NCBI GenBank assembly: GCA_963593685.1
Contig: CAVBBP010000003.1
Location: 3,861-67,860, forward strand
DNA from: Segatella copri
GTDB taxonomy: Bacteria > Bacteroidota > Bacteroidia > Bacteroidales > Paludibacteraceae
Direction: 5' to 3'
DNA: 64,000 nucleotides
This document shows positions 1 through 64,000 of the stretch, piece after piece. Made by a program: the position numbers and the translations under genes. Under the pieces are notes generated by a model. That model made no database searches. It saw only the letters and a list, made by a program, of their open reading frames with translations, and was not told where the DNA came from. Within the stretch, counting starts at the first letter, position 1; each line of letters begins with the position of its first letter.

Positions 1-1
1 C

Positions 2-868
2 GAAGCCTCGCTGTCTATCGGCACAGTCATTGTCGATGGCGACCGCTACAAACTGACCAAAGCGGGCTGGTTTCTGCAAAACGACAAAGTGGTTCAAGCC
101 AACCTCGATTTCAATCACGATGTGAACTATCTCGGACTTTTCCGCCTTGACGAGGCTTTGAAAACGGGCAAACCTGCTGGTTTGAAAGTCTTTGGCGACT
201 GGCCGACCATCTACGAAGGGCTATCGAGTCTGCCCGAACAGGTGCAGAAAAGTTGGTTCGGGTTCGACCATTTCTACTCCGACAACTCGTTCGATGAGGC
301 TCTGCGTGTGGTTTTTGCCAACAAACCGCGCACGCTGCTCGATGTGGGCGGCAACACGGGTCGCTGGGCGTTGCGCTGCGTCGGCTTCGACAAAAATGTG
401 GAGGTTACCATTATGGATTTGCCGCAACAACTCGGCATGATGCGCCAAAAAACGGCTGGTCTCGAAGGTGCCGACCGCATACACGGTCACGGCGCAAACC
501 TGCTCGATGCCAGCGTGCCGTTCCCCGAAGGATTCGATGCCATTTGGATGAGCCAATTTCTCGATTGCTTCTCCGAAACGGAAGTAACGAGCATTTTGCA
601 GCGTGCCGCCGCCGCCATGAACGACGACACGCGCCTCTACATCATGGAAACTTTTTGGGACAGACAAAAATTTGAAACTGCCGCCTACTGCCTCACGCTC
701 ACCAGTCTCTATTTCACCGCATTGGCCAACGGCAACAGCAAAATGTACCACTCCGACGACATGGCGCGCTGCGTTGCCGCCGCTGGCTTGGAGGTGGAGC
801 AGATAATCGACGGCCTTGGACTCGGACACTCTATTATGGTGTGCAAAAAAAGTCGTAAGACTTTTTAA
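2..868 (+). CDS. class I SAM-dependent O-methyltransferase, 5' end outside window
   Basis: Reading frame is open from nt 2 (EASLSIGTVIVDGDRYKLTKAGWFLQNDK) straight into track ORF 89..868, so GTG-89 is not the real start; SAM motif I LLDVGGNTGRWA, acidic loop IMDLP; heads a KS/ACP cluster. Confidence 0.8.
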   Translation, partial: EASLSIGTVIVDGDRYKLTKAGWFLQNDKVVQANLDFNHDVNYLGLFRLDEALKTGKPAGLKVFGDWPTIYEGLSSLPEQVQKSWFGFDHFYSDNSFDEALRVVFANKPRTLLDVGGNTGRWALRCVGFDKNVEVTIMDLPQQLGMMRQKTAGLEGADRIHGHGANLLDASVPFPEGFDAIWMSQFLDCFSETEVTSILQRAAAAMNDDTRLYIMETFWDRQKFETAAYCLTLTSLYFTALANGNSKMYHSDDMARCVAAAGLEVEQIIDGLGLGHSIMVCKKSRKTF

Positions 869-1038
869 TTTCAGATTTCAGATTTCAAATTGTAGGGACG
901 CACCGAGTGCGTCCGAAACGCTTCAACAGTTCAACGATTCAACAAATAACTAGAAACATAGAAACAAAAATTGCGGTAGCAATTTTGAGAAACAATTAGA
1001 AACTAGAAACCAGAAACTAGAAACTCAAAAACCAACCA
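869..1038 (+). repeat. mosaic intergenic repeat block (modules e-g-h-i-j-k-l)
   Basis: TTTCAGATTTCAGATTTCAAATT, g hairpin at 896..914, CTTCAACAGTTCAACGATTCAAC, CATAGAAAC, AAAATTGCGGTAGCAATTTT hairpin, TAGAAACTAGAAACCAGAAAC; same order recurs in 2728..3113, 16952..17167, 38798..39148 and reverse-complemented in 12123..12403. Confidence 0.9.
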
Positions 1039-2727
1039 ATGTCCCGCCATTCGCAAATACCAGCCGTCTATTGGGTTGCCGATCAGATGATTTCGGCGCT
1101 CGGATTTGGTACCGACCAAAACGCTGCGCAGATTTTGGCGTACCAATCGGGCGTGGTGCGGCACAGCGATACGAGCATCAGCGAAACGCCGTTCATGGCA
1201 GGGCAGATCGATTGGCAGCAAATCCCCGAAAATGCCGCTCTTACGCGCTTGGAGCGTTTGATGATTTTCGTGGTCGAACGCCTCAAAAAACAGGTGCCAG
1301 CGGTCGATTTTGCGCGCGATGATGTCGGTTTTGTGCTTTCGACTACCAAAGGCAACATCGACCTTTTGCAGGAACAGGGTTTGACCGACAAACGCATTTT
1401 TCTGCCCAATCTTGCCAAAAAAGTTGCCGATTTTTGCGGCATCACCACAGAGCCAATCGTTATTTCAAATGCTTGTATATCAGGCGTTTCTGCGCTTATT
1501 GTGGCGGCGCGACTCATCGAAGAGCGGCGCTACAAGCACATTTTGGTTGTGGGCGGCGACTTGCTCACGCAGTTTGTGGTGTCGGGTTTTCAGTCCTTCA
1601 AGTCGGTGAGCGAAAAACTTTGCCGCCCTTACGATGCGGCGCGCGACGGTCTGTCGATGGGCGAGGCGTGTGGCGCGGTTCTGCTCTCGAGCGACGAAAA
1701 TCTGCGTGGAAATCAGCCAGTTACGATTCTTGGCGGCAGCATTACCAACGATGCCAATCACATTTCGGGGCCATCGCGCACAGGCGATGGGCTGCACTAC
1801 GCCATACGCAACGCCATGGCCGAGGCGCAAGTGGTTGCGGCAGATTTGGCGTTTGTGAGCGCACACGGCACAGCCACCATTTATAACGACGAAATGGAGA
1901 GTAAATCCCTGAATTTGAGCGATTTACTCGATATTCCGACCAGCAGTCTGAAACCCTATTTCGGCCACACACTTGGCGCGTGCGGCGTGATAGAGAGCAT
2001 TCTTTGCGTGTGGCAACTGCGCCACAAAATGCTCTTTGGTACGCTCGGATTTGAAACGCTCGGCGTGCCTTATCCGATAACGGTTTCGGCTGAACATCAG
2101 GCAATTACGCATGGCGACTGCTGTCTGAAAATTGCTTCGGGCTTTGGCGGCTGCAATGCGGCGATGGTGCTGAAATTGGGAGTGGGCGAAAAAGTGGCGA
2201 ACAAATGGGACGAGTGTGCCATTAGTGTGCAGAAATCGGTGATTTTGGCATCCAATCGCCCCTTTGCCGAGTTTATCCGCGACGAATACCGTGCGTTGAA
2301 TGCGCCGAACATCAAGTTTTTCAAGATGGACGACCAGTGCAAATTGGGCTATGTGGCTGTCGAAAAACTGCTGCAAGGCGTTGATTTAGAGGACGATAGC
2401 ACACGCACTGCCATTGTTGTAGCCAACCACGCCGCCTCGCTCGACACCGATTTGCGCCACCAGCAACTGCTCAATGCGCACGAACCTGTGTCGCCAGCCG
2501 TGTTCGTTTACACGCTGCCAAACATCGTGAGTGGCGAAATCTGCATTCGGCACCACATTCAGGGCGAAAACACCTTTTTTGTGCAGAACGCCCCCGACGG
2601 CTTCACTCGCCAATACGCCGAAAATTTGCTGTGCCGTCGCATCGCCGACCGCGTCATCGTTGGCTGGTGCGAACTGCTCGGCGACCACTATACCGCGAAA
2701 TTTGATCTTTTAAGTCGCAAGATATGA
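1039..2727 (+). CDS. beta-ketoacyl-ACP synthase (KAS I/II type) with C-terminal inactive KS-like extension
   Basis: Cys-His-His contexts ISNACISGVSAL, SAHGTATIYND, FGHTLGACG; about 170 extra C-terminal residues without a catalytic Cys; last codons and stop lie in repeat module a. Confidence 0.85.
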   Translation: MSRHSQIPAVYWVADQMISALGFGTDQNAAQILAYQSGVVRHSDTSISETPFMAGQIDWQQIPENAALTRLERLMIFVVERLKKQVPAVDFARDDVGFVLSTTKGNIDLLQEQGLTDKRIFLPNLAKKVADFCGITTEPIVISNACISGVSALIVAARLIEERRYKHILVVGGDLLTQFVVSGFQSFKSVSEKLCRPYDAARDGLSMGEACGAVLLSSDENLRGNQPVTILGGSITNDANHISGPSRTGDGLHYAIRNAMAEAQVVAADLAFVSAHGTATIYNDEMESKSLNLSDLLDIPTSSLKPYFGHTLGACGVIESILCVWQLRHKMLFGTLGFETLGVPYPITVSAEHQAITHGDCCLKIASGFGGCNAAMVLKLGVGEKVANKWDECAISVQKSVILASNRPFAEFIRDEYRALNAPNIKFFKMDDQCKLGYVAVEKLLQGVDLEDDSTRTAIVVANHAASLDTDLRHQQLLNAHEPVSPAVFVYTLPNIVSGEICIRHHIQGENTFFVQNAPDGFTRQYAENLLCRRIADRVIVGWCELLGDHYTAKFDLLSRKI

Positions 2728-3113
2728 GTAGCAAGTAGCAAGAAAAATTAGGAGTGAGGAATTAGGAGTGAGGAATCTTTAGTGAGAAGTGAGCAGTGAG
2801 CAGTGAGCAGTGATGCGGCAAAGCCGCAATTTCAAATTTTATTTGATTTTTGCTCCGCTCGGCATAGTTCAAACGAGTTTGACTCTGCGCTCGCTTGTCG
2901 CACAAATTCAGAATTTCAAATTGTAGGGACGCACCGAGTGCGTCCGAAACAGTTCAACGATTAAACGATTCAACAAATAACCAGAAACATAGAAACTTAG
3001 AAACAAAAATTGCGGCAGCAATTTTGAGAAACAATTAGAAACCAGAAATTAGAAATAACTTTTTCACTTTACACACTTTATAGACTTTCAACTTTATAAA
3101 CTTTCACACTATT
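2728..3113 (+). repeat. mosaic intergenic repeat block, longest colinear copy (a-b-c-d-f-e-g-h-i-j-k-l-m)
   Basis: GTAGCAAGTAGCAAG, TTAGGAGTGAGGAATTAGGAGTGAGGAA, AGTGAGAAGTGAGCAGTGAGCAGTGAGC, GATGCGGCAAAGCCGCAAT hairpin, divergent f core, g hairpin 2927..2945, k hairpin, ACTTT words running up to the ACP start codon. Confidence 0.9.
2836..2912 (+). repeat. f core copy 1 (most divergent)
   Basis: TTTTATTTGATTTTTGCTCCGCTCGGCATAGTTCAAACGAGTTTGACTCTGCGCTCGCTTGTCGCACAAATTC aligns by eye with five other copies. Confidence 0.8.
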
Positions 3114-3371
3114 ATGGAACAACTGATTGAACAACTGAAACAGCAACTTATCGAGGCACTGAATTTGGAAGAGATGACGCCCGCCGACATCGATACCGAT
3201 GCGCCGCTTTTTGGCGCGGGCTTGGGCTTGGATTCGATTGATGCGCTCGAAATCATCTTGATTCTCGAACGCGAATACGGCATCAAACTGCCCGACCCGA
3301 AAGCCGCCAAAGCGCATTTTGCCTCGGTGCGCACACTGGCCGAATTCATCGCTGCCAACCGCACGAAATAG
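3114..3371 (+). CDS. acyl carrier protein (phosphopantetheine-binding)
   Basis: 85 aa, GLGLDSIDALEI with the conserved Ser; lies between two KS genes. Confidence 0.85.
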   Translation: MEQLIEQLKQQLIEALNLEEMTPADIDTDAPLFGAGLGLDSIDALEIILILEREYGIKLPDPKAAKAHFASVRTLAEFIAANRTK

Positions 3372-3380
3372 CAGCGAAAC

Positions 3381-3436
3381 TGACTTGCCGCAGTCAATTT
3401 TTTGAGGTAGAGTAGAGGCTCTGCCTACTGTTTTTT
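3381..3436 (+). terminator. two weak hairpin+T-run candidates after ACP (possible attenuator)
   Basis: TGACT-TGCCGC-AGTCA followed by ATTTTTT (3381..3403); GTAGAGGC-TCT-GCCTAC followed by TGTTTTTT (3412..3436); stems are short. Confidence 0.3.
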
Positions 3437-3477
3437 GGCACAAATCGCCACAAAAACTCTCCAATTCTTTCCAATGT

Positions 3478-3672
3478 TTGAAAGATTGGAAAGTTTGTAG
3501 GTTATAGTTTATAGTTTATAGTTTATAGACAAAAGAATAAAGAGTAAAGACAAAAGACCTAGGCTTTTCCCCCTTCGGGGGAAACGGGAAAGGGGGCTAC
3601 GACCATCACCAATGCGTTAAACCGATCAACCAATCAACTTTTCAACGACCAAATAACCAAATCCAAAAACTT
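3478..3672 (+). repeat. mosaic intergenic repeat block (n-o-p-q-i)
   Basis: GGTTATAGTTTATAGTTTATAGTTTATAGAC, AAAAGAATAAAGAGTAAAGACAAAAGAC, p module, AATGCGTTAAACCGATCAACCAATCAAC, AAATAACCAAATCC up to the GTG start of the next KS. Confidence 0.9.
3562..3600 (+). repeat. p module copy (5C/5G type)
   Basis: GGCTTTTCCCCCTTCGGGGGAAACGGGAAAGGGGGCTAC; TTTCCCCC pairs with GGGGGAAA around a TTC loop. Confidence 0.85.
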
Positions 3673-5625
3673 GTGATAAAAATCTCTGGCATAGGAATTG
3701 TATCGGCGTTGGGCGTGGGCGTGCAGCGCAACTGCGAGGCTTTGCGGGCAGGGCAGAGTGGTTTGGGCAGCGTGTCGCTGTTCAAAACGAACCACCGCGT
3801 GCCTGTGGGCGAAGTGAAACTGTCGAACGATGCACTGAAAAAGCGGCTTGGATTGCCTGAAAATGCCCCCTTTTCGCGTACGGCACTGCTCGGTATGCTG
3901 GCCGCCAAAGAGGCTGTCGATGATGCGCAAATTGCTGTTAATCAGCGCATTGGGTTAGTTTCGGCGACCTCGGTGGGCGGCATGGATCTGACCGAATGTT
4001 TCTACCGTGATTTCATGCACGACCCCAACAAAGGCCGCTTGCGCCTTGCTGCCCACCACGACAGTGCCGACAGCACGCTACAAATAGCCAATTACTGCGG
4101 CATTCACGACTTTTCAACAACCATTTCTACCGCCTGTTCGTCTGCGGCAAACGCCATCATGCTTGGTGCGCGACTGTTGCAGGCGGGGCTGCTCGATGTG
4201 GTGGTGGCTGGTGGCACCGATTCGCTCTGCCAATTCACGCTCAACGGCTTCAAATCGCTGATGATTTTGGACGAAAATCGCTGCCGACCGTTCGACGACA
4301 CGCGCGCTGGGCTCAATCTTGGCGAGGGTGCAGGTTTCATCGTGCTGCAACGCGCCGAAAGCCCATCAGCAAAGAGTTACGGCTATTTGCTCGGTTTTGC
4401 GAATGCCAATGACGCGACTCACCAAACAGCCACTTCGCAGACTGGCGATGGGGCTTTCCTCTCGATGTCGAAGGCGTTGGCGATGGCCAAGTTATCAACA
4501 GCCGACATCGACTATATCAATGTGCATGGCACTGGCACAAGCAACAACGACGCTTCGGAAGGTGCGGCGTTGCAGCGGCTTTTTGGCGCAAATGTGCCGA
4601 CATTCAGTTCGACCAAAGCCTTTACGGGACACACGCTGGCGGCCGCTGGCGGCATCGAGGCGGTGTTTGCGCTGCTATCGCTCCAGCAGGGTGCAGTGTG
4701 GCCGAACCTCAACTTTTCAACGCCGATGCACGAACTGCCGCTTGTGCCGCAAACCGATTTCGCCGAAAATCGCAATCTGCGCCATGTGATGAGCAATTCG
4801 TTTGGCTTTGGCGGTAATTGCGCCACGCTCATCTTTGGCAAAGATGCTACGAAATCGGACGAAAAATGGCACGAAAAACCTGTTTACATCAACATCGCCA
4901 CATCAGACAAAACACTGACAGATGACATAAAAACGTTGATTCCCGACGCTGCCTTGCGCCGCCGCATGAGCCGCATAGTGAAAATGGGCGTGAGCGTGGG
5001 CATGGCGTGCGTTCAGCGTTGCAGTCAGCCAATCGACGCCATCATCACGGCTACGGGCTTCGGCTGCTTGGACGACAGCGAAAAATTTCTGCGCACGCTT
5101 ATCGAAAACGACGAATCGCTGCTCAATCCCACGCCATTCATACAATCGACCTTCAACACGGTGGGCGGACAGATTGGGCTGCTCTGCAAAAATCACTGCT
5201 ACAACATGACTTACACGCACCGTGGGCGCAGTTTCGAGAGCGCGCTGCTCGATGCTATCTTGCTGATACAGAGCGGTGAAGCGCATTGTGTGCTGCTCGG
5301 CGGATTCGACAATAACACGCCGTCGCAACTGAAAATTATGGAGCGCATGGGACTTTGGCGGCACGCCACGGCAGGCGAAGGTGCCTACTTTTTTGTGCTT
5401 TCCGACAAACCGCAGCCCGAGGCGTTGGCGCAGGTGTTTCTGCCCGAATTTTTGTCCGAATTGCCCGCTGGCGCAACGGTCGATTATGCGGCGTGCGGCA
5501 CATTCCACACGGCCTCGGCGGCCGCCTTGTTTGCCGCCTTAACCGACTGCAAATCAGACAGATGGATTTATAACAGTTACTTCGATCAAGCACCGACCGC
5601 CATACACATCGCGCCCTGCAAATGA
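3673..5625 (+). CDS. beta-ketoacyl-ACP synthase fused to a chain-length-factor-like domain
   Basis: TACSSAANAI, NVHGTGTSNND, TGHTLAAAGG in residues 1-400; residues ~410-650 (RRRMSRIVKMGVSVG...) look like the inactive KS/CLF partner of aryl-polyene clusters; GTG start. Confidence 0.85.
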   Translation: MIKISGIGIVSALGVGVQRNCEALRAGQSGLGSVSLFKTNHRVPVGEVKLSNDALKKRLGLPENAPFSRTALLGMLAAKEAVDDAQIAVNQRIGLVSATSVGGMDLTECFYRDFMHDPNKGRLRLAAHHDSADSTLQIANYCGIHDFSTTISTACSSAANAIMLGARLLQAGLLDVVVAGGTDSLCQFTLNGFKSLMILDENRCRPFDDTRAGLNLGEGAGFIVLQRAESPSAKSYGYLLGFANANDATHQTATSQTGDGAFLSMSKALAMAKLSTADIDYINVHGTGTSNNDASEGAALQRLFGANVPTFSSTKAFTGHTLAAAGGIEAVFALLSLQQGAVWPNLNFSTPMHELPLVPQTDFAENRNLRHVMSNSFGFGGNCATLIFGKDATKSDEKWHEKPVYINIATSDKTLTDDIKTLIPDAALRRRMSRIVKMGVSVGMACVQRCSQPIDAIITATGFGCLDDSEKFLRTLIENDESLLNPTPFIQSTFNTVGGQIGLLCKNHCYNMTYTHRGRSFESALLDAILLIQSGEAHCVLLGGFDNNTPSQLKIMERMGLWRHATAGEGAYFFVLSDKPQPEALAQVFLPEFLSELPAGATVDYAACGTFHTASAAALFAALTDCKSDRWIYNSYFDQAPTAIHIAPCK

Positions 5626-6290
5626 CGCTTTTTTTGTCTATCATAGGAATTTTGCTTATCTTTACGCTCCTGTTTTTGGCGTCGTACAGTCTGCGTTTGA
5701 GCGTTTATGTGCGCGCTGTGTGCCGCCTGAAAACGGACAAAAGGGCAGTGGCTCTCACTTTCGACGATGGCTGCGATGCGGTGCAAACGCCGAAAATTTT
5801 GGACATTTTGCGCAAAAATGGCGTTCACGCTACCTTTTTTCTGATTGGCGAAAAGGCGGCGCAATGTCCCGATGTGGTGCGCCGTATGGTGGCCGAGGGG
5901 CATCGTGTGGGCATTCACACCATGCGCCACGAAAGCACATTTCCGCTCAAATCGACGCACAAAGTGATGGCCGACTTGCGTGCCACGCGCGAACTTTTGG
6001 AGCAGATTTGCGGCGAAAAAATCGACCTGTTTCGACCGCCATTTGGCGTTACAAATCCGCATATTGGTCTGGCAGTGAGGCGATTAGGCTTGAAAACCAT
6101 CGGTTGGAGCATACGCTCGTACGACACCAACGCGCGCCGCACACGCTGCGAGGTGGTGCAACACATCGAACGGCGGCTACATAGCGGCGCAATCATCTTG
6201 CTGCACGACGACCGCCCCGAAAGCGACCTGCTGCTCACGAAACTTTTGGAGATGCTGAAACGCCACGAATATGAAATTGTAACAATTTGA
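5622..6290 (+). CDS. polysaccharide deacetylase (NodB domain) with N-terminal TM helix
   Basis: LTFDDG, HTMRHE motifs; ATGA overlap with upstream KS stop. Confidence 0.8.
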   Translation: MTLFLSIIGILLIFTLLFLASYSLRLSVYVRAVCRLKTDKRAVALTFDDGCDAVQTPKILDILRKNGVHATFFLIGEKAAQCPDVVRRMVAEGHRVGIHTMRHESTFPLKSTHKVMADLRATRELLEQICGEKIDLFRPPFGVTNPHIGLAVRRLGLKTIGWSIRSYDTNARRTRCEVVQHIERRLHSGAIILLHDDRPESDLLLTKLLEMLKRHEYEIVTI

Positions 6291-6292
6291 TT

Positions 6293-6919
6293 ATGAAACG
6301 ATTATACATTTCGATACTTTCGGTTTTTGTCAGTTGCAGCGTGCTTTTTGCTGAAACTGAAACCGAAATTTTGACCAAAATCAGCGAAAATGGGGCAGCC
6401 ATTGCCACCATCGAGAGCCGTTTTTCGCAGCGAAAACACGCCAAAGCATTGAAAAACGATGCCCTGTCGAGCGGCCGTTTTTACTACCAAAAGAGCGACA
6501 AAGTCTGCATGGCTTACGACACGCCGCGCGGCGACCTGCTGCTGATGAACGGCGACGATTTTGTGATGGTTGTGGGCGGCAAACGCAGCGCCGCCAATGC
6601 GCAAAGCAACCCGATGCTCAAACAGATGCGCACGCTGCTAACTGCCTGTGTGAGTGGCGATTTCGAGCGACTGAAAACTGGACGAAACACCAAAATTTCG
6701 GTAACGGAAACCGACCGAAACTACATTTTGACCGCCGTTTTCGATGGCTCGGCCAAGAAATACTTTGCCAATGTGGTGCTGACATTCGACAAAAATAGCC
6801 TCGCATTGCTGGTTCTGCGTATGAACGAAGCCAACGGCAATTTCACTGAATATCAGTTCGAAAAGCCAGTGTTCAATCAGCCTATCGACGCTAAAATTTT
6901 TAGCAAAAATAATTTGTAA
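6293..6919 (+). CDS. LolA-like outer-membrane lipoprotein carrier family protein
   Basis: Signal peptide MKRLYISILSVFVSCSVLFA; ~200-aa protein in the position a LolA-like gene occupies in aryl-polyene clusters; I prefer ATG 6293 to track TTG 6287. Confidence 0.6.
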   Translation: MKRLYISILSVFVSCSVLFAETETEILTKISENGAAIATIESRFSQRKHAKALKNDALSSGRFYYQKSDKVCMAYDTPRGDLLLMNGDDFVMVVGGKRSAANAQSNPMLKQMRTLLTACVSGDFERLKTGRNTKISVTETDRNYILTAVFDGSAKKYFANVVLTFDKNSLALLVLRMNEANGNFTEYQFEKPVFNQPIDAKIFSKNNL

Positions 6920-6951
6920 TCGTCTGATTCGTAATTTCTTATAAATAAAAG

Positions 6952-8136
6952 TTGAAGTTTTACTTTAACGACATAAAACAGCGTATCAAGAACCTGAATT
7001 GCGTGGTGCTGATACCGACCTACAACAACGCTGGCACGCTGTTGCAGGTTATTGACGCTGTGCGCCGCTACGCTACCGACATAATGGTGGTGAACGACGG
7101 CAGCACCGACAACACCGCCGCACTTTTGGCCGCCAAACCCGACCTGCACACCATCGGTTATGCACGCAATCGCGGTAAGGGCTATGCGCTGAAAATGGGT
7201 CTGCGCGAGGCAGCACGCTTGGGCTACGCCTACGCCATCACCATCGACAGCGATGGGCAGCACTATGCCGACGACATCGCCGTGTTTGTGGCGGCCGCCG
7301 AGCAGCAACCCGACACGCTTTTTGTGGGTGCGCGCAACCTGCAAGCCGAAAATATGCCGCAACGCAACACCTTTGCCAACCGCTTTTCAAATTTTTGGTA
7401 TTGGGCGGAAACTGGCATCAAACTCACTGATACACAGTCGGGTTTTAGGCTCTATCCGTTGGCGAAATTGGCAAAAATGCGCTTCATCACATCGCGCTAC
7501 GAATTTGAGGTGGAGGTGCTGGTGCGTGCCGCTTGGAAGGGCATAAAGGTCGCAAATGTGCCGATAAAAGTCTATTATCCGCCCGCCGCCGAGCGTGTGT
7601 CGCATTTCCGTCCAGCGCGCGATTTCACGCGAATTTCGCTGCTGAACACCTACTTGGTGCTTGTCGCTCTGCTGATTTATTATCCGTGGCGTTTTCTGCA
7701 CGCGCTCACATGGACGAATGTGAAGCGTTTTGTGCAGCGCAATATCACGCAGTCGCCCGAGAGCAACCTGCGTATGTCGCTGGCCATCGGGTTGGGCATC
7801 TGTTGCGGCATACTGCCTGCGTGGGGTTACCAAATGTGGATTGCGTTGGGCGTGGCGCAGGTGGCGCGGCTCAACAAAGTGCTGGCTGTGGTGGCGAGCA
7901 ACATCAGTGTGCCGCCCATGATTCCGTTCATTCTGTTTGGCAGTTACGCCATCGGTTGTCGCCTGTTGGGCAATCCTATTGCGCTGCTGTTCAGCGAAGT
8001 AACCTTCGACAGCGTGATGGTGAACCTGTGGCAATATCTGCTCGGCGCATGCGTGCTGGCACTACTGGCTGGCCTCGTGGCGTGGTTGATTAGTTGGGCA
8101 TTGTTGGGAATTTTTAGGAAAGGGAAGCGCAGATGA
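6952..8136 (+). CDS. family 2 glycosyltransferase fused to DUF2062-like membrane domain
   Basis: VVLIPTYNNAGTL, DSDGQH (DxD) in the first ~230 aa; multi-TM C-terminus; TTG start (no upstream ATG). Confidence 0.75.
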   Translation: MKFYFNDIKQRIKNLNCVVLIPTYNNAGTLLQVIDAVRRYATDIMVVNDGSTDNTAALLAAKPDLHTIGYARNRGKGYALKMGLREAARLGYAYAITIDSDGQHYADDIAVFVAAAEQQPDTLFVGARNLQAENMPQRNTFANRFSNFWYWAETGIKLTDTQSGFRLYPLAKLAKMRFITSRYEFEVEVLVRAAWKGIKVANVPIKVYYPPAAERVSHFRPARDFTRISLLNTYLVLVALLIYYPWRFLHALTWTNVKRFVQRNITQSPESNLRMSLAIGLGICCGILPAWGYQMWIALGVAQVARLNKVLAVVASNISVPPMIPFILFGSYAIGCRLLGNPIALLFSEVTFDSVMVNLWQYLLGACVLALLAGLVAWLISWALLGIFRKGKRR

Positions 8137-9179
8137 TAGAAAAAACGCACACATTTATAGACCTTTTTTCTGGTTGTGGAGGCATGTCCTTAGGATTTGA
8201 AATGGCTGGTTTTGAAAGTATTTTGGCCATAGATAATTGGGCAGACGCTTTGAATACATATAAGTACAACAGACATGGAGCAAAAACTCTCTGTGTGGAT
8301 TTGGCAAGTATAGAAACGGAAGATGTAGAAAATGCCATAAATGGTAAAAGGGTAGATGTGATTATTGGTGGTCCTCCGTGTCAAGGCTTTTCTGTTGCTG
8401 GAAAAAGAATTGTTGACGACGAACGAAATATACTCTATAAGAGTTTTGTTCGCATGGTTCAATATTTTCAGCCCAAAGCCTTTGTAATGGAAAATGTGCC
8501 AAACATTTTAAGTATTGGTAATGGGATCGTAAAAAAATCTATTTTAAGTGATTTCGAAAAGTTGGGATATACTGTGAAAGTGCAAGTATTGACGGCTTCT
8601 GATTATGGCGTACCACAAAATAGGCGACGCGCCGTGTTTGTTGGTCTACTAAATGGAAAAGAGTTTGAATTTCCTACACCCATTGTAGATGTTGCTAACC
8701 GCGTTACTGCTTACGAAGCGTTGGGCGACTTGCCAGAATACTCGCTGCTAGACGGTGCAGATTATCCTGTAGAAGCGAGTTGTGCCTATCAAACATATGT
8801 AAGAGCCGATAGCAAAGGCGTGTATAATCATGAAATAACAATTCATAATGAGCAAACAAAATCTATAATAGCGATGGTTCCCGATGGCGGCAATTACAAA
8901 GACTTACCTGTAGAATTGCAACAGACGAGAAAGGTGCATATCGCTTGGACAAGACTCAACAGCAAGAAACCGAGTTTTACAATAGATTGTGGACATAGGC
9001 ATCACTTCCATTATGAATGGAACAGGATTCCGACTGTTAGGGAAAGCGCAAGGCTACAGTCTTTCCCAGATGATATTATCTTTTTGGGTACAAAAACAAG
9101 CCAATATAAGCAAGTTGGTAACGCAGTACCTCCTTTAATGGCAAAATCAATAGCAGATCAATTAAATAAAATACTATGA
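8133..9179 (+). CDS. DNA (cytosine-5)-methyltransferase, RM subunit M1
   Basis: Motif I FIDLFSGCGGMSLGF, motif IV GGPPCQGFS, ENV, QNRRR, GNAVPP; AT-rich codons; ATGA overlap with the GT2 stop. Confidence 0.95.
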   Translation: MIEKTHTFIDLFSGCGGMSLGFEMAGFESILAIDNWADALNTYKYNRHGAKTLCVDLASIETEDVENAINGKRVDVIIGGPPCQGFSVAGKRIVDDERNILYKSFVRMVQYFQPKAFVMENVPNILSIGNGIVKKSILSDFEKLGYTVKVQVLTASDYGVPQNRRRAVFVGLLNGKEFEFPTPIVDVANRVTAYEALGDLPEYSLLDGADYPVEASCAYQTYVRADSKGVYNHEITIHNEQTKSIIAMVPDGGNYKDLPVELQQTRKVHIAWTRLNSKKPSFTIDCGHRHHFHYEWNRIPTVRESARLQSFPDDIIFLGTKTSQYKQVGNAVPPLMAKSIADQLNKIL

Positions 9180-10663
9180 AAAAACAAGGAATAAAGTATT
9201 ATCAAGTTTCCAATAAGAATTGGTATAGGATACACTTTGTAAGACCACGATTCAAAAGTAATATAGAGAATGTCTTACTTTACATGGCCAACGAATGTTG
9301 CCGTATTCCTAAGTGTTCGTGTGCAGAATACAGCAAAAGGTATTTTAATGCTATTAAAATGTTTCCAGGTAATGTTGGTATGAAAAAGAAAACTCTCGAT
9401 AATTGGAGAACGGAAATACCTGCGCTGTTTGGATTTTATAAGGAGAATAAAGATCGTAACATCACGGAAACATCTCCAATGGCTGTGTTTTTACACGAGA
9501 ATCAAGATTTAACACAATTTTTAAGGATATTTTTATATTCCTTTCAGTTTCCTGGTGGACATATGAAATCCAACGATGTAAAGGATATCATATCTCATGG
9601 CATTAAATTCAAGCCAGCAAAGATAATTATACAAGTATTAATGGCAGGTAACGAAATTCTAAACAACGAGAATAGCTCAAAAGATATGTCTTTATCCGCA
9701 GAAGAAGCCACTTACTGTATATTCAATGATGTGCGCGTAACAAGTGGAAAACGCTCGCCTTCCGAAATCGCAAAAATTATATTGGAAAATCGGAAAAATT
9801 CTGTTAAATATTACAATTCCAAAGATGTAAAAATATGTTCATTGAGAGGAAATGCAAGAACAAAAGGCGACGTAACAAGATATGCTGGAGATATTCTTGA
9901 TTACATGGAAATAGCCAATTTATTGATTAAGAGAAATGGTTATTTTTCGTTGAAAGAGAACGAATTGTCAGCCCTAACGACCTTTGCAAATGATACAACA
10001 TGGTTTTGTGGATATGATAATTTTTATGGCAAAGAGAATGTGGAAACAACGGATATAGCAAAAATTGAACCAGAATGGTTTGAATATGTTAACAAATCTT
10101 TAAAGCCAGATCTTTTTAGGACGGATATTCGTTCAATTATGGCGGAAAATGACGAAATAGATGTTATTTTTACAGATAGAATAAAAGATCTCGTGGCATC
10201 TGATGATAGAACTACTAGAGATATCGGAAATCTTGGTGAAGCTATTATTTGTAGCCATGAAAAAATGAGGCTAAAAAAAAGTGGCTACGAGAAATTCATT
10301 CATGCTATTCAAATAGTCGATAGTCCTTCTTACCATCCTGGATATGATATTGATAGTTACGAGGCCGACGGAACGGAATGCCATAGATATATTGAAGTAA
10401 AAACTACTATTAGTAAGCAAAAAATACAAATGTATGGTTTCCATATGTCGCCAAATGAATGGCGAGTAGCGGCAACAATCAAAGAACATTATTGTGTATA
10501 TCGTTTAATGTTGAATGAACACAGCAAAACGCTTATTATTTTAAGAAATCCAGTGAATTTGTATAAAACAGACAAAATAGAGGCAGAACCGCATGATGGA
10601 ATGGAAATTTCGTTTTCTACAGAAACATTTGTACCAACAGAATTATTGATATGGAAAGAATAA
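9176..10663 (+). CDS. candidate type II restriction endonuclease (PD-(D/E)xK, DUF3883-like C-terminus)
   Basis: Sandwiched between and overlapping two m5C methyltransferase genes; C-terminal GNLGEAIICSHE...GYDIDSYEADG...RYIEVKTT...MSPNEWRVAA...YCVYRL fits a D..(E)xK nuclease core; I recognise nothing in the N-terminal ~340 aa. Confidence 0.55.
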   Translation: MKKQGIKYYQVSNKNWYRIHFVRPRFKSNIENVLLYMANECCRIPKCSCAEYSKRYFNAIKMFPGNVGMKKKTLDNWRTEIPALFGFYKENKDRNITETSPMAVFLHENQDLTQFLRIFLYSFQFPGGHMKSNDVKDIISHGIKFKPAKIIIQVLMAGNEILNNENSSKDMSLSAEEATYCIFNDVRVTSGKRSPSEIAKIILENRKNSVKYYNSKDVKICSLRGNARTKGDVTRYAGDILDYMEIANLLIKRNGYFSLKENELSALTTFANDTTWFCGYDNFYGKENVETTDIAKIEPEWFEYVNKSLKPDLFRTDIRSIMAENDEIDVIFTDRIKDLVASDDRTTRDIGNLGEAIICSHEKMRLKKSGYEKFIHAIQIVDSPSYHPGYDIDSYEADGTECHRYIEVKTTISKQKIQMYGFHMSPNEWRVAATIKEHYCVYRLMLNEHSKTLIILRNPVNLYKTDKIEAEPHDGMEISFSTETFVPTELLIWKE

Positions 10664-11640
10664 AAGTAGCCTCATTGTTTTGTGGTTGTGGTGGTATGGA
10701 TTTGGGAATACTTGGAGGATTCTCATATCTTGAAAAAAAGTATGAAAAAAATGCTTTTGATGTTGTGTATGCTGTAGACAATGACGAATATTGTACAAAA
10801 ATATATAACGAAAATTTCGAGCATAAGTGTATTGTCGAAGATGTACGACGAATAGAAATCGATAAGATCCCTAGTTTTGATATGCTTATAGGCGGTTTCC
10901 CTTGTCAGTCATTTTCCATTTCTGCTCAAAATCCTCCTCGTTTAGGTTGCAAAGATGAGAGGGGTATGTTATTTTTTGAAATGGTAAAAATTCTTAAAAT
11001 GCGTCAACCTCGCTTTTTTATTGCAGAAAATGTAAAGGGCATACTTTCTGCGAATAAGGGAGGAGCATTTCCAATGATTATAAGTGAATTTAGAAATGCA
11101 GGTTATAAGGTAACTTATAAATTACTAAATGCCTATGAATATGGTGTGCCACAAAAGAGAGAGCGCATAATAATCGTTGGTTTTCGTAACGAAAAAGATT
11201 ACACAAAATTTAGATTTCCACAGAAAGTAGATACATATAATCGTAAAGTATTGGGCGATGTTATATTGGAAGAAGCAAATAATGATGAACAACTTTTTTT
11301 TAGTAATAAGGCTGTTGAAGGCATGATGGCCGTACGACAAAAAATGAACAAAGGAAGGACTATGAAACTTGAACAACCATGTAATACAATAAGTGCACAC
11401 CTTGCAAAAGTTAGCCTTAATAGTACAGATCCTGTTTTAATGGTTGGCGACCGATATAGACGATTTTCACCAAGAGAAGCAGCAAGTATACAGTCGTTTC
11501 CAAATACTTTCAAATTAGATGCCGTTTCTCAAATACGCCAATATAAGGCTATCGGTAATGCAGTTCCGCCTGTAATGATGTGGCATATAGCAAAAGCATT
11601 GCAAGATGTTATGGAAAATTCTAACTCGACAACGCCATGA
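10651..11640 (+). CDS. DNA (cytosine-5)-methyltransferase, RM subunit M2
   Basis: VASLFCGCGGMDLG, GGFPCQSFS, ENVKG, QKRERIII, GNAVPP; 13-nt overlap with the nuclease ORF. Confidence 0.95.
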   Translation: MERIKVASLFCGCGGMDLGILGGFSYLEKKYEKNAFDVVYAVDNDEYCTKIYNENFEHKCIVEDVRRIEIDKIPSFDMLIGGFPCQSFSISAQNPPRLGCKDERGMLFFEMVKILKMRQPRFFIAENVKGILSANKGGAFPMIISEFRNAGYKVTYKLLNAYEYGVPQKRERIIIVGFRNEKDYTKFRFPQKVDTYNRKVLGDVILEEANNDEQLFFSNKAVEGMMAVRQKMNKGRTMKLEQPCNTISAHLAKVSLNSTDPVLMVGDRYRRFSPREAASIQSFPNTFKLDAVSQIRQYKAIGNAVPPVMMWHIAKALQDVMENSNSTTP

Positions 11641-12137
11641 CCTACGAAACCAAATACGCGTCGCCGTTGGGCGTGCTGGTGCTGCAGAGCGATGGTCGCT
11701 ATTTGACGCGCCTCTTTTTTGCTGATTCGCACGCTGCCGTGAAGGGCGGGGTGCAGGTCGAAGAGAAACGCCTCCCGATTTTTGAGCAAACAGTCCGCTG
11801 GCTCGACATCTATTTTGGTGGCGCAGTGCCCGATTTCACGCCCGAATACCGCATCGAAGGGAGCACGCCTTTTCGGCAGCAGGTGTTGCAGTTGGTGTGC
11901 CAAATTCCATACGGCCAAACGGCGACCTACGGCGATTTGGCGCAGCAGATAGCCGCCGCAAACGGCCTCGAAAAGATGTCGGCGCAGGCGGTGGGTGGCG
12001 CAGTTGGCTGGAATCCCATCTGTCTTGTAGTGCCGTGCCACCGCGTGGTCGGCGCACACGGCAACCTGACGGGCTACCGCGGCGGCCTCGCACGCAAAAA
12101 GCAGTTGCTGGACTTGGAAAGAGTAGAAAGTGTGTAA
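11637..12137 (+). CDS. ogt: methylated-DNA-protein-cysteine methyltransferase
   Basis: IPYGQTATYGDLA and active-site VPCHRVVG; GC returns to host level exactly at its ATG (ATGA overlap with M2 stop). Confidence 0.9.
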   Translation: MTYETKYASPLGVLVLQSDGRYLTRLFFADSHAAVKGGVQVEEKRLPIFEQTVRWLDIYFGGAVPDFTPEYRIEGSTPFRQQVLQLVCQIPYGQTATYGDLAQQIAAANGLEKMSAQAVGGAVGWNPICLVVPCHRVVGAHGNLTGYRGGLARKKQLLDLERVESV

Positions 12138-12403
12138 AGTTTATAAAGTAAAAAGTGTGTAAAGTGTGTAAAGTTATTTCTAATTTCTAGTTTCTAATTT
12201 CTAATTGTTTCTCAAAATTGCGGCAGCAATTTTTGTTTCTAGGTTTCTGGTTATTTGTTGAATCGTTTAATCGTTGAACTGTTGAAGCGTTTCGGACGCA
12301 CTCGGTGCGTCCCTACAATTTGAAATCTGAAATTTGAAATTCTGTCATTGCGGCTCTGCCGCATCACTCCTCACTCCTAATTCCTAACTCCTCACTCAAA
12401 AAC
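12123..12403 (-). repeat. mosaic repeat block, reverse complement of the 2728..3113 order (m-l-k-j-i-h-g-e-d-b)
   Basis: GTAGAAAGTGTGTAAAGTTTATAAAGT starts inside the last ogt codons; g hairpin 12294..12312 as GGACGCACTCGGTGCGTCC; ends CACTCCTCACTCCTAATTCCTAACTCCTCACTC just before ATG 12404. Confidence 0.9.
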
Positions 12404-15400
12404 ATGACTCGTTTTTTTCTGAAAATATACGATTTTTTTGAACGGCGGCGCGCGTTGATGTGGCTGCTGATGCTCGTTTCGGTGGTGGTGATGGCGCTGC
12501 TGGCGGCGCAACTGCGGTTGCACACCGACATCACCAGTTTTGTGCCTGAAAGTGCAGAGCAGGGCGGCAGCAAGGAGATTTTGGCGAATTTGAAGATAAA
12601 AGACCGCATTATCGTGCTGTTTTCGGCTGAAAATGAGGTGATTACGCCCGACGATTTGATTGCCGTAGCCGACGCTTTCGAGGACGAACTTTGGCAGCGC
12701 ACCGATTCGGCGCACATTCTCAATCTCGACGCGCACATCGATGTGTCGGTGGTTGATAACACCATCAATTTTATCTATCGCAATCTGCCTGTTTTTCTCG
12801 ATTCGGCCGACTACGCCGCGCTCGACAGCCTTTTGCAGCCGCAGGTTTGCGACGAACGCATGGCCGAAAATTACCGCGATTTGCTCTCGCCGATGAGCGT
12901 AGGTGTGCAGGATATTGTGCTACGCGATCCGTTCGGACTGGGCAGTCGCACGCTCGCTAAATTGCAGAATTTCAATCAGTTCGACGGATTCGCCATCTAC
13001 GACGACCGCCTTTTTTCTGACGATTTCAAAACGCTTTTTCTCTTTATCGATTCGCAGGACGGCAGCAACGCATCGCCGCTGAACGACGCACTGACCACTG
13101 CCATCGAGGAGAGTTTGGCGCAAGTGAACTCCGAAAATATCGCGGCTGAGTGCTACGGCGTGCCGATAATCGCCACCTATAATGCGCGGCAAATTCAGCG
13201 CGATTTGATGGTTACCGTCAATGTGGCGCTGTTGGTCATTATTGTGCTTATCTTGCTGGCTTTCAGGCGGAAACGAACCATTTTCTTGCTGATTTTGCCT
13301 GTGGTTTATGGCACACTGTTCGCTGCGGCGTGCATCTATCTGGCGCAAGGGCAGATTTCTGCCATCGCCATCGGCACAGGAGCGGTGGTTTTGGGCGTGG
13401 CGTTGAGTTATTCGGTGCATGTCATTTCGCACGCCGAGCATAGCAGCAACGCACGGCAGGTTATTGCCGAACTGACCTATCCGCTCACCATCGGCAGCAT
13501 CACCACCATCGGCGCATTTGTAGGTTTGCAGTTCACCAGTTCGCCGCTGTTGCAAGATTTTGGGCTGTTTGCCGCCTTGTGTTTGGTGGGAACAACGCTT
13601 TTTTGTCTCATTTTTCTGCCACATTTCTTGACGGCGGGCGGCGGCCAAACCAAACGGCGCGCCATGCGCATTATCGACAAGATAAACTCCTATCCCTACG
13701 ACCGAAATCGTTGGCTGATAGGCGGTTTGGCGGTGGTTACCATTGTTGCGCTCTTCACCTGCAACGATGTGCGTTTCAACTACGACATGATGCAACTCAG
13801 TTACCGACCGCCGCACCTCGAAAACGCTGGGAAACGCCTCCACAACCGCCCCGACGAGGATATGTCGATTTTGCTTGTGTCGCACAGCGGAAACGCCGAA
13901 AAAGCCGTTGCCGACTATGCCGCTACCAACGCCATTTTGCATGCGGCGTGCGATTCGCAGACGGTGCAGAAATATATGTCGGCCGCCGATTTTTTGCCGA
14001 CCATCAGCGTGCAAACCGAGCGCATTGCACATTGGAACGCCTATTTTTCGGCCGAAAAACGGGCGAAAATTGCCGCACAACTGCACCAATCGGCTCAAAA
14101 AGTGGGCTTTGCAAGCGACGCTTTCGACCAATTTTCCGAAATTATCGGGCAGAACTATGCGCCGCACAACCTTTTGGCCGAATCTGCGGGGCAGCCGTTG
14201 GCATTTTCGAGTTTGGTAGAGCAGAGCGACACAACCACGCTGCTGCTCACGCAAGTTTGGCTGGCCGACGCACACAAGCCCGACCTTTACGCGCAAGTTG
14301 CCAAAACTTCGGCCATCATCGACCAAAGTTATTTCATCGGGCAGGTGGCGCGCTCCATCAACGACGATTTCAACCTGATACTCGCCATCTCGTCGCTGCT
14401 GATATTTGGCGTGCTACTGATTTCGTACGGCCATTTGGTGCTGGCGTTGCTCGCTTTTCTGCCGATGTTTGTCAGTTGGTTCATCATTCTCGGCTTTATG
14501 GCCATTTTCGGCATCGAATTCAACATCGTCAATATCATTCTTTCGACATTCATTTTCGGCATTGGCGACGATTTCAGCATCTTTGTACTCGATGGTTTGC
14601 GCAGCGAATACCGCGAAGGGAAACCGCTACTGCCAGCGCACAAAAACGCCATTTTCTTCTCGTCGCTGATGACCGTTATCGGCATGGGCGCACTGCTTTT
14701 TGCGCACCACCCAGCGGTGCATTCGTTGGCGTTGGTGTCGCTGTTGGGCATTTTGGTGGTGGTGTTTGTGTCGTACATTTTGCAGCCGCTGCTGTTCCGC
14801 TGGTTGGTTACTTGGCCTGCCTCGAAAGGCGGTTGGCCTGTGGCTGTGAGCGACCTGCTGCGCACCGCTTATGTTTTCACTATCTTTCTGATTCTCTGTG
14901 TTTTAACGCAAATAGCCATCGTCGTTTTGCTGATTGTTCCATCGACCATGCGCTGGAAACGCCGCACGATGTGTCGCATTGTACGGCTGGTGCTTTACTG
15001 CACACACCACTGCGTTCCCGATGTGCGCAATAGCGTGGAGTGCGGCGGCGAAACATTCGAAAAACCAGCCATCATCATCGCCAATCACCAGTCGATTATC
15101 GACCTCACAGCCATCATCGGTATGGTGCCGAAATTGGTCGTTATCACCAAAAAATATGTCTGGCACTCGCCATTTTTCGGCTGGTCGGTGCGTATGGCGG
15201 GCTACATGCATTCCGAGCAGGGCGTCGAACAGATCGACCGCACAGTGGCGCAACGCATTGCCGAAGGCTATTCGGTGCTGATTTTCCCCGAAGGCACGCG
15301 CTCGCCCGACCTGAAAGTGCATCGCTTTCATCAAGGCGCGTTTCTGCTGGCCGAACGACACAAACTCGATATTCTGCCAATCGCTGTTTATGGCAATGGC

Positions 15401-15982
15401 ATGATTTTGTCGAAACGGCAGCCGTTGCTCGTGAAACCGGGGCATTCGGTGCTGAAAGTGCTGCCGCGCGTGGCTTATGACGACCCCACTTTTGGCACGA
15501 CTTACCAAGAGCGCAGCAAAAATTTCAGAATCTATCTGCAACAACAGTACGACCTGCTTTGCGACCGATACAATACGCCCGAAAACGCCTATTTCAGGGC
15601 AGAGTGGCGGCATCGACTGCTCTACAAAGAGACGCAAACCGAGTTGCAACTCTGCCTCAAAGCGCAGCGCGAACACTATTTTACCGCTCTCGATAGGCAG
15701 ATTCCGCGCACTGCCACGGTGGCGCAACTGGCGTGCGGTTACGCGCCCGAAGCGTTGATGTTGGCACTGCTCGCCGACGGACGCACCATTGTCGGTATCG
15801 ACAGCGATGCCACGAAAATCGCCGTTTGCAGCCACTACAACCTGCCCAACGCCACATTCGTCTGTGCCGACCCGCTCACCTGCGCATTACCGCAAGCCGA
15901 TTTCTATCTGGTGCAAAAAAACAATGCTGCGCTCGCCGTTCGCTGCCAACACGCTGGTTTTAAGGTGATTTTGTGCACCTAA
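12404..15982 (+). CDS. MMPL/RND-like transporter fused to lysophospholipid acyltransferase (PlsC) and a methyltransferase-like tail
   Basis: Residues ~1-800 have two multi-TM bundles separated by soluble loops; acyltransferase motifs ANHQSIIDL (HX4D) and FPEGTRS; C-terminal IVGIDSD / FVCADP class I MTase-like strands with a degenerate motif I (LACGYAPEA). Confidence 0.8.
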   Translation: MTRFFLKIYDFFERRRALMWLLMLVSVVVMALLAAQLRLHTDITSFVPESAEQGGSKEILANLKIKDRIIVLFSAENEVITPDDLIAVADAFEDELWQRTDSAHILNLDAHIDVSVVDNTINFIYRNLPVFLDSADYAALDSLLQPQVCDERMAENYRDLLSPMSVGVQDIVLRDPFGLGSRTLAKLQNFNQFDGFAIYDDRLFSDDFKTLFLFIDSQDGSNASPLNDALTTAIEESLAQVNSENIAAECYGVPIIATYNARQIQRDLMVTVNVALLVIIVLILLAFRRKRTIFLLILPVVYGTLFAAACIYLAQGQISAIAIGTGAVVLGVALSYSVHVISHAEHSSNARQVIAELTYPLTIGSITTIGAFVGLQFTSSPLLQDFGLFAALCLVGTTLFCLIFLPHFLTAGGGQTKRRAMRIIDKINSYPYDRNRWLIGGLAVVTIVALFTCNDVRFNYDMMQLSYRPPHLENAGKRLHNRPDEDMSILLVSHSGNAEKAVADYAATNAILHAACDSQTVQKYMSAADFLPTISVQTERIAHWNAYFSAEKRAKIAAQLHQSAQKVGFASDAFDQFSEIIGQNYAPHNLLAESAGQPLAFSSLVEQSDTTTLLLTQVWLADAHKPDLYAQVAKTSAIIDQSYFIGQVARSINDDFNLILAISSLLIFGVLLISYGHLVLALLAFLPMFVSWFIILGFMAIFGIEFNIVNIILSTFIFGIGDDFSIFVLDGLRSEYREGKPLLPAHKNAIFFSSLMTVIGMGALLFAHHPAVHSLALVSLLGILVVVFVSYILQPLLFRWLVTWPASKGGWPVAVSDLLRTAYVFTIFLILCVLTQIAIVVLLIVPSTMRWKRRTMCRIVRLVLYCTHHCVPDVRNSVECGGETFEKPAIIIANHQSIIDLTAIIGMVPKLVVITKKYVWHSPFFGWSVRMAGYMHSEQGVEQIDRTVAQRIAEGYSVLIFPEGTRSPDLKVHRFHQGAFLLAERHKLDILPIAVYGNGMILSKRQPLLVKPGHSVLKVLPRVAYDDPTFGTTYQERSKNFRIYLQQQYDLLCDRYNTPENAYFRAEWRHRLLYKETQTELQLCLKAQREHYFTALDRQIPRTATVAQLACGYAPEALMLALLADGRTIVGIDSDATKIAVCSHYNLPNATFVCADPLTCALPQADFYLVQKNNAALAVRCQHAGFKVILCT

Positions 15983-16039
15983 AAAGTCGTTGTTAATAAC
16001 TAAACGGCACAAAAAGGCGACAATTTGGCGTATTTTGAC

Positions 16040-16047
16040 TATCTTTG
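16040..16047 (+). promoter_or_regulatory. -7 box TATCTTTG (TAnnTTTG) for fabD
   Basis: Matches the Bacteroides -7 consensus, 35 nt upstream of ATG 16082. Confidence 0.5.
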
Positions 16048-16081
16048 TCGGTTATTTGATAACCAAAACATTTTGAAAGAT

Positions 16082-16951
16082 ATGAAAGCATTTGTTTTCC
16101 CCGGTCAAGGTGCGCAATTTGTCGGTATGGGCAAAGACCTTTACGAGTCGTCGCCGCTGGCCAAAAATTTGTTCGAAAAAGCTAACGAAATAGTTGGTTT
16201 TCGCATCACCGATTTGATGTTTGCTGGCACCGACGAGGATTTGCGCCAAACTAAAGTTACACAACCCGCCGTTTTTCTGCACTCGGTCATCTCGGCGTTG
16301 GTTTTGGGTGATAGTTTTCAGCCCGATATGGTCGCTGGCCACTCGTTGGGCGAATTTTCGGCATTGGTAGCCGCCCGCGCACTCTCGTTCGACGATGGTC
16401 TGAAACTAGTGTCGGCGCGCGCACAAGCCATGCAAAAAGCCTGCGAAAAACAGCCTGGCACGATGGCGGCCGTCATCGCCATGCCCGATGAAAAAATCGA
16501 GGAGATTTTGACGACAATCGACGGAATAGTCGTTCCCGCCAACTATAATTGCCCCGGACAATTAGTCATTTCTGGCGCAGTAGAAGCCATCGACGAGGCG
16601 TGCGAAAAGTTGAAGGCCGCAGGTGCCAAACGCGCCATCAAACTGGCTGTGGGCGGAGCGTTCCACTCGCCGTTGATGGAGCCAGCACGCGCCGAACTCG
16701 AAACGGCCATTCGTGCTACCGAATTTCATGCGCCCATCTGCCCCATCTACCAAAATTTCGATGCGCAACCGCACACCTGCCCCGACGAGATAAAAGCCAA
16801 CCTCATCGCCCAACTGACGGGCGCAGTGCGCTGGTCGCAAAGCGTGCAGAATATGATTGCCGACGGTGCCGACTATTTCAAAGAACTCGGCCCCGGCACC
16901 GTGCTGCAAGGCTTGGTACGCAAAATCAATCCCGATGTTACCGCAGAGTAA
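16082..16951 (+). CDS. fabD: malonyl CoA-ACP transacylase
   Basis: MKAFVFPGQGAQ start, GHSLGEFSAL active site; track start 16025 lies upstream of the promoter box, so ATG 16082 is preferred. Confidence 0.9.
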   Translation: MKAFVFPGQGAQFVGMGKDLYESSPLAKNLFEKANEIVGFRITDLMFAGTDEDLRQTKVTQPAVFLHSVISALVLGDSFQPDMVAGHSLGEFSALVAARALSFDDGLKLVSARAQAMQKACEKQPGTMAAVIAMPDEKIEEILTTIDGIVVPANYNCPGQLVISGAVEAIDEACEKLKAAGAKRAIKLAVGGAFHSPLMEPARAELETAIRATEFHAPICPIYQNFDAQPHTCPDEIKANLIAQLTGAVRWSQSVQNMIADGADYFKELGPGTVLQGLVRKINPDVTAE

Positions 16952-17167
16952 TGAGATTTCAAAATTTCAAATTCCAAATTTCAGAATTTCAAATTGTAGG
17001 GACGCACCGCGTGCGTCCGAACGCTTCAACAGTTCAACGATTAAACAAAACATAGAAACAGCGCGAAGCGCGAGAGACTTAGAAACAAAAATTGCGGCAG
17101 CAATTTTGAGAAACAATTAGAAACTATAAATCAGAAATCAGAAATAACCAAATCCACAACAAAAAAA
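16952..17167 (+). repeat. mosaic repeat block (e-g-h-j-k-l-i)
   Basis: g hairpin variant GGACGCACCGCGTGCGTCC at 17000..17018; AGCGCGAAGCGCGAG; AAAATTGCGGCAGCAATTTT; ends AAATCCACAACAAAAAAA before the nagB ATG. Confidence 0.9.
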
Positions 17168-17977
17168 ATGAGACTTATCATTCAACCAGATTACAACGAG
17201 GTGTCGCGCTGGGCGGCACACTATGTCGCACACCGCATACTGGAAGCGCAGCCAACGACCGAAAAACCGTTTGTGCTGGGACTTCCAACGGGTTCGTCGC
17301 CGCTGGGCATGTACCGCGAACTCATCAATCTGAACAAACAGGGTATCATCTCGTTCCAAAATGTCATTACATTCAACATGGACGAGTACATCGGGCTGCC
17401 CGAAGAACACCCCGAAAGTTACCACGCTTTCATGTGGAACAATTTTTTCAAACACATCGACATCAATCGCGAAAATGTGAACATTCTCAACGGCAACGCT
17501 GCCGATTTGGACGCTGAATGTGCCGACTACGAGGCGCGCATCAAAGCGGTGGGCGGAATCGATCTGTTTTTGGGCGGCATTGGTCCCGACGGACATATCG
17601 CTTTCAACGAACCGGGTTCGTCGCTGGCATCGCGCACACGCCAAAAAACGCTGACGACCGACACTATCATTGCCAATTCGCGCTTCTTCGACAATGATGT
17701 GAACAAAGTGCCGAAAACCGCGCTCACCGTCGGCGTTGGCACCGTTTTGGACGCACGCGAAGTGCTGATTATCGTGAACGGCCACAACAAGGCGCGCGCC
17801 CTGAAACACGCGGTGGAAGAGGGCGTTTCGCAAATGTGGACCGTGAGCGCACTGCAACTGCACCCGCGCAGCATCATCGTGTGCGACTACGAGGCGTGCT
17901 ACGAACTGAAAGTCGGCACTTACCGCTACTTCCTCGACATCGAAAAAGAAAACCTGAACGCCGAAAATCTTTTGTGA
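17168..17977 (+). CDS. nagB: glucosamine-6-phosphate deaminase
   Basis: MRLIIQPDY..., [23 protein letters not shown]. Confidence 0.92.
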
Positions 17978-18175
17978 AATTAGAATTATTTGAAGATTTG
18001 AAAATTTGAAAATTGTGGCTTTCTTGATTCCTACAACCTGAAACTTGAAATCTAAAATAACCCTCACAAACCAACACCAATACATTAAACTTTTCAACTT
18101 ATCAACTCATCAACTTTTCAACGACCAATCAACTAATCAACTAATCAACCAATCAACTGATCAACTCAAATAGAA
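17978..18175 (+). repeat. mosaic repeat block (r/t-u-q)
   Basis: TTTGAAGATTTGAAAATTTGAAAATTG, CCTGAAACTTGAAATC, then CAACTTATCAACTCATCAAC...CAATCAACTAATCAACTAATCAACCAATCAACTGATCAAC up to the alr ATG. Confidence 0.85.
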
Positions 18176-19714
18176 ATGCTTGACAATCGACAACCGCGTT
18201 TCGAGGTGGAGGCTGGCATCAACGGCTGTCTGCTTGTGCGCGACACGCACAACTCCGACCTGACATCGCTCACCAAGCACGCGCTCAGTTTTATGGAACA
18301 GCAATCGGCCAACCAAAACCTGAAGCGCACACTCATCGTGAGCGACATCAACGGCGACGACATCGTGTGCGAGATGTTCTACGCAAACATTTGCAAGGTG
18401 ATAGCATCGCAGTCTGTGAATAGGGTCATTTTTATTGGAAATGAACTATCTTCGCACTCGAAACTGTTTGATATTCAGGAGAAATCGTTTTTCTGCACAA
18501 CGCGCGAATTTTTGCTTTCCGACGAGTTACAAACACTCCGCAACGAGGTCATTTTGCTGAAAATTGCGCCCGAATTTGAGCCGCAACGCATCTTGTCGCA
18601 CCTCTGCTTGCTGGCGCACGACACGGTGATGGAGATCAATTTCGATGCCATGTTTCACAACATCGACTACTTCCGCTCGAAGTTGAAACCGACCACCAAA
18701 CTGATGTGTATGGTGAAAGCATCGGCCTACGGCAGCGGTTCGGTCGAGGTGGCGCAAGCCATGCAACATCACGGGGTCGATTATCTTGGCGTGGCGTTTG
18801 TGAACGAGGGCGTGGAACTGCGCCAAGCGGGCATACGCCTGCCCATCATCGTGCTCGACCCGATGAAAACCGCCTTGCACCACTTGATAAAATACCAGTT
18901 GGAACCCGAAGTTTGCTCGTTCCAATTTCTCGAAACGATGATCGACGAGGCGCAGCAGCACGGTTTGAAAGAGTATCCGATTCACATCAAACTCGATACG
19001 GGAATGCACCGCGCTGGCTTCGAGGCGGCCGATTTGCCAAAACTGTTGCAGATGTTGCGCAGCCAATCGGCGTTGAAAGTGGCTTCGACCTTTTCGCATT
19101 TGGCCGCTGCCGACGAGCCATCGCCCGAAATGGACGCTTTCACGCTGCAACAAATCGCACTCTTCCGCCAAAACGCCGAAACATTGGAACGCGGTTTGGG
19201 CTACCAAGTCATCAAACACACGCTCAACACGGCTGGCATCGAGCGTTTCAGCGAATACCAGTTCGATATGGCGCGACTCGGCATCGGGCTGTGGGGCATG
19301 AACTGCGTGAACGAGGAAAAACTGCGCAATGTCTGCTCGCTCAGCACGCGCATTATGCAACTGAAAACGGTGAAAGCCGGCGACACGGTGGGTTACAACC
19401 GTCGCGGAAAAATAACGAAAGACGCTGAAATTGCGCTGCTGCCGCTCGGTTACGCCGATGGCATCGACCGCCGCCTCGGCAATGGCGTTGGCTCGTTTTT
19501 CTACAAGGGGCAGCGCGTGCCGATTGTCGGCAATGTCTGCATGGACTTGCTCATGGTCGATGTTACTGGGCTGCACGCCGCCGTTGGCGACGAGATAGTC
19601 GTCTTCAACGACGAGCAACGCATTTCAAGCATTGCCAAACTGCTCGGCACCATTCCCTACGAAGTGCTGACCTCCATTTCGCCACGCGTACGACGAGTTT
19701 ATTTCAGAGAATAG
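18176..19714 (+). CDS. alr: alanine racemase with a residual MurF C-terminal-domain-like N-terminus
   Basis: PLP-lysine context VKASAYGSG and a complete Alr fold from about residue 150; residues 1-130 (RFEVEAGINGCLLVRDTHNSDLTSL...KRTLIVSDI) match only the last domain of the Mur-ligase half of Bacteroidota MurF-Alr fusions. Confidence 0.85.
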   Translation: MLDNRQPRFEVEAGINGCLLVRDTHNSDLTSLTKHALSFMEQQSANQNLKRTLIVSDINGDDIVCEMFYANICKVIASQSVNRVIFIGNELSSHSKLFDIQEKSFFCTTREFLLSDELQTLRNEVILLKIAPEFEPQRILSHLCLLAHDTVMEINFDAMFHNIDYFRSKLKPTTKLMCMVKASAYGSGSVEVAQAMQHHGVDYLGVAFVNEGVELRQAGIRLPIIVLDPMKTALHHLIKYQLEPEVCSFQFLETMIDEAQQHGLKEYPIHIKLDTGMHRAGFEAADLPKLLQMLRSQSALKVASTFSHLAAADEPSPEMDAFTLQQIALFRQNAETLERGLGYQVIKHTLNTAGIERFSEYQFDMARLGIGLWGMNCVNEEKLRNVCSLSTRIMQLKTVKAGDTVGYNRRGKITKDAEIALLPLGYADGIDRRLGNGVGSFFYKGQRVPIVGNVCMDLLMVDVTGLHAAVGDEIVVFNDEQRISSIAKLLGTIPYEVLTSISPRVRRVYFRE

Positions 19715-19879
19715 TTTATAATTGTATAATTGCTTAATTTCCAATTACTTAATTATTTGAAAATTTGAAAATTTGAAGATTTGAAAATTGGGTTTGCCGC
19801 CCCGACCTTTATTGATGCGTTAAACTTATCAACTGATCAACTTATCAACTCATTTGAAACCGTGCGTAGCACGAAAAAC
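19715..19879 (+). repeat. mosaic repeat block (s-t-q)
   Basis: TAATTTCCAATTACTTAATTA, TTTGAAAATTTGAAAATTTGAAGATTTGAAAATTG, CCTTTATTGATGCGTTAAACTTATCAACTGATCAACTTATCAAC. Confidence 0.85.
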
Positions 19880-20485
19880 ATGGACACCTATACGACCATA
19901 GTTGCACCTGCACAGGGCATTTACAAGGAGAAAGGAAGCAAATTTTTGGCTTTTGCCTTTCCTGTTGCTACGCTCGATGCGGTGAAAACGCTGGTCGAAA
20001 CGAAACGCAAAGAGTACCACGATGCACGCCATGTTTGCTACGCCTATATGCTCGGGGCAGCGCACACCGATTTTCGAGCCAATGACGACGGAGAACCTTC
20101 TGGCACAGCGGGCAAACCGATTCTCGGACAGATTAACGCCAATGGCCTCACCAACATTTTGATAGTGGTTGTGCGCTATTTTGGCGGCATTCTGCTCGGC
20201 ACAGGCGGACTCACTGTCGCCTACAAAATGGCGGCTGCCGAAGCCCTCGCCGCAGCGCAAACGGTCGAACGGCTAGTCGAGGCGCACTATCGGATTACAA
20301 CGCCATACACGGCGCTCAATCGCGCGATGCGACTTGTTAAAGAATTGCAAATGAGTGTGTTAGAACAAAAACAAAGTGCCGAATGCGAACTTACGGTGGC
20401 TGTCCGCCAGTCGCACGAAGAGCAGTTGGCGGCGCGGCTCGAACAGATGGCGTTCGAGGGCGTTTCGTTCAGCAAAATCGATTGA
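19880..20485 (+). CDS. yigZ: YigZ/IMPACT family protein
   Basis: GSKFLAFAFPV, DDGEPSGTAGKPIL; ATG 19880 preferred because the track start 19781 translates repeat words. Confidence 0.75.
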   Translation: MDTYTTIVAPAQGIYKEKGSKFLAFAFPVATLDAVKTLVETKRKEYHDARHVCYAYMLGAAHTDFRANDDGEPSGTAGKPILGQINANGLTNILIVVVRYFGGILLGTGGLTVAYKMAAAEALAAAQTVERLVEAHYRITTPYTALNRAMRLVKELQMSVLEQKQSAECELTVAVRQSHEEQLAARLEQMAFEGVSFSKID

Positions 20486-20489
20486 CAAC

Positions 20490-20969
20490 ATGAACGGCAA
20501 CATCAAAAAGACCAATGTGGCGCGGCTGCTCGATGCGCACAAAATCGCCTATCGCCTGATTGCATACGACCCTGGCGAGGTGGAGTTGGGTGCGCAGCAT
20601 GTGGCCGACCAACTGGGCGAACCCATCGAGCGTGTGTTCAAAACGCTGGTGCTGAAAGGCGACCGCAACGGTCATTTTGTCTGCGTCGTTCCCGGCAACA
20701 AGGAGGTCGATTTGAAACTGGCCGCCAAACTTTCGGGCAACAAAAGTTGCGACCTCATTCCTGTGAAAGACCTGCTCGGACTCACGGGTTACATTCGTGG
20801 CGGCTGCTCGCCCATCGGCATGAAAAAGCATTTTCCCACATTCCTACACGAGAGTTGCACCGATTTTCCAACGATTTTCGTCAGTGCAGGCATGCGTGGT
20901 CTTCAAGTCGAAATCGCCCCAGCGGATTTGCAACACATCACCGATGCCACCGTTTGCAGACTTTTTTAA
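20490..20969 (+). CDS. ybaK: Cys-tRNA(Pro)/Cys-tRNA(Cys) deacylase
   Basis: MNGNIKKTNVARLLD..., FKTLVLKGD, GGCSPIG; the track start 20376 overlaps yigZ in another frame. Confidence 0.85.
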   Translation: MNGNIKKTNVARLLDAHKIAYRLIAYDPGEVELGAQHVADQLGEPIERVFKTLVLKGDRNGHFVCVVPGNKEVDLKLAAKLSGNKSCDLIPVKDLLGLTGYIRGGCSPIGMKKHFPTFLHESCTDFPTIFVSAGMRGLQVEIAPADLQHITDATVCRLF

Positions 20970-21195
20970 TGAGTGAGGAATTAGGAATTAGGAGTGAGGA
21001 ATTTTTTAGTGAGAAGTGAGCAGTGAGAAGTGAGCAGTGAGGCGGCGAAGCCGCAATGACAGATTTCAGATTTCAGATTTCAAAATTTCAAATTTCAGAA
21101 TTTCAAATTGTCGGATTAACCAACTCATCAAATAACCAAATAACCAAATAACCAAATCAACGATTCAACGCTTCAACAGTTCAACAATAAAAAAA
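20968..21195 (+). repeat. mosaic repeat block (b-c-d-e-i-h)
   Basis: TGAGTGAGGAATTAGGAATTAGGAGTGAGGAA, AGTGAGAAGTGAGCAGTGAGAAGTGAGCAGTGA, GGCGGCGAAGCCGC hairpin, (ATTTCAG)n, (AAATAACC)3, TTCAACG words. Confidence 0.9.
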
Positions 21196-21429
21196 ATGAC
21201 CATAAAAGTTCTACTTGAAACGGATTGTTCGGGCTGCAAGGCCACGCTCGAAGCCGTGCGTGCAGCGGCGGCCGAAATCGGCGGCATCGAGGTGCTGCCA
21301 ATAACCGATGTGAAAACCATTCTCGGCTACAAAGTGTGGCGCATGCCCGCCATCGTCATTGACGAAAAAGTGGTGTCCGTCGGCAAAAACCTCAACCTCG
21401 AACAAGCAAAAAAGTTGATACTTAAATAG
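21196..21429 (+). CDS. small thioredoxin-fold (CxxC) protein
   Basis: 77 aa, CSGC near the N-terminus, WRMPAIVIDEKVV; resembles the Thioredoxin_3 small redox-active family. Confidence 0.6.
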   Translation: MTIKVLLETDCSGCKATLEAVRAAAAEIGGIEVLPITDVKTILGYKVWRMPAIVIDEKVVSVGKNLNLEQAKKLILK

Positions 21430-21657
21430 TCGCAAGTCGCAAGAGAGTTTGAAAGTGTATAAAGTCTATAAAGTGGAAAGTAGGGATGCATCGAGTGCGT
21501 CCGAACGCTTCAACGATTAAACGCTTCAACGATAACCAAACAACAACGAAACATAGAAACAGCGCGCAGCGCGAGAAACTTAGAAACTATACGAAACAGC
21601 GCGTAGCGCAATCTGAAATTCTGAAATCTGAAATTCTGAAATTAAAAAAAAATTACC
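21427..21657. repeat. mosaic repeat block (a, m reversed, degenerate g, h, j, u)
   Basis: TAGTCGCAAGTCGCAAG begins with the stop codon; GGATGCATCGAGTGCGTCC 21484..21502; AGCGCGCAGCGCGAG; TCTGAAATTCTGAAATCTGAAATTCTGAAATT. Confidence 0.85.
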
Positions 21658-22932
21658 ATGAAAAATCAAAAAACCAACACTTTGGCCATCGCTGTGATGT
21701 TTTGCCTGTTCTTTATGATTGCCTTCGTTACGCATTTTGCGGGTTCGATGGGCGTGATTGTAAAAAACCAGTTCCTTGGCGACAGCAGTAGCGCGAAAGC
21801 ACTTTCGCAACTCGGCTCGCTTGCCAATTTTATCGCTTACGCCTGCATGGGTATTCCGGGCGGCCTCATTCTCAAACGCCGCGGCTACAAATTTACGGCA
21901 CTTTTGGCCGTTTGCATCGGTTTGGTGGGCGTCGCCATTCAGTGGATTTCGGGTCCAGCCGAGTCGTTTCTTGTCTATGTGATTGGCGCACTCGTTGCTG
22001 GATTCTCGATGTGTCTGCTCAATATCGTGGTCAATCCAATGCTCAACACGCTGGGCGGCGGCGGCAACACAGGCAACCGCTTGATGCAGTTTGGCGGTTC
22101 GTGTAACTCTATTGGCGGCACTCTTGCCCCCGTTTTGCTGGGCTATCTGATTGGTAGCAATTTCGAAAACGCTTCGGTAGGCGATGTGGCACCAGCCATG
22201 ATTATCGCTATGGTGATTTTTGCGCTTGCAGCGGTCATTATCGGCTTTACAAAAATTCCAGAACCACACATGGAAACGCCCGAAGAGCGTGCCGCTCGCA
22301 AGGCTGGGCGCATTGTCAAAGACGAACACAGCCCACTTTCGTTCCGCCATTTTGTGTTGGGAGCAGTGGCCATTTTCCTCTACATGGGCTTGGAAATCGG
22401 CATTCCAAACACGGCAAATGTCTATTTTTCTGAAATAAAATGGATTGGTCCAGCACTCACAGGTGCTATGATTAGCGGCTATTTTCTCTGCATGATGATA
22501 GGCCGACTGTGTGGCGGATTGCTTGGCGGCAAAGTGTCGTCGCGGGCGATGTTGGCGGCCACCGCCTTGCTTGGCATTGTTTTTTGCCTCTGCATTATGT
22601 TCTTGCCCGAGTCGATTACGGTTTCGCTGTTTGGCAAAACAATTCCGCTGGCACTCGTCTTTGTGATGCTTTGCGGCCTTTGTACCTCCATCATGTGGGG
22701 CGCAATTTTCAACCTCGCCACCGAAGGTTTGGGACGCTACACAGCCACGGCATCGGGCATTTTCATGACTCTCGTTTGCGGCGGCGGCATCATTCCATTT
22801 TTGCAAAATTTGCTGGCCGACCACATCGGTTCGTTGCAGAGTTACGGACTGCTGGTCGTTTGTATGCTTTACCTTGTCTATTACGCATTTTTTGGCTCAA
22901 AAAATGTGAACACCGACATCAAAACTGAATAA
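21658..22932 (+). CDS. sugar MFS transporter (GluP/FucP/NagP-like)
   Basis: 12-TM profile, GIPGGLILKRRGYK loop motif; next to a ROK kinase. Confidence 0.75.
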   Translation: MKNQKTNTLAIAVMFCLFFMIAFVTHFAGSMGVIVKNQFLGDSSSAKALSQLGSLANFIAYACMGIPGGLILKRRGYKFTALLAVCIGLVGVAIQWISGPAESFLVYVIGALVAGFSMCLLNIVVNPMLNTLGGGGNTGNRLMQFGGSCNSIGGTLAPVLLGYLIGSNFENASVGDVAPAMIIAMVIFALAAVIIGFTKIPEPHMETPEERAARKAGRIVKDEHSPLSFRHFVLGAVAIFLYMGLEIGIPNTANVYFSEIKWIGPALTGAMISGYFLCMMIGRLCGGLLGGKVSSRAMLAATALLGIVFCLCIMFLPESITVSLFGKTIPLALVFVMLCGLCTSIMWGAIFNLATEGLGRYTATASGIFMTLVCGGGIIPFLQNLLADHIGSLQSYGLLVVCMLYLVYYAFFGSKNVNTDIKTE

Positions 22933-22960
22933 TTTTCTCACAAAAAAATAGCGAAATATC

Positions 22961-23923
22961 ATGGAAAAACCTTATGTAGTGGGCATCGACATCGGTGCTA
23001 CAACCGCCAAAATTGGGCTCGTCGATATGCGCGGCAATGTGCTGGCGCAAACCGCCATTCGCAGCAACGATACCACTGACGCTCAACAGTTTATCGACAA
23101 TTTGTGCGACGCTGTGCGCAAAGTTGTGGAGCAAAATTACAGCCTATCGCAAATTCGCGGCATCGGCATTGGCGCACCCAACGCCAATTTCTACAAAGGC
23201 ACCATCGAAAACACGGTGAATCTCACTTGGGGCGGTGCAAAAATCATTCCGTTTTCGGAGATGATGACGGCGTGTATCGGTCTGCCCGTGCGCATTACCA
23301 ACGATGCCAACGCCGCCGCAGTGGGCGAAATGACCTACGGCGTGGCACGCGGCATGAAAAATTTTATCATGATAACGCTCGGCACTGGCGTTGGCTCGGG
23401 CATTGTGGTGAACGGCGAAGTGCTGCTCGGCCACGACGGTTTTGCGGGCGAACTCGGCCATGTTACCATGATTCGCAACAACGGTCGCCTCTGCGGCTGT
23501 GGCAAAACGGGCTGCCTCGAAGCCTATGCGTCGGCCACAGGTGTGGCGCGTACCGCACGCGAACTGCTCGAAACAACCGATCGTCAGAGCCTTTTGCGCA
23601 ACATTCCGCCCGAGGACATCACCTCGAAAGATGTGTTCGACGCAGCAAAGCAGGACGATGAACTGGCTTGCGAAATTTTCTCTTTCACAGGCAAAATGCT
23701 CGGCGAGGCGTTGGCCGATTTTGTGGCGTTCAGTTCGCCCGAAGCCATCGTGCTGTTTGGCGGCCTCACCAAGGCTGGCGACCTCATCATGAAACCCGTA
23801 GTCGAAAGCATGAACGCTAATGTGATGCCACTTTGGAAAAACAAAATCAAAGTGCTACTCTCGCAACTAAAAGAATCGGATGCTGCCATACTCGGTGCAA
23901 GCGCACTGGCGTGGGAGTTGTAA
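22961..23923 (+). CDS. ROK family sugar kinase
   Basis: VGIDIGATTAK, NDANAAAVGE, GHxxxxxxGxxCxCGxxGC (GHVTMIRNNGRLCGCGKTGCLE). Confidence 0.82.
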   Translation: MEKPYVVGIDIGATTAKIGLVDMRGNVLAQTAIRSNDTTDAQQFIDNLCDAVRKVVEQNYSLSQIRGIGIGAPNANFYKGTIENTVNLTWGGAKIIPFSEMMTACIGLPVRITNDANAAAVGEMTYGVARGMKNFIMITLGTGVGSGIVVNGEVLLGHDGFAGELGHVTMIRNNGRLCGCGKTGCLEAYASATGVARTARELLETTDRQSLLRNIPPEDITSKDVFDAAKQDDELACEIFSFTGKMLGEALADFVAFSSPEAIVLFGGLTKAGDLIMKPVVESMNANVMPLWKNKIKVLLSQLKESDAAILGASALAWEL

Positions 23924-24251
23924 AGCGGCAAAGCCGCGATTTCAGATTGTTAGTAGCAAGATATGAGTAGCAAGAAGAGATTTTAAGAAGATAGAACATA
24001 GAACATAGACTATGACAACTTGAAACTTGAAGTCCTGAAACTCTGAATTTCTGAAACTTGAAACACAGAAACAGCGCGCAGCGACGACCAACTGCAGAAA
24101 GTTGTGGCGTGCGAAACTTTATGAACTTTATAACTTTATAAACTTGATGAACTTCTGATCAACCAATCAACTAATCAACTGATCAACTAATCAACTAATC
24201 AACCCAATCTGTAACTCTAAAACTTGAAACAATAAGAAAAACAAACAAAAT
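23924..24251. repeat. mosaic repeat block (d-a-n-u-j-m-q)
   Basis: AGCGGCAAAGCCGCG hairpin directly after the stop; AGTAGCAAGATATGAGTAGCAAG 23952..23974; AGATAGAACATAGAACATAGAC; CTGAAAC words; AACTTTAT words; (CWAATCAAC)n. Confidence 0.85.
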
Positions 24252-26006
24252 ATGTACAGAACAGTAACTTGCGGCGAACTGCGCGCCGCCAACGCAGGAC
24301 AAACGGTAACCCTTGCCGGCTGGGTGCAACGCATCCGCAAAATGGGCGGTATGACTTTCATCGACTTGCGCGACCGCTACGGCATTACGCAACTGGCTTT
24401 CAATCAGGAGGTTGATGCCGATTTGTGCGACCGTGCCAATCGCCTCGGACGCGAATTTGTGATACAAGCCACTGGCACGGTGGCCGAGCGTTACAGCAAA
24501 AACGCCCACATGCCGACGGGCGACATCGAAATAATTGTCTCGGCACTGAATGTGCTGAACGAGTCTGCCACGCCGCCATTCACCATCGAGGACGAAACCG
24601 ACGGCGGCGACGATCTGCGCATGAAATACCGCTACCTCGACCTGCGCCGCTCGTGCGTGCGCCAAAACCTCGAATTGCGCCACAAAATGGCGTTCGAAGT
24701 GCGCCGTTATCTTGATGAACAGGGATTTTTGGAGGTGGAAACGCCCGTGTTGGTAAATTCTACGCCCGAAGGTGCCCGCGATTTTGTGGTGCCGAGCCGC
24801 ATGAATCCAGGACAATTCTACGCCCTGCCACAAAGTCCGCAAACACTCAAACAACTGCTGATGGTCAGCGGGTTCGACCGCTACTTCCAGATTGTGAAGT
24901 GCTTCCGCGACGAAGATCTGCGTGCCGACCGCCAGCCCGAATTTACGCAAATCGACTGCGAAATGTCGTTCGTCGAGCAGGAAGATATTTTGAATATGTT
25001 CGAGGGCATGAGCCGCCATCTGTTCAAGGCCATCAAAGGCATCGACCTGCCAAAATTGCCGCGCATGACATGGGCTGACGCTATGAAATTCTACGGCAGC
25101 GACAAGCCCGACACGCGTTTCGATATGCGTTTTGTGGAACTGATGGAGGTGCTGCAAGGCCACGGATTCGGCGTGTTCGACAGCGCAACCTACATCGGCG
25201 GCATCTGTGCCAAAGGGGCGGCCGCCTACACACGCAAGCAAATCGACCAACTGACCGACTATGTGCGCCGTCCGCAAATTGGCGCGAAAGGCTTGGTTTA
25301 TGCCCGCATCGAAGCCGATGGCACGGTGAAATCGAGCGTCGATAAATTCTACACGCAAGAGGTGCTGCAACAACTCAAAGCCGCCATGAACGCCGAGGTA
25401 GGCGACTTGATTCTGATTTTGAGCGGCGACGACGCGATGAAAACGCGCAAACAACTCTGCGAATTGCGCCTCGAAATGGGACGCCAACTCGGACTGCGCG
25501 ACCCGAACAAATACAGTTGCCTCTGGGTGGTCGATTTCCCGATGTACGAGTGGAGCGACGAGGAGAACCGCCTGATGGCGATGCACCACCCATTCACTGC
25601 GCCCAAACCCGAAGACATTCCGCTGCTCGATACCGATCCAGCCAGCGTGCGCGCCAACGCCTACGATATGGTGATAAACGGTGTCGAAGTGGGTGGCGGC
25701 AGCATCCGCATACACGATGCGAAACTGCAAGAAAAGGTATTCGAAATTCTCGGATTCACGCCCGAACAGGCACAAACCAAGTTCGGATTCCTGATGAACG
25801 CCTTCAAATTTGGTGCGCCTCCTCACGGCGGTTTGGCCTACGGCCTCGACCGTTTTGTGTCGCTTTTCGCTGGTCTCGACAGCATTCGCGACTGCATCGC
25901 CTTCCCCAAAAACAACCAAGGCCGCGATGTGATGCTCGGTGCCCCCAGCCTCATCGACCAAATCCAACTCGACGAACTGAAACTGAAAGTAGATCTGAAA
26001 GAGTAG
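24252..26006 (+). CDS. aspS: aspartate-tRNA ligase
   Basis: Full-length class IIb aaRS: OB fold [48 protein letters not shown]. Confidence 0.97.
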
Positions 26007-26182
26007 CCATGAAATTTTTGAAAGGTTATAGGTTAGAGGTTATCGTTTATAGAACATAGATTGTAGGGACGCACCGAGTGCGTCCGAAACGATTCAACGA
26101 TTCAACAAATAACCAAATTCACAAATCAACAGAAACATAGAAACCAAAATTGCGTTAGCAATTTTGAAAACCAACGACTAAA
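26007..26182 (+). repeat. mosaic repeat block (n-g-h-i-j-k)
   Basis: GGTTATAGGTTAGAGGTTATCGTTTATAGAACATAGA, g hairpin 26067..26085, AAAATTGCGTTAGCAATTTT. Confidence 0.9.
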
Positions 26183-26881
26183 ATGCCAAAAATCGTAGTT
26201 CTCACTGGCGCTGGCATTTCGGCGGAGAGCGGTCTGGGCACTTTTCGCGACAACGACGGCCTTTGGGCGCGCTACCGCATCGAAGATGTCTGCACGCCCG
26301 AAGCGCTGGCACGCAACCGCGCCTTGGTCATCGATTTCTACAACCAACGCCGCCGCGAGACGCTGGCTGCACAACCCAATGCGGCGCACCTTGCGCTGAA
26401 ACGCCTCGAGGAGCAGTTCGAGGTGCATATCGTTACGCAAAACATCGACAATCTGCACGAACGCGCTGGAAGTCAGCATATTACGCACTTGCACGGTGAG
26501 ATTACCAAACTGCGCAGCAGCCGCAACGAACTGGCTACCGTGCCGCTCGAAGGGTGGGAGCAACCGCTCGACGCGCGCCACCTCGACGGGTCGCTGCTGC
26601 GGCCGTTTATCGTCTTTTTTGGCGAGTCGGTGCCGCTGTTGCCGCGCGCCATCGAGGAGGTGGAGCAGGCCGACATTTTCATCGTTGTCGGCACTTCGCT
26701 GGCGGTCTATCCTGCGGCCTCGCTGGTCTATTATGTGCGCCCGAGCGTGCCGATTTACTTGGTCGATCCGGGCAATCCCGACACGCACGCCATCACCAAT
26801 CCGTTCACGCACATTCGGGCGGCGGCTTCGGTGGGCGTGCCGCAGTTAGTCGATGAACTTTTGCAAAAATACAAGTCTTAA
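26183..26881 (+). CDS. cobB: NAD-dependent protein deacylase (Sir2/CobB family)
   Basis: GAGISAESGLGTFRD, QNIDNLHERAG, HLHGE; no Cys4 zinc ribbon is visible. Confidence 0.85.
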   Translation: MPKIVVLTGAGISAESGLGTFRDNDGLWARYRIEDVCTPEALARNRALVIDFYNQRRRETLAAQPNAAHLALKRLEEQFEVHIVTQNIDNLHERAGSQHITHLHGEITKLRSSRNELATVPLEGWEQPLDARHLDGSLLRPFIVFFGESVPLLPRAIEEVEQADIFIVVGTSLAVYPAASLVYYVRPSVPIYLVDPGNPDTHAITNPFTHIRAAASVGVPQLVDELLQKYKS

Positions 26882-26892
26882 TTTGCTGAAAA

Positions 26893-27588
26893 TCAGGCAA
26901 TTCGACAGTAATTCAATATCGCTTCGGCAATGAGTTGATGCCCCGCTTCGTTGGGGTGCATGCCATCGGGGCAGTAGTAGTTGCTCAGGTCGCGCTGCTC
27001 GAGAAACACGCTACTGATGTCGATGACTGGCACGCGTTGCTCCACCGCAATTTTGAACACTTCGAGGTTGTACTGCTCGTGCCAATTCTGAATGTAATTG
27101 ACATTTTGCCCGATGAACTGCATGATTTTGGCACGGTCGAGTCCTTGACACACATGGTCGAAAAACAGTTGCCCATCGATGGGCGGCAGCGAGAGCAGCA
27201 CAGGCCGACCGCCCAGCGCACGCACCTTGCGCACCACCTCGATATAGGTCTGCCGAAACGCCTCGAGCGTTGTGAATGGCTGGTGTTTGCCCTCGGGGTT
27301 GGCGGCCACAGCGCGCCAATCGAAGTTGCAGTCGTTGCCGCCGAACTCCAGTACCACATAGTCGCCTTGCGCTATTTTTGTGCTGTTCATGCTCAGACTT
27401 TTCATACCGTTTATAATGGTGCTGCCGAAGCGCGCCAAGTTGTTGATTGGGAAACCGAATTTGCGCTCGCAGCGCGCTACAAACGAATTGTCGCTCAATT
27501 TGTATTTCACCACACCATTGCCAAGCAGTTGTGGGTCGGCCACCACACCTTTCATGATTGAGTCGCCGAATGTTAGAATTTTTGCCAT
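26893..27588 (-). CDS. SGNH/GDSL hydrolase
   Basis: MAKILTFGDSIMKG (block I Ser), GGNDCN, DGMHPN (Asp-His); ATG at 27588 preferred, since the track extension to 27828 passes the promoter box. Confidence 0.75.
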   Translation of the reverse strand: MAKILTFGDSIMKGVVADPQLLGNGVVKYKLSDNSFVARCERKFGFPINNLARFGSTIINGMKSLSMNSTKIAQGDYVVLEFGGNDCNFDWRAVAANPEGKHQPFTTLEAFRQTYIEVVRKVRALGGRPVLLSLPPIDGQLFFDHVCQGLDRAKIMQFIGQNVNYIQNWHEQYNLEVFKIAVEQRVPVIDISSVFLEQRDLSNYYCPDGMHPNEAGHQLIAEAILNYCRIA

Positions 27589-27619
27589 AGTTAGAAAAAT
27601 TTCAGATTGATTTTTGCTG

Positions 27620-27627
27620 CAAAAATA
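27620..27627 (-). promoter_or_regulatory. -7 box TATTTTTG for the SGNH hydrolase gene
   Basis: CAAAAATA on +, 32 nt upstream of the minus-strand ATG. Confidence 0.45.
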
Positions 27628-27792
27628 GAGATTTTGCCTACCGCTTCCAAAGAAAAGTGATGTATGGCGAAAAATGACGCAGAAACCTTGTTTTGGTATC
27701 GAAAAAGCCATTTTTAGGGACGAAAATCGAAAAATTTTACTTTCATCACACTTTTTTGGTGACAAAAGTGATAAAATTCGACACTTTTTTCG

Positions 27793-27800
27793 TACCTTTG
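27793..27800 (+). promoter_or_regulatory. -7 box TACCTTTG for the LytTR protein gene
   Basis: CGTACCTTTGCAG, 34 nt upstream of ATG 27834. Confidence 0.55.
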
Positions 27801-27833
27801 CAGGGTCAAAATCGAGCAAAAACGACACGCACC

Positions 27834-28685
27834 ATGACTAAAATTGCCAACGCCTTCTATTCGTGGAAATTTATTTTCGCTTGGGTGCTCTGCATCACGC
27901 TTTGGACGGTGCTTTTCCCAGTTATCTATATGCCCACATTCGGTTGGCCTTACGAAATTATTTGGGACTCGCACGCCACATTTCGCATCTCGATACTCAC
28001 CGCCATCGTCTTTGGTGTAACGCTGGTGAGCCGCCTATTGCTCTATTTCTGCACGCGCCACAACCACCTGACCATCTTCGAACACATCGTTTGGCTGCTG
28101 TGCGAACTCATTGTGCTGTGCCTTTTTTGCGACCTGTTTCTCGCATTGCACGCGCATTGCGGTTATTTCGACCTGCTGCCAAAAATACTGATGTGTGCCT
28201 CGCTGTCGCTGGTCATTCCCTACGGCATTTTGTGGCTGGCGGGCGAAAAAAGCCAAAGTGATACCACGGTAACCGAAAATGCCGCGCTCATTGCCGACCT
28301 GAAAGCGGGCGCGGAACATGCAGCCGAAAATGCCGTGCGCTTCAGCGACAGCAAAGGCAATGTGAAACTCGCCGTCGATACAAACAGCCTGTTTTATATT
28401 GCATCGGCGGGAAATTATGTCGATATTTGCTACGAAAATCGTGGGAAAATGGCGCGTTACAGTCTGCGCAACTCGATGAAAGGCATCGAAGCGGCCTGCG
28501 AGGCGAACCAGATAGTGCGCTGCCACCGCTCGTACTACATCAATCTGCAAAAAGTGAAACTGATAAAGCACCTCAGCAGCGGTCTTTTCGCCGAACTGAA
28601 CGCCGACGGCATCGACGATATTCCCATCTCGCCCATCTATTCGGGCAGGGTAGTGGAACTATTTTCGGCCTTGGCACCGCAGTGA
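27834..28685 (+). CDS. membrane protein with C-terminal LytTR DNA-binding domain
   Basis: 4-5 N-terminal TM helices; LytTR-like segment SLFYIASAGNYVDICYENRGKMARYSLRNSMKGIE...VRCHRSYYINL. Confidence 0.7.
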   Translation: MTKIANAFYSWKFIFAWVLCITLWTVLFPVIYMPTFGWPYEIIWDSHATFRISILTAIVFGVTLVSRLLLYFCTRHNHLTIFEHIVWLLCELIVLCLFCDLFLALHAHCGYFDLLPKILMCASLSLVIPYGILWLAGEKSQSDTTVTENAALIADLKAGAEHAAENAVRFSDSKGNVKLAVDTNSLFYIASAGNYVDICYENRGKMARYSLRNSMKGIEAACEANQIVRCHRSYYINLQKVKLIKHLSSGLFAELNADGIDDIPISPIYSGRVVELFSALAPQ

Positions 28686-28960
28686 CAGAATTTCAAATTT
28701 CAGAATTTTTAGTCGCAAGATGTGAGTAGCAAGTCGCAAGACAAGTGAGGAATGAGGAATTAGGAGTGAGGAATTTTTTAGTTAGAAGTGAGAAGTGGAA
28801 AACTAAGACGAAAACTTTTGATTAAGACCAAAGGCCTTTCCCCCTCTCGGGGGAAACGGGAAAGGGGGCTACAACTAGAAATAAACCTCACAGACTTTCC
28901 ACAATGCGTTAAACTTATCAACCAATCAACCAATCAACCAATCAACCAGAAATAAAAAAC
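28686..28960 (+). repeat. mosaic repeat block (e-a-b-c-o-p-q)
   Basis: AGTCGCAAGATGTGAGTAGCAAGTCGCAAG 28711..28740, GAGGAATGAGGAATTAGGAGTGAGGAA, p module, AAATAAACCTCACAGAC, AATGCGTTAAACTTATCAACCAATCAACCAATCAACCAATCAACC. Confidence 0.9.
28833..28872 (+). repeat. p module copy (5C/5G type)
   Basis: GGCCTTTCCCCCTCTCGGGGGAAACGGGAAAGGGGGCTAC. Confidence 0.85.
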
Positions 28961-30142
28961 ATGTCCAAAATCAATCTGAATTACGCAAAATTGGAGGAGA
29001 ATTATCTCTTTGTGGAGGTGGCGCAGCGTACCGCCAATTTCCAAAAAGCGCACCCCGAGGCGCATGTGATAAAACTTGGCATTGGCGATGTTACGCGCCC
29101 CATCGCTGCGGTGGCGGCCGACGCTATGATGCGTGCCAACGAGGAGTTGAAACACGCCGAAACATTCCGTGGATACGGCCCCGAACTCGGTTACAAATTT
29201 GCCAAAGCCGCCGTGCAACGCTACTACGCACGCCGTGGCGTGGCGGTCGATTTCGACGAACTGACCATCGGCGACGGCATCGGCTCCGATTTGGCTAACA
29301 TCACCGACCTGTTTGCGTCGGACAACGCTGTGCTGATTCCCGACCCCGTCTATCCGCTCTACAAAGCCACTTCGATAATGGACGGACAGCGTTTGACCTA
29401 CCTCGAATGTTCGGCCGAAAACAATTTTTTGCCCACACCGCCCGATTTCCCGTCGGATATGATTTACCTCTGCTCGCCCAACAACCCCACAGGTGCCACA
29501 TTCGACCATCAGCAACTGAAAGCGTGGGTCGATTATGCCAATGCGTGCGGCGCAATCATCTTGTACGACGCCGCCTACGAGCGTTTCATCACCGAGGCCG
29601 ACAAACCGCATTCCATCTTCGAACTCGACGGAGCGCGAACCTGCGCCATCGAGTTTTGCAGTATGTCGAAAACAGCGGGATTCACCAGCGTGCGCAGCGG
29701 TTGGACTTTTGTGCCGAAAGAACTTGTGCGCGACGGCATGAGCCTGAATCGCATGTGGCAACAACGCCAATCGACCAAATACAACGGTTCGCCTTACGCC
29801 ACGCAGCGCGGTTTGGAAGCCGCCCTGTCGGACGACGGTCTGCGTCAATCCGACGAAAATATCGCCTACTACAAGCAAAATGTGAAGACCATAACCGATG
29901 TACTCGACCGAAAAGGCATTTTTTACAGTGGCGGCATCAATTCGCCCTACATTTGGTTGCGCTGCCCGAACGGTATGTGCTCGTGGGACTTTTTCGATTG
30001 GTTGCTGAACACCGCGCAAGTAGTCGGTACGCCGGGCGTTGGGTTTGGTCAGCACGGCGAAGGTTTTTTCCGCCTTTCGACCTTCAACACGCACGAAGCC
30101 ACCCAAGAGGCCATGGCGCGAATAGAGCGACTGATAGATTGA
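28961..30142 (+). CDS. dapL: LL-diaminopimelate aminotransferase
   Basis: N-terminal NLNYAKLEENYLF, PLP-lysine context CSMSKTAGFTSVRSGWT, ~390 aa. Confidence 0.8.
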   Translation: MSKINLNYAKLEENYLFVEVAQRTANFQKAHPEAHVIKLGIGDVTRPIAAVAADAMMRANEELKHAETFRGYGPELGYKFAKAAVQRYYARRGVAVDFDELTIGDGIGSDLANITDLFASDNAVLIPDPVYPLYKATSIMDGQRLTYLECSAENNFLPTPPDFPSDMIYLCSPNNPTGATFDHQQLKAWVDYANACGAIILYDAAYERFITEADKPHSIFELDGARTCAIEFCSMSKTAGFTSVRSGWTFVPKELVRDGMSLNRMWQQRQSTKYNGSPYATQRGLEAALSDDGLRQSDENIAYYKQNVKTITDVLDRKGIFYSGGINSPYIWLRCPNGMCSWDFFDWLLNTAQVVGTPGVGFGQHGEGFFRLSTFNTHEATQEAMARIERLID

Positions 30143-30472
30143 GAATTAGTCGCAAGAATTTTGGAATAAAGAGTAAGGACAAAAGAATAAAGACTTTTTT
30201 AATTATCCAATTATCTAATTTCCAATTATTTAATTAGAAAAAAATGGCGGCTTTGTTGAGCGCACCTAATTCTTAATTCTTAATTCAAAATTCTTAATTA
30301 GACGCATGGCTTTTCCCCCTTCGGGGGAAACGGGAAAGGGGGCTACAACCAGAAACTTGAAACTAGAAATAGAAAACGCTTCAACAAAACTCTGAAATTC
30401 TGAAACGCTGAAACACTGAAACCGTGCGAAGCGCGAGAAATAACCAAATCCCCAACTCCCCAAATCCCCCAC
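30143..30472. repeat. mosaic repeat block (a-o-s-r reversed-p-l-u-j-i)
   Basis: TTAGTCGCAAG, AATAAAGAGTAAGGACAAAAGAATAAAGAC, ATCCAATTATCTAATTTCCAATTATTTAATTA, CTTAATTCTTAATTC, p module, CTGAAATTCTGAAACGCTGAAACACTGAAAC. Confidence 0.85.
30308..30346 (+). repeat. p module copy (5C/5G type)
   Basis: GGCTTTTCCCCCTTCGGGGGAAACGGGAAAGGGGGCTAC, identical to the copy at 3562. Confidence 0.85.
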
Positions 30473-30515
30473 ACAAAAAAAAGCAGCCGCACTCCGCATT
30501 GTGCCACCGCTTTTT
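30473..30515 (-). terminator. intrinsic terminator of the lipoprotein gene
   Basis: Minus strand reads AGCGGTGGCAC-AATGCGGA-GTGCGGCTGCT (about 10 pairs including G-U, one mismatch) followed by TTTTTTTT. Confidence 0.55.
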
Positions 30516-30541
30516 ATTAGAAAAAATCGAATCTCGGTTCG

Positions 30542-31570
30542 TTATCGGCGTGCGCCTTTGTGTTTGCGTGGTGCTGAGTTTGCCGTTTGGGTCGAGTCTT
30601 GCCGATTGTACTCCTCGAGTGCGAATTTTCCTCGGTAGGAGAAATGAATCTCGGAGCCGTAGTGCGTTTTCACCTCGCCCGCAAGGTCGATAATTGCCGA
30701 ATCGGGATACGACACCGTGATTTGGCCGCTATCGTAGTAGTAGGTGTCTTTCCACTCCTCGCTACCCTCGATATAAACGCCCATGTACGAGGTCAAATCC
30801 TGATTATAACTCACAATATAACCTTCCGATGCAGCCACAGTGCCAGATTTGTAGGTGTCGCTTATCGGATAAACGCCCGCCAAAAGTGCCGAATCGACAA
30901 AAAATGTGATGTTCATAAAGGTCTTTTTGTTGTCGAGAAAAACCTGCACCTCTTTGAAATCTTTGATGTCGTCGTAACCGAGAAATTCGGTATACACCTC
31001 GTTAAACACCGTTTTTTCGGTGGGTTCGTAGCCCCAACGCTGGTCGAAACCGGCAATGGCGGTGGCGGTCATCACATAGACCACGCCATCGTAGGTGAGC
31101 CGCCCATCGAGGTCGTACTTGTCGCCGTTCATGCCCACGGTGATGCACATGATGTCGGGCACCAAAAAGTCTTTCGACTGCGACGATGGCGTGTAGTTGG
31201 GCAGAAAATTGCAATACCGCTGGCGCATTGTGCCTTCGGATAGCGAAAAATGCCCCACAAACGAAGCCTCTGTCGGAATCACGCAAAATGTGGCGTAATA
31301 CTCCACGCCGTCTTTGTCTTTGCCCACCAACACAAGGTTGTAGTCGCCGTTTGGCTTGTAGTAGTCCACGAAACCGAAAGTGCGAACGGCAATCATCACC
31401 GTGTCGCCCTTGGTATGCACATGCGTGCTGTCCCTTTGGGTGCTGTCTTTTGCGATACTGTCCGTTGGAGTGGGCTTTTCGGGGTTCGGTTCTTGTGTTT
31501 TTTTGGGGTTGCAACCTGCCCAAAAGAGTGTTGCGGCTACTGTTGCCACAACAAAAAGAGTTCTCTTCAT
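30542..31570 (-). CDS. hypothetical lipoprotein
   Basis: MKRTLFVVATVAATLFWAGC lipobox, low-complexity linker, then ~290 aa with no motif I recognise. Confidence 0.7.
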   Translation of the reverse strand: MKRTLFVVATVAATLFWAGCNPKKTQEPNPEKPTPTDSIAKDSTQRDSTHVHTKGDTVMIAVRTFGFVDYYKPNGDYNLVLVGKDKDGVEYYATFCVIPTEASFVGHFSLSEGTMRQRYCNFLPNYTPSSQSKDFLVPDIMCITVGMNGDKYDLDGRLTYDGVVYVMTATAIAGFDQRWGYEPTEKTVFNEVYTEFLGYDDIKDFKEVQVFLDNKKTFMNITFFVDSALLAGVYPISDTYKSGTVAASEGYIVSYNQDLTSYMGVYIEGSEEWKDTYYYDSGQITVSYPDSAIIDLAGEVKTHYGSEIHFSYRGKFALEEYNRQDSTQTANSAPRKHKGARR

Positions 31571-31818
31571 AATAAGTTAATAAATGTTAAATTTTAGTTA
31601 AAATTTGGCTTTGCAGTTGCACTCCGAAAATGCGGAAAGAGTGTAATGCGCCGCAAAATTAGCGCAGCGCCACGACATAAACAAGCAGATTAACAAAATT
31701 TTAGTCGTTTGGCACGCTTTTTGACGATATTTATGAAATTTCATTTCTGATTGTGTTAAACTATCTTAAATCGCCATTTTCACTTGTTGCAAACTTGCTT
31801 TTATCGAAAACTTTTTTC

Positions 31819-31826
31819 TACCTTTG
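31819..31826 (+). promoter_or_regulatory. -7 box TACCTTTG about 400 nt upstream of gene 32231
   Basis: TTCTACCTTTGCAGC; no other TAnnTTTG lies between it and ATG 32231, and the whole interval is a repeat block. Confidence 0.4.
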
Positions 31827-31839
31827 CAGCCCAAAAAAA

Positions 31840-32215
31840 GTTTATAGGTTATATGTTAGCGTTTATCGTTTATAGAACATAGAAGATAGAACATAGAGCA
31901 TAGACAAAATAGTGTGAAAGTGAGAAGGTATGAAAGTACGAAAGTAGGAACGCACCGAGTGTGTCCGAGTAAAATTAACGATAAAAAAATGAACAATGAA
32001 TAATAGTTGTGGCTTTTGGGATACCGAAAATTTGAAATTCTGAATTTTTGCGATAAGCGAGCGCAGTGCCAAACTTGTTTGAGCAATGCCGAACGGAGCA
32101 AAAATCAAATAAAATTTGAAATTCTGAAATTACATTTCTTGCGACTTGCTACTCATATCTTGCGACTATTTAGAAACTGCGCACAGCGCAAACACAGTAT
32201 TAACAGTATTATTTT
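31840..32215. repeat. mosaic repeat block (n, m reversed, g variant, e/f/a reversed, j)
   Basis: TTTATAGGTTATATG...AGAACATAGAAGATAGAACATAGA; GGAACGCACCGAGTGTGTCC 31946..31965; reversed f core; CTTGCGACTTGCTACTCATATCTTGCGACT 32138..32167. Confidence 0.85.
32042..32114 (-). repeat. f core copy 2
   Basis: GAATTTTTGCGATAAGCGAGCGCAGTGCCAAACTTGTTTGAGCAATGCCGAACGGAGCAAAAATCAAATAAAA. Confidence 0.9.
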
Positions 32216-32230
32216 TAGGTAAAAAAAACT

Positions 32231-33511
32231 ATGAAAAAGATTTGGACTATTGTGGCAGCAATGGCGGCGACGCTTTGCGCCACGGCACAAAACAGTGAAA
32301 ATGGCCACGAGTGGGTCGATCTCGGTCTGCCGAGCGGCCTGAAATGGGCAACAATGAATGTGGGCGCAACCACGCCCGAAGGTTATGGAAATGCCTACGC
32401 TTGGGGCGAAACCGAACCGAAAACAAGGTACGATTTCACAACCTACAAATACGGCGACGGCACAACTTTTAGCAAGTACAACAGTACCGACGGCAAAGAG
32501 GTGCTCGACCTCGAGGACGACGCTGCACGAGTGAATTGGGGTGGCTCGTGGCGCATGCCTACCGCTGCCGATTTTGAAGAACTTTTGAACAACTGCACAT
32601 GGATTTACAACGAATCCAATGGCGGTTACACGGTGCAGGGGAGCAATGGTAACACCATTTTTTTGCCGAAAACGAACTTCTACTATGGCACGAATCCGTC
32701 TGATTGGGCAGGTTTCTACCGCACAAGTAATTTGAGCGACACTCAATGGAAAGCGTCCAAGTATTTTGCCCATTGGGATCCTGAATGGGGACAGAACGGT
32801 ATTGCTGCTATTGATATTGAGCGTGGACACGGCATGGCGGTGCGTCCAGTCTGCATTCCCACCAAGTGGTACGCTGTAGAGGTTAAAACCGATTTGGAAG
32901 GTGGCTCTGTTACTGCCGATTTTCTAAAAGCCAAAGAGGACGACCTCGTTACGCTGACCATCGCACCTGCCAGTGGCTACGAACTCGCCAAAATCGAGGT
33001 AAAAGACGCTGACAACCAAGCAGTTGAACTCAACGGCAACAAATTTACCATGCCAGCAAGCGCAGTTACGGTGCGTGCCGAGTTTGTGAAAACGAATTAC
33101 ACCATTACCGTTGCTGAAATCGAAAATGGCACTGTGGAAGCCAACCACCAAACGGCGCAACTCGGCGACGAAATTACGCTGACCATCAAAGCCGCTACTG
33201 GCTACGAACTTGCCAAAATCGAGGTAAAAGACGCTGACAATCAAGCGGTTGAACTTGACGGCGACAAATTTACCATGCCAGCCAGCGCAGTTAAGGTGAG
33301 TGCGGTATTCAAACGCCAAACGCCCACTTCGCTCCAAAGTGCGGAAACGGTCGCTATCTACACCGAAAACGGCCGCATTGTCTGTGAGCAGGAGTTCCGC
33401 ATCTACGACCTATTCGGTCACGATGTTACACGCATGAATGGTTCGCTGAACGGTGTTTATATCGTGAAATTTGGAGAGAAGGCGCAGAAAGTGATTGTTA
33501 GTCGCAAGTAG
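32231..33511 (+). CDS. T9SS-secreted surface protein (lectin-like N-domain, two tandem beta-repeat domains, C-terminal sorting domain)
   Basis: Signal peptide MKKIWTIVAAMAATLCATAQ; SWRMPTAADFEELL as in FISUMP/DUF1566-type domains; two ~75-aa repeats GYELAKIEVKDADNQAVEL.G.KFTMPASAV; tail NGVYIVKFGEKAQKVIV typical of a T9SS CTD. Confidence 0.7.
   Translation: MKKIWTIVAAMAATLCATAQNSENGHEWVDLGLPSGLKWATMNVGATTPEGYGNAYAWGETEPKTRYDFTTYKYGDGTTFSKYNSTDGKEVLDLEDDAARVNWGGSWRMPTAADFEELLNNCTWIYNESNGGYTVQGSNGNTIFLPKTNFYYGTNPSDWAGFYRTSNLSDTQWKASKYFAHWDPEWGQNGIAAIDIERGHGMAVRPVCIPTKWYAVEVKTDLEGGSVTADFLKAKEDDLVTLTIAPASGYELAKIEVKDADNQAVELNGNKFTMPASAVTVRAEFVKTNYTITVAEIENGTVEANHQTAQLGDEITLTIKAATGYELAKIEVKDADNQAVELDGDKFTMPASAVKVSAVFKRQTPTSLQSAETVAIYTENGRIVCEQEFRIYDLFGHDVTRMNGSLNGVYIVKFGEKAQKVIVSRK
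32951..33294 (+). repeat. intragenic tandem duplication (two ~119-nt near-identical segments 225 nt apart)
   Basis: 32951..33069 and 33176..33294 share ACGCTGACCATC...GGCTACGAACTYGCCAAAATCGAGGTAAAAGACGCTGACAAYCAAGC...AAATTTACCATGCCAGC. Confidence 0.85.
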
Positions 33512-33940
33512 CAAGAAGCAAGTAGCAAGAAAAGATTTTTAGAACATAGAAGATAGAACATAGATTGTAGAGCCGTCACAATGTGGCGGCTCTGCTGTTT
33601 TTTGTTATGCAGAAGGCGCTGGGAACCGCCTAATTCGCTACGCGCCCAACAACATCACACAATTCAAAATTCTTAATTGGATGCAATTCTGTCCCCCTGC
33701 TTGAAGCGAAGCGGAAAGATAGGGGGACGAGCGAAGCGGAGGGGGTTGAAAAATCAAATCTCCAAATAACCAAATCCACAAATCACCAAAAAAGGACGTG
33801 GCATGCCGCGTCCCTACTTTCAACTTTATGAACTTTACAAACTTTCCACTTTATAGACTTTATACACTTTCAAACTTTCAAACTTTCCACACTTTACAAA
33901 CTTTTTCCGAAAAACATTTGGTGGTTACGAAAGAAAAGCG
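33499..33940. repeat. mosaic repeat block (a-n-r-p variant-i-g variant-m)
   Basis: TAGTCGCAAGTAGCAAGAAGCAAGTAGCAAG covers the stop codon; palindrome GGACGTGGCATGCCGCGTCC 33794..33813; a long ACTTT-word array ends at the rpsO promoter. Confidence 0.85.
33567..33603 (+). terminator. intrinsic terminator of gene 32231..33511
   Basis: GTAGAGCCG-TCACAATGTGG-CGGCTCTGC followed by TGTTTTTT. Confidence 0.7.
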
Positions 33941-33948
33941 TACCTTTG
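33941..33948 (+). promoter_or_regulatory. -7 box TACCTTTG with -33 TTTG (33917..33920) for rpsO
   Basis: 20-bp spacing between TTTG and TAnnTTTG matches the Bacteroides promoter consensus; 53 nt upstream of the ATG. Confidence 0.7.
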
Positions 33949-34000
33949 CAGTCCCAAAATGGGGCAAAAAAAATTATTTAATCATTAGTTTTTATTTTCT

Positions 34001-34270
34001 ATGTATTTAGACGCAGAAAAAAAACAGGAGATCTTCGGCAAATACGGAAAGTCTAACACTGACACGGGTTCCCCCGAATCGCAGATTGCTTTGTTTTCCT
34101 ACCGTATCAGCCATTTGACTGAACACTTGAAGTCAAATCACAAAGATCATAGCACGCAACGCTCTTTGCGTATGTTGGTGGGCAAACGCCGTCGCCAACT
34201 CGACTACCTGAAACAGGTGGATATCGAGCGTTACCGCGCTATCATCAAGGAACTCGGTTTGAGACGATAA
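34001..34270 (+). CDS. rpsO: 30S ribosomal protein S15
   Basis: 89 aa, SPESQIALFSYRISHLTEHLK, GKRRRQLDYL. Confidence 0.97.
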   Translation: MYLDAEKKQEIFGKYGKSNTDTGSPESQIALFSYRISHLTEHLKSNHKDHSTQRSLRMLVGKRRRQLDYLKQVDIERYRAIIKELGLRR

Positions 34271-34293
34271 CCGCTTCCTGCGCGAAACAAAAG

Positions 34294-34324
34294 GCACTCC
34301 GAAACTCTTGGAGTGCTTTTTTTT
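34294..34324 (+). terminator. intrinsic terminator of rpsO
   Basis: GCACTCC-GAAACTCTT-GGAGTGC followed by TTTTTTTT. Confidence 0.8.
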
Positions 34325-34565
34325 GTGCCGCCATCGCCGCTTGTGTTAATTTTTTTTGTAACTTTGTGCTTTTATTAGTCGCAAGATGTGAGTAGCAAGA
34401 TAAATTAGGAGTTAGGAATGAGGAATGAGGAGTTTTTTTAGTGAGAAGTTAGAAGTGAATTTAATTACCCAATTATCTAATTTCCAATTATTTAATTAAT
34501 TTTTGGAAGCGTTTTGGAATGCGAAAACTCATAATTCAAAATTCATAATTCATAATTTCCCAAAA

Positions 34566-34606
34566 GGCTTTTCCCCTTTTGGGAAAACGGGAAAAGAGGC
34601 CGTAAC
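34566..34606 (+). repeat. p module copy (4C/4G type)
   Basis: GGCTTTTCCCCTTTTGGGAAAACGGGAAAAGAGGCCGTAAC. Confidence 0.8.
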
Positions 34607-34623
34607 CAGAAACTAGAAATTAG

Positions 34624-34688
34624 AATTTTTTCGATAAGCGAGCGCAGTGCCAAACTCGTTTGAGCAATGCCGAGCGGAGAAAAAATCT
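34624..34688 (-). repeat. f core copy 3
   Basis: AATTTTTTCGATAAGCGAGCGCAGTGCCAAACTCGTTTGAGCAATGCCGAGCGGAGAAAAAATC. Confidence 0.9.
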
Positions 34689-34786
34689 ATAAATTAGAAA
34701 TAAACCTCACAGACCCTTATTGATGCGTTAAACTAATCAACTCATCAACCAATCAACTCATCAACCAAAAATTAAACCAACCACTT

Positions 34787-35998
34787 ATGCATATATTCTA
34801 CAACTTTGCAATGCGCCTGATGCAGGCTTTTGTGGCTGTGGCAGCCCCGTTCGATGCAAAACTGTATGCGCGCCATCGTGGTGGGCGCGAGGCTTTCGAG
34901 GTTCTCCGCCGTGCTGGCACTACGGGCTATGTGTGGTTTCACGCGGCCTCGCTCGGCGAGTTCGAACAGGCACGCCCGATGATTGAACGCCTACGCCGCA
35001 ACGACCCCAACCGAAAAATTCTGCTGACCTTTTTTTCGCCGTCTGGCTACGAGGTGCGCAAAAACTACGATCAAGTGGATTTGGTCTGCTATTTGCCGTT
35101 CGATACGCCCGAAAATGTGCGCCGTTTTCTCGACTTGGTGCAGCCCGAAAAGGCAATTTTTGTGAAATACGAATTTTGGGCGAACTACCTTTTGGAACTC
35201 AAACGCCGCGCCATACCAACCTATATTATTTCATCGATTTTCCGCCCGAAACAGATATTTTTCAAATCGTATGGCGCATTTTTTCGGAGTTTATTACACT
35301 GTTACACAACGCTTTATGTGCAGAACGAAGCCTCGAAACAGTTGCTCGAAAAACATGGCATCACCAATGTGGTTGTGGGCGACGACACCCGTTTCGACCG
35401 TGTGGCCGACATTGCCGCTGCCGCCAAAGATCTGCCCATCGCTGCCGCTTTTGCTGCCGATAACAAAGTGCTTGTAGCAGGCAGCACTTGGGAACCCGAC
35501 GAAGATCTGCTCACGCGCTACATCAACGCCAACAAAGACATTTGCCGCATGGTGATTGCGCCGCATGTGGTTTCGCCGCTGCATATCGAACGGCTTTGCG
35601 CCAAACTGCGCTGCAATTTTGTGCTTTATTCGCACACCACGCCCGAGGAGGCTGCCAAAGCCAACTGCCTTGTGGTCGATACGATTGGCGTGCTGTCGTC
35701 GCTCTACCGCTATGGGCGCGTGGCGTATGTGGGCGGCGGTTTTGGCGTGGGCATACACAATACGCTCGAAGCCGCTGTGTGGCAGATTCCCGTTGTTTTC
35801 GGGCCTAACTACGCTAAATTCCGCGAAGCAAACGACCTGATTGCTTGCGGAGGCGGCTTTTGCGTGCGCTCGTACCGCCATCTCGAAGATTGCATCACGG
35901 CACTGCTCATCGACCACGACGCAGGCCAACGCGCTGGCGAATATGTCAGAAAACATGTAGGCGCAACTGAAAAAATTTCGAAAGAAATTTTTTCTTAA
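34787..35998 (+). CDS. waaA: 3-deoxy-D-manno-octulosonic acid (Kdo) transferase
   Basis: WFHAASLGEFEQARPMIERL, GGSF/GGGF-type C-terminal GT30 fold, ~400 aa. Confidence 0.85.
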   Translation: MHIFYNFAMRLMQAFVAVAAPFDAKLYARHRGGREAFEVLRRAGTTGYVWFHAASLGEFEQARPMIERLRRNDPNRKILLTFFSPSGYEVRKNYDQVDLVCYLPFDTPENVRRFLDLVQPEKAIFVKYEFWANYLLELKRRAIPTYIISSIFRPKQIFFKSYGAFFRSLLHCYTTLYVQNEASKQLLEKHGITNVVVGDDTRFDRVADIAAAAKDLPIAAAFAADNKVLVAGSTWEPDEDLLTRYINANKDICRMVIAPHVVSPLHIERLCAKLRCNFVLYSHTTPEEAAKANCLVVDTIGVLSSLYRYGRVAYVGGGFGVGIHNTLEAAVWQIPVVFGPNYAKFREANDLIACGGGFCVRSYRHLEDCITALLIDHDAGQRAGEYVRKHVGATEKISKEIFS

Positions 35999-36004
35999 AA
36001 AAAA

Positions 36005-36040
36005 GGTTGATCAGTTGATTAGTTGATCGGTTGATCAGTT
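36005..36040 (-). repeat. short q-word array (reversed)
   Basis: GGTTGATCAGTTGATTAGTTGATCGGTTGATCAGTT. Confidence 0.7.
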
Positions 36041-36088
36041 AAATGATTCTACAATTTTTCCTGCAATTTTTGTCAAATAGAAAGGAAT

Positions 36089-36493
36089 ATGAATTTTCTC
36101 GGTTATAGAAAATTGGTTGCATATCAACAAGCGTTGGAGGTTGTGAAACTTGTTTATACACTTGTGAAAAAATTTCCGAAAGAAGAACAATTCGCATTGT
36201 GCAGCCAACTTCGTCGTGCTGCGGTATCGGTTACATCGAACATTGCCGAAGGCGTTTCGCGATATTCGTATAAGGATAAAATTCATTTTTTAGAAATCGC
36301 ATTTGGTTCGTTAATGGAAGTTATGAGCCAAATAGAAATTGCCACAGAAATGGGCTATATTTCTGTAGATGATATGGGAAATATTGAAAATCATATAAAT
36401 AAAGCAGCGCAACTTATTACAAGTTTGCAGTTTAGTTTCATGAAAAAAGATGAAAATGGGAATATAGTTAAACCACATTCAAAAGAAAATTAA
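36089..36493 (+). CDS. four-helix-bundle protein (23S rRNA IVS protein / Avd-like family)
   Basis: YRKLVAYQQALEVVKLVYTLVKKFPKEEQFALCSQLRRAAVSVTSNIAEG is the family signature; AT-rich relative to neighbours. Confidence 0.75.
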   Translation: MNFLGYRKLVAYQQALEVVKLVYTLVKKFPKEEQFALCSQLRRAAVSVTSNIAEGVSRYSYKDKIHFLEIAFGSLMEVMSQIEIATEMGYISVDDMGNIENHINKAAQLITSLQFSFMKKDENGNIVKPHSKEN

Positions 36494-36560
36494 ACACTAA
36501 ATAAATGCTCATAATTAACCCAATAACCAACTTAATCTAATTGCTTAAGACTTCCACTAA

Positions 36561-36596
36561 ACCGTTAAACTAATCAACTAATCAACTAATCAACTC
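36561..36596 (+). repeat. short q-module array
   Basis: ACCGTTAAACTAATCAACTAATCAACTAATCAACTC directly before ATG 36604. Confidence 0.75.
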
Positions 36597-36603
36597 AAAA
36601 AAC

Positions 36604-38811
36604 ATGAAAAAATACGACTGGAAATTTTCGCAAGTGGGCGGTGTGCCGCGTGTTAGAATAGAAACGGGCAGCGATATTGCCCATTTGGGCGAACTCGACC
36701 AAAAAATGTGGACGGTTTTGAGTTGCCCTGTGAAAGGACTCGAAATCGACGAACGCACGCTCGAACTGATGGACAGCGACCACGACGGCAAAATTCGTGT
36801 ACACGAGGTTGTTGCTGCTTCCAAATGGCTTACTTCGGTGCTTGTCAATCCCGATTTGTTGCTGAAACAGAGCAGCACGCTGCGCCTAATCGACATCAGC
36901 CAAAAGAGCGACGACGGCAAAAAAATCTACCATTCGGCCAAAGAGATTTTGAAAAATCTTGGATTGGAGAAGGAGGAGATTAGCCTTGCCGACATCGCCG
37001 ACCGCACCGCCATTTTTGCCAAAACGCAATTCAATGGCGATGGCGTTATCACCGCACAATCGACCGACGACGAAGCCGCCCAAAACGCCATTGCCGCCTG
37101 CATTCAGACCATTGGCGCGACGCCAGACCGCAGCGGAATTGACGGCGTAACGGCCGAACAAATCGCGGCGTTTTATACCGCACTTGCCGACTATGCCGCA
37201 TGGAATGCTAGTCGTTGCGACTTGCCCTACGGCGACAATACCGAAGTCGCCTTGTCGGCCTACAATGCCTTGAAAGAGAAGATTGACGACTACTTTGTGC
37301 GCTGCAAATTGGCGGCGTTCAATGCGTCGGCATTGGCCACGCTCGATGTGTCGCTGGAGCGAATCGAAAACGCCAATGAAAAAAATCTGACCGCCTGCAT
37401 GGACGAGATTGCCGCACTGCCGTTGGCACGCATCGCTGCGGCTGGACTGCCGTGCGAAGGCGGTATCAATCCTGCGTGGGAGAGCGCATTCGCAGCACTG
37501 AAACAGTTGGTTTTCGATGTCGATTTTCCGCACGCAAAAGTCATCAGCGAGGCCGAATGGCAGCAGGTGGCCGACAAATTTGCGCCTTACATCGCTTGGA
37601 AAGCCGCCAAAAAAGGCGATGCCGTGGAGCCGCTCGGACTTGATGCTGTGACGAAACTGCTAAAACAGGACAAAAAAGCCGATTTGCTCGCTCTCGTCGA
37701 GAACGACAAGGCGTTCGAAGGCGATGCCGATGCCATCGAACTGGTGGACAAACTGCTGCACTTGTGCCGCGATTTCTACACGCTGTTGCGGAATTTTGTA
37801 ACCTTCGCCGATTTTTATGTGCGCGACACAAACAAAAAAGCCATTTTTCAGGCAGGTACGCTCTATATCGACCAACGCAGTTGCGATTTGTGCCTAAAAG
37901 TGGCAGATATGGGGCGGCACAACACAATGGCGGCCGCCAGCGGTATGTTCCTGATCTATTGCGACTGCTATTCGAAGCAAAAAGACCAAACAATGAGCAT
38001 TGTGGCGGTGATGACCAGCGGCGATGTGAACAACCTGACCGTGGGCAAAAACGCCGTTTTCTACGACCGCGATGGCCTCGACTGGGACGCCACTGTAACC
38101 AAAATTGTCGATAACCCGATAAGCATCGGGCAGGCGTTTTGGTCGCCCTACCGCAAATTTGGCAAATTCATCGAAGAGCAAATCAACAAATTTGCCGCCG
38201 AGAAAGATAACAAACTCACGGGCGAAGTTACGGGTAAAATCTCCGAATCGACCGAAAAAATGGCCACTGCCGATGTGGCCGCCACGCCGCCCGCCGACAA
38301 AAAAACGCAGGCGTTCGACATCGCCAAATTCTGTGGTATCTTTGCTGCCATCGGCATGGCGTTGGGCTATATTGGCGGATTTTTGGTGTCGTGCGTTACA
38401 GGCTTCCTCGCCCTCGCTTGGTGGCAGATGCCGCTCGCACTGATTGCTATCATGCTGCTCATTTCGGGGCCGTCGATGATTATGGCGTGGCTCAAACTGC
38501 GCCGCCGCAATCTGTCACCGCTGCTCAACGCCAACGGCTGGGCGGTGAACTCGAATGTGCCTGTGAACATACTCTTTGGTGCAACGCTCACCAAAACGGC
38601 CGCCTTCCCCAAACTCAATCTGAAAGACCCATTTGTCAAACGCGGTATGCCGACATGGCGCAAAGTGCTCTACATTGTGCTGGCTGCCATCGTAGTGCTG
38701 CTGACCGTGCTGTACTTCACCGACATGCTCGCATGCGTTGGGCTGCCATTCCACCACGCCGCCGCCGATGTTGTAGAGCAAGCGGCAATGGACAGTATTA
38801 GTAGCAAGTAG
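36604..38811 (+). CDS. large uncharacterised protein with an N-terminal EF-hand loop and C-terminal TM helices
   Basis: Canonical 12-residue loop DSDHDGKIRVHE (nt 36772..36807); hydrophobic segments FCGIFAAIGMALGYIGGFLVSCVTGFLALAWW, LALIAIMLLISGPSMIMAWL, VLYIVLAAIVVLLTVLYF; I recognise no catalytic motif. Confidence 0.7.
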   Translation: MKKYDWKFSQVGGVPRVRIETGSDIAHLGELDQKMWTVLSCPVKGLEIDERTLELMDSDHDGKIRVHEVVAASKWLTSVLVNPDLLLKQSSTLRLIDISQKSDDGKKIYHSAKEILKNLGLEKEEISLADIADRTAIFAKTQFNGDGVITAQSTDDEAAQNAIAACIQTIGATPDRSGIDGVTAEQIAAFYTALADYAAWNASRCDLPYGDNTEVALSAYNALKEKIDDYFVRCKLAAFNASALATLDVSLERIENANEKNLTACMDEIAALPLARIAAAGLPCEGGINPAWESAFAALKQLVFDVDFPHAKVISEAEWQQVADKFAPYIAWKAAKKGDAVEPLGLDAVTKLLKQDKKADLLALVENDKAFEGDADAIELVDKLLHLCRDFYTLLRNFVTFADFYVRDTNKKAIFQAGTLYIDQRSCDLCLKVADMGRHNTMAAASGMFLIYCDCYSKQKDQTMSIVAVMTSGDVNNLTVGKNAVFYDRDGLDWDATVTKIVDNPISIGQAFWSPYRKFGKFIEEQINKFAAEKDNKLTGEVTGKISESTEKMATADVAATPPADKKTQAFDIAKFCGIFAAIGMALGYIGGFLVSCVTGFLALAWWQMPLALIAIMLLISGPSMIMAWLKLRRRNLSPLLNANGWAVNSNVPVNILFGATLTKTAAFPKLNLKDPFVKRGMPTWRKVLYIVLAAIVVLLTVLYFTDMLACVGLPFHHAAADVVEQAAMDSISSK

Positions 38812-38875
38812 CAAGACGAGTGAGGAGTTAGGAGTGAGGAGTGATGCGGCGGAGTTGCAATTTCAGATTTCAAAT

Positions 38876-38947
38876 TTTATTTGATTTTTGCTCCGCTCGG
38901 CATTGCTCAAACGAGTTTGGCACTGCGCTCGCTTATCGCAAAAATTC
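38876..38947 (+). repeat. f core copy 4
   Basis: TTTTATTTGATTTTTGCTCCGCTCGGCATTGCTCAAACGAGTTTGGCACTGCGCTCGCTTATCGCAAAAATT. Confidence 0.9.
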
Positions 38948-39082
38948 AGAATTTCAGATTCCAAATTGTAGGGACGCACCGAGTGCGTCCGAACGCTTCA
39001 ACAGTTCAACAATTCAACGATTAACCAAATAACCGAATAACCAAATCAACAAATAACCAGAAACTAGAAACCAGAAATTAGA

Positions 39083-39117
39083 AAAAAATAAGGACGCACT
39101 CGGTGCGTCCTTATTTT
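39083..39117. terminator. bidirectional intrinsic terminator between convergent genes
   Basis: AAAAAAATAAGGACGCAC-TCGG-GTGCGTCCTTATTTT: the g hairpin extended to a 13-bp stem, with an A-run on one side and a T-run on the other; lies between 36604..38811(+) and pepD(-). Confidence 0.75.
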
Positions 39118-39148
39118 CTACTTTACAAACTTTATAAACTTTCTACTT

Positions 39149-40606
39149 TCAACTTTTCACTGGAATGGCTTCGAGGGTGGCGACGATGAAGCGCCAGAAG
39201 CGTTCGACGCTGGCGATGTTCACCTTTTCGTCGGGCGTGTGAGGGTGGCGCATCGTGGGACCGACCGACACCATATCCAAACGCGGCTCGGTGGCACCGA
39301 TGATACCGCACTCCAAACCAGCGTGTACCACGCGCACTACGGCTGGCTTGCCAAACTCTTTTTGATAGACATCGGCCATCGTTTTCAGTATGGGCGAGTC
39401 CATGTTTGGATTCCAGCCCGAATAGCCGCCCGAAAATTCCACTTTGGCACCAGCCAACGCAAACACGCTCTCGATCATCGAGGCGAGTTCCTCTTTTTTG
39501 CTATCGACCGAACTGCGCAGCAAGCATCTCACGCTGATGTCGGTGCTGTTGGCCACAACGATGGAGAGGTTCGTCGAGGTTTCGACCGTGTCGGGAATCT
39601 CTGGAATCATGCGGAAAACGCCATTGGGACACGCCGTTACAGCGTTCACAAAGTCGTCTTGTATCTCTTCGGGAATGAGCGCGTTGGGCAGTTCCACTTG
39701 GCGCACTTCGACAAAAATGCCGTTTTCGATGGCTTTGTATTCGTCGTTGAATGTTTCGGCGTACTCTTCGGCCAGTTTTTCAATCTCTTTTTTATTGTCG
39801 GCAGGGATTGTAATCACGGCTTTGGCTTCGCGCGGAATGGCGTTGCGCATATTGCCGCCTTCGACCGACGCCAAACGCGCTTCGTACTGCATAATCGCCT
39901 CTTTCAGAAAACGGAAGAGCAGTTTGTTGGCATTGGCGCGACCACAGTCGATTTCGAGTCCCGAATGGCCGCCTTTGAGCCCTTTTACAAGAATTTCGAG
40001 CGCAATGTCGTCGTCGGGAACGGGTGCACTGTTGAATTTCCAAGTCATATCGGCATCGAGTCCGCCAGCGCAACCGACATAGAGTTCGCCTTCGTCCTCC
40101 GAGTCCATATTCAGCAGAATATCGCCTTGCAGCAGCCCCGCTTCCATGCCGAATGCACCCACCATGCCAGTCTCTTCGTCGATGGTGAAAAACGCTTCGA
40201 TTGGACCGTGTTTCAACTCTTTGCTTTCGAGCACGGCCATGGCTGCTGCCACACCGATGCCGTCGTCAGCGCCGAGTGTAGTGCCATCGGCTGTAACCCA
40301 ATCGCCGTCGATGTAGGCTGTGATGGGGTCTTTGACAAAATCGTGCTGTTTGTCGCTATTTTTTTGCGGCACCATGTCGAGGTGTGCTTGCAGCACCACT
40401 GGCGTGCGGTTTTCCATGCCGGGCGTGGCAGGTTTGCGTATCAGCACGCTGCCCGTCTTATCGACAATGGTTTCCAAACCAAGCGCATGGCCAAAATCGA
40501 CCATAAATTTCGTTACTGCCTCCATGTGGTGCGACGGACGCGGCACTTGCGTCAGTTTGTAGAAGTTGCTCCACAGGGCTTTCGGTGCCAATTCTCGAAT
40601 TTCCAT
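39149..40606 (-). CDS. pepD: aminoacyl-histidine dipeptidase (M20 family)
   Basis: MEIRELAPKALWSNFYKLTQVPRPSHHME start typical of PepD; HLDMV, GADDGIGVA, DEETGM metal ligand contexts; ATG 40606 preferred to the track start 40693. Confidence 0.85.
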   Translation of the reverse strand: MEIRELAPKALWSNFYKLTQVPRPSHHMEAVTKFMVDFGHALGLETIVDKTGSVLIRKPATPGMENRTPVVLQAHLDMVPQKNSDKQHDFVKDPITAYIDGDWVTADGTTLGADDGIGVAAAMAVLESKELKHGPIEAFFTIDEETGMVGAFGMEAGLLQGDILLNMDSEDEGELYVGCAGGLDADMTWKFNSAPVPDDDIALEILVKGLKGGHSGLEIDCGRANANKLLFRFLKEAIMQYEARLASVEGGNMRNAIPREAKAVITIPADNKKEIEKLAEEYAETFNDEYKAIENGIFVEVRQVELPNALIPEEIQDDFVNAVTACPNGVFRMIPEIPDTVETSTNLSIVVANSTDISVRCLLRSSVDSKKEELASMIESVFALAGAKVEFSGGYSGWNPNMDSPILKTMADVYQKEFGKPAVVRVVHAGLECGIIGATEPRLDMVSVGPTMRHPHTPDEKVNIASVERFWRFIVATLEAIPVKS

Positions 40607-40639
40607 AGTTTGTTCTCTTTTTTTTGACTGATTACAGCG

Positions 40640-40647
40640 CAAAGGTA
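40640..40647 (-). promoter_or_regulatory. -7 box TACCTTTG for pepD
   Basis: CAAAGGTA on +, 34 nt upstream of ATG 40606. Confidence 0.55.
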
Positions 40648-40700
40648 GTAAAAAAAGAGAAATCGGCGCGCATTTTATCGATATTTTTTGCAAAAAAATG

Positions 40701-41936
40701 CTAATTCACCGCAATTTTGTGCGTGTGGTTGCCGATTTTTACCAGATAAATGCCCGCATTTGGTAGTGTAAATATCTGATTATCAACTTGTATTTCGCTG
40801 CTGACGATTGCGCCGTTGGCGTTGTAGATGGTCAGTGGTGCGCCGTTGGCTTGCGCTATGCTGATTTGGCGACCGTGAACGGCAATTTGTGGCGATGCAG
40901 TGCTGGCTTCGAGCGCAGTGGGCGTGCGTCCATCGATGATTTGAGTGGCGTAGTAACCCACCATGCCGTGTGTAGTGGCACCAGCCACAATGTTGAGCGC
41001 ACTGCGGTTGAGTATGGTTGCCAAACGGGTGCAGCCACGAAACGCATAATCGTCAATCGATTGCAGCGTTGTTGGCAGTTCGAGCGCATAGAGAGCCGTA
41101 TTTTCGAATGCGCTGCGCCCGATGGTTTTCAAACATTTGCCCAGATAGAGCAACGACAAATCGCTACAGCCGTCGAATGCGTTTGCGCCAATTGATTCGA
41201 GTTGCGTGTTTTGAAAATTGACGATTTGCAGATAGACACACTCGGTGAATGCGTTGCGTTCGATGGTTTTCAAACCTGTGCCAAAATTGACTTCGGCCAG
41301 TGCTGAACATTTCTGAAATGCGCCATCTTTTATGGTAACAACACTATTTGGCAGCGTTACGCTCGAAATAAGTGTGTTGTATTGGAATGCTGTACTCGAA
41401 ATTTCTGTCAATCCATCGGGCAGTGTAATGTTGCCTTCGAGTGAACGCGGTACGAAAAAAATCGCCAGCGGCGAACGCTCGTACATAATGCCGTCTTGTG
41501 AAACAAATTTTGGATTGGCTGCATCGACAACAATGCTGCTCAACGCATTGCATAGCGTGAAAGTGCCATCACCAAAAGTTACAAGCGTTGCAGGAATGGT
41601 GAGCGAAGTCATCAGTTCGCTGCCATAAAACACATTGTTGCTAGCAGCGGTAACGGTATAGGTTGTGCCGTCGTAGTCGAAAGTTGCAGGAATTACAACA
41701 TCGCCCACATAAAGATCCGACGGACCATTGGTGCCGTACATATCTTGGTACACTTGGTAGTAGTAGTAACTCCAACCGTTGTCTGGGCTGGTTTGGCTGG
41801 CGTGTTGGCGGCAGACGACGGTGGCAGTTTTGGCCGTTTCGTCGATGCGGTAGTGAATGTCGTTTACCGTGATGTACTGCGTGGCACTGGCATGCAACAG
41901 CAGCAGAGTGAGCAGGGTAGTGGCAAATGTTCTCAT
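40701..41936 (-). CDS. BspA-type leucine-rich-repeat surface protein with T9SS C-terminal sorting domain
   Basis: Signal peptide MRTFATTLLTLLLLHASA; repeated I...AF..C..L..I.LP units; tail AGIYLVKIGNHTHKIAVN; ATG 41936 preferred. Confidence 0.75.
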   Translation of the reverse strand: MRTFATTLLTLLLLHASATQYITVNDIHYRIDETAKTATVVCRQHASQTSPDNGWSYYYYQVYQDMYGTNGPSDLYVGDVVIPATFDYDGTTYTVTAASNNVFYGSELMTSLTIPATLVTFGDGTFTLCNALSSIVVDAANPKFVSQDGIMYERSPLAIFFVPRSLEGNITLPDGLTEISSTAFQYNTLISSVTLPNSVVTIKDGAFQKCSALAEVNFGTGLKTIERNAFTECVYLQIVNFQNTQLESIGANAFDGCSDLSLLYLGKCLKTIGRSAFENTALYALELPTTLQSIDDYAFRGCTRLATILNRSALNIVAGATTHGMVGYYATQIIDGRTPTALEASTASPQIAVHGRQISIAQANGAPLTIYNANGAIVSSEIQVDNQIFTLPNAGIYLVKIGNHTHKIAVN

Positions 41937-41961
41937 AGCGGTCGGTGTTTTTGATTTTGGA

Positions 41962-41969
41962 CAAAAGTA
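41962..41969 (-). promoter_or_regulatory. -7 box TACTTTTG for the LRR protein gene
   Basis: CAAAAGTA on +, 26 nt upstream of ATG 41936. Confidence 0.5.
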
Positions 41970-42043
41970 GGCATAATTTCTTGCCCGACCAAGCCGCACC
42001 GTAATTTTTAACTAACAAAAAGGAATTTTAACTTTAGTTGTGT

Positions 42044-42358
42044 GATTATTTGAAAATTTGAAGATTGCGGCGTTTCAACAGAAAGGACGTGGCATGCCGC
42101 GTCCCTACAACCTGAAACTTGAAACAGTGCGCAGTGCGAGAATTTTTGCGATAAGCGAGTGCAGTGCCAAACTCGTTTGAGCAATGCCGAGCGGAGCAAA
42201 AATCTTGCGAAGCAAAAACATAGAAACAAAAATTGCGTCAGCAATTTTGAGAAACCAAAAATAAACCTCACAGACCCTTATTGATGCGTTAAACTTATCA
42301 ACTTATCAACTCATCAACTGATCAACCAACTTTTCAACACTTTTTTACTTTCAACAAA
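42044..42358. repeat. mosaic repeat block (t-g variant-u-j-f reversed-j-k-q-m)
   Basis: TTTGAAAATTTGAAGATTG; palindrome GGACGTGGCATGCCGCGTCC 42085..42104; reversed f core; AAAATTGCGTCAGCAATTTT; AAATAAACCTCACAGACCCTTATTGATGCGTTAAAC plus CAAC words. Confidence 0.9.
42140..42204 (-). repeat. f core copy 5
   Basis: GAATTTTTGCGATAAGCGAGTGCAGTGCCAAACTCGTTTGAGCAATGCCGAGCGGAGCAAAAATC. Confidence 0.9.
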
Positions 42359-42364
42359 AATTCG

Positions 42365-42372
42365 TATCTTTG
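42365..42372 (+). promoter_or_regulatory. -7 box TATCTTTG for the amidase gene
   Basis: CGTATCTTTGCAAG, 45 nt upstream of ATG 42417. Confidence 0.55.
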
Positions 42373-42416
42373 CAAGTTGTTATATGGGTTAGTATCTGAT
42401 TTTGCTTGATTGAGAG

Positions 42417-43604
42417 ATGAAACGCTTTGTGCATTTGTTGCTTTTTTGTGCTGCTGCGCTTGTGGCTGTGGCCAAGCCGTTCACTGTGGTGATCGATGCG
42501 GGGCATGGCGGCAAAGACCCTGGCGCACTAGGCGCACGCGGGCGCGAAAAGGACATCAATCTGAGTGTGGCACTCAAATTTGGCCGCTTGGTGAACGAAA
42601 ATATGCCCACAGTGAAAGTGGTTTACACGCGCGACAAAGATGTGTTTGTGCCGCTGCAAGACCGCTGCACGATAGCCAACAAAGCCAACGGCGACCTCTT
42701 TGTTTCGATCCATGTGAACGCCTCGAAATCGAGTGCAGCCTACGGAGTCGAAACCTACACCATCGGTCTGTCGAAATCGGATGCCAACTTCGAGGTGGCG
42801 AAGCGCGAAAACTCGGTGATTCTGCTCGAAGATGGCTACAAAGAGCGTTACCAAGGCTTCGACCCACGCTCGCCCGAATCGTACATCATGTTCGAGTTTA
42901 TGCAGTCGAAATTTAGCGACCAAAGCATCGAAATGGCGGCCTACACGCAGGACGAATTCATCGAAATGAAACGCTACAACCGCGGCGTGCGGCAGGAGAA
43001 TTTTTGGGTGTTGCACCAGACCAAAATGCCGAGCGTGCTGATTGAGTTGGGCTTCATCTCGAACCGCGAAGAGGAGAAATATCTGCTCTCCGACAAGGGT
43101 CAGCAAGAGTTGGCACTCTCCATTTTTCGCGCTTTCGAACGCTACAAACACGAGTACGACCGCAAAAATACCGTGTCGGTGGTGGAGCGCCCTGCCGACG
43201 ATGCGCCTGTGAAACCAACCACGCCCGCCAAGCCCGAAAAGACGACAAAGCCCGAAAAATCAGAAAAAACAGAAAAAACAACGCCCAAAACCAAAACTGA
43301 ATCGGCATCAGCACTGTCGGTGGAGTACGAAAAAGGCGTTAAAGCCATCTACAAACTGCAAATTTTCACCACAAGCCAAAAAATCGACGACTCGTCGGAC
43401 GCGCGCTTCAAAGGGCTGGCGTGCGACTACTACGAAGAGGACGGCATGTTCAAATACACGCACGGCGCCAACGCAAATTTGGGCTTGATGTTGAAATTGA
43501 AAGCCGAAATCAAAGGCAAATTTCCGCAAGCCTTTTTGGTGGCATTCTACAAAGGCAAAAAAATAACGCTGCAAGAGGCAAAAGAGATAAATTCGCGGCG
43601 ATAA
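42417..43604 (+). CDS. N-acetylmuramoyl-L-alanine amidase (Amidase_3) with C-terminal SPOR-like domain
   Basis: VVIDAGHGGKDPGA, SIHVNA, ELGFISN; Pro/Lys/Thr-rich linker; C-terminal YKLQIFTT...FLVAFYKGKKITLQEA. Confidence 0.85.
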   Translation: MKRFVHLLLFCAAALVAVAKPFTVVIDAGHGGKDPGALGARGREKDINLSVALKFGRLVNENMPTVKVVYTRDKDVFVPLQDRCTIANKANGDLFVSIHVNASKSSAAYGVETYTIGLSKSDANFEVAKRENSVILLEDGYKERYQGFDPRSPESYIMFEFMQSKFSDQSIEMAAYTQDEFIEMKRYNRGVRQENFWVLHQTKMPSVLIELGFISNREEEKYLLSDKGQQELALSIFRAFERYKHEYDRKNTVSVVERPADDAPVKPTTPAKPEKTTKPEKSEKTEKTTPKTKTESASALSVEYEKGVKAIYKLQIFTTSQKIDDSSDARFKGLACDYYEEDGMFKYTHGANANLGLMLKLKAEIKGKFPQAFLVAFYKGKKITLQEAKEINSRR

Positions 43605-43647
43605 CCGCACAAAAATTGGCATACACCCTATAAAAAAGGTTTTCTCT

Positions 43648-44553
43648 ATGAAAAAGATATTTACGCGCGAAGTGAAAATCGGATTGTCGTTCATCGTGAC
43701 AATCGTCTGCATTGTGGTGGGCATCAACTACTTGAAAGGCATCAATGTGTTTGCGCCGAGCAACCACTACTACGCCAAATTCGACCGATTGGACGGTCTT
43801 GTGGTGTCGAACAATGTGATGGTGCGCGGCTACAAAGTGGGGCAGGTGAGCCATATCGCCTACGATTTTACCTGCGAACACCCGTTCACAATTACCATTC
43901 TTGTCGATGACGAAGTGCGCCTGCCGCTCGGGTCGAAACTCGTTTTGTGCGACGATGGTCTGCTGGGCGGCAAGGTGATAGATGTGCGCTACGGCACCGA
44001 CACGCAGTTTTACGCTTCGGGCGACACCGTTTCGTCCGACATCGATGCGGGGCTGATGGCGACCGTTGCCACGCTGGTGCCGAAACTCGAAGGCACTATC
44101 GAGCGCGTCGATTCGGTGCTCGAATCGGTACACCGCATCACCTCGTCGAAAGAGTTGAAAAACAGCCTCCGCTCGATAGAAACGGCCGCCGCCGACCTGA
44201 AAACCTCGTCGGCACAACTCAAACGCCTGATGAACACGCAAGTGCCAAAAATTGTGGACGATGTGAATGTCATCACTGGCGACCTGAAAAAGGTCTCAGG
44301 CGACCTGAAACAGGTGGAATTTGCCGCCCTCTTTGCGCGCATCGACCACACGGTGAACAATCTGCAACTCTTCTCCGACAAACTCAACTCGAGCGAAGGT
44401 ACCATCGGCAAACTGATGAACGACAACGGCCTTTACGACAATATCAACACCACCGTTACAAGTGTGAACGATTTGGTCATCGATCTGAAGGCCAATCCGA
44501 AGCGTTATGTGCATTTTTCGCTCTTCGGTGCCAAGGAAAAGAAGAAAAAATAG
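43648..44553 (+). CDS. MlaD/MCE family protein
   Basis: N-terminal TM helix, MCE-like beta-barrel segment VMVRGYKVGQVSHIAYD, coiled C-terminus. Confidence 0.7.
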   Translation: MKKIFTREVKIGLSFIVTIVCIVVGINYLKGINVFAPSNHYYAKFDRLDGLVVSNNVMVRGYKVGQVSHIAYDFTCEHPFTITILVDDEVRLPLGSKLVLCDDGLLGGKVIDVRYGTDTQFYASGDTVSSDIDAGLMATVATLVPKLEGTIERVDSVLESVHRITSSKELKNSLRSIETAAADLKTSSAQLKRLMNTQVPKIVDDVNVITGDLKKVSGDLKQVEFAALFARIDHTVNNLQLFSDKLNSSEGTIGKLMNDNGLYDNINTTVTSVNDLVIDLKANPKRYVHFSLFGAKEKKKK

Positions 44554-44571
44554 CGACGATTTTAGCGCATT

Positions 44572-44596
44572 CTTATTTAGACTGAATCTAAATAAG
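44572..44596 (+). other. AT-rich perfect 9-bp hairpin after the MlaD gene
   Basis: CTTATTTAG-ACTGAAT-CTAAATAAG; followed by an A-run rather than a T-run, so terminator function is doubtful. Confidence 0.3.
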
Positions 44597-44842
44597 CAAA
44601 AAAATGAAATAAATTTCGACTATAAAATCGTAACTCTCGAACCGCCCAAATTTCAAGCAGTTCGGGAGTTTTTTGTTCGCCGCGCGATGAATCGAAACGA
44701 AAAAATAAGTTGCTGTTAATCAGACAGTTGCGCCTAAAACGCTGAAAGTCAGAAGCCCGTCCGACCGTTTGAAAATCAAAGTGTTATAAATGTGAATTTT
44801 TCCCAAAAAATCTGACCATTTTTTTGTTTGAAAAAAGAGTGC

Positions 44843-44850
44843 GACCTTTG
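44843..44850 (+). promoter_or_regulatory. -7-like box GACCTTTG for dnaA (non-canonical first base)
   Basis: GCGACCTTTGCAG has the same context as the TACCTTTGCAG boxes elsewhere; 70 nt upstream of the ATG. Confidence 0.35.
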
Positions 44851-44862
44851 CAGCAGAAAAAT

Positions 44863-44871
44863 TGTTGATAA
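44863..44871 (+). promoter_or_regulatory. single DnaA-box-like 9-mer in the dnaA leader
   Basis: TGTTGATAA matches TGTGGATAA at 8 of 9 positions; isolated, with no cluster. Confidence 0.25.
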
Positions 44872-44919
44872 AATTTCAAAAAAGATATAAACAACCAAAC
44901 ACTACATTTTTTTAGGACG

Positions 44920-46308
44920 ATGATGACACCCCAAGAGTTGTGGAACAGATGTTTGAAGGTAATCAAGGACAACATACCCGATGCCGCCTATGCGACATGG
45001 TTTGAACCGATTGTCCCGCTGAAGTACGAAAACGGCGAGTTTGTGCTGCAAGTGCCGAGCATGTTTTTCTACGAATATATCGAAGAGAAATTTGCCGAAC
45101 TGCTGCGCGTAACGCTCTACCGCGAGGTGGGGCAGGGCACAAAACTGCTCTACCAAATCCGTGTGGACAAAGCCTCGACCACAACGCTTCCGTCGGCCAG
45201 CCAAAATGCTGTAGAAACCGTGCCAGAACAGGTGCGCTCCATCATCAACGACCCGTTCCAGCGCGTGGTGCAAAAGGAGATTGACCCACAGTTGAACGCC
45301 GCCTACAGTTTCAACACCTACATCGAGGGGGCGAGCAACAAACTGGCGCGCGCCGCTGGCGTGAGCATCGCCAACGAACCGGGCAAAACCATCTTCAACC
45401 CGTTGTTTCTTTACGGAAAATCGGGCGTGGGCAAAACGCACTTGGTAAACGCCATCGGCATCATGGCCAAGCAACTCTATCCCGAAAAACGCGTGCTGTA
45501 TGTCTCGGCAAATCTGTTCCAAATTCAATACACCGACGCTGTGCGCCGCAACGAGCAGAACGATTTTCTGAACTTTTACAGCAATATCGATGTGCTGATT
45601 TTGGACGATATTCACGAGTTTATGGACAAGGTGGGCACGCAGAAGACATTCTTCAACATATTCAACCACCTGCACCAAAACGGCAAGCAGATAATCATGA
45701 CTTGCGACCGTGCGCCGGGCTCGCTCGAAGGCATGGAAGAACGGCTGCTCACACGCTTCAAATGGGGCTTGAGTGCCGAAATAGAGATGCCCGATTTCGA
45801 ACTGCGCAAAGCCATTCTGAAGAGCAAAATATACAAAGACGGACTCGAAGTGCCCGAAGAGGTGATCGACTATATCGCCGAAAATGTAACCGACAGCGTG
45901 CGCAACCTCGAAGGCGTGCTGGTGTCGCTGCTGGCGCACGCCACGCTCACCGACGAAGATATCGACCTTGCTTTGGCCGAAAAAGTTGTGGGCAAAGTGG
46001 TGGCTCCCGCCAACAATGTCATTTCGGTGGAGAAAATCAGAGATATGGTGTGCGACTATTTTGCGCTGCCGCTCGAAGCGTTCATGTCGAAAACACGCAA
46101 ACGCGAAATCGCTACGGCGCGGCAGGTGGCGATGTACCTGTCGAAACAGTACACCAAAAGTTCGCTCTCGGCCATCGGCAAACTGATTGGCGGCCGCGAC
46201 CACGCCACCGTGCTCCACGCTTGCGGCGTAGTGAACGACCTGATGGACACCGACAAAAGTTTCCGCATGAGCGTAAAAGAACTCGAACAACAACTGCTGA
46301 AGAATTAG
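44920..46308 (+). CDS. dnaA: chromosomal replication initiator protein DnaA
   Basis: NPLFLYGKSGVGKTHL Walker A, LILDDIH, C-terminal HTH DHATVLHA; 462 aa. Confidence 0.97.
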   Translation: MMTPQELWNRCLKVIKDNIPDAAYATWFEPIVPLKYENGEFVLQVPSMFFYEYIEEKFAELLRVTLYREVGQGTKLLYQIRVDKASTTTLPSASQNAVETVPEQVRSIINDPFQRVVQKEIDPQLNAAYSFNTYIEGASNKLARAAGVSIANEPGKTIFNPLFLYGKSGVGKTHLVNAIGIMAKQLYPEKRVLYVSANLFQIQYTDAVRRNEQNDFLNFYSNIDVLILDDIHEFMDKVGTQKTFFNIFNHLHQNGKQIIMTCDRAPGSLEGMEERLLTRFKWGLSAEIEMPDFELRKAILKSKIYKDGLEVPEEVIDYIAENVTDSVRNLEGVLVSLLAHATLTDEDIDLALAEKVVGKVVAPANNVISVEKIRDMVCDYFALPLEAFMSKTRKREIATARQVAMYLSKQYTKSSLSAIGKLIGGRDHATVLHACGVVNDLMDTDKSFRMSVKELEQQLLKN

Positions 46309-46393
46309 GAGTGAGGAATTAGGAGTGAGGAGTGAGGCGGCAGAGCCGCAGAATTTCAGATTTCAGATTTCAGATTTCAAATTTCAGAATTTC

Positions 46394-46462
46394 ATTTGAT
46401 TTTTGCTCCGCTCGGCATTGCTCAAACAAGTTTGGCACTGCGCTCGCTTATCGCAAAAATTC
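46394..46462 (+). repeat. f core copy 6
   Basis: ATTTGATTTTTGCTCCGCTCGGCATTGCTCAAACAAGTTTGGCACTGCGCTCGCTTATCGCAAAAATTC. Confidence 0.9.
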
Positions 46463-46556
46463 AGATTTCAAATTGTAGGGACGCACCGAGTGCGTCCGAG
46501 AAGGTTAGCGGTTATAGGTTAGAGTTTATAGGGAACAGACAAAGAATAAGACCAAA

Positions 46557-46592
46557 GGCTTTTCCCCTTCGGGGAAAACGGGAAAAGAGGCC
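46557..46592 (+). repeat. p module copy (4C/4G type)
   Basis: GGCTTTTCCCCTTCGGGGAAAACGGGAAAAGAGGCC; TTTTCCCC pairs with GGGGAAAA. Confidence 0.8.
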
Positions 46593-46785
46593 ACTGCCAA
46601 GAAAACTAACAATGAACAATGAATAATAATTGCGGCGTTTCTGCTACCGAAACTCTGAAACACTGAAACTCTGAAACACTGAAACCCGCACGAAGTGCGA
46701 AAAACCTAGAAACTTTGAAAAAAATGGTTAGGAGAGGCATCCAAGAGCGTTAGCGTTTTTGGATGTTCTTTTTCGCTGGAAACGC

Positions 46786-47712
46786 ATGGCAAACGCTTAC
46801 GACATACTCACTATTCTTGGACCGACGGCTTCGGGCAAAACCGCTTTGGCTGTGGCTTTGGCGGCGCGGCTCGATGGCGAAATTCTCAGCGCCGACTCGC
46901 GGCAGGTCTATCGCGGTATGGACATTGGCACGGGCAAAGATTTGGCGGAATATACCATCGCCGAGCGTGCCATTCCGTACCACCTTATCGACATTGCCGA
47001 CGCTGGCTACAAGTACAATCTGTTCGAGTATCAGCGCGATTTTGCAGCGGCGTACAAGACGGTTGTTGCGCGCCACAAAACACCGATTTTGTGCGGTGGC
47101 ACAGGACTTTACATCGAGGCGGTGTTGGGCGGTTACCAACTGGTGGCTGTGCCAGAAAATGCGGAACTGCGCGCCGCTTTGGCGGACAAAACGCTGCCCG
47201 AACTTGCCGACATTCTGCGCGGCTACAAAACACTGCACAACACCACCGACATCGACACGACAAAACGCGCCATTCGCGCCATCGAAATAGCCGATTACAG
47301 CCGCCAACACCCCGAATTGCAGTCCACTGGCGAGCGGTTGCGCCCACTCATTGTTGGCGTGAACATCGACCGCGAATTGCGCCGCCAAAAAATTACCGAA
47401 CGCCTGCACCAACGGTTAGAATCGGGCATGATCGAAGAGGTGGAGCGTCTGTTGCAGGCTGGCATTCCACCCGAAAATTTGACCTACTATGGGTTGGAAT
47501 ACAAATTCGTAACTCTCTATCTGACAGGCGTTTTGACTTACGAAACGATGGTGGCGCAACTCGAAATAGCGATACACCAGTTTGCCAAACGCCAAATGAC
47601 ATGGTTTCGTGGCATGGAGCGGCGCGGTTTTGTCATCAACTGGCTCGATGCCACTTGGCCGATGACCGAGAAGGTTGATTTTGTCGAAAAACTGTGGCTC
47701 AAAAAACGGTAA
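46786..47712 (+). CDS. miaA: tRNA dimethylallyltransferase
   Basis: ILGPTASGKTALAVALA P-loop, SADSRQVYRGMDIGT; ATG 46786 preferred. Confidence 0.9.
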   Translation: MANAYDILTILGPTASGKTALAVALAARLDGEILSADSRQVYRGMDIGTGKDLAEYTIAERAIPYHLIDIADAGYKYNLFEYQRDFAAAYKTVVARHKTPILCGGTGLYIEAVLGGYQLVAVPENAELRAALADKTLPELADILRGYKTLHNTTDIDTTKRAIRAIEIADYSRQHPELQSTGERLRPLIVGVNIDRELRRQKITERLHQRLESGMIEEVERLLQAGIPPENLTYYGLEYKFVTLYLTGVLTYETMVAQLEIAIHQFAKRQMTWFRGMERRGFVINWLDATWPMTEKVDFVEKLWLKKR

Positions 47713-47770
47713 ATCGTCGCTTTTCGCAAAAATAATTGCCGCAGAGCGCGTTTATTATGATTTTTTTTAC

Positions 47771-47778
47771 TACCTTTG
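47771..47778 (+). promoter_or_regulatory. -7 box TACCTTTG for the TPR-ribH unit
   Basis: TTACTACCTTTGCAAAC, 80 nt upstream of ATG 47858. Confidence 0.5.
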
Positions 47779-47857
47779 CAAACTGGTAGCGCAATGGCAC
47801 GCAATGCGCGGCAAATTGCACGAAAAAGTTTGGTAAAAGTTTAATAATCAGGCAATT

Positions 47858-48544
47858 ATGGCTAAAAGTAAAAAACAAGAAGAAGATGTAAAAATGGAGA
47901 GTGTGCAGGAAGCGTTGAGCCGTTCCGAGGCATTTCTCGAAAAATATCGCAGACAAATACTCATTGTCGGTGGCGTTGTGGTTGCTGTGGTGGTGGCTAT
48001 TTTGCTCATTCACACCTACTACATGGTGCCGAAAAACGAGGAGGCGCAAGAGGCGATGTTGCCTGCTGTGGCTGCGTTCGAAAACGACCAGTACGAGTTG
48101 GCACTGCGTGGCGACGAAGAGAACGACGGTTTTGCCGCCATCGTCGATGAATATGGCATGACCGATGCCGCCGAACTGGCTGCCTACTACGCTGGCGTGT
48201 GCGCCTACAACTTGGGCGAATACCAAGAGGCCGCCGACTATCTGAAAGGCGTTGATAACCGCTCGGTGAACCTTGCTCCAGCCGCCAAAATGTTGCTCGG
48301 CGACTGCTATGTGCAACTCGACGAGTACGGAAAAGCGGTGAAATGCTTTGAAAAGGCAGCGAAACACGAAAATCTGTTGATTGCCCCGAAAGCCCTGAAA
48401 AAAGCAGGTTTGGCTTACGAAAAAATGGGCGAATACGCCAAGGCCGCCAAAGCCTACACCAAAATCAAAGAGACCTATTTTCAGTCGCAAGAGGCCGTTG
48501 ATATCGAAAAATATATCGACCGCGCCAACGCACTGGCCAAGTAA
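47858..48544 (+). CDS. membrane-anchored tetratricopeptide-repeat protein
   Basis: N-terminal TM helix ILIVGGVVVAVVVAILLI; TPR-like AAYYAGVCAYNLGEYQEAADYL, LLGDCYVQLDEYGKAVKCFEKA, GLAYEKMGEYAKAAKAY. Confidence 0.6.
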   Translation: MAKSKKQEEDVKMESVQEALSRSEAFLEKYRRQILIVGGVVVAVVVAILLIHTYYMVPKNEEAQEAMLPAVAAFENDQYELALRGDEENDGFAAIVDEYGMTDAAELAAYYAGVCAYNLGEYQEAADYLKGVDNRSVNLAPAAKMLLGDCYVQLDEYGKAVKCFEKAAKHENLLIAPKALKKAGLAYEKMGEYAKAAKAYTKIKETYFQSQEAVDIEKYIDRANALAK

Positions 48545-48570
48545 AAAAGCCTGAAAAATAGACTTGAAAA

Positions 48571-48605
48571 CCGTTTTGGGCTTGCGTCCGAAACGGATTT
48601 TTTTT
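48571..48605 (+). terminator. intrinsic terminator after the TPR gene
   Basis: CCGTTTTGG-GCTTGCGT-CCGAAACGG (9 pairs including one G-U) followed by ATTTTTTTT. Confidence 0.75.
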
Positions 48606-48694
48606 AATTTAGAATTAAGAATTTAGAATTAAGAATTAGGCGGCAGACCCGCATCATTTCTCACTTCTCACTGCTAACTACTCACTAAAAAATT
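48606..48694. repeat. mosaic repeat block (r, d-like, c reversed)
   Basis: AATTTAGAATTAAGAATTTAGAATTAAGAATTAGG, CGGCAGACCCGC, TTCTCACTTCTCACTGCTAACTACTCAC up to the ribH ATG. Confidence 0.85.
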
Positions 48695-49192
48695 ATGGCA
48701 ACAAAATATCACAATTTGAGCGATTACGATGCGCAGGCCATGCCAGATAGGCAAGAGGTTCAGAATCAGCACTATGCCATTGTTGTGGCCGACTGGAACG
48801 ACAATGTAACCTTTCGGCTGCTTGATGGTGCGATTGATGCGCTGATAGAGAACGGTGTGCGGCGCGAAAACATCACGGTGAAGCATGTTCCAGGCACTTT
48901 CGAACTGACTTTTGCTGCAAAAATGATACTGCGCGAGCAGTCGTCGGTGAATGCGGTTATCGTCATCGGGTGCGTTGTGCAGGGCGACACGCCGCATTTC
49001 GACTTTGTATGCCGTGGTGTAACGCAGGGCATTGCCGCGCTCAATGCCGACGAAAAATACCGTGTGCCGATTATCTTCAGTGTGCTGACTACCAACACGA
49101 TGCAGCAAGCCCTCGACCGTGCGGGCGGTTCACTCGGCAACAAAGGCGTGGAGGGTGCTGTTACCGCCATTAAAATGGCAAATCTGTTTTAG
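48695..49192 (+). CDS. ribH: 6,7-dimethyl-8-ribityllumazine synthase
   Basis: [39 protein letters not shown]. Confidence 0.92.
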
Positions 49193-49213
49193 CGCAAACA
49201 AATTTTTGGAACG

Positions 49214-49348
49214 AAAAATATGTAAAATAAGGCGTTCTGATTCGTCAAAATATGTAAAATAAGGCGTTGTGATTTGCTGAAATATGTAAAATAAGGCGTT
49301 GTAGTTTGCTAAAAAGTGTAAAATAAGGCGTTGTGTTCGATTTTTTTT
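49214..49348 (+). repeat. four tandem 32-bp direct repeats
   Basis: TGTAAAATAAGGCGTT begins at 49221, 49253, 49285 and 49317 (exact 32-nt spacing); the unit tails diverge; immediately upstream of the promoter box at 49350. Confidence 0.9.
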
Positions 49349-49349
49349 G

Positions 49350-49357
49350 TAATTTTG
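49350..49357 (+). promoter_or_regulatory. -7 box TAATTTTG for the ATPase gene 49384
   Basis: 27 nt upstream of the ATG. Confidence 0.45.
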
Positions 49358-49383
49358 CGGCATAATTCAAAAATGCGGAACAA

Positions 49384-50691
49384 ATGAATGAGCCAATAGA
49401 CAAAAGGACGCTGGAGGTTGTATTACGCGACCAAAAGGTTGAAATAGAGAATCGTGCGCGCCGGCATTTGTGCGCTCGTAACGAAGAAAAACTTGTGGAC
49501 TTGGACAGTCCGCAGGCGCAGGTGGTTATAGGCGTGCGGCGTAGTGGAAAATCAACATTGTGTTTGCAGACGCTGGTAAGAGCAAAAGTTCGGTTTGCTT
49601 ATATCGATTTCGACGATGAGCGATTGGCTTATTTGGGCGTTAATCAGTTGAACGATGTTTTGGAGGTGCTTTACAAAATTTACGAAAAATTTGAGCATAT
49701 CTTTCTCGACGAGATTCAGAATGTCGATGGTTGGCCGCTCTTTGTCAATCGACTTTTGCGTACTGGAATGCATGTGATTTTGACGGGTAGTAATGCAAAA
49801 TTGTTAAGCAACGATTTGGCAACACATCTCACTGGTCGGAGCAGCGAAATAGCGCTTTATCCGTTTTCGTTTGGCGAATACTGCAATATGAAAGGCGTAG
49901 ATTGTAGTCGGCGAACCACTCAAGGCATTGCTATGCAGCGCAAGGCGTTCGACGATTATTTGCAGCAAGGCGGTTTCCCAGAATTGTTGCAAATTAAAAA
50001 CAGCAAGATATACATCAAAAATCTTCTCAACAACATTTTGACACGCGATATTGAGCAGCGTTACAAAATATCGTATCGCGCACAATTCGAGAATTTGGCG
50101 CAGCACATTCTCAATATATCGCCTTGCGTGGTGGCGACTTCCGACTGGGCAAACTTGTTTGGTTTCCGATCGGCTCACACGGTTCACAACTATTTGAAAT
50201 ATCTCAAAGAAGCGTATCTACTTGTTGGCGTAAAAAAATACTCTCGAAAAAGTAGAGTGCGTACGGTTGGCGAAAAAATTTATGCTATTGATGTCTCTTT
50301 GATGAACCAGCGCGACAACGCTTTTTCGGGCGAAAATCTTGGCTGGCGGCTCGAAACGGTGGTGCTTATTCACATTCTTCGAAAATGTAAAAACGAAGGT
50401 TGGAACATATACTATCTGAAAGAGCGTTCGGGCGAATGTGATTTTGTGGTGTGCGATGGCAATAGAGTGCTTCAGTGCATACAAGTTTCGTATGATATTT
50501 CGTCGGAAAAGACACGCAAACGCGAAATTGATGGGCTGCTTCTTGCCAACAAAAAGACCAAATGCGAAAATTTGTTGCTGCTTACCGACCACACATACGA
50601 AGAGTTTGAAAAAGATGGTCATCGCGTTCTGATAAGACCAGTGTATGAATGGGCGGCAGAGATTTTTGGCGAGGCGTTTGTAAATGTTTAG
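49384..50691 (+). CDS. AAA-type ATPase with DUF4143-like C-terminal domain
   Basis: Walker A GVRRSGKST, Walker B IFLDEIQ; C-terminal ECDFVV...IQVSY nuclease-fold-like segment common to this family. Confidence 0.75.
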   Translation: MNEPIDKRTLEVVLRDQKVEIENRARRHLCARNEEKLVDLDSPQAQVVIGVRRSGKSTLCLQTLVRAKVRFAYIDFDDERLAYLGVNQLNDVLEVLYKIYEKFEHIFLDEIQNVDGWPLFVNRLLRTGMHVILTGSNAKLLSNDLATHLTGRSSEIALYPFSFGEYCNMKGVDCSRRTTQGIAMQRKAFDDYLQQGGFPELLQIKNSKIYIKNLLNNILTRDIEQRYKISYRAQFENLAQHILNISPCVVATSDWANLFGFRSAHTVHNYLKYLKEAYLLVGVKKYSRKSRVRTVGEKIYAIDVSLMNQRDNAFSGENLGWRLETVVLIHILRKCKNEGWNIYYLKERSGECDFVVCDGNRVLQCIQVSYDISSEKTRKREIDGLLLANKKTKCENLLLLTDHTYEEFEKDGHRVLIRPVYEWAAEIFGEAFVNV

Positions 50692-50707
50692 TTGGACGAT
50701 AGCGAAA

Positions 50708-50778
50708 AACCCGCCCATAAGTCTGTAGAGATGCGCTCTCTATGGGCTTTTTTGTGCTTTTGGGCGGCGTTTTTTTTA
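50708..50778 (+). terminator. nested hairpins with T-runs after the ATPase gene
   Basis: GCCCATA...TATGGGC followed by TTTTTT (50713..50753), enclosed by CCGCCCA...TGGGCGG followed by CGTTTTTTTT. Confidence 0.6.
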
Positions 50779-50807
50779 TAGCATTTGCAAGTGTGAACGA
50801 AAAGCCG

Positions 50808-50815
50808 TACCTTTG
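50808..50815 (+). promoter_or_regulatory. -7 box TACCTTTG with -33 TTTG (50784..50787) for wecB
   Basis: 20-bp spacing; 77 nt upstream of ATG 50892. Confidence 0.65.
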
Positions 50816-50891
50816 TAAGTTAGTTGAATTGCTCTGTTGCAAGTTGCTGTGCAGAGCGTTTTGTGCGAATAAAAGAGCTTTTTGTTGTAGT

Positions 50892-52043
50892 ATGAAAACG
50901 GTACTATTGGTTTTTGGTACGCGCCCCGAGGCCATCAAAATGGCTCCATTGGTGAAGATGTTGCAGGCAATGCCCGACAAATTTCGCACTGTGGTGTGCG
51001 TTACTGGGCAGCACCGCGAAATGCTCGACCAAGTGCTGTCGTTGTTCGAAATAGTGCCGGACTATGACTTGAACATTATGCGTCCGAACCAAGATTTGTA
51101 CGACATTACATCGAAAATAATTCTTGGCATGCGCGATGTGTTAAAAACAACAATGCCCGATGTTGTTCTTGTACACGGCGACACCACCACATCTACGGCA
51201 GCCGCTCTTGCCGCATTCTATCAGCAAATTCCAGTTGGGCATGTCGAGGCGGGTTTGCGCACAGGAAATATCTACAGTCCGTGGCCCGAAGAGATGAACC
51301 GTCGGCTGACGGGGCGCATAGCCACACACCATTTTGCCCCGACGGCTTTGGCACGCCAAAATCTATTGCACGAATCGGTCGATGATGCAAAAATTTGCGT
51401 TACGGGCAATACGGTTATCGATGCCTTGCATTGGGTGGTAGGGCAGTTGGCTGTTAATCCTGATTTGTGCCGAAAGACCGAACAAGAGATACTTTGCGAT
51501 GGCTACGACACGCACCGTTTGTCCGATGCTCGGAGAATGGTTCTTATTACGGGTCATCGCCGCGAAAATTTCGGAGAAGGATTTCGGCAGATTTGTCGTG
51601 CTATTCGCAGTTTGGCTGAGCGTTATCCGCAGGTCGATTTTGTTTATCCCATGCACCTGAATCCGAATGTACGAAAACCCATATTCGAAATACTGGGCGA
51701 CGGTGTCGAACAAAACATATTTTTGATAGAGCCGTTGCAGTATTTGCCGTTTGTCTATATGATGCAGCATGCTCATTTGTTGTTAACCGATTCGGGTGGT
51801 GTGCAAGAAGAGGCACCTGCGTTGGGAAAGCCTGTGCTTGTGATGCGCGACACCACCGAACGCCCCGAGGCTGTAGAGGCTGGCACGGTACTGCTTGTTG
51901 GCACCGACCAAAACGAGATAGAGCAGGGCGTTTCTCGCTTGCTCGACGACGCTCAACAATACAAAACGATGAGCGCAGCCATCAATCCCTACGGCGATGG
52001 GAAAGCGTGTGAACGGATAGTGGAATATCTGTTAAAAAACTGA
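50892..52043 (+). CDS. wecB: UDP-N-acetylglucosamine 2-epimerase (non-hydrolysing)
   Basis: [41 protein letters not shown]; the track start 50742 lies upstream of the promoter and terminator. Confidence 0.92.
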
Positions 52044-52048
52044 TAGTT

Positions 52049-53124
52049 ATGAAAAATATTGGCATACTTACGCTGCATAGAGCGTTGAATTACGGCGCAG
52101 TGTGGCAGTGTTGGGCGCTGAAACGAGCGTGCGAGAAGTTGGGCTATCATGTCGATGTTATCGACTACAATCCTTGGGGGCATTACACCTATCGTGGGGC
52201 GTTGTGCCATAAGCCTATGCGTGCCTATCACTATACAAAAATGCTCTATCTTTTCAATCAGTTTGTGACGAACCGACTAAATCCGACTACGCACGCCGAA
52301 TCGCACGACTATATGGTACAGAACCCGCCTCGGGTCGATGCTTGCATAGTTGGTTCCGATACTGTGTGGAACAACGATCTTGTAGGAGATTTTGTCTATT
52401 CATATTTGTTTGATTTTACGCCCCCAAACACGCCTAGAATTGCCTATGCGGCATCGACGGGGGGGGGTATATTCTTGATAATCAGAAAGTTAGAGGGCTT
52501 TTACAGCGCTTTACAGCCATATCGTTGCGCGAGCAACAATCGGTGGCGCAGTTGATAGAAATGACTGGCAAACCTGTAGTCGATGTGTGCGACCCGTCGT
52601 TGTTGATTGACAAGGCGGAGTATGCGCAAGAAGCAAAATATACCTGTTTTTTGCCTAAACATTACATCGCTTTTATGGATATGACCAACGACCCATTCGC
52701 CAAAGAGGTGGTTATCGCCTTGCGGAAGAGGTTGAAAATGCCTATCGTGAGCATTACGGGCAACTATTATCGCGGAATCGATAGGCATAAATTAGGTTTG
52801 AGTCCCGAAAAATGGCTCTATGTGATGGCGCATGCCGACTGTGTGTGTACGAATAGTTTTCACGGAACGGCTTTTTCTGTTGTTTTCGAGCGGCCATTTG
52901 TGTGCTGTCAAGTAAAAGTGGGCGGCAGAGCAAAAACCAACGGTCGTGTCGAAAATCTGTTGGCACAATGCGACCTGAGCCGCCAATATGTGTCGGACTT
53001 CGGCCAAATAGATACCGCGTTGGACATTGACTATGCGTTGACTAGAAACGCCATCGACGCATACAGAACACGGTCGTTCGAGTGGCTAAAGAAATCGTTA
53101 TCAGATGCAACAGACAAAAAATGA
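52049..53124 (+). pseudogene. polysaccharide pyruvyl transferase interrupted by a frameshift in a G9 tract
   Basis: Track ORFs 52049..52555 and 52525..53124 are the N- and C-halves of one PS_pyruv_trans-like protein. The second frame is open back to the G-run (GGGYILDNQKVRGLLQRFTAISLREQQ...). 10 G or 7 G would give one 358-aa ORF. Confidence 0.8.
52459..52467 (+). repeat. homopolymeric G9 tract
   Basis: GACGGGGGGGGGTAT counted directly; it is the frameshift site of the pyruvyl transferase. Confidence 0.95.
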
Positions 53125-54088
53125 TATCGGAATACAGTGGCGGCGAAAGATAAAATCGCTGTTATTCGGAGCGTGTAACTTTTTTCGGCACTATTGTCGT
53201 GCGGTGCGTAACATAAATGCCAATTACTACGCTTCGGAAGAGAATTTTCTGCCGATACTTACAGCCAATTACCACGCCATAGAGAAGAGTTTGGCTATGC
53301 CAAAGTTTGAACCCGGACACGCCAAAGAGCGTGTAGCGGTAGTTTGCGGCGACATTTTGCAGTACAAGTCGCTTGGCTTCGACACGACCAATGTGCAGTT
53401 TGTTGGGGCTTTGCAGGCCGTAGATGCTTACAGGCGCATACATCAGAAAATTGGTTACGACTTGGGTACTATGTTGAATGCGACCATCGAGGCGGCGTTG
53501 GGTGCGGCCTCGTTCGAACCGTGCGATCAGCCGTATGTAACTTCTGAGCAATTTTTCGCCGATGTGGTGGATTATGGAGCGTTTGCTAAATCGCGGCACA
53601 GCGTGAGGGCTTTTTCCGATAGGGAAATTCCTCGCGAAATCATCGAAAACTGTATCGACATTGCACGCACTACGCCAACGGCTTGCAATAGGCAGCCCAA
53701 TACCACTTATGTCGTAACCGATGCTGCCGCCATTGGTCACATAGCGTCCCTACAGGGTGGCGGACGCGGTTTTGTCGAAAAGGCGAAAGCTATTTTGGTC
53801 GTTACGAGCCGTGTTTCGTGTTTCAGTTACAACGAAATAATGGAGGCTTTCAAATCGGGAGGCATGTACACGATGAATCTGCTGCTTGCCCTGCATAGTT
53901 TTCGCATTGGCGCATGCACTTTGGAGTGGAACGAGCGTCGGCGCGAGGACAACAAACTGCGGAGAATGCTTTTGATTCCCGATAACGAAGAGATTGTTAT
54001 GCTTGTGGCCGCTGGCTATCCGCCCGACGAATTTTCGTATGTGGCCTCGATGCGTAATCCGCTTGAAAAATCGTGCAAATTCGTTTAA
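53105..54088 (+). CDS. nitroreductase family protein
   Basis: SRHSVRAFSDREIP and PTACNRQP contexts, ~330 aa; overlaps the upstream gene by 20 nt. Confidence 0.65.
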   Translation: MQQTKNDIGIQWRRKIKSLLFGACNFFRHYCRAVRNINANYYASEENFLPILTANYHAIEKSLAMPKFEPGHAKERVAVVCGDILQYKSLGFDTTNVQFVGALQAVDAYRRIHQKIGYDLGTMLNATIEAALGAASFEPCDQPYVTSEQFFADVVDYGAFAKSRHSVRAFSDREIPREIIENCIDIARTTPTACNRQPNTTYVVTDAAAIGHIASLQGGGRGFVEKAKAILVVTSRVSCFSYNEIMEAFKSGGMYTMNLLLALHSFRIGACTLEWNERRREDNKLRRMLLIPDNEEIVMLVAAGYPPDEFSYVASMRNPLEKSCKFV

Positions 54089-54280
54089 GGGGACTTCTAT
54101 AAATTCCCCGTTTTGTAAAAAAGTTCAACAAATAATAAATTTCAGAACACTTTTGTGTGCTTTCGTTCAAGCCAAACATCTGCTAGTTCAAAATTCAAAA
54201 ATCACTACAAAGGAATTTATAGAAATCCCCTTGAAAAAATATATCGGTTTTGTTGAAATTTTGCAGCCTTAATCGGTGCT

Positions 54281-54311
54281 AATCCAAAAAAATATGCTGA
54301 TTTTTTGGATT
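54281..54311 (+). terminator. perfect 11-bp AT-rich hairpin after the nitroreductase operon
   Basis: AATCCAAAAAA-TATGCTGA-TTTTTTGGATT; an imperfect second copy AATCCGAAAAA...ATTTTGGATT follows at 54314..54346. Confidence 0.4.
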
Positions 54312-54359
54312 ATAATCCGAAAAATTGTACTGATATTTTGGATTATTGGAAATTGTTTG

Positions 54360-54367
54360 TACCTTTG
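54360..54367 (+). promoter_or_regulatory. -7 box TACCTTTG with -33 TTTG (54337..54340) for the ATPase gene 54388
   Basis: 19-bp spacing; 21 nt upstream of the ATG. Confidence 0.65.
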
Positions 54368-54387
54368 CTGTGCCGAATAGATAGCGT

Positions 54388-55536
54388 ATGGAATTTATCT
54401 ACCGAAAATTACAGTCCGTCATTCAAAGCCAACTTTTTCGTGGTAAGGCTATTTTGTTGATTGGAGCGAGGCAAGTGGGTAAATCTACTTTGTTTCGGCA
54501 GGTGCTCGATAGTGCCGATTTGCCGTGCGCAAAGGAGCAGATTCTGATGCTCGATTGCGATGATCCAGAAACACGGTTACTGCTGACCAATCTCAATTTG
54601 GAACAGATTGCGCAGTTGGTTGCCAACAAGCGCATTGTGTTGATAGACGAAGCGCAGCGTGTGTTGGGCATTGGGCTGACACTCAAGATGATAACCGACC
54701 ATTTTCCCGCTGTTCAATTGTTGGTAACTGGTTCTTCGTCCCTGTTTTTGCAAGGGCAACTCAACGAGCCGCTCACGGGGCGCAAGTTCGAGTATCGCCT
54801 CTATCCCATATCGACGCAGGAACTTTATGATGATGGCGGTTTGCTTCGTGTCAATCGTACATTGGAGTCGCGCCTTGTGTTTGGCTCGTATCCCGATGTG
54901 GTGCGCAATGCAGGCAATCAGAAAGAACTTTTGATGAACCTTTCGGGCAGTTATCTGTATCAAGATTTGCTTTCGGTGGAGGGTATTCGCAAACCAGCAC
55001 TGTTAGAAAAACTATTGGTGGCGTTGGCGTTGCAGGTAGGCAGCGAGGTGTCGTACAACGAGTTGGCGCAAACCATTGGCACCGATAGCAAAACCGTGGA
55101 AAAGTACATTGATTTATTGGAAAAGTGCTGCATAGTATTTCGTTTGTTGGCGTTGAGCCGCAATGTTCGCACCGAACTCAAAAAGAGTCGCAAAATCTAT
55201 TTCTACGACAATGGTATTCGTAATGCGCTGATTCACAACTTGAATCCGATGTCGATTCGCCAAGATACAGGTGCGCTGTGGGAGAATTTTTTCGTCAGTG
55301 AGCGTTTGAAATACAATCACTACAATGGGCGTTATGTCAATGCCTATTTTTGGCGCACAACGCAGCAACAAGAGATTGACTATATAGAGGAAGCAGACGG
55401 TGTGATGACGGCTTTCGAGATGAAATGGAATCCAAAGAAGGCAAATGCCGTGATACCAAGCGCATTTTGTAAGGCATATCCCGTCAAAGAGAGTGTGGTA
55501 GTTACGCCCGAAAATTACTTGTCGTATCTGTTATAA
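54388..55536 (+). CDS. AAA-type ATPase with DUF4143-like C-terminal domain (paralogue of 49384)
   Basis: Walker A GARQVGKST, Walker B VLIDEAQ; C-terminal QEIDYIEE...AFEMKW. Confidence 0.75.
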   Translation: MEFIYRKLQSVIQSQLFRGKAILLIGARQVGKSTLFRQVLDSADLPCAKEQILMLDCDDPETRLLLTNLNLEQIAQLVANKRIVLIDEAQRVLGIGLTLKMITDHFPAVQLLVTGSSSLFLQGQLNEPLTGRKFEYRLYPISTQELYDDGGLLRVNRTLESRLVFGSYPDVVRNAGNQKELLMNLSGSYLYQDLLSVEGIRKPALLEKLLVALALQVGSEVSYNELAQTIGTDSKTVEKYIDLLEKCCIVFRLLALSRNVRTELKKSRKIYFYDNGIRNALIHNLNPMSIRQDTGALWENFFVSERLKYNHYNGRYVNAYFWRTTQQQEIDYIEEADGVMTAFEMKWNPKKANAVIPSAFCKAYPVKESVVVTPENYLSYLL

Positions 55537-55551
55537 TTATCGTTTTGTCGT

Positions 55552-56289
55552 ATGATACCGAAAATTATACACTATTGTTGGTTTGGTGGGAAGCCGTTGC
55601 CCGAATTGGCGCAAAAATGCATAGCCAGTTGGCGGATTTATCTGCCCGATTTCGAGTTGCGCTTGTGGAACGAGGAGAATTTCGATGTGAATGCAGTACC
55701 GTATGTGAAAGAGGCTTACGAAAGTAGAAAATATGCGTTTGTAACGGACTATGTGCGTCTTTGGGCACTCGAAAAGTTTGGCGGCGTGTATATGGATACC
55801 GATGTCGAAATGTTGCGGCCGCTGGACGATTTGCTGGCTTTGCCTGCATTTACGGGTTACGAGGCGAGTTCTGCCATGGCGCCCGTTACAGGAATAATGG
55901 CGAGCGAGCCGCACGGTGTTTGGGTGCGCGAGCAGTTGGCCTATTATGCGCCCGACAGGCATTTTTGCTTGCCCAATGGCACATGCGACACCACAACAAA
56001 CACTACCACTATTTCGCGCATTATGCAAGAAAATGGTTTTGTAATTGACGGCAAATATGCTGTTTATAAGAACGATATGCACATTTTCCCAGTCGATTAT
56101 TTTTGCCCATTGACCAGCACGCGTGTGTTGAAACTGACCAAAAACACCTATTGCATTCACCACTTTGCAGGCAGTTGGCAAGAATTGACCGTGGGGCAGC
56201 GGTGCAAATTATTCATTACCAGAAAAATACTTGGTGTGCGGCTCACCGACAGATTGGTGCAACTGAAACGCCGTTTGAAAGGTCGCTAA
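55552..56289 (+). CDS. GT32-like glycosyltransferase (sugar-binding DXD family)
   Basis: IPKIIHYCWFGG, DYVRLWALEKFGGVYMDTDVE. Confidence 0.75.
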   Translation: MIPKIIHYCWFGGKPLPELAQKCIASWRIYLPDFELRLWNEENFDVNAVPYVKEAYESRKYAFVTDYVRLWALEKFGGVYMDTDVEMLRPLDDLLALPAFTGYEASSAMAPVTGIMASEPHGVWVREQLAYYAPDRHFCLPNGTCDTTTNTTTISRIMQENGFVIDGKYAVYKNDMHIFPVDYFCPLTSTRVLKLTKNTYCIHHFAGSWQELTVGQRCKLFITRKILGVRLTDRLVQLKRRLKGR

Positions 56290-56293
56290 AAAG

Positions 56294-57709
56294 ATGTTGA
56301 ACTACTATTTTCCAAAATACATTTCGTCGAGAGCCATCTATTTGTACATTGTTTTGTTGGTGGCTACTCCCATCATTTTTGGATACCCGATGGAGTGGTA
56401 TTTTTGGCTATTCGGACTGGTCGAAGTTGTCGGATTTTTCTATTTTTCGCATCAATTGTCCATTCAGTGGGGAGGCTATTCGTCGAAATTTTTTGCCAAA
56501 AAACTAGTTACTACGGCACTTGTCGTGCGCATCGTTTATGTGCTTTTTAGTTATTTGTTTTTCGAAATAATGACTGGCACGCCATACGAATTCCACGCTG
56601 CCGATGTGGGCTTTTATCACGCCATGGGAAAATATGGCGCATCGCTTATTTGGAATGGTGATTTTAACTTGTTAGCGCATTTCGATGAGGCTGCTCAAAT
56701 TAACATTTCTGATGCTGGCTACCCAATTTATTTGAGCGTTGTGTATGCTCTGACGGGCGATTCGATTTTGATAACCCGTCTGCTGAAAGCCGTTTGGAGT
56801 GCGTGGACGGTACTGCTTGTTTACAAAATTGCTTCGCGCAATTTCGACGAAAGCACGGCGCGTATGGCGGCGATTTTTTGCCTGCTCATGCCCAACCTAA
56901 TTTACTATTGTGGCATGCACTTGAAAGAGACCGAAATGCTCTTTCTCACAGTGCTTTTTATTGAGCAGGCCGACCTGCTTTTACACTCGAAAAAGTTTAT
57001 TCTTGCCCCCACTATTATCATGGTTTTGATGGGGTTGTACGCCTTTATGTTTCGCACAGTATTGGGGGCGGTATTGTTTATTTCGTTCTTCATGGCGCTG
57101 GCTTTTACAAGTACGCATATTGTGAATTGGGGTAAGCGTATCATCGTTGGGTTGTTGACGGTAGCCATCGTTGGTATGGCATTGAGCGACCGTATCGCAA
57201 GCGAATTGGAAGAGGTTTGGGACACCAAAAACACGACTCAAGAATCGAACATGGCTTGGCGTGCCGAGCGCGAAAATGGTAATGTTTTTGCTAAGTATGC
57301 GAGTTCCGCTGTATTTGCTCCTCTGATTTTCACTATTCCATTTCCAACAATGGTCAATACTATAGGGCAGGAGAATCAGCGCATGATTCACGGCGGCAAT
57401 TTTGTAAAAAATGTTACTTCGTTTTTTACCCTTTTGGCACTTATAATGCTCCTATTTTCGGGCGATTGGCGCAAATATGTCTTGCCGCTGTCGTTTTTGT
57501 GCGGCTATTTGGTGGTGCTGGTATTTAGCAATTTTGCGCAATCGGAGCGTTTCCACTTGCCAACAATTCCGTTTGCGTTGATGTTTGCTGCGTATGGCGT
57601 TTCACATTTGTCGAACAAAGGTAAAAAAATCTACAACTACTGGTTGATTATTATATTTGTAGCGAATATCGCTTGGAGTTGGTTCAAACTGAGAGGAAGG
57701 GGAATGTAA
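56294..57709 (+). CDS. polytopic membrane protein, GT-C-like glycosyltransferase or O-antigen polymerase candidate
   Basis: More than 10 hydrophobic segments and the periplasmic-loop-like DAGYPIYLSVVYAL; function is assigned only from topology and locus context. Confidence 0.45.
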   Translation: MLNYYFPKYISSRAIYLYIVLLVATPIIFGYPMEWYFWLFGLVEVVGFFYFSHQLSIQWGGYSSKFFAKKLVTTALVVRIVYVLFSYLFFEIMTGTPYEFHAADVGFYHAMGKYGASLIWNGDFNLLAHFDEAAQINISDAGYPIYLSVVYALTGDSILITRLLKAVWSAWTVLLVYKIASRNFDESTARMAAIFCLLMPNLIYYCGMHLKETEMLFLTVLFIEQADLLLHSKKFILAPTIIMVLMGLYAFMFRTVLGAVLFISFFMALAFTSTHIVNWGKRIIVGLLTVAIVGMALSDRIASELEEVWDTKNTTQESNMAWRAERENGNVFAKYASSAVFAPLIFTIPFPTMVNTIGQENQRMIHGGNFVKNVTSFFTLLALIMLLFSGDWRKYVLPLSFLCGYLVVLVFSNFAQSERFHLPTIPFALMFAAYGVSHLSNKGKKIYNYWLIIIFVANIAWSWFKLRGRGM

Positions 57710-57710
57710 C

Positions 57711-58622
57711 ATGCGCATTTTGTTCGTGGCATCGTATAACAAGGGTCGTTTTGCGCCGTTCGTTACCGAGCAGGCCGAAGCCTTGCGCCGTGCTGGTTGC
57801 GAGGTCGATTGCTTTGGCGTTGTAGGCAAAGGCGCAACGGGTTATCTGAAAGCGTTTGCTGCCTTGCGACGGAAACTGAAAGCCTTCGCACCCGATGTGG
57901 TGCATGCACACTATGGGCTTTGCGGCGTGCTGGCCAACTTGCAGCGGCGAGTACCTGTGGTTACCACTTACCACGGTTCCGACATCAACGAGCCGCGCGT
58001 TTTGCGACTGTCGCGTGTGGCGATGCAATTGTCGGCGTGGAATGTGTTTGTGTCGCCACAGAGCCAAGCCATTGCCAACCTCAAGTGCAACTACAGTTTA
58101 ATACCCTGTGGCGTGGATTTGTACGACAAAAATGATGCCGATGTGGCCGCCGTTCGGGCGAGGGTAGGGTGGAAGGCTGATAAAAAATATGTGGTTTTTG
58201 CTGGCGCTTTCGACAATCGCGTGAAAAATGCGCCTTTGGCACAAGCGGCTGTTGCTTTGCTGAACGATGTTGTTTTGCTCGAACTCAAAGGTTACAGCCG
58301 TGCGCAGGTGGTGGCGTTGCTTTATGCCGCAAATGCACTTCTGATGACCTCATACACAGAGGGTTCGCCACAAATCATAAAAGAAGCCATGGCGTGCGGT
58401 TGCCCCATAGTGAGCGTCGATGTGGGCGATGTGGCGGAACGCATTGCTGGGTTGGACGGCTGCGCGTTGGCGGAACGCACGCCCCAAAGCATCGCCGATA
58501 AACTGGAACAAGTCATCGCCTTCGACCGCCCCACGCAAGGCCGCGAACGGATAATCGCTTCGAATTTGACCAACGATTCAGTCGCTAAACAGTTGATAGA
58601 AATTTACGAAAAGGTGTTATAA
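57711..58622 (+). CDS. GT4 (group 1) glycosyltransferase
   Basis: MRILFVASYNKG, C-terminal EGSPQIIKEAMACGCPIVSVDVGD (EX7E-like). Confidence 0.8.
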   Translation: MRILFVASYNKGRFAPFVTEQAEALRRAGCEVDCFGVVGKGATGYLKAFAALRRKLKAFAPDVVHAHYGLCGVLANLQRRVPVVTTYHGSDINEPRVLRLSRVAMQLSAWNVFVSPQSQAIANLKCNYSLIPCGVDLYDKNDADVAAVRARVGWKADKKYVVFAGAFDNRVKNAPLAQAAVALLNDVVLLELKGYSRAQVVALLYAANALLMTSYTEGSPQIIKEAMACGCPIVSVDVGDVAERIAGLDGCALAERTPQSIADKLEQVIAFDRPTQGRERIIASNLTNDSVAKQLIEIYEKVL

Positions 58623-58672
58623 AAACTCCCTTAAATCGCTGAAAAAGTTGTATATTTGCTTGTTCAATTGAG

Positions 58673-59677
58673 ATGATCGACATCATTTCCGACATAGCGC
58701 ATATCGATGTAGGGCAGTGGCGCACGCTTGTGACCGAATCGCCAACAGCCACTTGGTTTCAGATGCGCGAAGCGTACGATTTTTATGCCTCGCTGTCCAA
58801 CGAAATGAGGGCGTTTGTCTATGCCGTTGCCGAGAATGGAAAACTTATGGGCGTGGTGGTCGGTTACATCACGCACGAACAGAGCAAAGTCAAGCAGTTT
58901 TTTACGCGCCGCGCTATCATCATCGGTGGGGCGATGCTCGACGAAACTATCACAGACGAGGCACTCTCTGCGCTGCTTACTGCTGTACGCCATGGACTGC
59001 AACAGAAGGCAATTTATATCGAATTGCGCAATTTCCACGACTACAGCCGCTGGCGAAGTGTTTTTGAAAAGTGTGGTTTCGCCTATCAGCCTCATTTGAA
59101 TTTCCACATCAATACAAGTTCGCTGGCGGTGGTCGAACAGAATCTTGGCAAGAGCCGCAAGCGCGACATCAAAACCACTATCCGCGATGGGGTAGAGTCC
59201 GTACTAAATCCAACCATAGAGCAAGTGCGGGAGTACTACACGCTGCTCCAAACGCTCTATCGCACCAAAGTGAAAACGCCACTTTTCTCGTGGAATTTTT
59301 TCGCGCAACTCTACAAAACCGATGGCAGGCGGTTCTTGCTCTGCGCCTATAATGGGCGAATTATCGGCGGCACAGTTTGCGTTTGTTTGCCTGCGAAAGG
59401 CGTGTACGAGTGGTTTGTTTGCGGCGAAGACGGCAAGTACAACCATATTTTCCCCTCGTCGTATGCCACCTATCTCGGCATTTGCTACGCAGCCGAGGGC
59501 GACTATCCGCTGTTTGATATGATGGGTGCTGGCAAACCCAACGACGCATACGGCGTGCGTGCTTTCAAAGCACATTTTGGTGGCAAAGAGGTGGAACATG
59601 GACGCTATTTGCACATCTGTCGCCCGATTTTGTATCAAATGGGTAAATTGGGTGTAAAACTACTGAAAAAGAGATAA
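58673..59677 (+). CDS. FemAB/GNAT-fold aminoacyl- or acyl-transferase family protein
   Basis: ~330 aa, two GNAT-like halves, C-terminal GAGKPNDAYGVRAFKAHFGGK resembles the FemX/lipid II glycyltransferase family. Confidence 0.5.
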   Translation: MIDIISDIAHIDVGQWRTLVTESPTATWFQMREAYDFYASLSNEMRAFVYAVAENGKLMGVVVGYITHEQSKVKQFFTRRAIIIGGAMLDETITDEALSALLTAVRHGLQQKAIYIELRNFHDYSRWRSVFEKCGFAYQPHLNFHINTSSLAVVEQNLGKSRKRDIKTTIRDGVESVLNPTIEQVREYYTLLQTLYRTKVKTPLFSWNFFAQLYKTDGRRFLLCAYNGRIIGGTVCVCLPAKGVYEWFVCGEDGKYNHIFPSSYATYLGICYAAEGDYPLFDMMGAGKPNDAYGVRAFKAHFGGKEVEHGRYLHICRPILYQMGKLGVKLLKKR

Positions 59678-59699
59678 CCGCACAATTTCGGGCGATACA

Positions 59700-59781
59700 A
59701 ATCAAGATGCGCGCGCATCCCTACTTTCTACTTTATAAACTTTCAACTTTACGAACTTTTTCCACTTTCAAACTATTTTCG
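59700..59781 (+). repeat. mosaic repeat block (GC palindrome + m)
   Basis: GATGCGCGCGCATC 59706..59719, then CCTACTTTCTACTTTATAAACTTTCAACTTTACGAACTTTTTCCACTTTCAAAC abutting the hisS promoter. Confidence 0.8.
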
Positions 59782-59789
59782 TATCTTTG
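59782..59789 (+). promoter_or_regulatory. -7 box TATCTTTG for hisS
   Basis: CGTATCTTTGCAAG, 65 nt upstream of ATG 59854. Confidence 0.55.
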
Positions 59790-59853
59790 CAAGATGGTGT
59801 GCGCGGGTGCGCTATCGCCGTAAAGTAACGAAAAAACAGAACTTTTCACAAAA

Positions 59854-61227
59854 ATGAACATAGGAATACCCAAGGGAACACGCGATTTTTCGCCTGCCGA
59901 GATGGCAAAACGCAACTACATTTTCGATACGATTCGTGGCGTTTTTGCGCGCTACGGATTTCAGCAAATCGAGACGCCTGCGCTCGAAAACCTATCGACG
60001 CTGATGGGAAAATATGGCGACGAGGGCGACAAATTGCTGTTCAAAGTGCTGAATTCGGGCGATTTTGCCGCCAAACTTACCGACGAGGAACTGCTGGCGC
60101 ACAACAGCCGCCAACTGACCAACCGAATCGCCGAAAAAGGGCTGCGCTACGACCTCACGGTGCCGTTTGCGCGCTATGTGGTGATGCACCGCGACGAGTT
60201 GCAATTCCCTTTCAAACGCTTTCAGATACAGCCCGTTTGGCGCGCCGACCGCCCACAAAAAGGGCGTTATCGTGAGTTCTACCAGTGCGATGCCGATGTG
60301 GTGGGCTGCAATTCGCTGCTCTGCGAAGCCGAACTCATCGAGATGATCGACGAGGCGTTCAAAGCGTTCAAAATTCCTGTGGCAATTAAACTGAATAACC
60401 GCAAAATTTTGGCAGGAATCGCCGAACTTATTGGTGCTGCCGACCAGATAACCGACATCACGGTGGCTATCGACAAGATGGACAAAATCGGACTCGACAA
60501 TGTGAATGCCGAACTGCTTTCCAAAGGAATTTCGGCCGATGCAGTGGCGAAATTGCAGCCGATTTTGTTGCTCGAAGGCGACAACACGGCCAAACTTGCG
60601 CAACTGAAAACGATTTTGGCCGCCTCGGAAGTAGGGCAGAGGGGCATCGCCGAACTGGAAGAGGTGCTGGGCTATGTGCGCGCGGCCGAACTGACCAATC
60701 GCGTGGAACTCGACTTGACGCTGGCGCGTGGTCTGAACTACTACACGGGTGCTATCGTCGAGGTGAAGGCCATTGGCGTGGAGATGGGCAGCATTTCGGG
60801 CGGCGGACGTTACGACAATCTGACGGGCGTTTTTGGCTTGCCGAATGTGTCGGGCGTGGGCTTTTCGTTCGGCGCCGACCGCATCTACGATGTGCTGAAC
60901 CAACTCGACCTGTTCCCAAAAGCGACCGCCAGCGGCGTGCAGTTGCTCTTTGCCGCTTTCGACGACAAAGGGTTGAACTACTGTCTGCCGCTGTTGCGCC
61001 AAGTGCGCCGCGCTGGCATTGCGGCCGAACTCTATCCCGAACCCGCCAAAATGAAAAAGCAGATGGCCTACGCCAACGCCAAACAGATTCCGTTCGTTGC
61101 CATCGTCGGCGACAACGAAATGGCCGCCAACAGCCTGATGCTCAAAGATATGAACACCGGCGAACAACAACTCACAACCATCGAGGAAGCGATTGAAAAA
61201 GTAATTCAAATTGGGTTGATGAGTTGA
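59854..61227 (+). CDS. hisS: histidine-tRNA ligase
   Basis: [34 protein letters not shown]. Confidence 0.95.
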
Positions 61228-61505
61228 TTGGTTGATGAGTTGATAAGTTTAACGCATTAGTGTTGGTCGTAGCCCCCTTTCCCGTTTCCCCCGATAGGGG
61301 GAAAGCCTTTAGTTAATTAAGAATTTAGAATTATGAATCGTTCGCATTCAATAATGCCTTAATCTTCAAATCTTCAAATTTTCAAATCTTCAAATCTTCA
61401 AATAAAAAACTTTACACTTTATAGACTTTATACACTTTCTACTTTACGAACTTTACAAACTTTTTCACTTTCACACTTTCATACTTTCACACTAAATAAA
61501 GAAAT
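61228..61505. repeat. mosaic repeat block (q reversed-p reversed-r-t reversed-m)
   Basis: GTTGATGAGTTGATAAGTTTAACGCATT, reversed p module, AATTAAGAATTTAGAATTATGAAT, CTTCAAATCTTCAAATTTTCAAATCTTCAAATCTTCAAAT, long ACTTT-word array up to ATG 61506. Confidence 0.9.
61269..61307 (-). repeat. p module copy (5C/5G type, inverted)
   Basis: GTAGCCCCCTTTCCCGTTTCCCCCGATAGGGGGAAAGCC. Confidence 0.85.
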
Positions 61506-63485
61506 ATGTATCGCAAACTAACTTCTGACGAGATTGCGCAGTTGCAGGCCAACCGCTGCACTGCCGACGATTGGAACAATATCGAGGTGGCAGAGGGCTT
61601 TTCGCCCGAACATATTGCCGAAATCGAGTTTTCGGGACAAATCCGTTTGGGGCGTTTCGAAAAGACATTTCTACTAGCGGGCGGACTTGCGGCGCACGTG
61701 GGTCTGCGCAAGGCGCGGCTGCACAATGTGATTATCGACAACGATGTGTGCGTGCGCGAAATCCACAACTACATCGCCAACTACCACATCGGCGAAGGCA
61801 CTTACATCGAAAATACCAATGTCATTGTGGTCGATGGCGAAACCTCGTTTGGCAACGGCGTGCGCGTGCCTGTGATGAACGAAGGCGGCGGCCGCGAAAT
61901 ACCGATTTTCGACGGATTGTCGGCACATTTGGCCTACATTCTCACGCTCTATCGCTACAATCACGCCGTGATCGACAATCTGCAAAAACGCATCGATGCT
62001 TATGCCGAAACACAAAAATCGACCATGGGCGAAATCGGTCGCAATGTGCGCATTGTGAATTGCGGAATGCTAAAAAATGTGCGTATCGGCGATTATGCCC
62101 AAATTGGCGGCGCATCGAAACTGAAAAACGGCAGCATCAACAGCAATATCGAAGCCCCTGTGAAAATCGGTTCGAGCGTGAAATGCAAAGATTTTATCAT
62201 CTCGTCGGGCGCGTCGATTATGGATTCTACGCTGGTTTCGCGCTGTTTTGTGGGGCAGGGCTGCATCATGGACAAGCACTATTCGGCGCTCGATTCGCTC
62301 TTTTTTGCGAATTGCCAAGGTATGCACGGCGAGGCGACCGCTATTTTTGCTGGCCCTTACACCGTGTCGCACCACAAATCGAGCCTGCTCATTGCTGGTA
62401 TGTTCTCGTTCCTGAACGCAGGCAGCGGTTCGAACCAGAGCAACCACATGTACAAACTTGGACCCATACATCAAGGCGTGGCCGAGCGCGGCTCCAAAAC
62501 CACCAGCGACTCGTATCTGCTTTGGCCAGCACGCATTGGCGCATTCACGCTGGTGATGGGACGCCACACCAAACACTGCGACACATCAGATTTGCCGTTC
62601 TCGTATCTGATAGAAAATGCCACGGAAAGTTACCTTGTGCCAGCCGTAAATTTGCGCAGTGTCGGCACCGTGCGCGATGCGCAAAAGTGGCCCAAACGCG
62701 ACGAACGCAAGGACAGCCGCAAGATTGACCAAATCAATTTCAACCTGCTGAGCCCCTACACGATACAAAAAATGATAGCGGGCGTAGAGGTGCTCGAGCG
62801 GCTGCAACGCATTTCGGGCGAAAATACCGAAGAATACGCCTATCAGAATTGCAAAATTCGCAATTCATCGCTGCGCAACGGCCTCAAACTCTACAAAATT
62901 GCCATTACCAAATTTTTGGGCAACTCGCTCATCAGCCGTTTGGGCGACACCAACTACCGCACGATGGCGCAAGTACGCGAGCGGTTGCGCCCAACAGCAC
63001 CGTCGGGCTTGTGCGATTGGAGCGACCTGTCGGGATTGATTGTGCCGCACGACGAAGTGGCGCGCCTTTTGGACGATATTGCCGCCGACCGCCTGTCGCT
63101 CGACGACATTCAGCAGCGGTTCGAGCAACTGCACGCCAATTACTACGACTACGAATGGACTTGGGCTTACGACAAACTGCTGAAATACTGGAAAAAACCG
63201 ATAGAAAAAGTTACCGTCGGCGACCTTATTGCGCTAATCGAAGCGTGGAAAGAGGCGGTCGTTTCGCTCGACAAAATGTTGTATAACGATGCCAAAAAAG
63301 AGTTCAACCTCAATGCCAAAACAGGCTTCGGCATCGATGGCGACGAGCAGCAAAAAACTGCCGATTTCGAGTCGGTGCGCGGTCGCTTCGAGAGCAACCC
63401 ATTTGTGTGCGAAGTGCTGAATCACATCGAACGAAAATCGAAATTGGGCGACGAAATGATAAGCCGCCTGCAAAAAATTGCATAA
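61506..63485 (+). CDS. DUF4954-like protein with a left-handed beta-helix (hexapeptide) region
   Basis: 659 aa; hexapeptide-like VRIVNCGMLKNVRIGDYAQIGGASKLKNGSINS; the N-terminus YRKLTSDEIAQLQANRCTADDWNNIEV matches my memory of the Bacteroidota DUF4954 family (not verified). Confidence 0.5.
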   Translation: MYRKLTSDEIAQLQANRCTADDWNNIEVAEGFSPEHIAEIEFSGQIRLGRFEKTFLLAGGLAAHVGLRKARLHNVIIDNDVCVREIHNYIANYHIGEGTYIENTNVIVVDGETSFGNGVRVPVMNEGGGREIPIFDGLSAHLAYILTLYRYNHAVIDNLQKRIDAYAETQKSTMGEIGRNVRIVNCGMLKNVRIGDYAQIGGASKLKNGSINSNIEAPVKIGSSVKCKDFIISSGASIMDSTLVSRCFVGQGCIMDKHYSALDSLFFANCQGMHGEATAIFAGPYTVSHHKSSLLIAGMFSFLNAGSGSNQSNHMYKLGPIHQGVAERGSKTTSDSYLLWPARIGAFTLVMGRHTKHCDTSDLPFSYLIENATESYLVPAVNLRSVGTVRDAQKWPKRDERKDSRKIDQINFNLLSPYTIQKMIAGVEVLERLQRISGENTEEYAYQNCKIRNSSLRNGLKLYKIAITKFLGNSLISRLGDTNYRTMAQVRERLRPTAPSGLCDWSDLSGLIVPHDEVARLLDDIAADRLSLDDIQQRFEQLHANYYDYEWTWAYDKLLKYWKKPIEKVTVGDLIALIEAWKEAVVSLDKMLYNDAKKEFNLNAKTGFGIDGDEQQKTADFESVRGRFESNPFVCEVLNHIERKSKLGDEMISRLQKIA

Positions 63486-63568
63486 TTTTGTAAATTACTG
63501 ATAATCAGTTGCGAATAGATTATATAAAAATGTTTTAATATGCCATTCGCAAAATAAAAACCGACACT

Positions 63569-64000: not shown

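Follow-up and report, generated by a model that had tools for sequence, protein, structure and literature searches.

Repeat DNA supplies the ends of several genes in the window, by which we mean the whole 64,000-nucleotide stretch analysed here. In about ten genes it runs over the stop codon, which is then itself repeat-derived, as are up to five residues before it. The sequence-only reading had claimed that repeat modules provide the stop codons and last residues of several genes; every string that it quoted lies where it was placed, and the phenomenon is wider than it described. We think it probable that a composite repeat colonised the spacers and replaced gene ends. The overlap looks like a tolerated side effect of that process, one that would call for no new mechanism.

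A composite repeat in intergenic spacers

All the modules belong to a single composite of ~400 nt, in which arrays of 7-, 8- and 9-nt units and small hairpins stand in a fixed order. The mosaic spacers built from it are all colinear with window positions 2713-3113, in either orientation and in some cases truncated. Within a spacer, composite copies take up the sequence between the upstream stop codon and a point about 6-20 nt short of the next start. Period-7 arrays, called with TRF, are numerous and confined to spacers, and the word AGTMGCAAG occurs 22 times where 0.85 are expected. The hairpin modules (GGGACGCACCGAGTGCGTCC and GCGGCnnnGCCGC) make up a minor share of the element. The reference copy and the intergenic copies of module a are:

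2713..3113, plus strand: reference composite copy, with modules in the order a, b, c, hairpin, d, H2, d, H1, e, f, hairpin, f, g
23952..23974, plus strand: intergenic module a, long form
28711..28740, plus strand: intergenic module a, long form, 26 nt past a stop codon
32138..32167, minus strand: intergenic module a, inverted
34377..34399, plus strand: intergenic module a, long form, 107 nt after rpsO, beyond its terminator

When the a-end and g-end of two full copies were compared, no terminal inverted repeats joined them. No transposase family was matched by the window ORFs scanned with Pfam (part of the 64-kb ORF set), no RAYT-like or transposase gene was seen within the 64-kb window, and the composite matched no family in Rfam. 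Many mosaic spacers are probably transcribed, because they lack a TAnnTTTG promoter motif and lie inside same-strand gene runs.

As judged by sequence, the composite is found only in one uncultured, gut-associated lineage of Paludibacteraceae (Bacteroidales). Relatives with 86-89% DnaA identity lack the mosaic. The KS-ACP spacer measures 386 nt in the window versus 13-29 nt in relatives L127 and L128, and the dnaA-miaA spacer 450 nt versus 83 nt in L004. Spacers of the window and L002 cannot be aligned although their coding sequence is 90% identical, L001 and L003 carry different modules at corresponding sites, and entirely different modules occupy four of six orthologous spacers. Two orthologous spacers are ~96% identical between the window and L003, with ~79% identity in the flanking coding sequence and ~63% at third codon positions. 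Such conservation could reflect selection on the mosaic, which would then have a function and not be passive filler. The raised identity extends about 100-150 nt into the flanking genes, however, which suggests recent recombination instead.

Gene ends within the repeat

We scored a gene end as covered when the last 7, 11 or 14 nt of its coding sequence, stop included, were fully covered by intergenic 11-mers. Among 51 genes, 12, 7 and 5 3' ends were covered at the three lengths, with 1.2, 0.38 and 0.07 expected (P from 2.5e-9 to 1e-7; about 1e-7 at 11 nt). The matching test at the 5' ends of the 51 genes gave 2, 0 and 0. Within coding sequences, repeat-word coverage was at background (0.7% of positions at 11 nt), and overlaps were limited to the last 1-5 codons. 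At other loci of the lineage 11 of 76 ORF ends were covered, against 1% in the control (P 4e-10), a count in which the ORFs were crudely called and a few of the 11 hits are low-complexity or spurious; the figure for mosaic-free relatives was 1 of 68. Where mosaic lies directly 3' of a gene, the stop codon falls within repeat-derived sequence in 11 of 18 cases, and most of the remaining junctions are no more than about 5 nt away from it. The features at gene ends are:

851..891, plus strand: SRKTF tail and TAA stop of the OMT gene (FlxJ-family methyltransferase), with the start of an ATTTCAG array
12122..12403, minus strand: inverted composite between ogt and an MMPL gene; the end of its 9-nt array covers the last ogt codons
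20958..21195, plus strand: composite copy from module b on, directly 3' of the ybaK TAA
21427..21443, plus strand: module a, with its edge TAG serving as stop codon of the thioredoxin-like gene
33497..33531, plus strand: module a over the (V)SRK codons and TAG stop of the T9SS cargo gene
38796..39160, no strand assigned: one composite between the convergent 735-aa gene and pepD/M20
46303..46520, plus strand: composite copy from module b on, at the end of dnaA
61209..61249, plus strand: 8-nt array GTTGATNA over the last hisS codons (..GLMS) and TGA stop

In the orthologue comparison that the sequence-only reading had proposed, and against family profiles, the C-termini diverge at the repeat start or within a codon or two of it, in favour of that reading. 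The profile ends that bear on this are those of OMT, ogt, hisS, pepD and T9SS. Rewriting is evident on this comparison in KS, OMT, dnaA, pepD, the T9SS sorting domain and the 735-aa protein, and no repeat-free orthologue carries the KS, dnaA, 735-aa or T9SS tails.

The KS gene (1039-2727) ends AGT CGC AAG ATA TGA within AGTCGCAAGATATGAGTAGCAAGTAGCAAG, and the first 15 nt of the reference composite are its last four codons and TGA stop. This long form recurs intergenically at 23952, 28711 and 34377 and inverted at 32138-32167; KS has 15 nt of coding sequence and more than 15 nt downstream in common with the four intergenic copies. In an alignment of 60 orthologues the conserved core stops at ..F[DE]LL; the window protein reads ..FDLL and then SRKI. 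Relatives end in TL, ETT or KRK, and L002, the 90% relative, in VKTIDN, which comes from a different repeat. The FlxJ profile covers OMT up to residue 254 of 259 and leaves the five-residue SRKTF tail beyond its end. The OMT word AGTCGTAAG matches at only 8 of 9 bases; AAGACTTTTT, 3' of it, recurs intergenically at 30190. In L002 the counterpart ends in VRS, and an AGTGAGA/AGTTAGC array contains the stop. At both genes, close relatives thus carry different repeat-derived tails. The last ogt codons and TAA stop (12123-12137) lie within a 9-nt array (TRF 12122-12174), the family profile of ogt reaches residue 161 of 166, and in L002 the tail RRKSL lies within an array of the same kind.

The AATTAG of the first AATTAGG unit provides dnaA with its last Asn codon and TAG. 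The protein ends ..QQLLKN (TAG) in the window and L008 versus ..QRLKG (TAA) in the mosaic-free L004-L007, and the window and L008 differ at the junction by one 7-nt unit. Two cases had escaped the sequence-only reading. One is hisS (59854-61227), whose array also ends another gene in L113 (..KKLMS). The other is pepD/M20 (39149-40693, minus strand), which enters a 9-nt array that covers its last codon and TGA stop; it ends ..VKS (TGA) in the window versus ..VKG (TAA) in L008, and the ancestral GTGAAAGGT resembles the 9-nt unit. From the other side of the same composite, the a-end covers SSK and the TAG of the 735-aa gene (plus strand), which ends ATT AGT AGC AAG TAG. The tail of this protein is AAN in L129, STTN in L130 and SK in the window. 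The first AGTAGCA of its 'module a' is ancestral coding sequence: L130 reads agt agc aca.. with no array, and the window AGTAGCA AGTAGCA AG. The T9SS cargo gene (32231-33511) ends GTT AGT CGC AAG TAG. Position 71 of 72 of TIGR04183 falls at V423 of 426, and the sorting domain reads ..KVIV and then SRK, where mosaic-free homologues end ..KV[IV]V[RK] and stop.

Module overlaps had also been proposed at dnaA, ogt and the thioredoxin-like gene, and an abutting module at ybaK. Those at dnaA and ogt hold; ybaK and the thioredoxin-like gene are abutted only, with no C-terminal rewriting, because their family profiles run to the last residue (158 of 159 for YbaK, a protein without extension, and 75 of 77 for the thioredoxin-like protein). 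The ybaK TAA adjoins TGAGTGAGG, and AGACTTTTTTAA, which spans this stop, recurs at 30191; the thioredoxin-like gene takes its TAG from the edge of TAGTCGCAAGTCGCAAG. C-terminal residues of miaA and the amidase gene vary among orthologues without repeats too.

Module a had been reported to meet gene ends four times in the same frame. The strings are confirmed, but the shared frame is weak evidence and follows from the stop layout of the module. Of the frames of module a (TTAGTMGCAAGTAGCAAG), one closes at the edge TAG, another runs through without a stop, and the AGT frame alone gives residues and a stop; in the long form, the three frames reach their stops at 12, 16 and 23 nt. A gene in L047 (..QSQDMSSK) uses another frame of module a, and two or three T9SS cases are not independent, because they share a paralogous sorting domain. 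We attribute the S-R/S-K frame to this stop-codon layout and see no sign of a frame-aware mechanism.

Formation of the junctions and other explanations

We propose that the modular ~400-nt composite has colonised intercistronic and 3' spacers. In most of the 11 genes the ancestral stop and last 1-5 codons have been replaced, and the gene now ends at a TAG, TGA or TAA of the first repeat units. The residues replaced would be the unconstrained ones past the last conserved position. Tolerance may rest on the repeat period: because a 7- or 8-nt period shifts the frame with each unit, three units of a stop-bearing array (about 7-8 codons) would be enough to close every frame, and in the long module a each frame does end within 23 nt. 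Whole blocks would be acquired or replaced, sometimes at microhomology, as perhaps in the 735-aa gene, after which slippage could add or remove single units. It had been suggested that the elements either insert at or over 3' ends and rewrite C-termini or spread by conversion up to the stop. The rewriting is borne out, and the junctions give signs of one-unit slippage (dnaA, window against L008), of whole-block replacement and, in the 735-aa gene, of joining at microhomology.

It is extremely improbable that native C-termini simply resemble repeat words by coincidence, for example as basic SRK tails kept for function, and this explanation is already largely refuted. The imperfect OMT word, the YbaK and thioredoxin-like profiles that extend to the last residue, the ancestral AGTAGCA of the 735-aa gene and the repeat-free variation in miaA and the amidase gene would all fit it. 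Yet the enrichment (P about 1e-7 in the window, 4e-10 at other loci) is seen neither at 5' ends nor in mosaic-free relatives, the KS match continues beyond the gene into sequence common to four intergenic copies, the tails are found in no repeat-free orthologue, and in close relatives they switch together with the adjoining repeat. We also hold it very unlikely that gene ends were the source of the repeats, their units seeded by local tandem duplication. Words in matching order occur at many unrelated sites with no gene end near (among them 23952, 34377 and, inverted, 32138), and beyond the array comes the remaining composite (b, hairpin, d and onward), which local duplication cannot yield. 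The window's AGTAGCA AGTAGCA AG does look like a duplicated heptamer next to the array-free L130, as the ancestral pepD sequence looks like a 9-nt unit, but the 735-aa case can be explained just as well by microhomology where recombination joined the sequences.

A functional cis-element placed purposely at stops, as an RNA or DNA signal serving termination, ribosome release, mRNA 3'-end stability or intercistronic processing, would make the ORF overlap a consequence of position. We consider this unlikely, though several observations speak for it: the 11 of 18 repeat-derived stops with most other junctions within about 5 nt, the probable transcription of many mosaic spacers, and the 96% identity of two spacers against ~63% at third codon positions. 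Module b, moreover, is rich in AGGAG/GAGG. In E. coli, REP sequences less than 16 nt from a stop codon reportedly stall ribosomes (PMC12306157, citing earlier work). Set against these are copies in both orientations relative to the flanking genes, the entirely different modules in four of six orthologous spacers, the relatives at 86-89% DnaA identity that do without any mosaic, the absence of an Rfam family match, and a raised identity that reaches into flanking coding sequence, as expected of a recombination tract. A bolder version, which we regard as doubtful, is that the composite could be an undescribed, actively exchanged intercistronic cassette in one lineage of the Bacteroidales, whose phylum largely lacks Shine-Dalgarno-led initiation. 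It would be targeted to stops and influence, in cis, termination, the release of ribosomes or the fate of the mRNA, with its sequence under selection. In that case the rewritten C-termini would mark stop-site targeting, and selection would explain why spacers are 96% identical where third codon positions are only about 63% identical.

Comparison with known repeat systems

The genes dnaA, hisS, pepD and ogt offer a clear, orthologue-checked example of non-coding repeats that repeatedly replace the stop and last residues of housekeeping genes with no apparent harm, and the closing of every frame within a few codons by stop-bearing 7-/8-nt arrays would be a simple reason for it. In practice, the mosaic can explain C-terminal differences among close relatives in these Paludibacteraceae, as well as fragmented assemblies and apparent mis-binning of contigs.

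Repeat DNA also joins coding sequence in Rickettsia palindromic elements (RPEs) and intragenic MITEs, where it alters the product (PMC10969869). RPEs, however, are in-frame insertions of ~150 bp within ORFs that yield an internal peptide, whereas here the change is confined to the stop and the 1-5 codons before it; unlike MITEs, the composite lacks terminal inverted repeats in the two full copies compared, and its copies have variably truncated ends. MIRUs are tandem repeats in operon spacers whose ends overlap adjacent genes (PMC3184786, citing Supply et al. 1997), and the composite likewise consists of tandem repeats in spacers with ends overlapping genes. MIRU units are 40-100 bp long and form small ORFs bridging a stop and the next start; the units here are 7-9 nt, and the upstream stop alone is overlapped (7-12 of 51 genes), with 5' ends untouched (0 of 51 at 11 nt).

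Like REP/BIME elements, neisserial NIMEs and pneumococcal BOX, the composite is extragenic, mostly intercistronic or 3' of genes, and found in either orientation; like them, it combines a small number of motifs in set orders, includes hairpin modules and varies in copy number. Its building blocks are mainly tandem 7-9-nt arrays, whereas REPs are GC-rich palindromes of 20-40 nt, and it crosses the stop codon, whereas REP sits a few nucleotides after it.

Cyanobacterial STRRs (short tandemly repeated repetitive sequences) are likewise among the closest known systems; they share with the mosaic tandem 7-nt units in non-coding DNA, often beside gene ends and able to form hairpins with inverted copies. 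To our knowledge, overlap with stop codons has not been described for STRRs. Units of (GTCGCAA)n and (GTAGCAA)n also occur in Nostoc, Waterburya and Calothrix, one copy lying 4 nt past a stop (L039). The function of STRRs is unknown (PMC2670836). STRRs are cyanobacterial, whereas the present host belongs to the Bacteroidales: relatives are named Paludibacteraceae or Bacteroidales, and the window encodes a T9SS sorting domain. A limited literature search found no description of an ordered composite of STRR-like arrays outside cyanobacteria. The heptamer arrays here differ from STRRs in being modules of a fixed-order ~400-nt composite with 8- and 9-nt arrays and unique hairpins, and the mosaic, as an ordered STRR-like composite outside cyanobacteria, merits a genome-wide description.

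Gene ends that run into repeats

We rechecked, in window coordinates, the repeat strings on which a sequence-only reading had based its claim that repeat modules supply the stop codons and last residues of several genes, and found each string where it had been placed. A listing of every 3' end among the 51 genes showed a wider overlap than stated, with two further genes, pepD/M20 and hisS, ending in arrays.

Genes whose 3' ends meet repeats (the first eight annotated with Pfam/NCBIfam; the last two missed by the sequence-only reading)
89-868: FlxJ-family O-methyltransferase (OMT)
1039-2727: ketosynthase (KS)
11637-12137: ogt
end at 20969: ybaK
21196-21429: thioredoxin-like protein
32231-33511: T9SS type A sorting domain protein (T9SS cargo)
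36604-38811: 735-aa protein, no family match
44920-46308: dnaA
39149-40693, minus strand: pepD/M20, 3' end enters a 9-nt array
59854-61227: hisS, 3' end enters an 8-nt array, GTTGATNA

A position was scored as covered when it lay within an 11-mer that recurs, whichever the strand, in an intergenic region 60 nt or more distant. By this measure the terminal 7, 11 and 14 nt of the CDS (stop included) are wholly covered in 12, 7 and 5 of the 51 genes, against 1.2, 0.38 and 0.07 expected from CDS interiors (P from 2.5e-9 to 1e-7). At the 5' ends of the 51 genes the same lengths are covered in only 2, 0 and 0 cases. The word AGTMGCAAG occurs 22 times where 0.85 would be expected. At other loci of the same lineage, 11/76 ORF ends are covered by intergenic 11-mers of the window versus 1% in the control (P = 4e-10), these ORFs being crudely called and a few of the 11 being low-complexity or spurious; in relatives whose spacers lack the repeats the figure is 1/68. 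That repeats overlap gene ends is a genuine finding with solid statistics, and the orthologues support it.

Several other measures were set aside. With 9- and 10-mers, chance alone covered 15-36% of CDS, too noisy a background, and 11-mers with interior controls took their place. A longest-exact-match test on CDS only gave modest enrichment and also flagged A-rich 5' ends. Downstream genes confound the distance to the next stop when mosaic and non-mosaic regions past the gene end are compared, and this measure was excluded from the evidence; an ORF in L067 with module a at its end was dropped as, by appearance, a spurious antisense ORF.

Relatives and their C-termini

By its homologues the window belongs to uncultured Paludibacteraceae, and syntenic loci retrieved from relatives (L-numbers) formed the comparison set. 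The repeat mosaic is present in L001 (KS 94% identical), L002 (90%), L003 (80%), L008 (DnaA 97%), L130 and a number of contigs from the 'H07xxx-L1' MAG set; L004-L007 (DnaA 86-89%), L127 and L128 (KS 75% and 67%) and L129 lack it. Within the same operon, the KS-ACP spacer measures 386 nt in the window versus 13-29 nt in mosaic-free relatives. The dnaA-miaA spacer is 450 nt long in the window versus 83 nt in L004. A look-up for sequences identical to the DnaA of the window found none. The mosaic contigs L047, L078, L118, L067, L093 and L106 come from H07xxx-L1 bins named Acutalibacteraceae, Erysipelotrichaceae and Leyella stercorea, and L118 at least encodes a Bacteroidota-type T9SS cargo protein. 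These contigs are probably mis-binned, presumably because repeats fragment assembly.

Comparing C-termini with orthologues and family profiles, as the sequence-only reading had itself proposed, bears out repeat-altered tails in KS, OMT, ogt, dnaA, pepD, the T9SS cargo, the 735-aa protein and hisS. Across 60 orthologues the KS core ends ..F[DE]LL and is followed by 1 to ~15 unconserved residues, mostly 2-5 (e.g. TL, ETT, KRK). In the window, L001 and L003 this tail is SRKI, encoded by module a; in L002 it is VKTIDN, from another tandem word, ACAATTGATAATTG, present in two copies with module a next. The FlxJ profile stops at residue 254 of 259 of OMT, leaving SRKTF as extra, and the L002 tail is VRS, its TAG lying within an AGTGAGA/AGTTAGC array. 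For ogt the profile stops at residue 161 of 166, and the tails RVESV (window) and RRKSL (L002) each fall within a 9-nt array. The hisS profile stops at residue 441 of 457, the final five codons being array sequence; in L113 the same array also ends another gene, ..KKLMS.

In mosaic-free relatives dnaA ends ..ELEQRLKG, TAA, then unique DNA; in the window and L008 it ends ..ELEQQLLKN with its TAG inside an AATTAGG unit, and these two differ at the junction by exactly one 7-nt unit. In L008 pepD ends ..IPVKG TAA without the array, and in the window ..IPVKS TGA, then AAGTAGAAAG.. The T9SS cargo reaches position 71 of 72 of TIGR04183 at V423 of 426; sorting domains of homologues end ..QKV[IV]V[RK], and cargos of this lineage ..VSRK or ..VSSK. 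The 735-aa protein ends ..DSVSAAN (TGA) in L129, ..DSISSTTN (agt agc aca aca aat TAG) in L130 and ..DSISSK (AGT AGC AAG TAG) in the window. From the last two ends it follows that the first AGTAGCA of 'module a' is ancestral coding sequence here and that the junction lies at a microhomology.

The claim is narrower for ybaK and the thioredoxin-like gene: a repeat does abut or donate the stop, but the family profiles reach the last residue and nothing has been rewritten. These two served as controls, as did ACP. After ACP come either unique sequence and a terminator-like hairpin ahead of any mosaic, as in the window, or no mosaic, and the ending ..ANRTK or ..KNRTK is kept in all lineages.

Anatomy of the composite

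Tandem arrays with 7-, 8- and 9-nt periods crowd the spacers of the window, which also contain a few unique hairpins. Alignment of every mosaic spacer with that between KS and ACP (2713-3113) gave colinear matches in both orientations, with truncation at the 5' end or internally, which makes the modules components of a single ~400-nt composite.

Order of parts in the composite
1: module a, TTAGTMGCAAG..
2: module b, AATTAGG AGTGAGG
3: module c, AGTGAGA AGTGAGC
4: small GCGGC..GCCGC hairpin
5: module d, ATTTCAG
6: H2, unique piece, ~70 nt
7: module d, second time
8: H1 hairpin, GGGACGCACCGAGTGCGTCC
9: module e, TTCAACNN
10: module f, TAGAAAC
11: hairpin, AATTGCGGCAGCAATT
12: module f, second time
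13: module g, 9-nt array AAAGTNTNT (the reference copy has the reverse complement, ACTTTNNNN)

Copies begin directly at the stop codon, but at varying points of this order: those after KS, the 735-aa gene and the T9SS gene start with module a, those after dnaA and ybaK with module b, and those after OMT and a gene whose end is at 16951 with module d. A single copy separates the convergent genes for the 735-aa protein and pepD, its two ends overlapping both stops; in the inverted copy 3' of ogt it is the g-array that falls on the stop of ogt. Terminal inverted repeats are absent from the composite, and Rfam gave no match to it.

Further repeat elements and promoter boxes
2836-2905, 38883-38950, 46394-46460; inverted 32045-32115, 34631-34700, 42150-42215: unique non-tandem module of ~70 nt, TTTGATTTTTGCTCCGCTCGGCAT.G.TCAAACGAGTTTGGCACTGCGCTCGCTTATCGCAAAAATTC, six copies, optional in the composite
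3560-3600, 28830-28870, 30400-30440, 34570-34610, 46560-46600, 61265-61300: conserved ~40-nt hairpin module, GGCTTTTCCCCCTTCGGGGGAAACGGGAAAGGGGGCTAC, six copies in both orientations, outside the reference composite
49215-49339, 54280-54346: another repeat type, in promoter-proximal spacers; 32-nt unit AAAATATGTAAAATAAGGCGTTGTGATTCGCT, 3.9 copies, and 33-nt unit, 2 copies
31810, 33950, 42365, 44870, 47780, 54370, 59790: canonical Bacteroidetes -7 promoter boxes, TAnnTTTG (here TAcCTTTGCA), in non-mosaic sequence, just 5' of some genes

The TAnnTTTG promoter box is visible in non-mosaic spacers, and many mosaic spacers are without it. The genes share one strand, so the mosaics probably lie between cistrons and undergo transcription, and the absence of -7 boxes from most of them suggests that flanking genes are co-transcribed through the mosaics.

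Exchange, reading frame and known repeat families

The OMT-KS (869-1038) and KS-ACP (2728-3113) spacers of the window are ~96% identical to those of L003, against ~79% for the flanking CDS and ~63% at third codon positions. Our initial reading of this was that long-term purifying selection may act on mosaic spacers. Yet four of six orthologous spacers have been replaced and carry wholly different modules. Window and L002 spacers are unalignable despite 90% CDS identity, and L001 and L003 differ in modules at two further orthologous spacers. Moreover, the raised identity between the window and L003 extends ~100-150 nt into the flanking genes. Given both observations, we favour a recent exchange, through homologous recombination, of segments bearing mosaics; it seems at least as likely as long-term purifying selection.

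Between a glycosyltransferase gene and ogt lies a 3.5-kb insertion of 38% GC (8133-11640), which codes for a BpuJI-like restriction endonuclease and a pair of C5 cytosine DNA methylases. L001 and L002 lack this insertion, and in them the stop of GT2 overlaps the start of ogt. At another site of the same operon, L128 carries a different restriction-modification insertion, of DpnII type.

Module a is TTAGTMGCAAGTAGCAAG. Its long form has stops in all three frames within 23 nt (offsets 12, 16, 23). One frame stops at the edge TAG and adds zero residues, as in the thioredoxin-like gene, another reads through the short form, and only the AGT-frame yields S-R/S-K plus stop. A frame tally, proposed as genome-wide, covered ~15 loci. 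In this lineage the AGT-frame is used by KS, by the 735-aa gene, by a polyA-polymerase/HD-type gene in L078, probably a CCA-adding enzyme, and by two or three T9SS cargos that have a paralogous sorting domain in common; an M3 peptidase gene in L047 meets module a in a different frame and ends ..QSQDMSSK*. The shared frame is thus set by the word itself and lends no independent support to a mechanism. Each copy of a 7- or 8-nt unit would shift the frame, so that an array with a stop triplet would close all frames within three units; reasoning from sequence, a gene entering an array should therefore lose only a few residues.

The best reading of the overlap is that it is tolerated, a by-product of a mosaic which is specific to this lineage and fills spacers up to, and slightly across, stop codons, and the composite itself is the more interesting object. 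A genome-collection scan with AGTMGCAAGTMGCAAG returned, among the matches listed, mostly unrelated phyla, with many cyanobacteria. STRR-like arrays of (GTCGCAA)n and (GTAGCAA)n, again among the matches listed, occur in many cyanobacteria, among them Nostoc, Waterburya, Calothrix, Rivularia and Hyella (within L009-L126, for example L039 2563-2601 and 3073-3098, and L015 1510-1555 and 1653-1680), often as inverted pairs; one heptamer array in L039 starts 4 nt past a stop codon. As for other families, many REPs lie 1-20 nt from the stop upstream of them, and those <16 nt from it reportedly influence translation (PMC12306157), MIRUs in operons overlap the genes on either side (PMC3184786), and RPEs are incorporated into ORFs (PMC10969869). 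The composite fully fits none of the definitions of STRR, REP/BIME, MIRU or RPE. Its heptamer arrays are alike in kind, and even in unit sequence, to STRRs, the heptamer arrays of cyanobacteria (PMC2670836), and its modular, two-orientation, intercistronic organisation resembles that of REP/BIME mosaics.

Follow-up and report, generated by a model that had tools for sequence, protein, structure and literature searches.

Dense intergenic repeats with GTAG-tagged REP hairpins and short tandem words in an uncultured gut Bacteroidales lineage

GTAG-tagged REPs are the hairpins on which REP-associated tyrosine (HUH/Y1) transposases (RAYTs) act, as single-strand DNA. They form a described class of repeat (Di Nocera 2013, PMC3733652), and a REP within the transposase gene is a published hallmark of TnpA-REP subclass 2.4 (Quentin 2018, PMC6006769). 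Intergenic tandem arrays of 7- to 9-nt words have also been described, as LSSRs (Mrazek 2007), as the heptamers of cyanobacteria, and as the TAACTGA repeats of Beggiatoaceae, Cyanobacteria, and Bacteroidetes (PMC4679880). We found nothing on such repeats in the literature on Paludibacteraceae.

We analyzed a 64-kb stretch (the window) from the genome of an uncultured, Paludibacteraceae-like gut Bacteroidales, which public gut MAGs match at 96 to 99.5% identity. Judged by its sequence, the repeat system of the window belongs with the REP/BIME-like and cyanobacterial STRR-like repeats, of which it is a very dense variant. It resembles REP/BIME systems in joining REP hairpins to other short extragenic motifs, but is much denser, and it resembles STRRs in its intergenic tandem words. 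An earlier note on this DNA had proposed a BIME-like modular architecture, which we found to extend genome-wide. It had also recognized no described family in the sequences, but arrays of this kind are already published. Apparently undescribed so far are the system's density and vocabulary size, and the f element.

Amount, placement, and order of the spacer vocabulary

TRF returned 142 rows for the window, nearly all with a period of 7 to 9 nt and within spacers. Merging left 79 arrays, with a period of 7 in 37, 8 in 33, and 9 in 8; 2511 of the 2606 array bases in the window were intergenic. Arrays of 7- to 9-nt words covered 30.7% of intergenic versus 0.17% of coding sequence. We counted 75 arrays in the real spacers, compared with a mean of 1.1 and a maximum of 4 in Markov-shuffled spacers. 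Matches of 14 nt to a distant second site made up 9.9% of the window versus 1.6% of a Markov control, and in the blocks named by the note this fraction was 0.6 to 0.97. The module families, designated here by letters, were found again by independent recovery.

Consistently with the proposal that nearly all native spacers derive from one vocabulary, it made up at least 25% of 24 of the 27 native spacers that reach 50 nt, for a sum of ~4.6 kb (Table 1). That the blocks contain almost no unique sequence was overstated: block coverage was as low as 0.3 and as high as 0.97, and promoter and terminator segments of unique sequence persist. The vocabulary was found in none of the four spacers of a polysaccharide island (49.2 to 59.7 kb), and a low-GC R-M island also lacks it. 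We take these two islands as support for an endogenous accumulation of the vocabulary.

The vocabulary has no fixed place in the transcription unit: it lies 5′ of promoter boxes and in 400-nt leaders, and it separates cistrons as well as convergent genes. The modules had been called orientation independent, but they are strongly polar, with 208 co-oriented with flanking genes and 22 opposed (~9:1). For genes on the minority strand of the locus, 18 were co-oriented versus 4 opposed. Both orientations occur for e, m, and f. The L+o module reads in the sense direction in 10 of the 13 co-directional spacers, with o words at 29:4, and its window copies mostly sit directly 5′ of a start codon. At the other end of a gene, the stop codon of ORF 1039-2727 falls within module a of the block at 2728..3113.

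The long colinear order reported at 2728 and 38798 was borne out, as 38819-39148 aligns to 2788-3094 at 75% over 332 nt, and all the reported sub-runs align as well. The block at 12123-12403 is a colinear reverse-complement paralogue, but not an exact one: 12129-12334 aligns reversed to 3110-2904 at 83%. A d-e-f-e-g composite with identical junctions recurs at least 12 times in the window and MAG loci. A second composite, n, reverse f, CTTGCGAAGCA, l, and k, occurs at 42121-42260 and also in L017, L045, and L090.

Table 1. Spacer blocks and individual elements of the window (.., position range; CM, covariance model)
Feature	Position	Strand	Remark
Block e-g-h-l-k-l	869..1038	+	91% vocabulary; between co-directional genes
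Block, full colinear a-b-c-d-e-f-e-g-h-i-l-k-l-m	2728..3113	+	stop to start codon, KS gene to ACP gene
Block, unique terminator-like part, then r/s words, p, L, o words	3372..3672	+	51% vocabulary
Block m to b reversed, between two + genes	12138..12403	-	97% vocabulary; 83% to 3110-2904 reversed
Block e-g-h-n-l-k-l	16952..17167	+	vocabulary coverage
Block, reverse e words, q, L, long o-word array reaching start codon	17978..18175	+	vocabulary coverage
Block, t words, reverse e words, L, o words	19715..19879	+	vocabulary coverage
Block b-c-d-e-i-h	20970..21195	+	91% vocabulary, 80% tandem arrays; 5′ of small thioredoxin-like ORF
Block, a, reverse m, degenerate REP, h, l, n, n, reverse e	21430..21657	+	vocabulary coverage
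Spacer, three alleles in three strains	23924..24251	+	flanks conserved
Block r-u-g-h-i-l-k	26007..26182	+	RAYT gene at same site in L090
Block e-a-b-c-p-l-L-o	28686..28960	+	vocabulary coverage
Block, a, s, t, p, l, q, n, i, then unique terminator region	30143..30541	+	between convergent genes
Mixed-orientation vocabulary in ~400-nt leader	31840..32230	.	3′ of TAnnTTTG promoter box at 31819
Block, a, u, GTAG-headed terminator hairpin, reverse g2, long m array	33512..33910	+	5′ of promoter box 33941
Block a-b-c-t-p-l, reverse f, L, o in ~420-nt leader	34360..34786	+	3′ of promoter box 34359
Short spacer, reverse o-word array	35999..36088	-	TRF and coverage
Short spacer, L-like motif and o words ending at start codon	36494..36603	+	vocabulary coverage
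Block, second long colinear a to m, convergent genes	38798..39148	+	tagless REP between A and T runs
Block, reverse e, reverse g2, q, n, reverse f, l, k, L, o, m	42029..42360	.	5′ of promoter box 42365
Block b-d-e-f-e-g-r-s-p-...-q-n-l	46309..46758	+	downstream of dnaA
Block, reverse d-c-b-like modules following unique terminator	48605..48694	-	other modules in L026
Block, reverse GTAG-tagged g3 and m-word array	59706..59780	+	5′ of promoter box 59782
Block, reverse o, L, p, then forward words, long m array to start codon	61228..61505	.	vocabulary coverage
REP g, GTAG + GGACGCAC-CGA-GTGCGTCC	892..914	+	DNA fold -9.3 kcal/mol, z -4.2
REP g	2923..2945	+	motif match
REP g	12294..12316	-	motif match
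REP g, CGC loop variant	16996..17018	+	same variant flanks and sits within RAYT P0005
REP g, degenerate GGATGCAT..GTGCGTCC	21480..21502	+	L090 copy at this site perfect
REP g	26063..26085	+	motif match
REP g, degenerate GTAGGAACGCAC..GTGTGTCC	31944..31966	+	motif match
REP g	38968..38990	+	motif match
REP g stem without GTAG, TAA/TTA extension, A and T runs	39089..39113	.	between convergent genes
REP g	46475..46497	+	motif match
REP g2, GTAG + GGACGCGG-CATG-CCACGTCC	33794..33817	-	motif match, fold
REP g2	42085..42108	-	motif match
g3, GTAG-tagged hairpin (GGATGCGCGCGCATC)	59706..59724	-	motif match
f core, 64 nt	2845..2908	+	CM R1 90.1 bits
f core	32043..32106	-	CM 94.7 bits
f core, terminal stem with compensatory G-C to T-A change	34624..34687	-	CM 95 bits
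f core	38883..38946	+	CM 97.5 bits
f core	42141..42204	-	CM 97.1 bits
f core	46398..46461	+	CM 97.6 bits; absent in L026
p module, TTTCCCCC/GGGGGAAA hairpin + G-rich tail	3562..3597	+	motif match
p module	28833..28869	+	motif match
p module	30308..30343	+	motif match
p module, variant	34566..34600	+	motif match
p module, variant	46557..46591	+	motif match
p module	61272..61307	-	motif match
k hairpin, AAAAATTGCGG-n-AGCAATTTT, then GAGAAAC	966..986	+	fold z -3.7
k hairpin	3005..3025	+	motif match
k hairpin, within reversed block	12214..12234	-	motif match, colinear alignment
k hairpin	17087..17107	+	motif match
k hairpin	26146..26165	+	motif match
k hairpin	42228..42248	+	motif match

REP hairpins, structured elements, and RAYT genes

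On sequence grounds, hairpin g is a canonical GTAG-tagged REP, and g2 and g3 add at least two further GTAG-tagged REP hairpins. All eight clear REP g copies of the window carry the tag, and among the REP copies collected from the loci, GTAG or GTAA precedes 133 of the 134 of assignable orientation. Many Bacteroidales MAGs have the exact REP 19-mer with GTAG directly 5′, REP doublets among them. The stem variants are compensatory (GGACGCAT/ATGCGTCC and GGACACAC/GTGTGTCC), and none of ~90 copies is intragenic. In contrast to REPINs and BIMEs, which are doublets for which mobility has been argued, the REPs of the window lineage are nearly all singlets, with two pairs within 300 nt among 93 copies. 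They lie ~105 nt past stop codons, five with T-runs on the 3′ side, and the tagless copy at 39089..39113 looks like a bidirectional terminator. Nor are the modules confined to the window: among the matches listed, the REP 19-mer occurs in more than 80 8-kb stretches over ~40 contigs of the conspecific MAG CAVKTI01.

The note had not recognized the modules as a described family. This holds for curated RNA families, as no module, the f core included, matched Rfam at gathering thresholds or at an E value of ≤1, but it does not hold for hairpin g, which belongs to the known GTAG-REP class. The f core (~64 nt) is a structured element supported by covariation; it also lies between heptamer arrays of other Bacteroidales-like contigs. 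CTAC follows most p copies on the 3′ side. No target-site duplications were legible in the repetitive flanks of the modules.

No transposase had been seen in the window, and tblastn likewise gave none there; a RAYT gene was also absent from the 365 kb searched of the conspecific MAG. RAYT genes are present in relatives, and those of L076 and P0001-P0029 encode both motifs, HUH (PNHVH) and Y. The RAYTs matched NCBIfam REP_Tyr_transpos at E values of 1e-12 to 1e-15, with scores of 46 to 57 bits, under the curated cutoff of 80. Their best PDB match by sequence and fold is 4ER8, which is TnpA-REP in complex with a REP hairpin. Upstream of every RAYT gene lies one REP, and the ORF itself contains another, inverted and in frame; REP variant and RAYT change in concert. 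We classify these RAYTs as members of TnpA-REP subclass 2.4, cognate to the REP. A second RAYT gene (180 amino acids, with its own GTAG REPs) replaces the window spacer 26007-26182 in L090. The RAYT-bearing relatives L082, L085, and L086 have few tandem words, which argues that RAYT alone is not the cause of the arrays. The close relative L092 lacks the vocabulary.

Variation between strains and species

We compared alleles in L089 (99.5% identity), L026 (96%), L090 (~94%), and L029, and orthologous spacers in CAVFDI, a MAG of another species. L089 is an independent assembly (CAVDHO01) that reproduces 19 kb of the window, all its spacers included, and 10 spacers were compared with it. The window and L089 differ by seven indels, all of them intergenic, of which three are whole words (7, 7, and 21 nt): two of one 7-nt word at 31840..32230 and one of three words at 30143..30541. 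The spacer at 26007..26182 differs from that of L029 by one 8-nt word. Such whole-unit gain and loss at 99.5% identity is as expected from replication slippage. Within the species, substitutions numbered 3.7 per kb in spacers versus 2.8 in coding sequence.

Orthologous spacers differ by whole words at 99.5% identity and by swapped module sets at 93 to 96%, where conserved flanks stay in place. For the spacer at 23924..24251, the window allele is 328 nt long, the L029 allele has 261 nt, including a REP, and the L090 allele has 104 nt. In L090, seven copies of the ATAACCAA word replace the middle of 16952..17167, a reverse f core stands in place of the 3′ half of 17978..18175, and the module set of 30143..30541 is swapped. 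L026 lacks the f core of the block downstream of dnaA and has wholly different modules at 48605..48694. Between species, the spacer at 3372..3672 is absent from the CAVFDI orthologue. The spacer at 869..1038 is 96.7% identical to its CAVFDI orthologue versus 88% for the upstream gene, and 2728..3113 is 91 to 99% identical versus 62 to 89% for the flanking genes. The strong polarity and the 96 to 99% cross-species identity of two spacers are contrary to what pure junk would predict.

Origin of the vocabulary

We regard it as highly improbable that the blocks are artifacts of short-read metagenome assembly or binning. Contigs of related MAGs do break in repeat spacers (CAVFDI contigs 71 and 28 end in the 869-1038 orthologue), several bins carry wrong labels or contamination, and an assembler threading the repeat of a co-resident strain could produce the cross-species near-identity of two spacers. 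However, the agreement of L089 with the window, across all 10 compared spacers, argues against an artifact. In CAVKTI01 and ERZ15610583, from other samples, the architecture recurs with differences that are orderly and unit sized, and block edges meet stop and start codons exactly. The blocks might instead descend from a few long composite nonautonomous mobile elements (150 to 400 nt) as decayed or incomplete copies, with "sentences" such as a to m or n-f-l-k moving as units and the tandem words internal to them rather than products of local slippage. The long order at 2728, 38798, and, reversed, 12123, its sub-runs, both recurrent composites, and a site whose alleles differ in the composite carried are consistent with this. 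We nevertheless find it quite unlikely: no clear-cut ends, terminal repeats, or target duplications are seen for the composites, paralogous copies are only 75 to 90% alike and differ mainly in word number, near-identical strains show word indels in place, and the combinations in many spacers are sub-runs of no single order.

We also consider it unlikely that the vocabulary is mainly a functional code in transcripts, spread by selection rather than by selfish propagation. Purine-rich words and hairpins past stop codons would then be RNA stabilizers, attenuators, or terminators. The host phylum does not use Shine-Dalgarno pairing, and G-poor words before start codons would serve as unstructured ribosome landing pads. 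The orientation bias, which tracks the gene even on the minority strand, points this way, as do the sense L+o copies mostly just 5′ of start codons, the position and T-runs of the REPs with the tagless copy between convergent genes, and two operon-internal spacers far better conserved across species than adjacent genes. Translational roles have been proposed for heptamers 5′ of start codons (MacGregor 2015). Against such a code, the same modules occupy every kind of position from promoter-upstream to convergent spacers, and e, m, and f stand in either orientation. At the same sites, strains at 93 to 96% identity hold unrelated modules, a RAYT gene, or a spacer of 104 versus 328 nt. Substitution in spacers is not below that in coding sequence within the species, and close relatives such as L092 live without the vocabulary.

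The reading that we favor, and hold to be somewhat probable, is a lineage-specific, layered intergenic repeat system of REPs and RAYTs, slipping words, and swapped modules that is mostly tolerated filler. Its first layer is the GTAG-tagged REPs g, g2, and g3, in a lineage that has RAYT genes with their own REP variant. The second is the 7-, 8-, and 9-nt words, about one-third of spacer DNA, which gain and lose whole units. The exchange of module sets seen at 93 to 96% identity may reflect recombination or template switching where two spacers have words in common, with the small hairpin elements f, p, k, d, and n also being inserted and deleted. Finally, transcript-level selection or a transcription-coupled mechanism may purge most antisense copies and so yield the 9:1 polarity, and a few copies may have been recruited, REPs with T-runs to terminate transcription and G-poor o words to form unstructured leaders before start codons. 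The vocabulary would thus be no dedicated regulatory code but mostly self-propagating filler, tolerated and now and then exploited. Because its main hairpin is a classic REP with a RAYT partner in close relatives, the system is a known kind of bacterial repeat in an unusually dense form.

Spacer vocabulary and its polarity

Lower-case letters denote the recurring spacer modules (7- to 9-nt tandem words, hairpins, and the f core), which together form the vocabulary. TRF returned 142 rows for the window, nearly all of period 7 to 9 and nearly all in spacers. Merging these rows gave 79 arrays, of which 37 have a period of 7, 33 a period of 8, and 8 a period of 9; 2,511 of the 2,606 array bases are intergenic. 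Arrays made up 30.7% of intergenic bases versus 0.17% of coding bases, and we found 75 arrays in the real spacers versus a mean of 1.1 and a maximum of 4 in Markov-shuffled spacers. Shared 14-mers, defined by recurrence at a site more than 150 nt away, covered 9.9% of the window compared to 1.6% of the Markov control, and they covered 60 to 97% of the named blocks. Vocabulary accounted for at least 25% of the sequence in 24 of the 27 native spacers of 50 nt or more, about 4.6 kb altogether. The spacers with the least vocabulary are listed in the table, and spacers within both compositionally foreign islands had none.

The earlier note had claimed that words and hairpins recur across the spacers. 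This was borne out by our reading of blocks and spacers, by TRF, and by the shared 14-mers, and alignment confirmed the long colinear order a to m. The block at 12123-12403 had been described as the exact reverse complement of that order; we found that it is a colinear reverse paralogue but with 83% identity and therefore not exact. Paralogous copies of one block within the window were 75 to 90% alike. The block previously given as 20968-21657 is two spacers, because an ORF (21196-21429) lies in between. This is a lone small thioredoxin-like ORF of 77 amino acids with a vocabulary spacer on each side, and it is annotated Thioredoxin_3 in L089, a locus 99.5% identical to the window.

Read on the sense strand, most words include TAG, TGA, or TAA; as the period is mostly 7 or 8, three successive copies place a stop in every reading frame. 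The words GTAGCAA, GTGAGCA, and GGTTAGA look like the GTAG tag. Two ORFs terminate within repeat modules (2708-2727 and 12122-12137). The stop codon of ORF 1039-2727 is provided by the module named a (..GATATGAGTAGCAAG), and the ogt ORF (11637-12137) extends into reversed m words. The last residues of both products are thus encoded by repeats. CTAC, which is the GTAG tag in reverse complement, follows the main variant of the p module, and three G-tracts lie 3' of its hairpin. This module may represent either another REP-like family in reverse orientation or a G-rich structure.

Using gene calls from a codon-usage model that had been trained on the window, we counted polarity in spacers between co-directional genes. 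Module occurrences were co-oriented with the genes in 208 cases and opposed in 22, which contradicts the orientation-independent architecture proposed earlier. Counted per spacer, 72 were co-oriented and 8 opposed, with 5 ties. Only e, m, and f were classed as occurring in both orientations. As a weak proxy for separating replication from transcription bias, we used the majority gene strand of each 8-kb locus. Because minority-strand genes kept the same bias (18 to 4), we lean toward polarity that is coupled to transcription rather than replication. The sense strand was purine-rich right after stop codons (modules a, b, and c) and G-poor ahead of start codons (h, i, l, and o).

The vocabulary had no fixed place in transcription units. 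The majority lay in spacers without any Bacteroidetes-type TAnnTTTG box, and the rest included vocabulary upstream of a box and vocabulary between a box and a start codon 400 to 420 nt away. Every sense-oriented box was within unique sequence, and on this ground we rejected the modules as promoters. Whole-spacer RNA folding gave a modest z-score of -2.3, and we did not see convincing long-range design. The tRNA and tmRNA scans found nothing. Rfam covariance models run over the whole window, at gathering thresholds and at E≤1, gave no match, in agreement with the earlier view that the modules have no curated RNA family.

In the low-GC (33 to 44%) cassette at 8133-11640, a BpuJI-type restriction endonuclease has a C5 cytosine methyltransferase on either side. 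The cassette is an insertion that separates a flexirubin-like gene cluster from the ogt gene, and its codon usage is foreign enough for the window-trained gene model to have missed it. The polysaccharide-type locus has positive GC skew and encodes a UDP-GlcNAc 2-epimerase, glycosyltransferases, and two AAA_14/DUF4143 ATPases. It has two private repeats, each upstream of an AAA_14/DUF4143 gene. Within the gene at 32231-33511, a stretch of 182 nt is directly repeated at 78% identity, which gives the protein an internal repeat, and the counterpart of this region in L090, a locus 93 to 95% identical to the window, is rearranged.

Positions of features, and counts by module or comparison (window coordinates unless a locus is named)
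Feature	Position	Observation
Spacer upstream of dnaA	44554-44919	366 nt; 4% vocabulary; only long native spacer essentially without it
Spacer	47713-47857	23% vocabulary
Short spacer	63486-63568	no vocabulary
Foreign islands	8133-11640; about 49.2-59.7 kb	no vocabulary in spacers
Words with TAG, TGA, or TAA in sense	2728-2813; 2983-3056; 39022-39084	examples; period mostly 7 or 8
p module, main variant	3562-3601; 28833-28873; 30308-30347; 61268-61307	CTAC comes next
TAnnTTTG boxes	33941; 42365; 59782	vocabulary upstream
TAnnTTTG boxes	31819; 34359	vocabulary between box and start codon
Polysaccharide-type locus	49193-59677	
Private repeat	49215-49339	32-nt unit x3.9
Private repeat	54280-54346	33-nt unit x2
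Direct repeat	32897-33078; 33122-33303	
Module g		38 co-oriented, 11 opposed
Module a		27 co-oriented, 2 opposed
Module b		27 co-oriented, 1 opposed
Module d		14 co-oriented, 1 opposed
Module h		27 co-oriented, 2 opposed
Module l		26 co-oriented, 2 opposed
Module o		29 co-oriented, 4 opposed
Module k		9 co-oriented, 0 opposed
Module e		42 co-oriented, 27 opposed
Module m		18 co-oriented, 19 opposed
Module f		6 co-oriented, 3 opposed
RAYT gene, L076	7524-8000	conserved place near murC
RAYT gene, L082	10001-10552	conserved place near murC
RAYT gene, L085	6001-6489	conserved place near murC
99.5% identity (L089)		7/7 indels over 19 kb intergenic; three are whole words (7, 7, 21 nt)
96% (L029, L026) and 93-95% (L090) identity		outer modules and unique flanks kept; whole module sets differ
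About 80% identity (CAVFDI)	3372-3672	spacer missing

GTAG-type REPs and RAYT genes

Hairpin g (GTAG-GGACGCAC-CGA-GTGCGTCC) has a stem of 8 bp and a loop of 3 nt (-9.3 kcal/mol, z -4.2). As REPs we took GC-rich stem-loops with a stem of 5 to 13 bp and GT[AG]G 0 to 2 nt 5' of the hairpin foot. The tag was present in 133 of 134 oriented copies from the window and the loci (127 GTAG and 6 GTAA), including all 8 clear window copies. Stem variants were compensatory (GGACGCAT/ATGCGTCC and GGACACAC/GTGTGTCC). The 64-kb window holds 8 tagged copies of g and two that are degenerate or tagless. Together with the conspecific loci, which were chosen for having a copy, it gave 93 REP copies in 429 kb, none of them intragenic. 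These REPs are singlets, with only 2 pairs within 300 nt. They lie about 105 nt 3' of the upstream stop codon, and a T-run follows 5 of the 93. In unrelated Bacteroidales MAGs from the rumen and gut, the 19-mer again came after GTAG with a different further flank, and we found inverted or tandem REP doublets with stem variants. GTAG-type REPs are defined by a GTAG tag and by a hairpin with a compensatory stem (Di Nocera 2013, PMC3733652). Hairpin g is a classic GTAG-type REP.

A tblastn probe identified an ORF like a RAYT (REP-associated tyrosine transposase) in the Paludibacteraceae locus L076. Its protein has the HUH and Y motifs. It had an E value of 3e-12 against the NCBIfam family of that name, below the curated cutoff, and it matched PDB 4ER8 (E. 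coli TnpA-REP). The RAYTs scored 45.6 to 57.3 bits (E 1e-12 to 1e-15) against NCBIfam NF047646, under the 80-bit threshold, and 18.7 bits against Pfam Y1_Tnp, with a cutoff of 23; the family match is split by a REP-encoded insertion. We collected 142 homologues, some of them called RayT by JGI. In their alignment, the motifs PNHVH, (K/A)WQ, and YI(D/E)QN(P/V) were invariant or nearly so; those of TnpA-REP subclass 2.4 are NH[IFV]H, WQ, and YIxNNP (PMC6006769). An AlphaFold model made from the homologue alignment (pLDDT 78, pTM 0.73) had 4ER8_A as its best Foldseek match (E 8.5e-7, TM 0.54), followed by the TnpA proteins of IS608 and ISDra2.

At each of the RAYT loci (L076 and L082 to L088), one REP precedes the start codon by 20 to 40 nt, and a second, inverted REP lies within the ORF and in its reading frame. 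The in-gene REP encodes DA[RL]GASLQ, which is conserved in the aligned proteins P0001 to P0029 and missing from P0065 and P0068. It forms a peripheral, variable loop, residues 87 to 104, which has low confidence in the model. We also found that the REP variant changes together with its RAYT. An in-gene REP is the hallmark of subclass 2.4, which is plentiful among Cyanobacteria and Bacteroidetes (Quentin 2018, PMC6006769), and the REP/RAYT layer is therefore known biology. The earlier suggestion that the modules belong to no described family fails for hairpin g, given its GTAG tag, its compensatory stems, and a cognate RAYT in the lineage.

Neither the window nor 365 kb of conspecific MAG sequence contained a RAYT gene. 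At exactly the position of window spacer 26007-26182, L090 carries a second RAYT gene, which is accompanied by GTAG REPs of its own (GTAGGGGCGAA...). In several Paludibacteraceae, a RAYT lies in or beside the mur/fts cell-division cluster, adjoining murC. The Mur-ligase ORF beside the RAYT is just 90 amino acids in L085 and L086.

Relatives, strain differences, and the f core

Window genes resemble those of Bacteroidota (a MurF-Alr fusion, flexirubin-type ketosynthases, and BspA-type LRR proteins), and AspS homologues carry the NCBI name Paludibacteraceae. An exact look-up of the window DnaA returned no record. The earlier note had asked for a genome-wide census. We found that the modules reach well beyond the window: the hairpin 19-mer occurs in at least 81 stretches of species-representative genomes. 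Among the matches listed, most stretches come from CAVKTI01, which has the hairpin on about 40 contigs and the whole vocabulary in its loci. CAVKTI01 is labeled "Acutalibacteraceae bacterium"; the label must be wrong, because this MAG is 96% identical to the window. A "Flexilinea" contig (L050, CAVHRT01; also L071 and L072) has a 77% identical orthologue among the CAVKTI contigs, and an "Azospirillum sp. CAG:239" contig (L053, CAVEXR01) has the same vocabulary. Identity, orthology, and shared vocabulary rule out the spread across phyla that these bin names imply, and the public labels look wrong or the bins contaminated (CAVKTI01 L002 to L081, CAVHRT01, and CAVEXR01). Matches in Streptomyces, Gemmatimonadales, and Thiocystis lack either the GTAG context or the vocabulary, and they resemble unrelated hairpins or chance occurrences.

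An assembly artifact had also been raised. The blocks survived this check: L089, from the independent MAG CAVDHO01, reproduces 19 kb at 99.5% identity with every spacer included, so they are not an artifact of one assembly. Vocabulary is sparser in the Paludibacteraceae MAGs CAVFDI and CAZGVF, its words are partly different in a species at 80% identity (L091), and it is almost gone in a relative with 87% aspS identity (L092). We sought phage vehicles in IMG/VR contigs, and neither the REP 23-mer nor the 5' arm of f was present there.

We compared orthologous spacers at graded divergence from the window. Against L089, spacers had 3.7 substitutions per kb, compared to 2.8 per kb in genes. Unit number was polymorphic, with 7-, 7-, 8-, and 21-nt indels between strains 96 to 99.5% identical. 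At 93 to 96% identity, larger changes were seen. Spacer 23924-24251 had three unrelated alleles (328, 261, and 104 nt), spacer 48545-48694 was exchanged after its terminator, the f core at 46398 within an ATTTCAR array was present or absent, and spacer 30143-30541 had other composites. Within the species, spacers did not evolve more slowly than genes. In the more distant CAVFDI, spacers 869-1038 and 2728-3113 were 96 to 99% identical to those of the window apart from word indels, with flanking genes merely 62 to 89% identical in 150-nt windows.

The f unit was 64 nt across contexts, and was made up of GATTTTTGC, TCCGCTCGGCAT, a bulged 8-bp hairpin, CTGCGCTCGCTTATC, and GCAAAAATT. In 21 distinct copies, 98.5% of cells were paired, both sides had changed in 6 of 16 pairs, and the internal-loop sequences were nearly invariant. 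None of 500 shuffles was as good, and slid controls collapsed. A covariance model of f found 6 window copies and more in relatives, and nothing similar was found in Rfam. MITEs are marked by terminal inverted repeats together with a target-site duplication. The two ends of f can be read as an 8-bp terminal inverted repeat or as a stem, in which one change is compensatory. The core is flanked by repetitive words or by sequence that differs between contexts, and a target-site duplication is unreadable in such flanks.

Genuine f elements also occur in four other, lower-GC metagenome contigs (L105, L107, L129, and L131), in which the apical stem differs in sequence and keeps its complementarity. 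In L105, L107, and L129, f is flanked by other heptamer words (CAGATAA and GAGAATT). In L107, f lies between Bacteroidales-type batA/batB-like genes, where two tandem word-plus-f units fill the spacer. No array lies alongside the L131 copy. Most metagenome matches to the 5' arm of f were to an unrelated sequence common to many human-gut contigs, and only the four contigs above had genuine f elements.

Known repeat systems and the nature of the blocks

We compared the REPs with GTAG-type elements and their subclass 2.4 RAYTs, which are Bertels group 4 (Nunvar 2010; Di Nocera 2013, PMC3733652; Quentin 2018, PMC6006769). Like GTAG REPs, the copies here have GTAG at the foot of a short GC-rich hairpin, compensatory stem changes, and very many extragenic copies, counted in sampled loci rather than as a genome total. 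In contrast to them, they are nearly always single with no inverted doublets, are embedded in tandem-word arrays, and are strongly co-oriented with transcription, and their exact 23-mer is common to several Bacteroidales families. Bacteroidetes GTAG REPs are not listed in the 2013 survey (Di Nocera 2013, PMC3733652). The RAYTs resemble subclass 2.4 in their HUH/Y1 gene with NHVH, WQ, and YIxQN, in the REPs beside and in frame within the gene, and in a nearest structure that is E. coli TnpA-REP (4ER8).

The likeness to E. coli BIMEs held in part. As in BIMEs, REPs and a limited choice of other conserved motifs are assembled into extragenic mosaics that vary in motif number and order, but the unit of two inverted REPs is missing. 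A BIME has REP pairs in alternating orientation, about 7 accessory motifs, and no tandem words; the window has about 20 modules, REPs that stand singly, and tandem arrays over 31% of its spacer DNA. The two share no sequence similarity. Pneumococcal BOX and Neisseria Correia or MITE-type repeats are likewise small or modular, non-autonomous, and extragenic with variable internal units, and they can influence neighboring gene expression. However, the three module types and fixed ends of BOX (boxA-boxB(n)-boxC) and the terminal inverted repeats and TA duplications of Correia elements were not seen for these blocks, and neither is related in sequence.

Heptamer arrays with small dispersed repeats are reportedly a feature of cyanobacterial STRR, and arrays with nested small hairpins and GTAG REPs are said to be best known from heterocystous cyanobacteria. 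The window system is similar in its slippage-prone intergenic arrays of 7-nt (5- to 11-nt) units, in the hairpin-forming elements nested in them, and in the co-occurrence of GTAG REPs and subclass 2.4 RAYTs in the same phyla. It differs in that 8-nt words are as frequent as 7-nt words and the host is an anaerobic gut Bacteroidales. Cyanobacterial STRR units include CCCCAGT, TTGGTCA, and CAACAGT, and no TRF consensus unit in the window is a rotation of any of these. We know of no recurrent long colinear module order described in cyanobacteria. The window arrays fall within the 5- to 11-nt range of unit length, are longer than expected by chance, and are intergenic, and they are LSSR/STRR-type repeats in the sense of Mrazek 2007 as summarized in PMC4679880. 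TAACTGA heptamers occur in Beggiatoaceae, Cyanobacteria, and a few Bacteroidetes, including Paludibacter propionicigenes (MacGregor 2015, PMC4679880). These are also direct repeats in spacers, often in sense and directly upstream of start codons, but they involve one dominant heptamer at moderate density, compared to the many words and hairpins in nearly all spacers here. We found no literature on this repeat system in Paludibacteraceae.

Overall, the system is an unusually dense REP/BIME/STRR-like one with an already known REP/RAYT layer. We think that the blocks are somewhat likely to be REP/RAYT-centered, slippage-prone, and recombining spacer filler with a transcript-level selection filter and occasional functional recruitment. 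For the near-identity of two spacers in CAVFDI, since paralogous blocks are 75 to 90% alike and spacers are not slower than genes, we favor either a recent exchange limited to spacers or an artifact of assembly cross-talk over long-term constraint.

We consider it rather doubtful that the blocks are, instead of passive filler, an active, transcription-polar system that builds spacers, with f and GTAG REPs as substrates and cassettes exchanged between species. Such a system would be common to some Bacteroidales and perhaps mechanistically related to that of cyanobacteria and Beggiatoaceae. The f element, with its near-invariant internal loops and covarying hairpin, would always sit among heptamer arrays whose word varies by taxon. 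Together with GTAG REPs, it would be a cis-substrate of single-strand nucleic-acid enzymes (a subclass 2.4 RAYT and a putative partner), which would start new tandem words and propagate them. Once complete, spacer cassettes would pass between species, and such exchange would account for 96 to 99% identical spacers beside 62 to 89% identical genes.

The repeats break short-read assemblies and confuse binning, and three bins with this DNA are named after other phyla. They could be used as very fast strain-typing markers. Two findings merit further work, namely the f element and the pair of spacers that are nearly identical across species. Why spacers fill with heptamer-type repeats and REPs has been a question since cyanobacterial STRR and E. 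coli BIMEs were described. This lineage is both extreme and tractable. The organism is a common Bacteroidales of the gut type, its many sequenced strains span a graded series of divergence, and individual sites can be followed for REPs, RAYT genes, word arrays, and a new structured element. Polarity, and the swapping of spacers between strains versus their near-identity across species, offer concrete ways to test if such repeats serve themselves, have a structural role, or act in regulation.

Follow-up and report, generated by a model that had tools for sequence, protein, structure and literature searches.

The short tandem words that fill the spacer between a beta-ketoacyl synthase (KS) gene and an acyl carrier protein (ACP) gene in the gut bacterium Segatella copri are probably sub-units of a lineage-specific, dispersed mosaic repeat of intergenic DNA. 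We analysed a window of 64,000 nt together with the genome from which it comes, a draft of 2.47 Mb in 110 contigs (G000 below), and compared both with related genomes. The KS-ACP spacer takes up the whole of positions 2728-3113 of the window, and the words listed for it in the original prediction were found there, accompanied by hairpins and a non-tandem core (Table 1).

Table 1. Features of the KS-ACP spacer and its flanking genes (positions in the window)
Feature	Position	Strand	Evidence
Beta-ketoacyl synthase (KS) gene	1039-2727	+	Pfam match
Module a: AGTCGCAAG / GTAGCAA words, about 2.3 copies	2713-2742	+	TRF 2727-2742, period 7
Module b: AATTAGGAGTGAGG, 14 nt (7+7), 2.2 copies	2746-2776	+	TRF
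Module c: AGTGAGM, period 7, about 4.7 copies; contains TGA	2781-2813	+	TRF
GC hairpin GCGGC-AAA-GCCGC	2817-2829	+	Read from sequence; paired in RNA fold
ATTTCAA/ATTTCAG words around non-tandem core of about 75 nt (2836-2912)	2830-2925	+	Core has genome matches
GC hairpin GGACGCAC-CGA-GTGCGTCC	2927-2945	+	Read from sequence; paired in fold
8-nt words TTCAACRR / AACGATTA, AAATAACC, AGAAACAT	2952-3005	+	TRF 2956-2974, 2983-3005, period 8
Small hairpin TTGC-GGCA-GCAA	3010-3021	+	Read from sequence; paired in fold
AATTAGA / CAGAAAC words, period 7	3033-3056	+	TRF
ACTTT family (ACTTTACAC, ACTTTATAG, ACTTTCA), mixed periods 7/9/16	3065-3110	+	TRF periods 9, 16
Acyl carrier protein gene, downstream of block	3114-3371	+	Pfam PP-binding

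Every part of this spacer, the core and the hairpins included, recurs in the genome with 65-220 matches, and the alignments extend up to 221 nt at 85% identity. The module a word GTAGCAAGTAGCAAG occurs 119 times, a 24-mer of module b has 191 matches (with at most two mismatches), the two GC hairpins have about 150 (upstream) and 155-160 (downstream) matches, and the non-tandem core has about 80. Repeat material is present in 647 of the 966 spacers of at least 100 nt, and 164 kb of intergenic DNA has at least ten matches elsewhere in the genome.

The modules follow a common order and polarity relative to genes. A block begins at a purine-rich end (P) with GTAGCAA, AATTAGGAGTGAGG or AGTGAGM words, continues through ATTTCAR words, GC hairpins and sometimes the core, followed by TTCAACRR, AAATAACC and TAGAAAC words, and finishes at a G-poor end (Q) made of AACYAATC or ACTTT words. 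Word pairs occurred in this order 533 times and in the reverse order 28 times, and word families are divided between the strands 86:10, 53:5, 52:4 and 51:2 and have position-specific medians. The module a family lies a median of 12 nt past upstream stops (58 sense versus 6 antisense occurrences), the module b family, which is purine-rich and contains both TAG and TGA, lies a median of 20 nt past them (86 versus 10), and the AAATTAG family has a relative position of 0.61 (51 versus 2). At the opposite end, Q words finish 10-30 nt ahead of start codons, with the ACTTT family at 10-14 nt. In the KS-ACP spacer the 8-nt words upstream of the small hairpin are all G-poor, and the ACTTT block forms a G-poor leader that stops 3 nt short of the ACP ATG. 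The composition of the leaders ahead of start codons is alike in the repeat-free congener G004 (G 0.14) and in G000 (G 0.13). About 10% of the blocks are inverted, and convergent and divergent spacers hold whole P-to-Q blocks, in which Q words even adjoin stop codons.

A foldback architecture with inverted ends was suggested by the pairing of the P and Q ends in the RNA fold and by the presence of AAAGTGTG and CACACTTT at opposite ends. We rejected it, because inverted 7-mers are not in excess within spacers across the genome and the P and Q families concerned seldom co-occur. A MITE was also rejected for want of terminal inverted repeats: inverted 7-mers are common to the opening and closing thirds of one spacer in 26% of cases, versus 36.5% in comparisons with other spacers. 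The RNA of the KS-ACP spacer folds better than shuffled sequences (z = -2.7). A scan for GC hairpins with T-runs detected no terminator-like site in this spacer, the nearest one lying at 3405-3426, past the ACP gene. Neither intrinsic terminators nor sigma-70 promoters, the latter sought with a scan that does not cover promoters of the Bacteroidota type, were found in the block above chance, and no Rfam family reached its gathering score anywhere in the window.

The repeat is confined to a subclade of one Paludibacteraceae genus. The module b 24-mer is abundant in five genomes (G000, G001, G002, G005 and G013), reaches intermediate numbers in G008 and G010, and is missing, with at most one match, from eight congeners. 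ACP orthologues are present in 10 genomes, and the repeat-rich genomes share the most similar ones (91-100% identity versus at most 85% in the others). The orthologous KS-ACP spacer measures 1-6 nt in other genera, 13-29 nt in the repeat-free congeners, 55 nt in G010, and 139-394 nt in the repeat-rich species. The spacers of G000 (386 nt) and G001 (394 nt) align end to end except for whole-unit indels, one of 7 nt in module c and one of 8 nt in the words of 2952-3005, while the ACTTT block differs between G000 and G002 by a whole unit of 9 nt. Module swaps also separate these three genomes: the G002 spacer is without the core and hairpin and carries (ATTTCAG)x7 in their place. The words and the period profile of G005 are the same as those of G000. 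A literature search for repeats of Paludibacteraceae returned none.

The original prediction held that the words have unit lengths of 7 or 8 nt and proposed a genome-wide check for depletion of periods divisible by three. Most of the unit lengths were borne out by TRF, which reported periods of 7 nt for AGTAGCA, AGTGAGM and AATTAGA, 14 nt (7+7) for AATTAGGAGTGAGG, 8 nt for AACGATTA and AGAAACAT, and 9 and 16 nt, with indels, for the ACTTT family. Two supposed octamers, GTAGCAAG and GTCGCAAG, have a period of 7 nt instead, and the TAGAAAC family includes both 7- and 8-nt periods. The predominance of 7 and 8 nt is real and far above background. The non-redundant arrays of the window number 43 at period 7, 37 at period 8, 11 at period 9 and one at period 6. 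Genome-wide, the non-redundant intergenic arrays number 1, 41, 1449, 1128, 129, 44, 45 and 29 at periods 5 to 12, respectively; those of periods 7 and 8 sum to 2577, and tandem repeat fills 96 kb of intergenic DNA. For comparison, 335 kb of a repeat-free congener contain 6, 7, 7 and 7 arrays at periods 7, 8, 9 and 10, and 80 other Bacteroidales loci mostly have 0-3 such arrays per 10 kb versus 12 here, with 3.9-6.7 in three short loci.

The genome-wide check did not reveal the expected depletion of multiples of three, but rather a peak at 7-8 nt with period 9 as the third commonest. Avoidance of such multiples also fails as a cause of the period, since the periods 4, 5, 10 and 11 match 6 and 12 in rarity. 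Arrays within genes peak at periods 6, 9 and 12 (108, 254 and 151 arrays, respectively). We consider it likely, on balance, that the 7-8 nt period is a property of such repeats and of the process that generates them, and did not arise because multiples of three were selected against. The background arrays of the repeat-free congener speak against this view in that they show no preference for 7-8 nt; thus a generic bias of polymerase slippage does not, on its own, explain the period.

The proposed rotation of stop codons through the frames is correct as arithmetic: a stop-bearing unit of 7 or 8 nt necessarily gives a stop in each frame within three copies, and AGTCGCAAGATATGAGTAGCAAGTAG, the example given, does read TGA, TAG and TAG in frames 1, 2 and 3. 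Most words are also stop-bearing, as was claimed, but this does not set them apart from their own composition, as 66% of units carry a sense stop versus 63% after letter shuffling. For the 259 distinct words the corresponding values are 57.5% and 54.7%, a difference that is not significant, and stops on either strand occur in 82% versus 79%. TAA is depleted (0.52x), TGA is enriched 2.64x, its complement TCA is equally enriched (2.58x), and in 22% of arrays all three frames are free of sense stops. The notion that the words are centred on stops found no support, because copies differ from each other at 8.8% inside sense-stop triplets versus 7.1% elsewhere, with control triplets showing the opposite, in an analysis where copies are not independent and where the scoring of 14-nt units as 7-mers raises the apparent number of substitutions. 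At the P end, however, stop-destroying variants are rarer than expected (0.157 versus 0.310; control triplets show ratios of 0.57-0.81). ATG occurs in 5% of the distinct words versus 13-14.5% expected and is avoided on both strands, which suggests translation-related selection acting on the words. GGG is nearly absent (0.02x), and the words have no G-quadruplex potential.

The stop content of whole spacers was compared with dinucleotide shuffles. A first test on whole spacers gave no enrichment and slower closure of reading frames; the long spacers still contained genes missed by the codon-usage caller, such as a low-GC cassette at 8.1-11.6 kb. The result was reversed when the test was repeated on 382 clean co-directional block spacers. 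In this set the predicted excess of stops over shuffles was found on the sense strand (1.16x), but the antisense strand had an equal one (1.15x). All three frames are closed after a median of 45 nt, versus 83 nt in global and 66 nt in local shuffles, and after 87 nt in the spacers of the repeat-free congener. Closure of all frames within 60 nt is observed in 64% of the blocks versus 30-46% in the shuffles and 21% in G004 spacers. In the KS-ACP spacer the sense stops number 7, 9 and 10 by frame, and every frame is closed within 24 nt. Closure is equally quickened on the antisense strand when followed backwards from the downstream start codon (53 versus 65 nt), although no ribosome reaches that strand in a co-directional spacer, and faster closure is absent from block interiors. 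Of the 382 block starts, 339 are copies of a single family, which leaves very few independent events behind the large z-scores; of 39 unrelated block starts only 13% close all frames within 60 nt.

Word-borne stops nonetheless really terminate many neighbouring genes. The stop codon lies inside a TRF array in 127 well-scoring genes, and genes followed by an array end on TAG, TGA and TAA in 37%, 34% and 29% of cases, respectively, versus 11%, 27% and 61% in the repeat-free G004. The final codons of the KS gene in the window, AGT CGC AAG ATA TGA, fall within module a, which overlaps the stop codon at 2725-2727. Past the conserved ...AKFDLL the C-terminal tails of KS vary among congeners and are encoded by repeat words, and the orthologous genes terminate at distinct word-borne stops, read in different frames. 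In G000 and G001 the gene ends as ...AAG ATA TGA, the identical DNA is used in G002 as ...TAT GAG TAG, and in G005 the gene ends as ATT GAT AAT TGA within an (ATTGATA)n array.

The explanation that we think somewhat better than even combines copying of the mosaic with slippage and treats the stops as a by-product or a filter, not as a selected function. Copies have spread to roughly two in three of the longer spacers of one Paludibacteraceae subclade, turning tight gene junctions of 1-29 nt into spacers of 139-394 nt, and have since grown, shrunk and swapped modules in whole units, presumably by slipped-strand mispairing or by unequal recombination between copies. Stops in all three frames would be the arithmetic outcome of AT- and purine-rich words whose length is not a multiple of three. 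They would mainly constitute a permissive filter, under which arrays could not survive inside genes but may abut or overrun the 3' end of a gene. Arrays may be tolerated at 3' ends because the reading frame closes there within a few codons, which would explain why many genes now end on a word-borne TAG or TGA. For the polarity, the best account is selection that keeps blocks compatible with gene expression. The Q end reproduces the G-poor, A-rich leader that was already present before start codons in the genus. To our knowledge, Bacteroidota do not use Shine-Dalgarno initiation.

Several of the above results argue for stops as a by-product or filter, namely the equal enrichment on both strands, the quickened closure on the untranslated strand and its absence from block interiors, the lack of enrichment among distinct words, the depletion of TAA, the higher variability of stop positions, and the periods of in-gene arrays, which are multiples of three. 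On the other side stand the strong avoidance of ATG on both strands and the fact that closure at both block ends is quicker than in composition-matched shuffles. Because of this faster closure and the rarity of stop-destroying variants at the P end, some selection may act on the end-stops. Another point against copying plus slippage is that no copying machinery was found in G000. A RAYT/REP mechanism was rejected, as G000, G001, G002 and G013 have no match to PF01797 (Y1 transposase), and the PF01797 matches in G005, G011, G012 and G014 do not follow repeat content. Template copying by a retroelement was rejected in the same way: reverse transcriptase (PF00078) has no match in G000, G001, G005 and G010, and matches occur in the repeat-free G003, G004 and G006. 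Loss of mismatch repair was also dismissed, since full-length MutS (MutS_I domain, open frames of about 870 aa) is encoded in 16 of 16 genomes, and MutL is present in every genome that is at least 86% complete.

Much of the frame-closure evidence can be read differently, with both ends of the mosaic adapted to bear inward-facing stops in all frames. A disrupted or read-through ORF would then end within about 15 codons in either orientation, words of a length other than a multiple of three would be part of the design, and insertions would be harmless, helping the element to spread. The speed of closure at both ends but not in the interior, the share of blocks closed within 60 nt, the 127 genes ending in arrays with the rise of TAG, the single DNA string that serves as a stop in two frames among KS orthologues, the scarcity of stop-destroying substitutions at the P end, and the whole blocks of convergent spacers, where both ends face gene 3' ends, all fit this reading. 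We nevertheless regard it as doubtful, because the effective sample is close to one family and may reflect an accident of one founder sequence, distinct words are not enriched in stops, TAA is depleted, the stop positions are the more variable ones, and more than a fifth of arrays have no sense stop. Moreover, families of period 9 take part in the same grammar, and the periods 4, 5, 10 and 11 are unused. A self-spreading, translation-silent spacer element, with ends selected for three-frame inward stops, hence words of such lengths, and with words selected for avoidance of ATG on both strands, is in our judgement unlikely. If it were true, copies could replace the ends of genes and separate the genes of tight operons with no fused or spurious protein as a result, and the element would point to a general class of gene-boundary elements in bacteria, as yet undescribed, that possesses a writing mechanism of its own.

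The polarity, for its part, could indicate that the transcribed arrays are orientation-specific binding or processing sites in polycistronic mRNA, with stops and period being secondary. The layout would comprise a purine-rich trailer past each stop, an unstructured G-poor leader before the start and hairpins as stabilisers or terminators, and candidate partners are S1, cold-shock-type or other single-strand binding proteins, or RNases. Such a role agrees with the strict order and polarity, with the avoidance of ATG, with leaders that resemble native ones, with the favourable fold of the spacer RNA, and with the position of Q words, which lie so near to start codons that no room is left for a promoter and they must be part of the transcript; a similar proposal was made for TAACTGA repeats (PMC4679880). 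We hold it to be improbable, as dozens of unrelated words would demand many binding partners, close congeners run the same operon with spacers of 1-29 nt, and words and modules are freely swapped at orthologous sites. The inverted blocks, the Q words that adjoin stop codons in convergent spacers, and the lack of an Rfam match in the window or of a terminator-like site in 2728-3113 are further points against it. An artefact of assembly or binning, in which the metagenome assembler made or misjoined the arrays, might be suspected for a draft genome in 110 contigs, given that short repeats can confuse assemblers. Its probability is very small, however, since orthologous spacers agree in their modules and module order among congeners that were assembled independently, the G000 and G001 spacers align end to end but for single units, the vocabulary is common to at least six genomes, and the arrays lie inside long contigs flanked by intact genes.

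Mosaic intergenic elements are represented in other bacteria by BIMEs/REP of enterobacteria and BOX of pneumococci, which combine a few module types in characteristic order, often lie inside operons in an orientation set by transcription, and vary in internal unit number. Their building blocks are palindromic units of about 35 nt in BIME/REP and boxes of about 45 nt in BOX. The repeat described here resembles REP/BIME in its fixed order of modules between genes, and differs from REP/BIME and BOX in its direct tandem words of 7-8 nt and in the absence of a RAYT (Y1 transposase) gene from the genome. It also shares features with the class termed LSSR (Mrazek, Guo and Shah 2007), which, as summarised in PMC4679880 and PMC4692102, covers tandem repeats with units of 5-11 nt that certain bacterial genomes contain in excess, most commonly heptamers; units that are not multiples of three are intergenic, multiples of three occur in genes, and slippage was proposed as the generator. 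The head-to-tail units found here, far above comparable genomes, and the division of periods between intergenic DNA and genes correspond to that description. The differences are that octamers are equally rich here, the density is extreme (about 10 arrays per 10 kb), and hundreds of spacers contain copies in which dozens of word families, along with hairpins and a core, keep a fixed order and polarity.

Direct repeats of the heptamer TAACTGA have been described in Beggiatoaceae, Cyanobacteria and five Bacteroidetes, including Paludibacter propionicigenes (MacGregor 2015, PMC4679880). They are intergenic, are patchily distributed across the phylogeny, produce stops in each of the three frames and sometimes overlap the stop codon of the upstream gene; the stop arithmetic was already noted there and read as a constraint on repeat survival, not as a function (PMC4679880). 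The arrays reported here likewise give three-frame stops and overlap gene ends. However, the dimer TAACTGATAACTGA is absent from both strands of the genome, and a single word is involved there, with no ordered multi-word mosaic described. Other heptamer repeats include STRR of heterocystous cyanobacteria and the G-rich heptamers GGGAATC of Xanthomonas and GGGGAYT of Nostoc (Rehm 2015, PMC4692102), of which the Xanthomonas arrays lie on average about 28 nt past the upstream ORF (PMC4692102). The present repeat is similar in that heptamer arrays are dispersed in intergenic DNA shortly past the upstream ORF and vary in length between close relatives. With CCCCAGT as the STRR heptamer, no dimer of GGGAATC, GGGGATT or CCCCAGT occurs in the genome, where many word families instead follow a fixed order and lack G-quadruplex potential.

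If our reading is right, a young and fast-evolving repeat system makes up about 7% of the genome. Under its influence, genes that used to be tightly coupled would have moved apart, most spacers would have come to follow one shared grammar, more than 100 genes would have acquired new C-terminal residues and stop codons, and the usage of TAG would have tripled. Annotation of such genomes should take into account that gene starts and ends are often repeat-derived. The repeat-rich and repeat-free species of this one genus would then provide a natural experiment on the tolerance of bulky intergenic DNA, on the rules that make non-coding DNA safe in Bacteroidota, for which frame-closing ends, ATG avoidance and G-poor leaders are candidates, and on why bacterial short tandem repeats settle at 7-8 nt.

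The beta-ketoacyl synthase (KS) and acyl carrier protein (ACP) genes of a polyketide/fatty-acid-type cluster are separated by a spacer that consists almost entirely of short tandem words, with three small GC hairpins and a non-tandem stretch of ~75 nt between. These words are not free-standing motifs but components of a mosaic that is dispersed through the genome. All portions of the spacer, including the hairpins and the non-tandem core, have 65-220 genomic matches, and the longest alignments to other copies extend over 221 nt at 85% identity. Most of the unit lengths that had originally been read by eye were recovered by TRF, except that GTAGCAAG and GTCGCAAG have a true period of 7; for the TAGAAAC family, periods 7 and 8 were both found. 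No terminator-like sites were detected in the block itself. A terminator-like hairpin with a T-run is located directly 3' of the ACP gene (3405-3435), and a similar hairpin follows the ACP gene in the congener G002. Past this hairpin, the studied genome has a further block (3492-3672) with AGTTTAT, AGACAAA and AACCAATC words and a C/G-tract hairpin.

Genes flanking the KS-ACP spacer and tandem words within it
Feature	Position in window	Period (nt)	Remark
KS gene	1039-2727		upstream of spacer
Complete KS-ACP spacer	2728-3113		
ACP gene	3114-3371		downstream of spacer
AGTAGCA	in 2728-3113	7	TRF
AATTAGGAGTGAGG	in 2728-3113	14 (7+7)	TRF
AGTGAGM	in 2728-3113	7	TRF
AACGATTA	in 2728-3113	8	TRF
AGAAACAT	in 2728-3113	8	TRF
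AATTAGA	in 2728-3113	7	TRF
ACTTT family	in 2728-3113	9 and 16	TRF; with indels

Words are oriented mainly in sense with the flanking genes (sense and antisense counts of 86 and 10 for AGGAGTG, 53 and 5 for AACTAATC, 52 and 4 for AACCAATC, and 51 and 2 for AAATTAG). Along a block, which runs from a purine-rich (P) to a G-poor (Q) end, GTAGCAA, AGGAGTG and AGTGAGA words lie 6-20 nt past the upstream stop, ATTTCAA about one quarter of the way along the spacer, TAGAAAC words at a relative position of ~0.6, and AACYAATC and ACTTT words 10-30 nt ahead of the downstream start. Counted over spacers, 533 word pairs conform to this arrangement, against 28 exceptions. Convergent and divergent spacers hold whole P-to-Q blocks, so that Q words also adjoin stop codons; this pattern fits whole-element copying better than word-by-word functional placement. 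Within the window, one entire block (12122-12397) is inverted between two plus-strand genes, and the reverse complement of its P word (TCACTCC, five copies) provides the G-poor sequence just ahead of the start at 12404. The low-GC stretch at 8133-11640 (38-39% vs ~50%), with long ORFs left uncalled by the codon-usage gene caller and no word arrays inside, fits a foreign cassette.

A 24-mer from the 14-nt (7+7) purine-rich words near the P end has 191 matches in the genome carrying the window (G000) and 131, 68, 62 and 42 matches in the repeat-rich congeners G005, G013, G002 and G001, respectively. Its abundance is intermediate in two further congeners (G010, G008); eight more species of the genus, like members of other families, have 0 or 1 match. 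Seven matches were found in G021, from another genus of Paludibacteraceae. In this mosaic-free genome, a solitary (GAGTGAGGAGTTAG)x3 array occupies a gene 3' end (locus L081, 1496-1536, on G021:C4), showing that the purine-rich word can stand alone outside the repeat-rich subclade. By ACP identity, the repeat-rich genomes are closest relatives (91-100%, others at most 85%). Two other genera have an orthologous KS-ACP spacer of 1-6 nt, and three congeners without the repeat have one of 13-29 nt. Its length is 55 nt in G010 and reaches 139, 180, 291, 394 and 386 nt in G005, G013, G002, G001 and G000, respectively. Indels of whole units (7, 8 and 9 nt) and the presence or absence of modules distinguish the last three of these; G005 and G013 have different words in the same positional classes. 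The spacer lengths, whole-unit indels and module differences together indicate that the blocks are gained DNA. Judging from these sequence comparisons, the blocks probably turn over fast, through unit-wise expansion and contraction and module exchange.

The draft genome (2.47 Mb, 110 contigs, ~50% GC) has its best AspRS matches among gut Paludibacteraceae MAGs (Bacteroidales). TRF analysis of this genome gave 5314 rows. After removal of redundancy, we counted 1449 intergenic arrays of period 7, 1128 of period 8 and 129 of period 9, with 1, 41, 44, 45 and 29 arrays at periods 5, 6, 10, 11 and 12, respectively. The dominance of 7- and 8-nt units noted originally is real and huge; in shape, however, the distribution has a sharp 7-8 peak rather than a gap at multiples of three. 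Period 9 ranks third in frequency and shares the grammar of the 7/8 words (ACTTT family), and periods of 4, 5, 10 and 11 nt, which are not multiples of three, are no commoner than those of 6 and 12 nt. Within genes, array periods peak at 6, 9 and 12. Intergenic tandem repeats total ~96 kb, and ~164 kb of intergenic DNA matches 10 or more other places in the genome; such material is present in 647 of the 966 spacers of at least 100 nt. The vocabulary and period profile of G005 match those of G000. In the repeat-free congener G004, the 335 kb sampled gave a flat profile, with 6-7 arrays at each of periods 7-10, and 80 AspRS loci of other Bacteroidales show array levels equal to background.

Stop-bearing words of these lengths had been proposed to rotate stops through all three frames. 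This was partly supported as a consequence of the repeats, but not as their function. By direct reading, AGTCGCAAGATATGAGTAGCAAGTAG indeed carries TGA, TAG and TAG in frames 1, 2 and 3, and all frames of the KS-ACP spacer are closed within 24 nt past the KS stop. We examined 382 clean block spacers between co-directional genes (120-600 nt long, two or more arrays each). They contain 6.57 stop triplets per 100 nt vs 5.67 in dinucleotide shuffles, and the median distance closing all three frames is 45 nt; this distance is 83 nt for globally and 66 nt for locally shuffled sequences, and 87 nt for spacers of the repeat-free congener. An earlier spacer test that gave the opposite direction was discarded, as uncalled genes contaminated the long spacers. 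The stop codon lies within an array in 127 well-scoring genes. Gene stop-codon usage is reshaped by the repeats: array-followed genes use TAG, TGA and TAA in 37%, 34% and 29% of cases, compared with 20%, 29% and 51% for other G000 genes (no adjacent array) and 11%, 27% and 61% in G004. The KS protein is conserved to ...AKFDLL and continues into a repeat-encoded tail, ending in AAG ATA TGA in G000 and G001, in TAT GAG TAG (the same DNA, one frame over) in G002, in ATT GAT AAT TGA within an (ATTGATA)n array in G005, and in another word-borne TAG in G013. Gene ends in arrays, shifted stop usage and the KS tails show that word stops are used, in different frames.

Several results speak against a device built for rotating stops through the frames. 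Stop enrichment is equal on the antisense strand (1.15x). The frame-closure speed-up is equally large if that strand is read from the downstream start backwards, a direction from which no ribosome comes, and it is absent from block interiors. Moreover, very few independent events underlie these statistics, since one family accounts for 339 of the 382 P ends; among 39 unrelated P ends, only 13% reach closure of all frames by 60 nt. Among 259 distinct words, 57.5% contain a sense stop vs 54.7% expected by letter shuffling, and 22% of arrays lack any. TGA and its complement TCA are enriched alike (2.64x and 2.58x), TAG is enriched 1.58x, and TAA is depleted (0.52x). Variation between copies is 8.8% at stop-triplet positions vs 7.1% elsewhere, unlike control triplets, which are conserved more than their surroundings. 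Selection of the end-stops at element level is considered unlikely, and a role of the arrays in binding or processing at the RNA level appears quite improbable; an Rfam search of the window matched no family.

We favor a lineage-specific mosaic repeat that would have spread through the spacers of one subclade, its tandem words having the period (7-8 nt) that is usual for long simple-sequence repeats (SSRs) of bacteria. Heptamers are the commonest long-SSR class, and the units that persist within genes are 3n (Mrazek 2007, as summarised in PMC4679880; also PMC4692102). All-frame stops would be an arithmetic consequence acting as a permissive filter: arrays would be lethal inside genes and harmless against gene ends, where many stop codons are now array-supplied. 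The same filter was noted for TAACTGA repeats, which likewise overlap the stop codons of upstream genes (MacGregor 2015, PMC4679880). Block polarity would most simply reflect selection for compatibility with expression, a reading based on the G-poor, A-rich Q end, which has the composition of native leaders (G 0.13 vs 0.14 in the repeat-free congener).

Among known classes, LSSR, TAACTGA repeats, cyanobacterial STRR and the G-rich heptamers of Xanthomonas and Nostoc come closest, as do BIME and BOX mosaics in architecture. None of the published words (TAACTGA, STRR and G-rich heptamers) occurs in tandem in G000, and the RAYT required by REP/BIME is missing. The multi-word, ordered, polar mosaic is different from these classes; its scale, the documented intra-operon spacer expansion and the stop-codon take-over are also new. 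As for copying, neither a Y1 (RAYT) transposase nor a reverse transcriptase was found in G000 or tracks repeat content across 16 genomes, and a search for inverted block ends found none. Mismatch-repair loss was ruled out, as MutS is intact in all 16 genomes and MutL in all those that are at least 86% complete. A second, short stand-alone ORF with the mismatch-binding MutS_I domain (~190-220 aa) was found only in G000 (G000:C15:17085-17342) and G002 (G002:C14:22996-23262) among these 16 genomes and does not track repeat content in other repeat-rich species.

On both strands, the words avoid ATG and favor TGA/TCA. ATG or CAT occurs in 5% of distinct words vs 13-14.5% expected (z about -4.4), genome-wide and, within the window, for example at 2728-3113, 20976-21643 and 33504-33904. 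At the level of words, avoidance of start codons gives a stronger signal than stop enrichment of any kind; it may be relevant in a phylum whose translation initiation does not use Shine-Dalgarno pairing.
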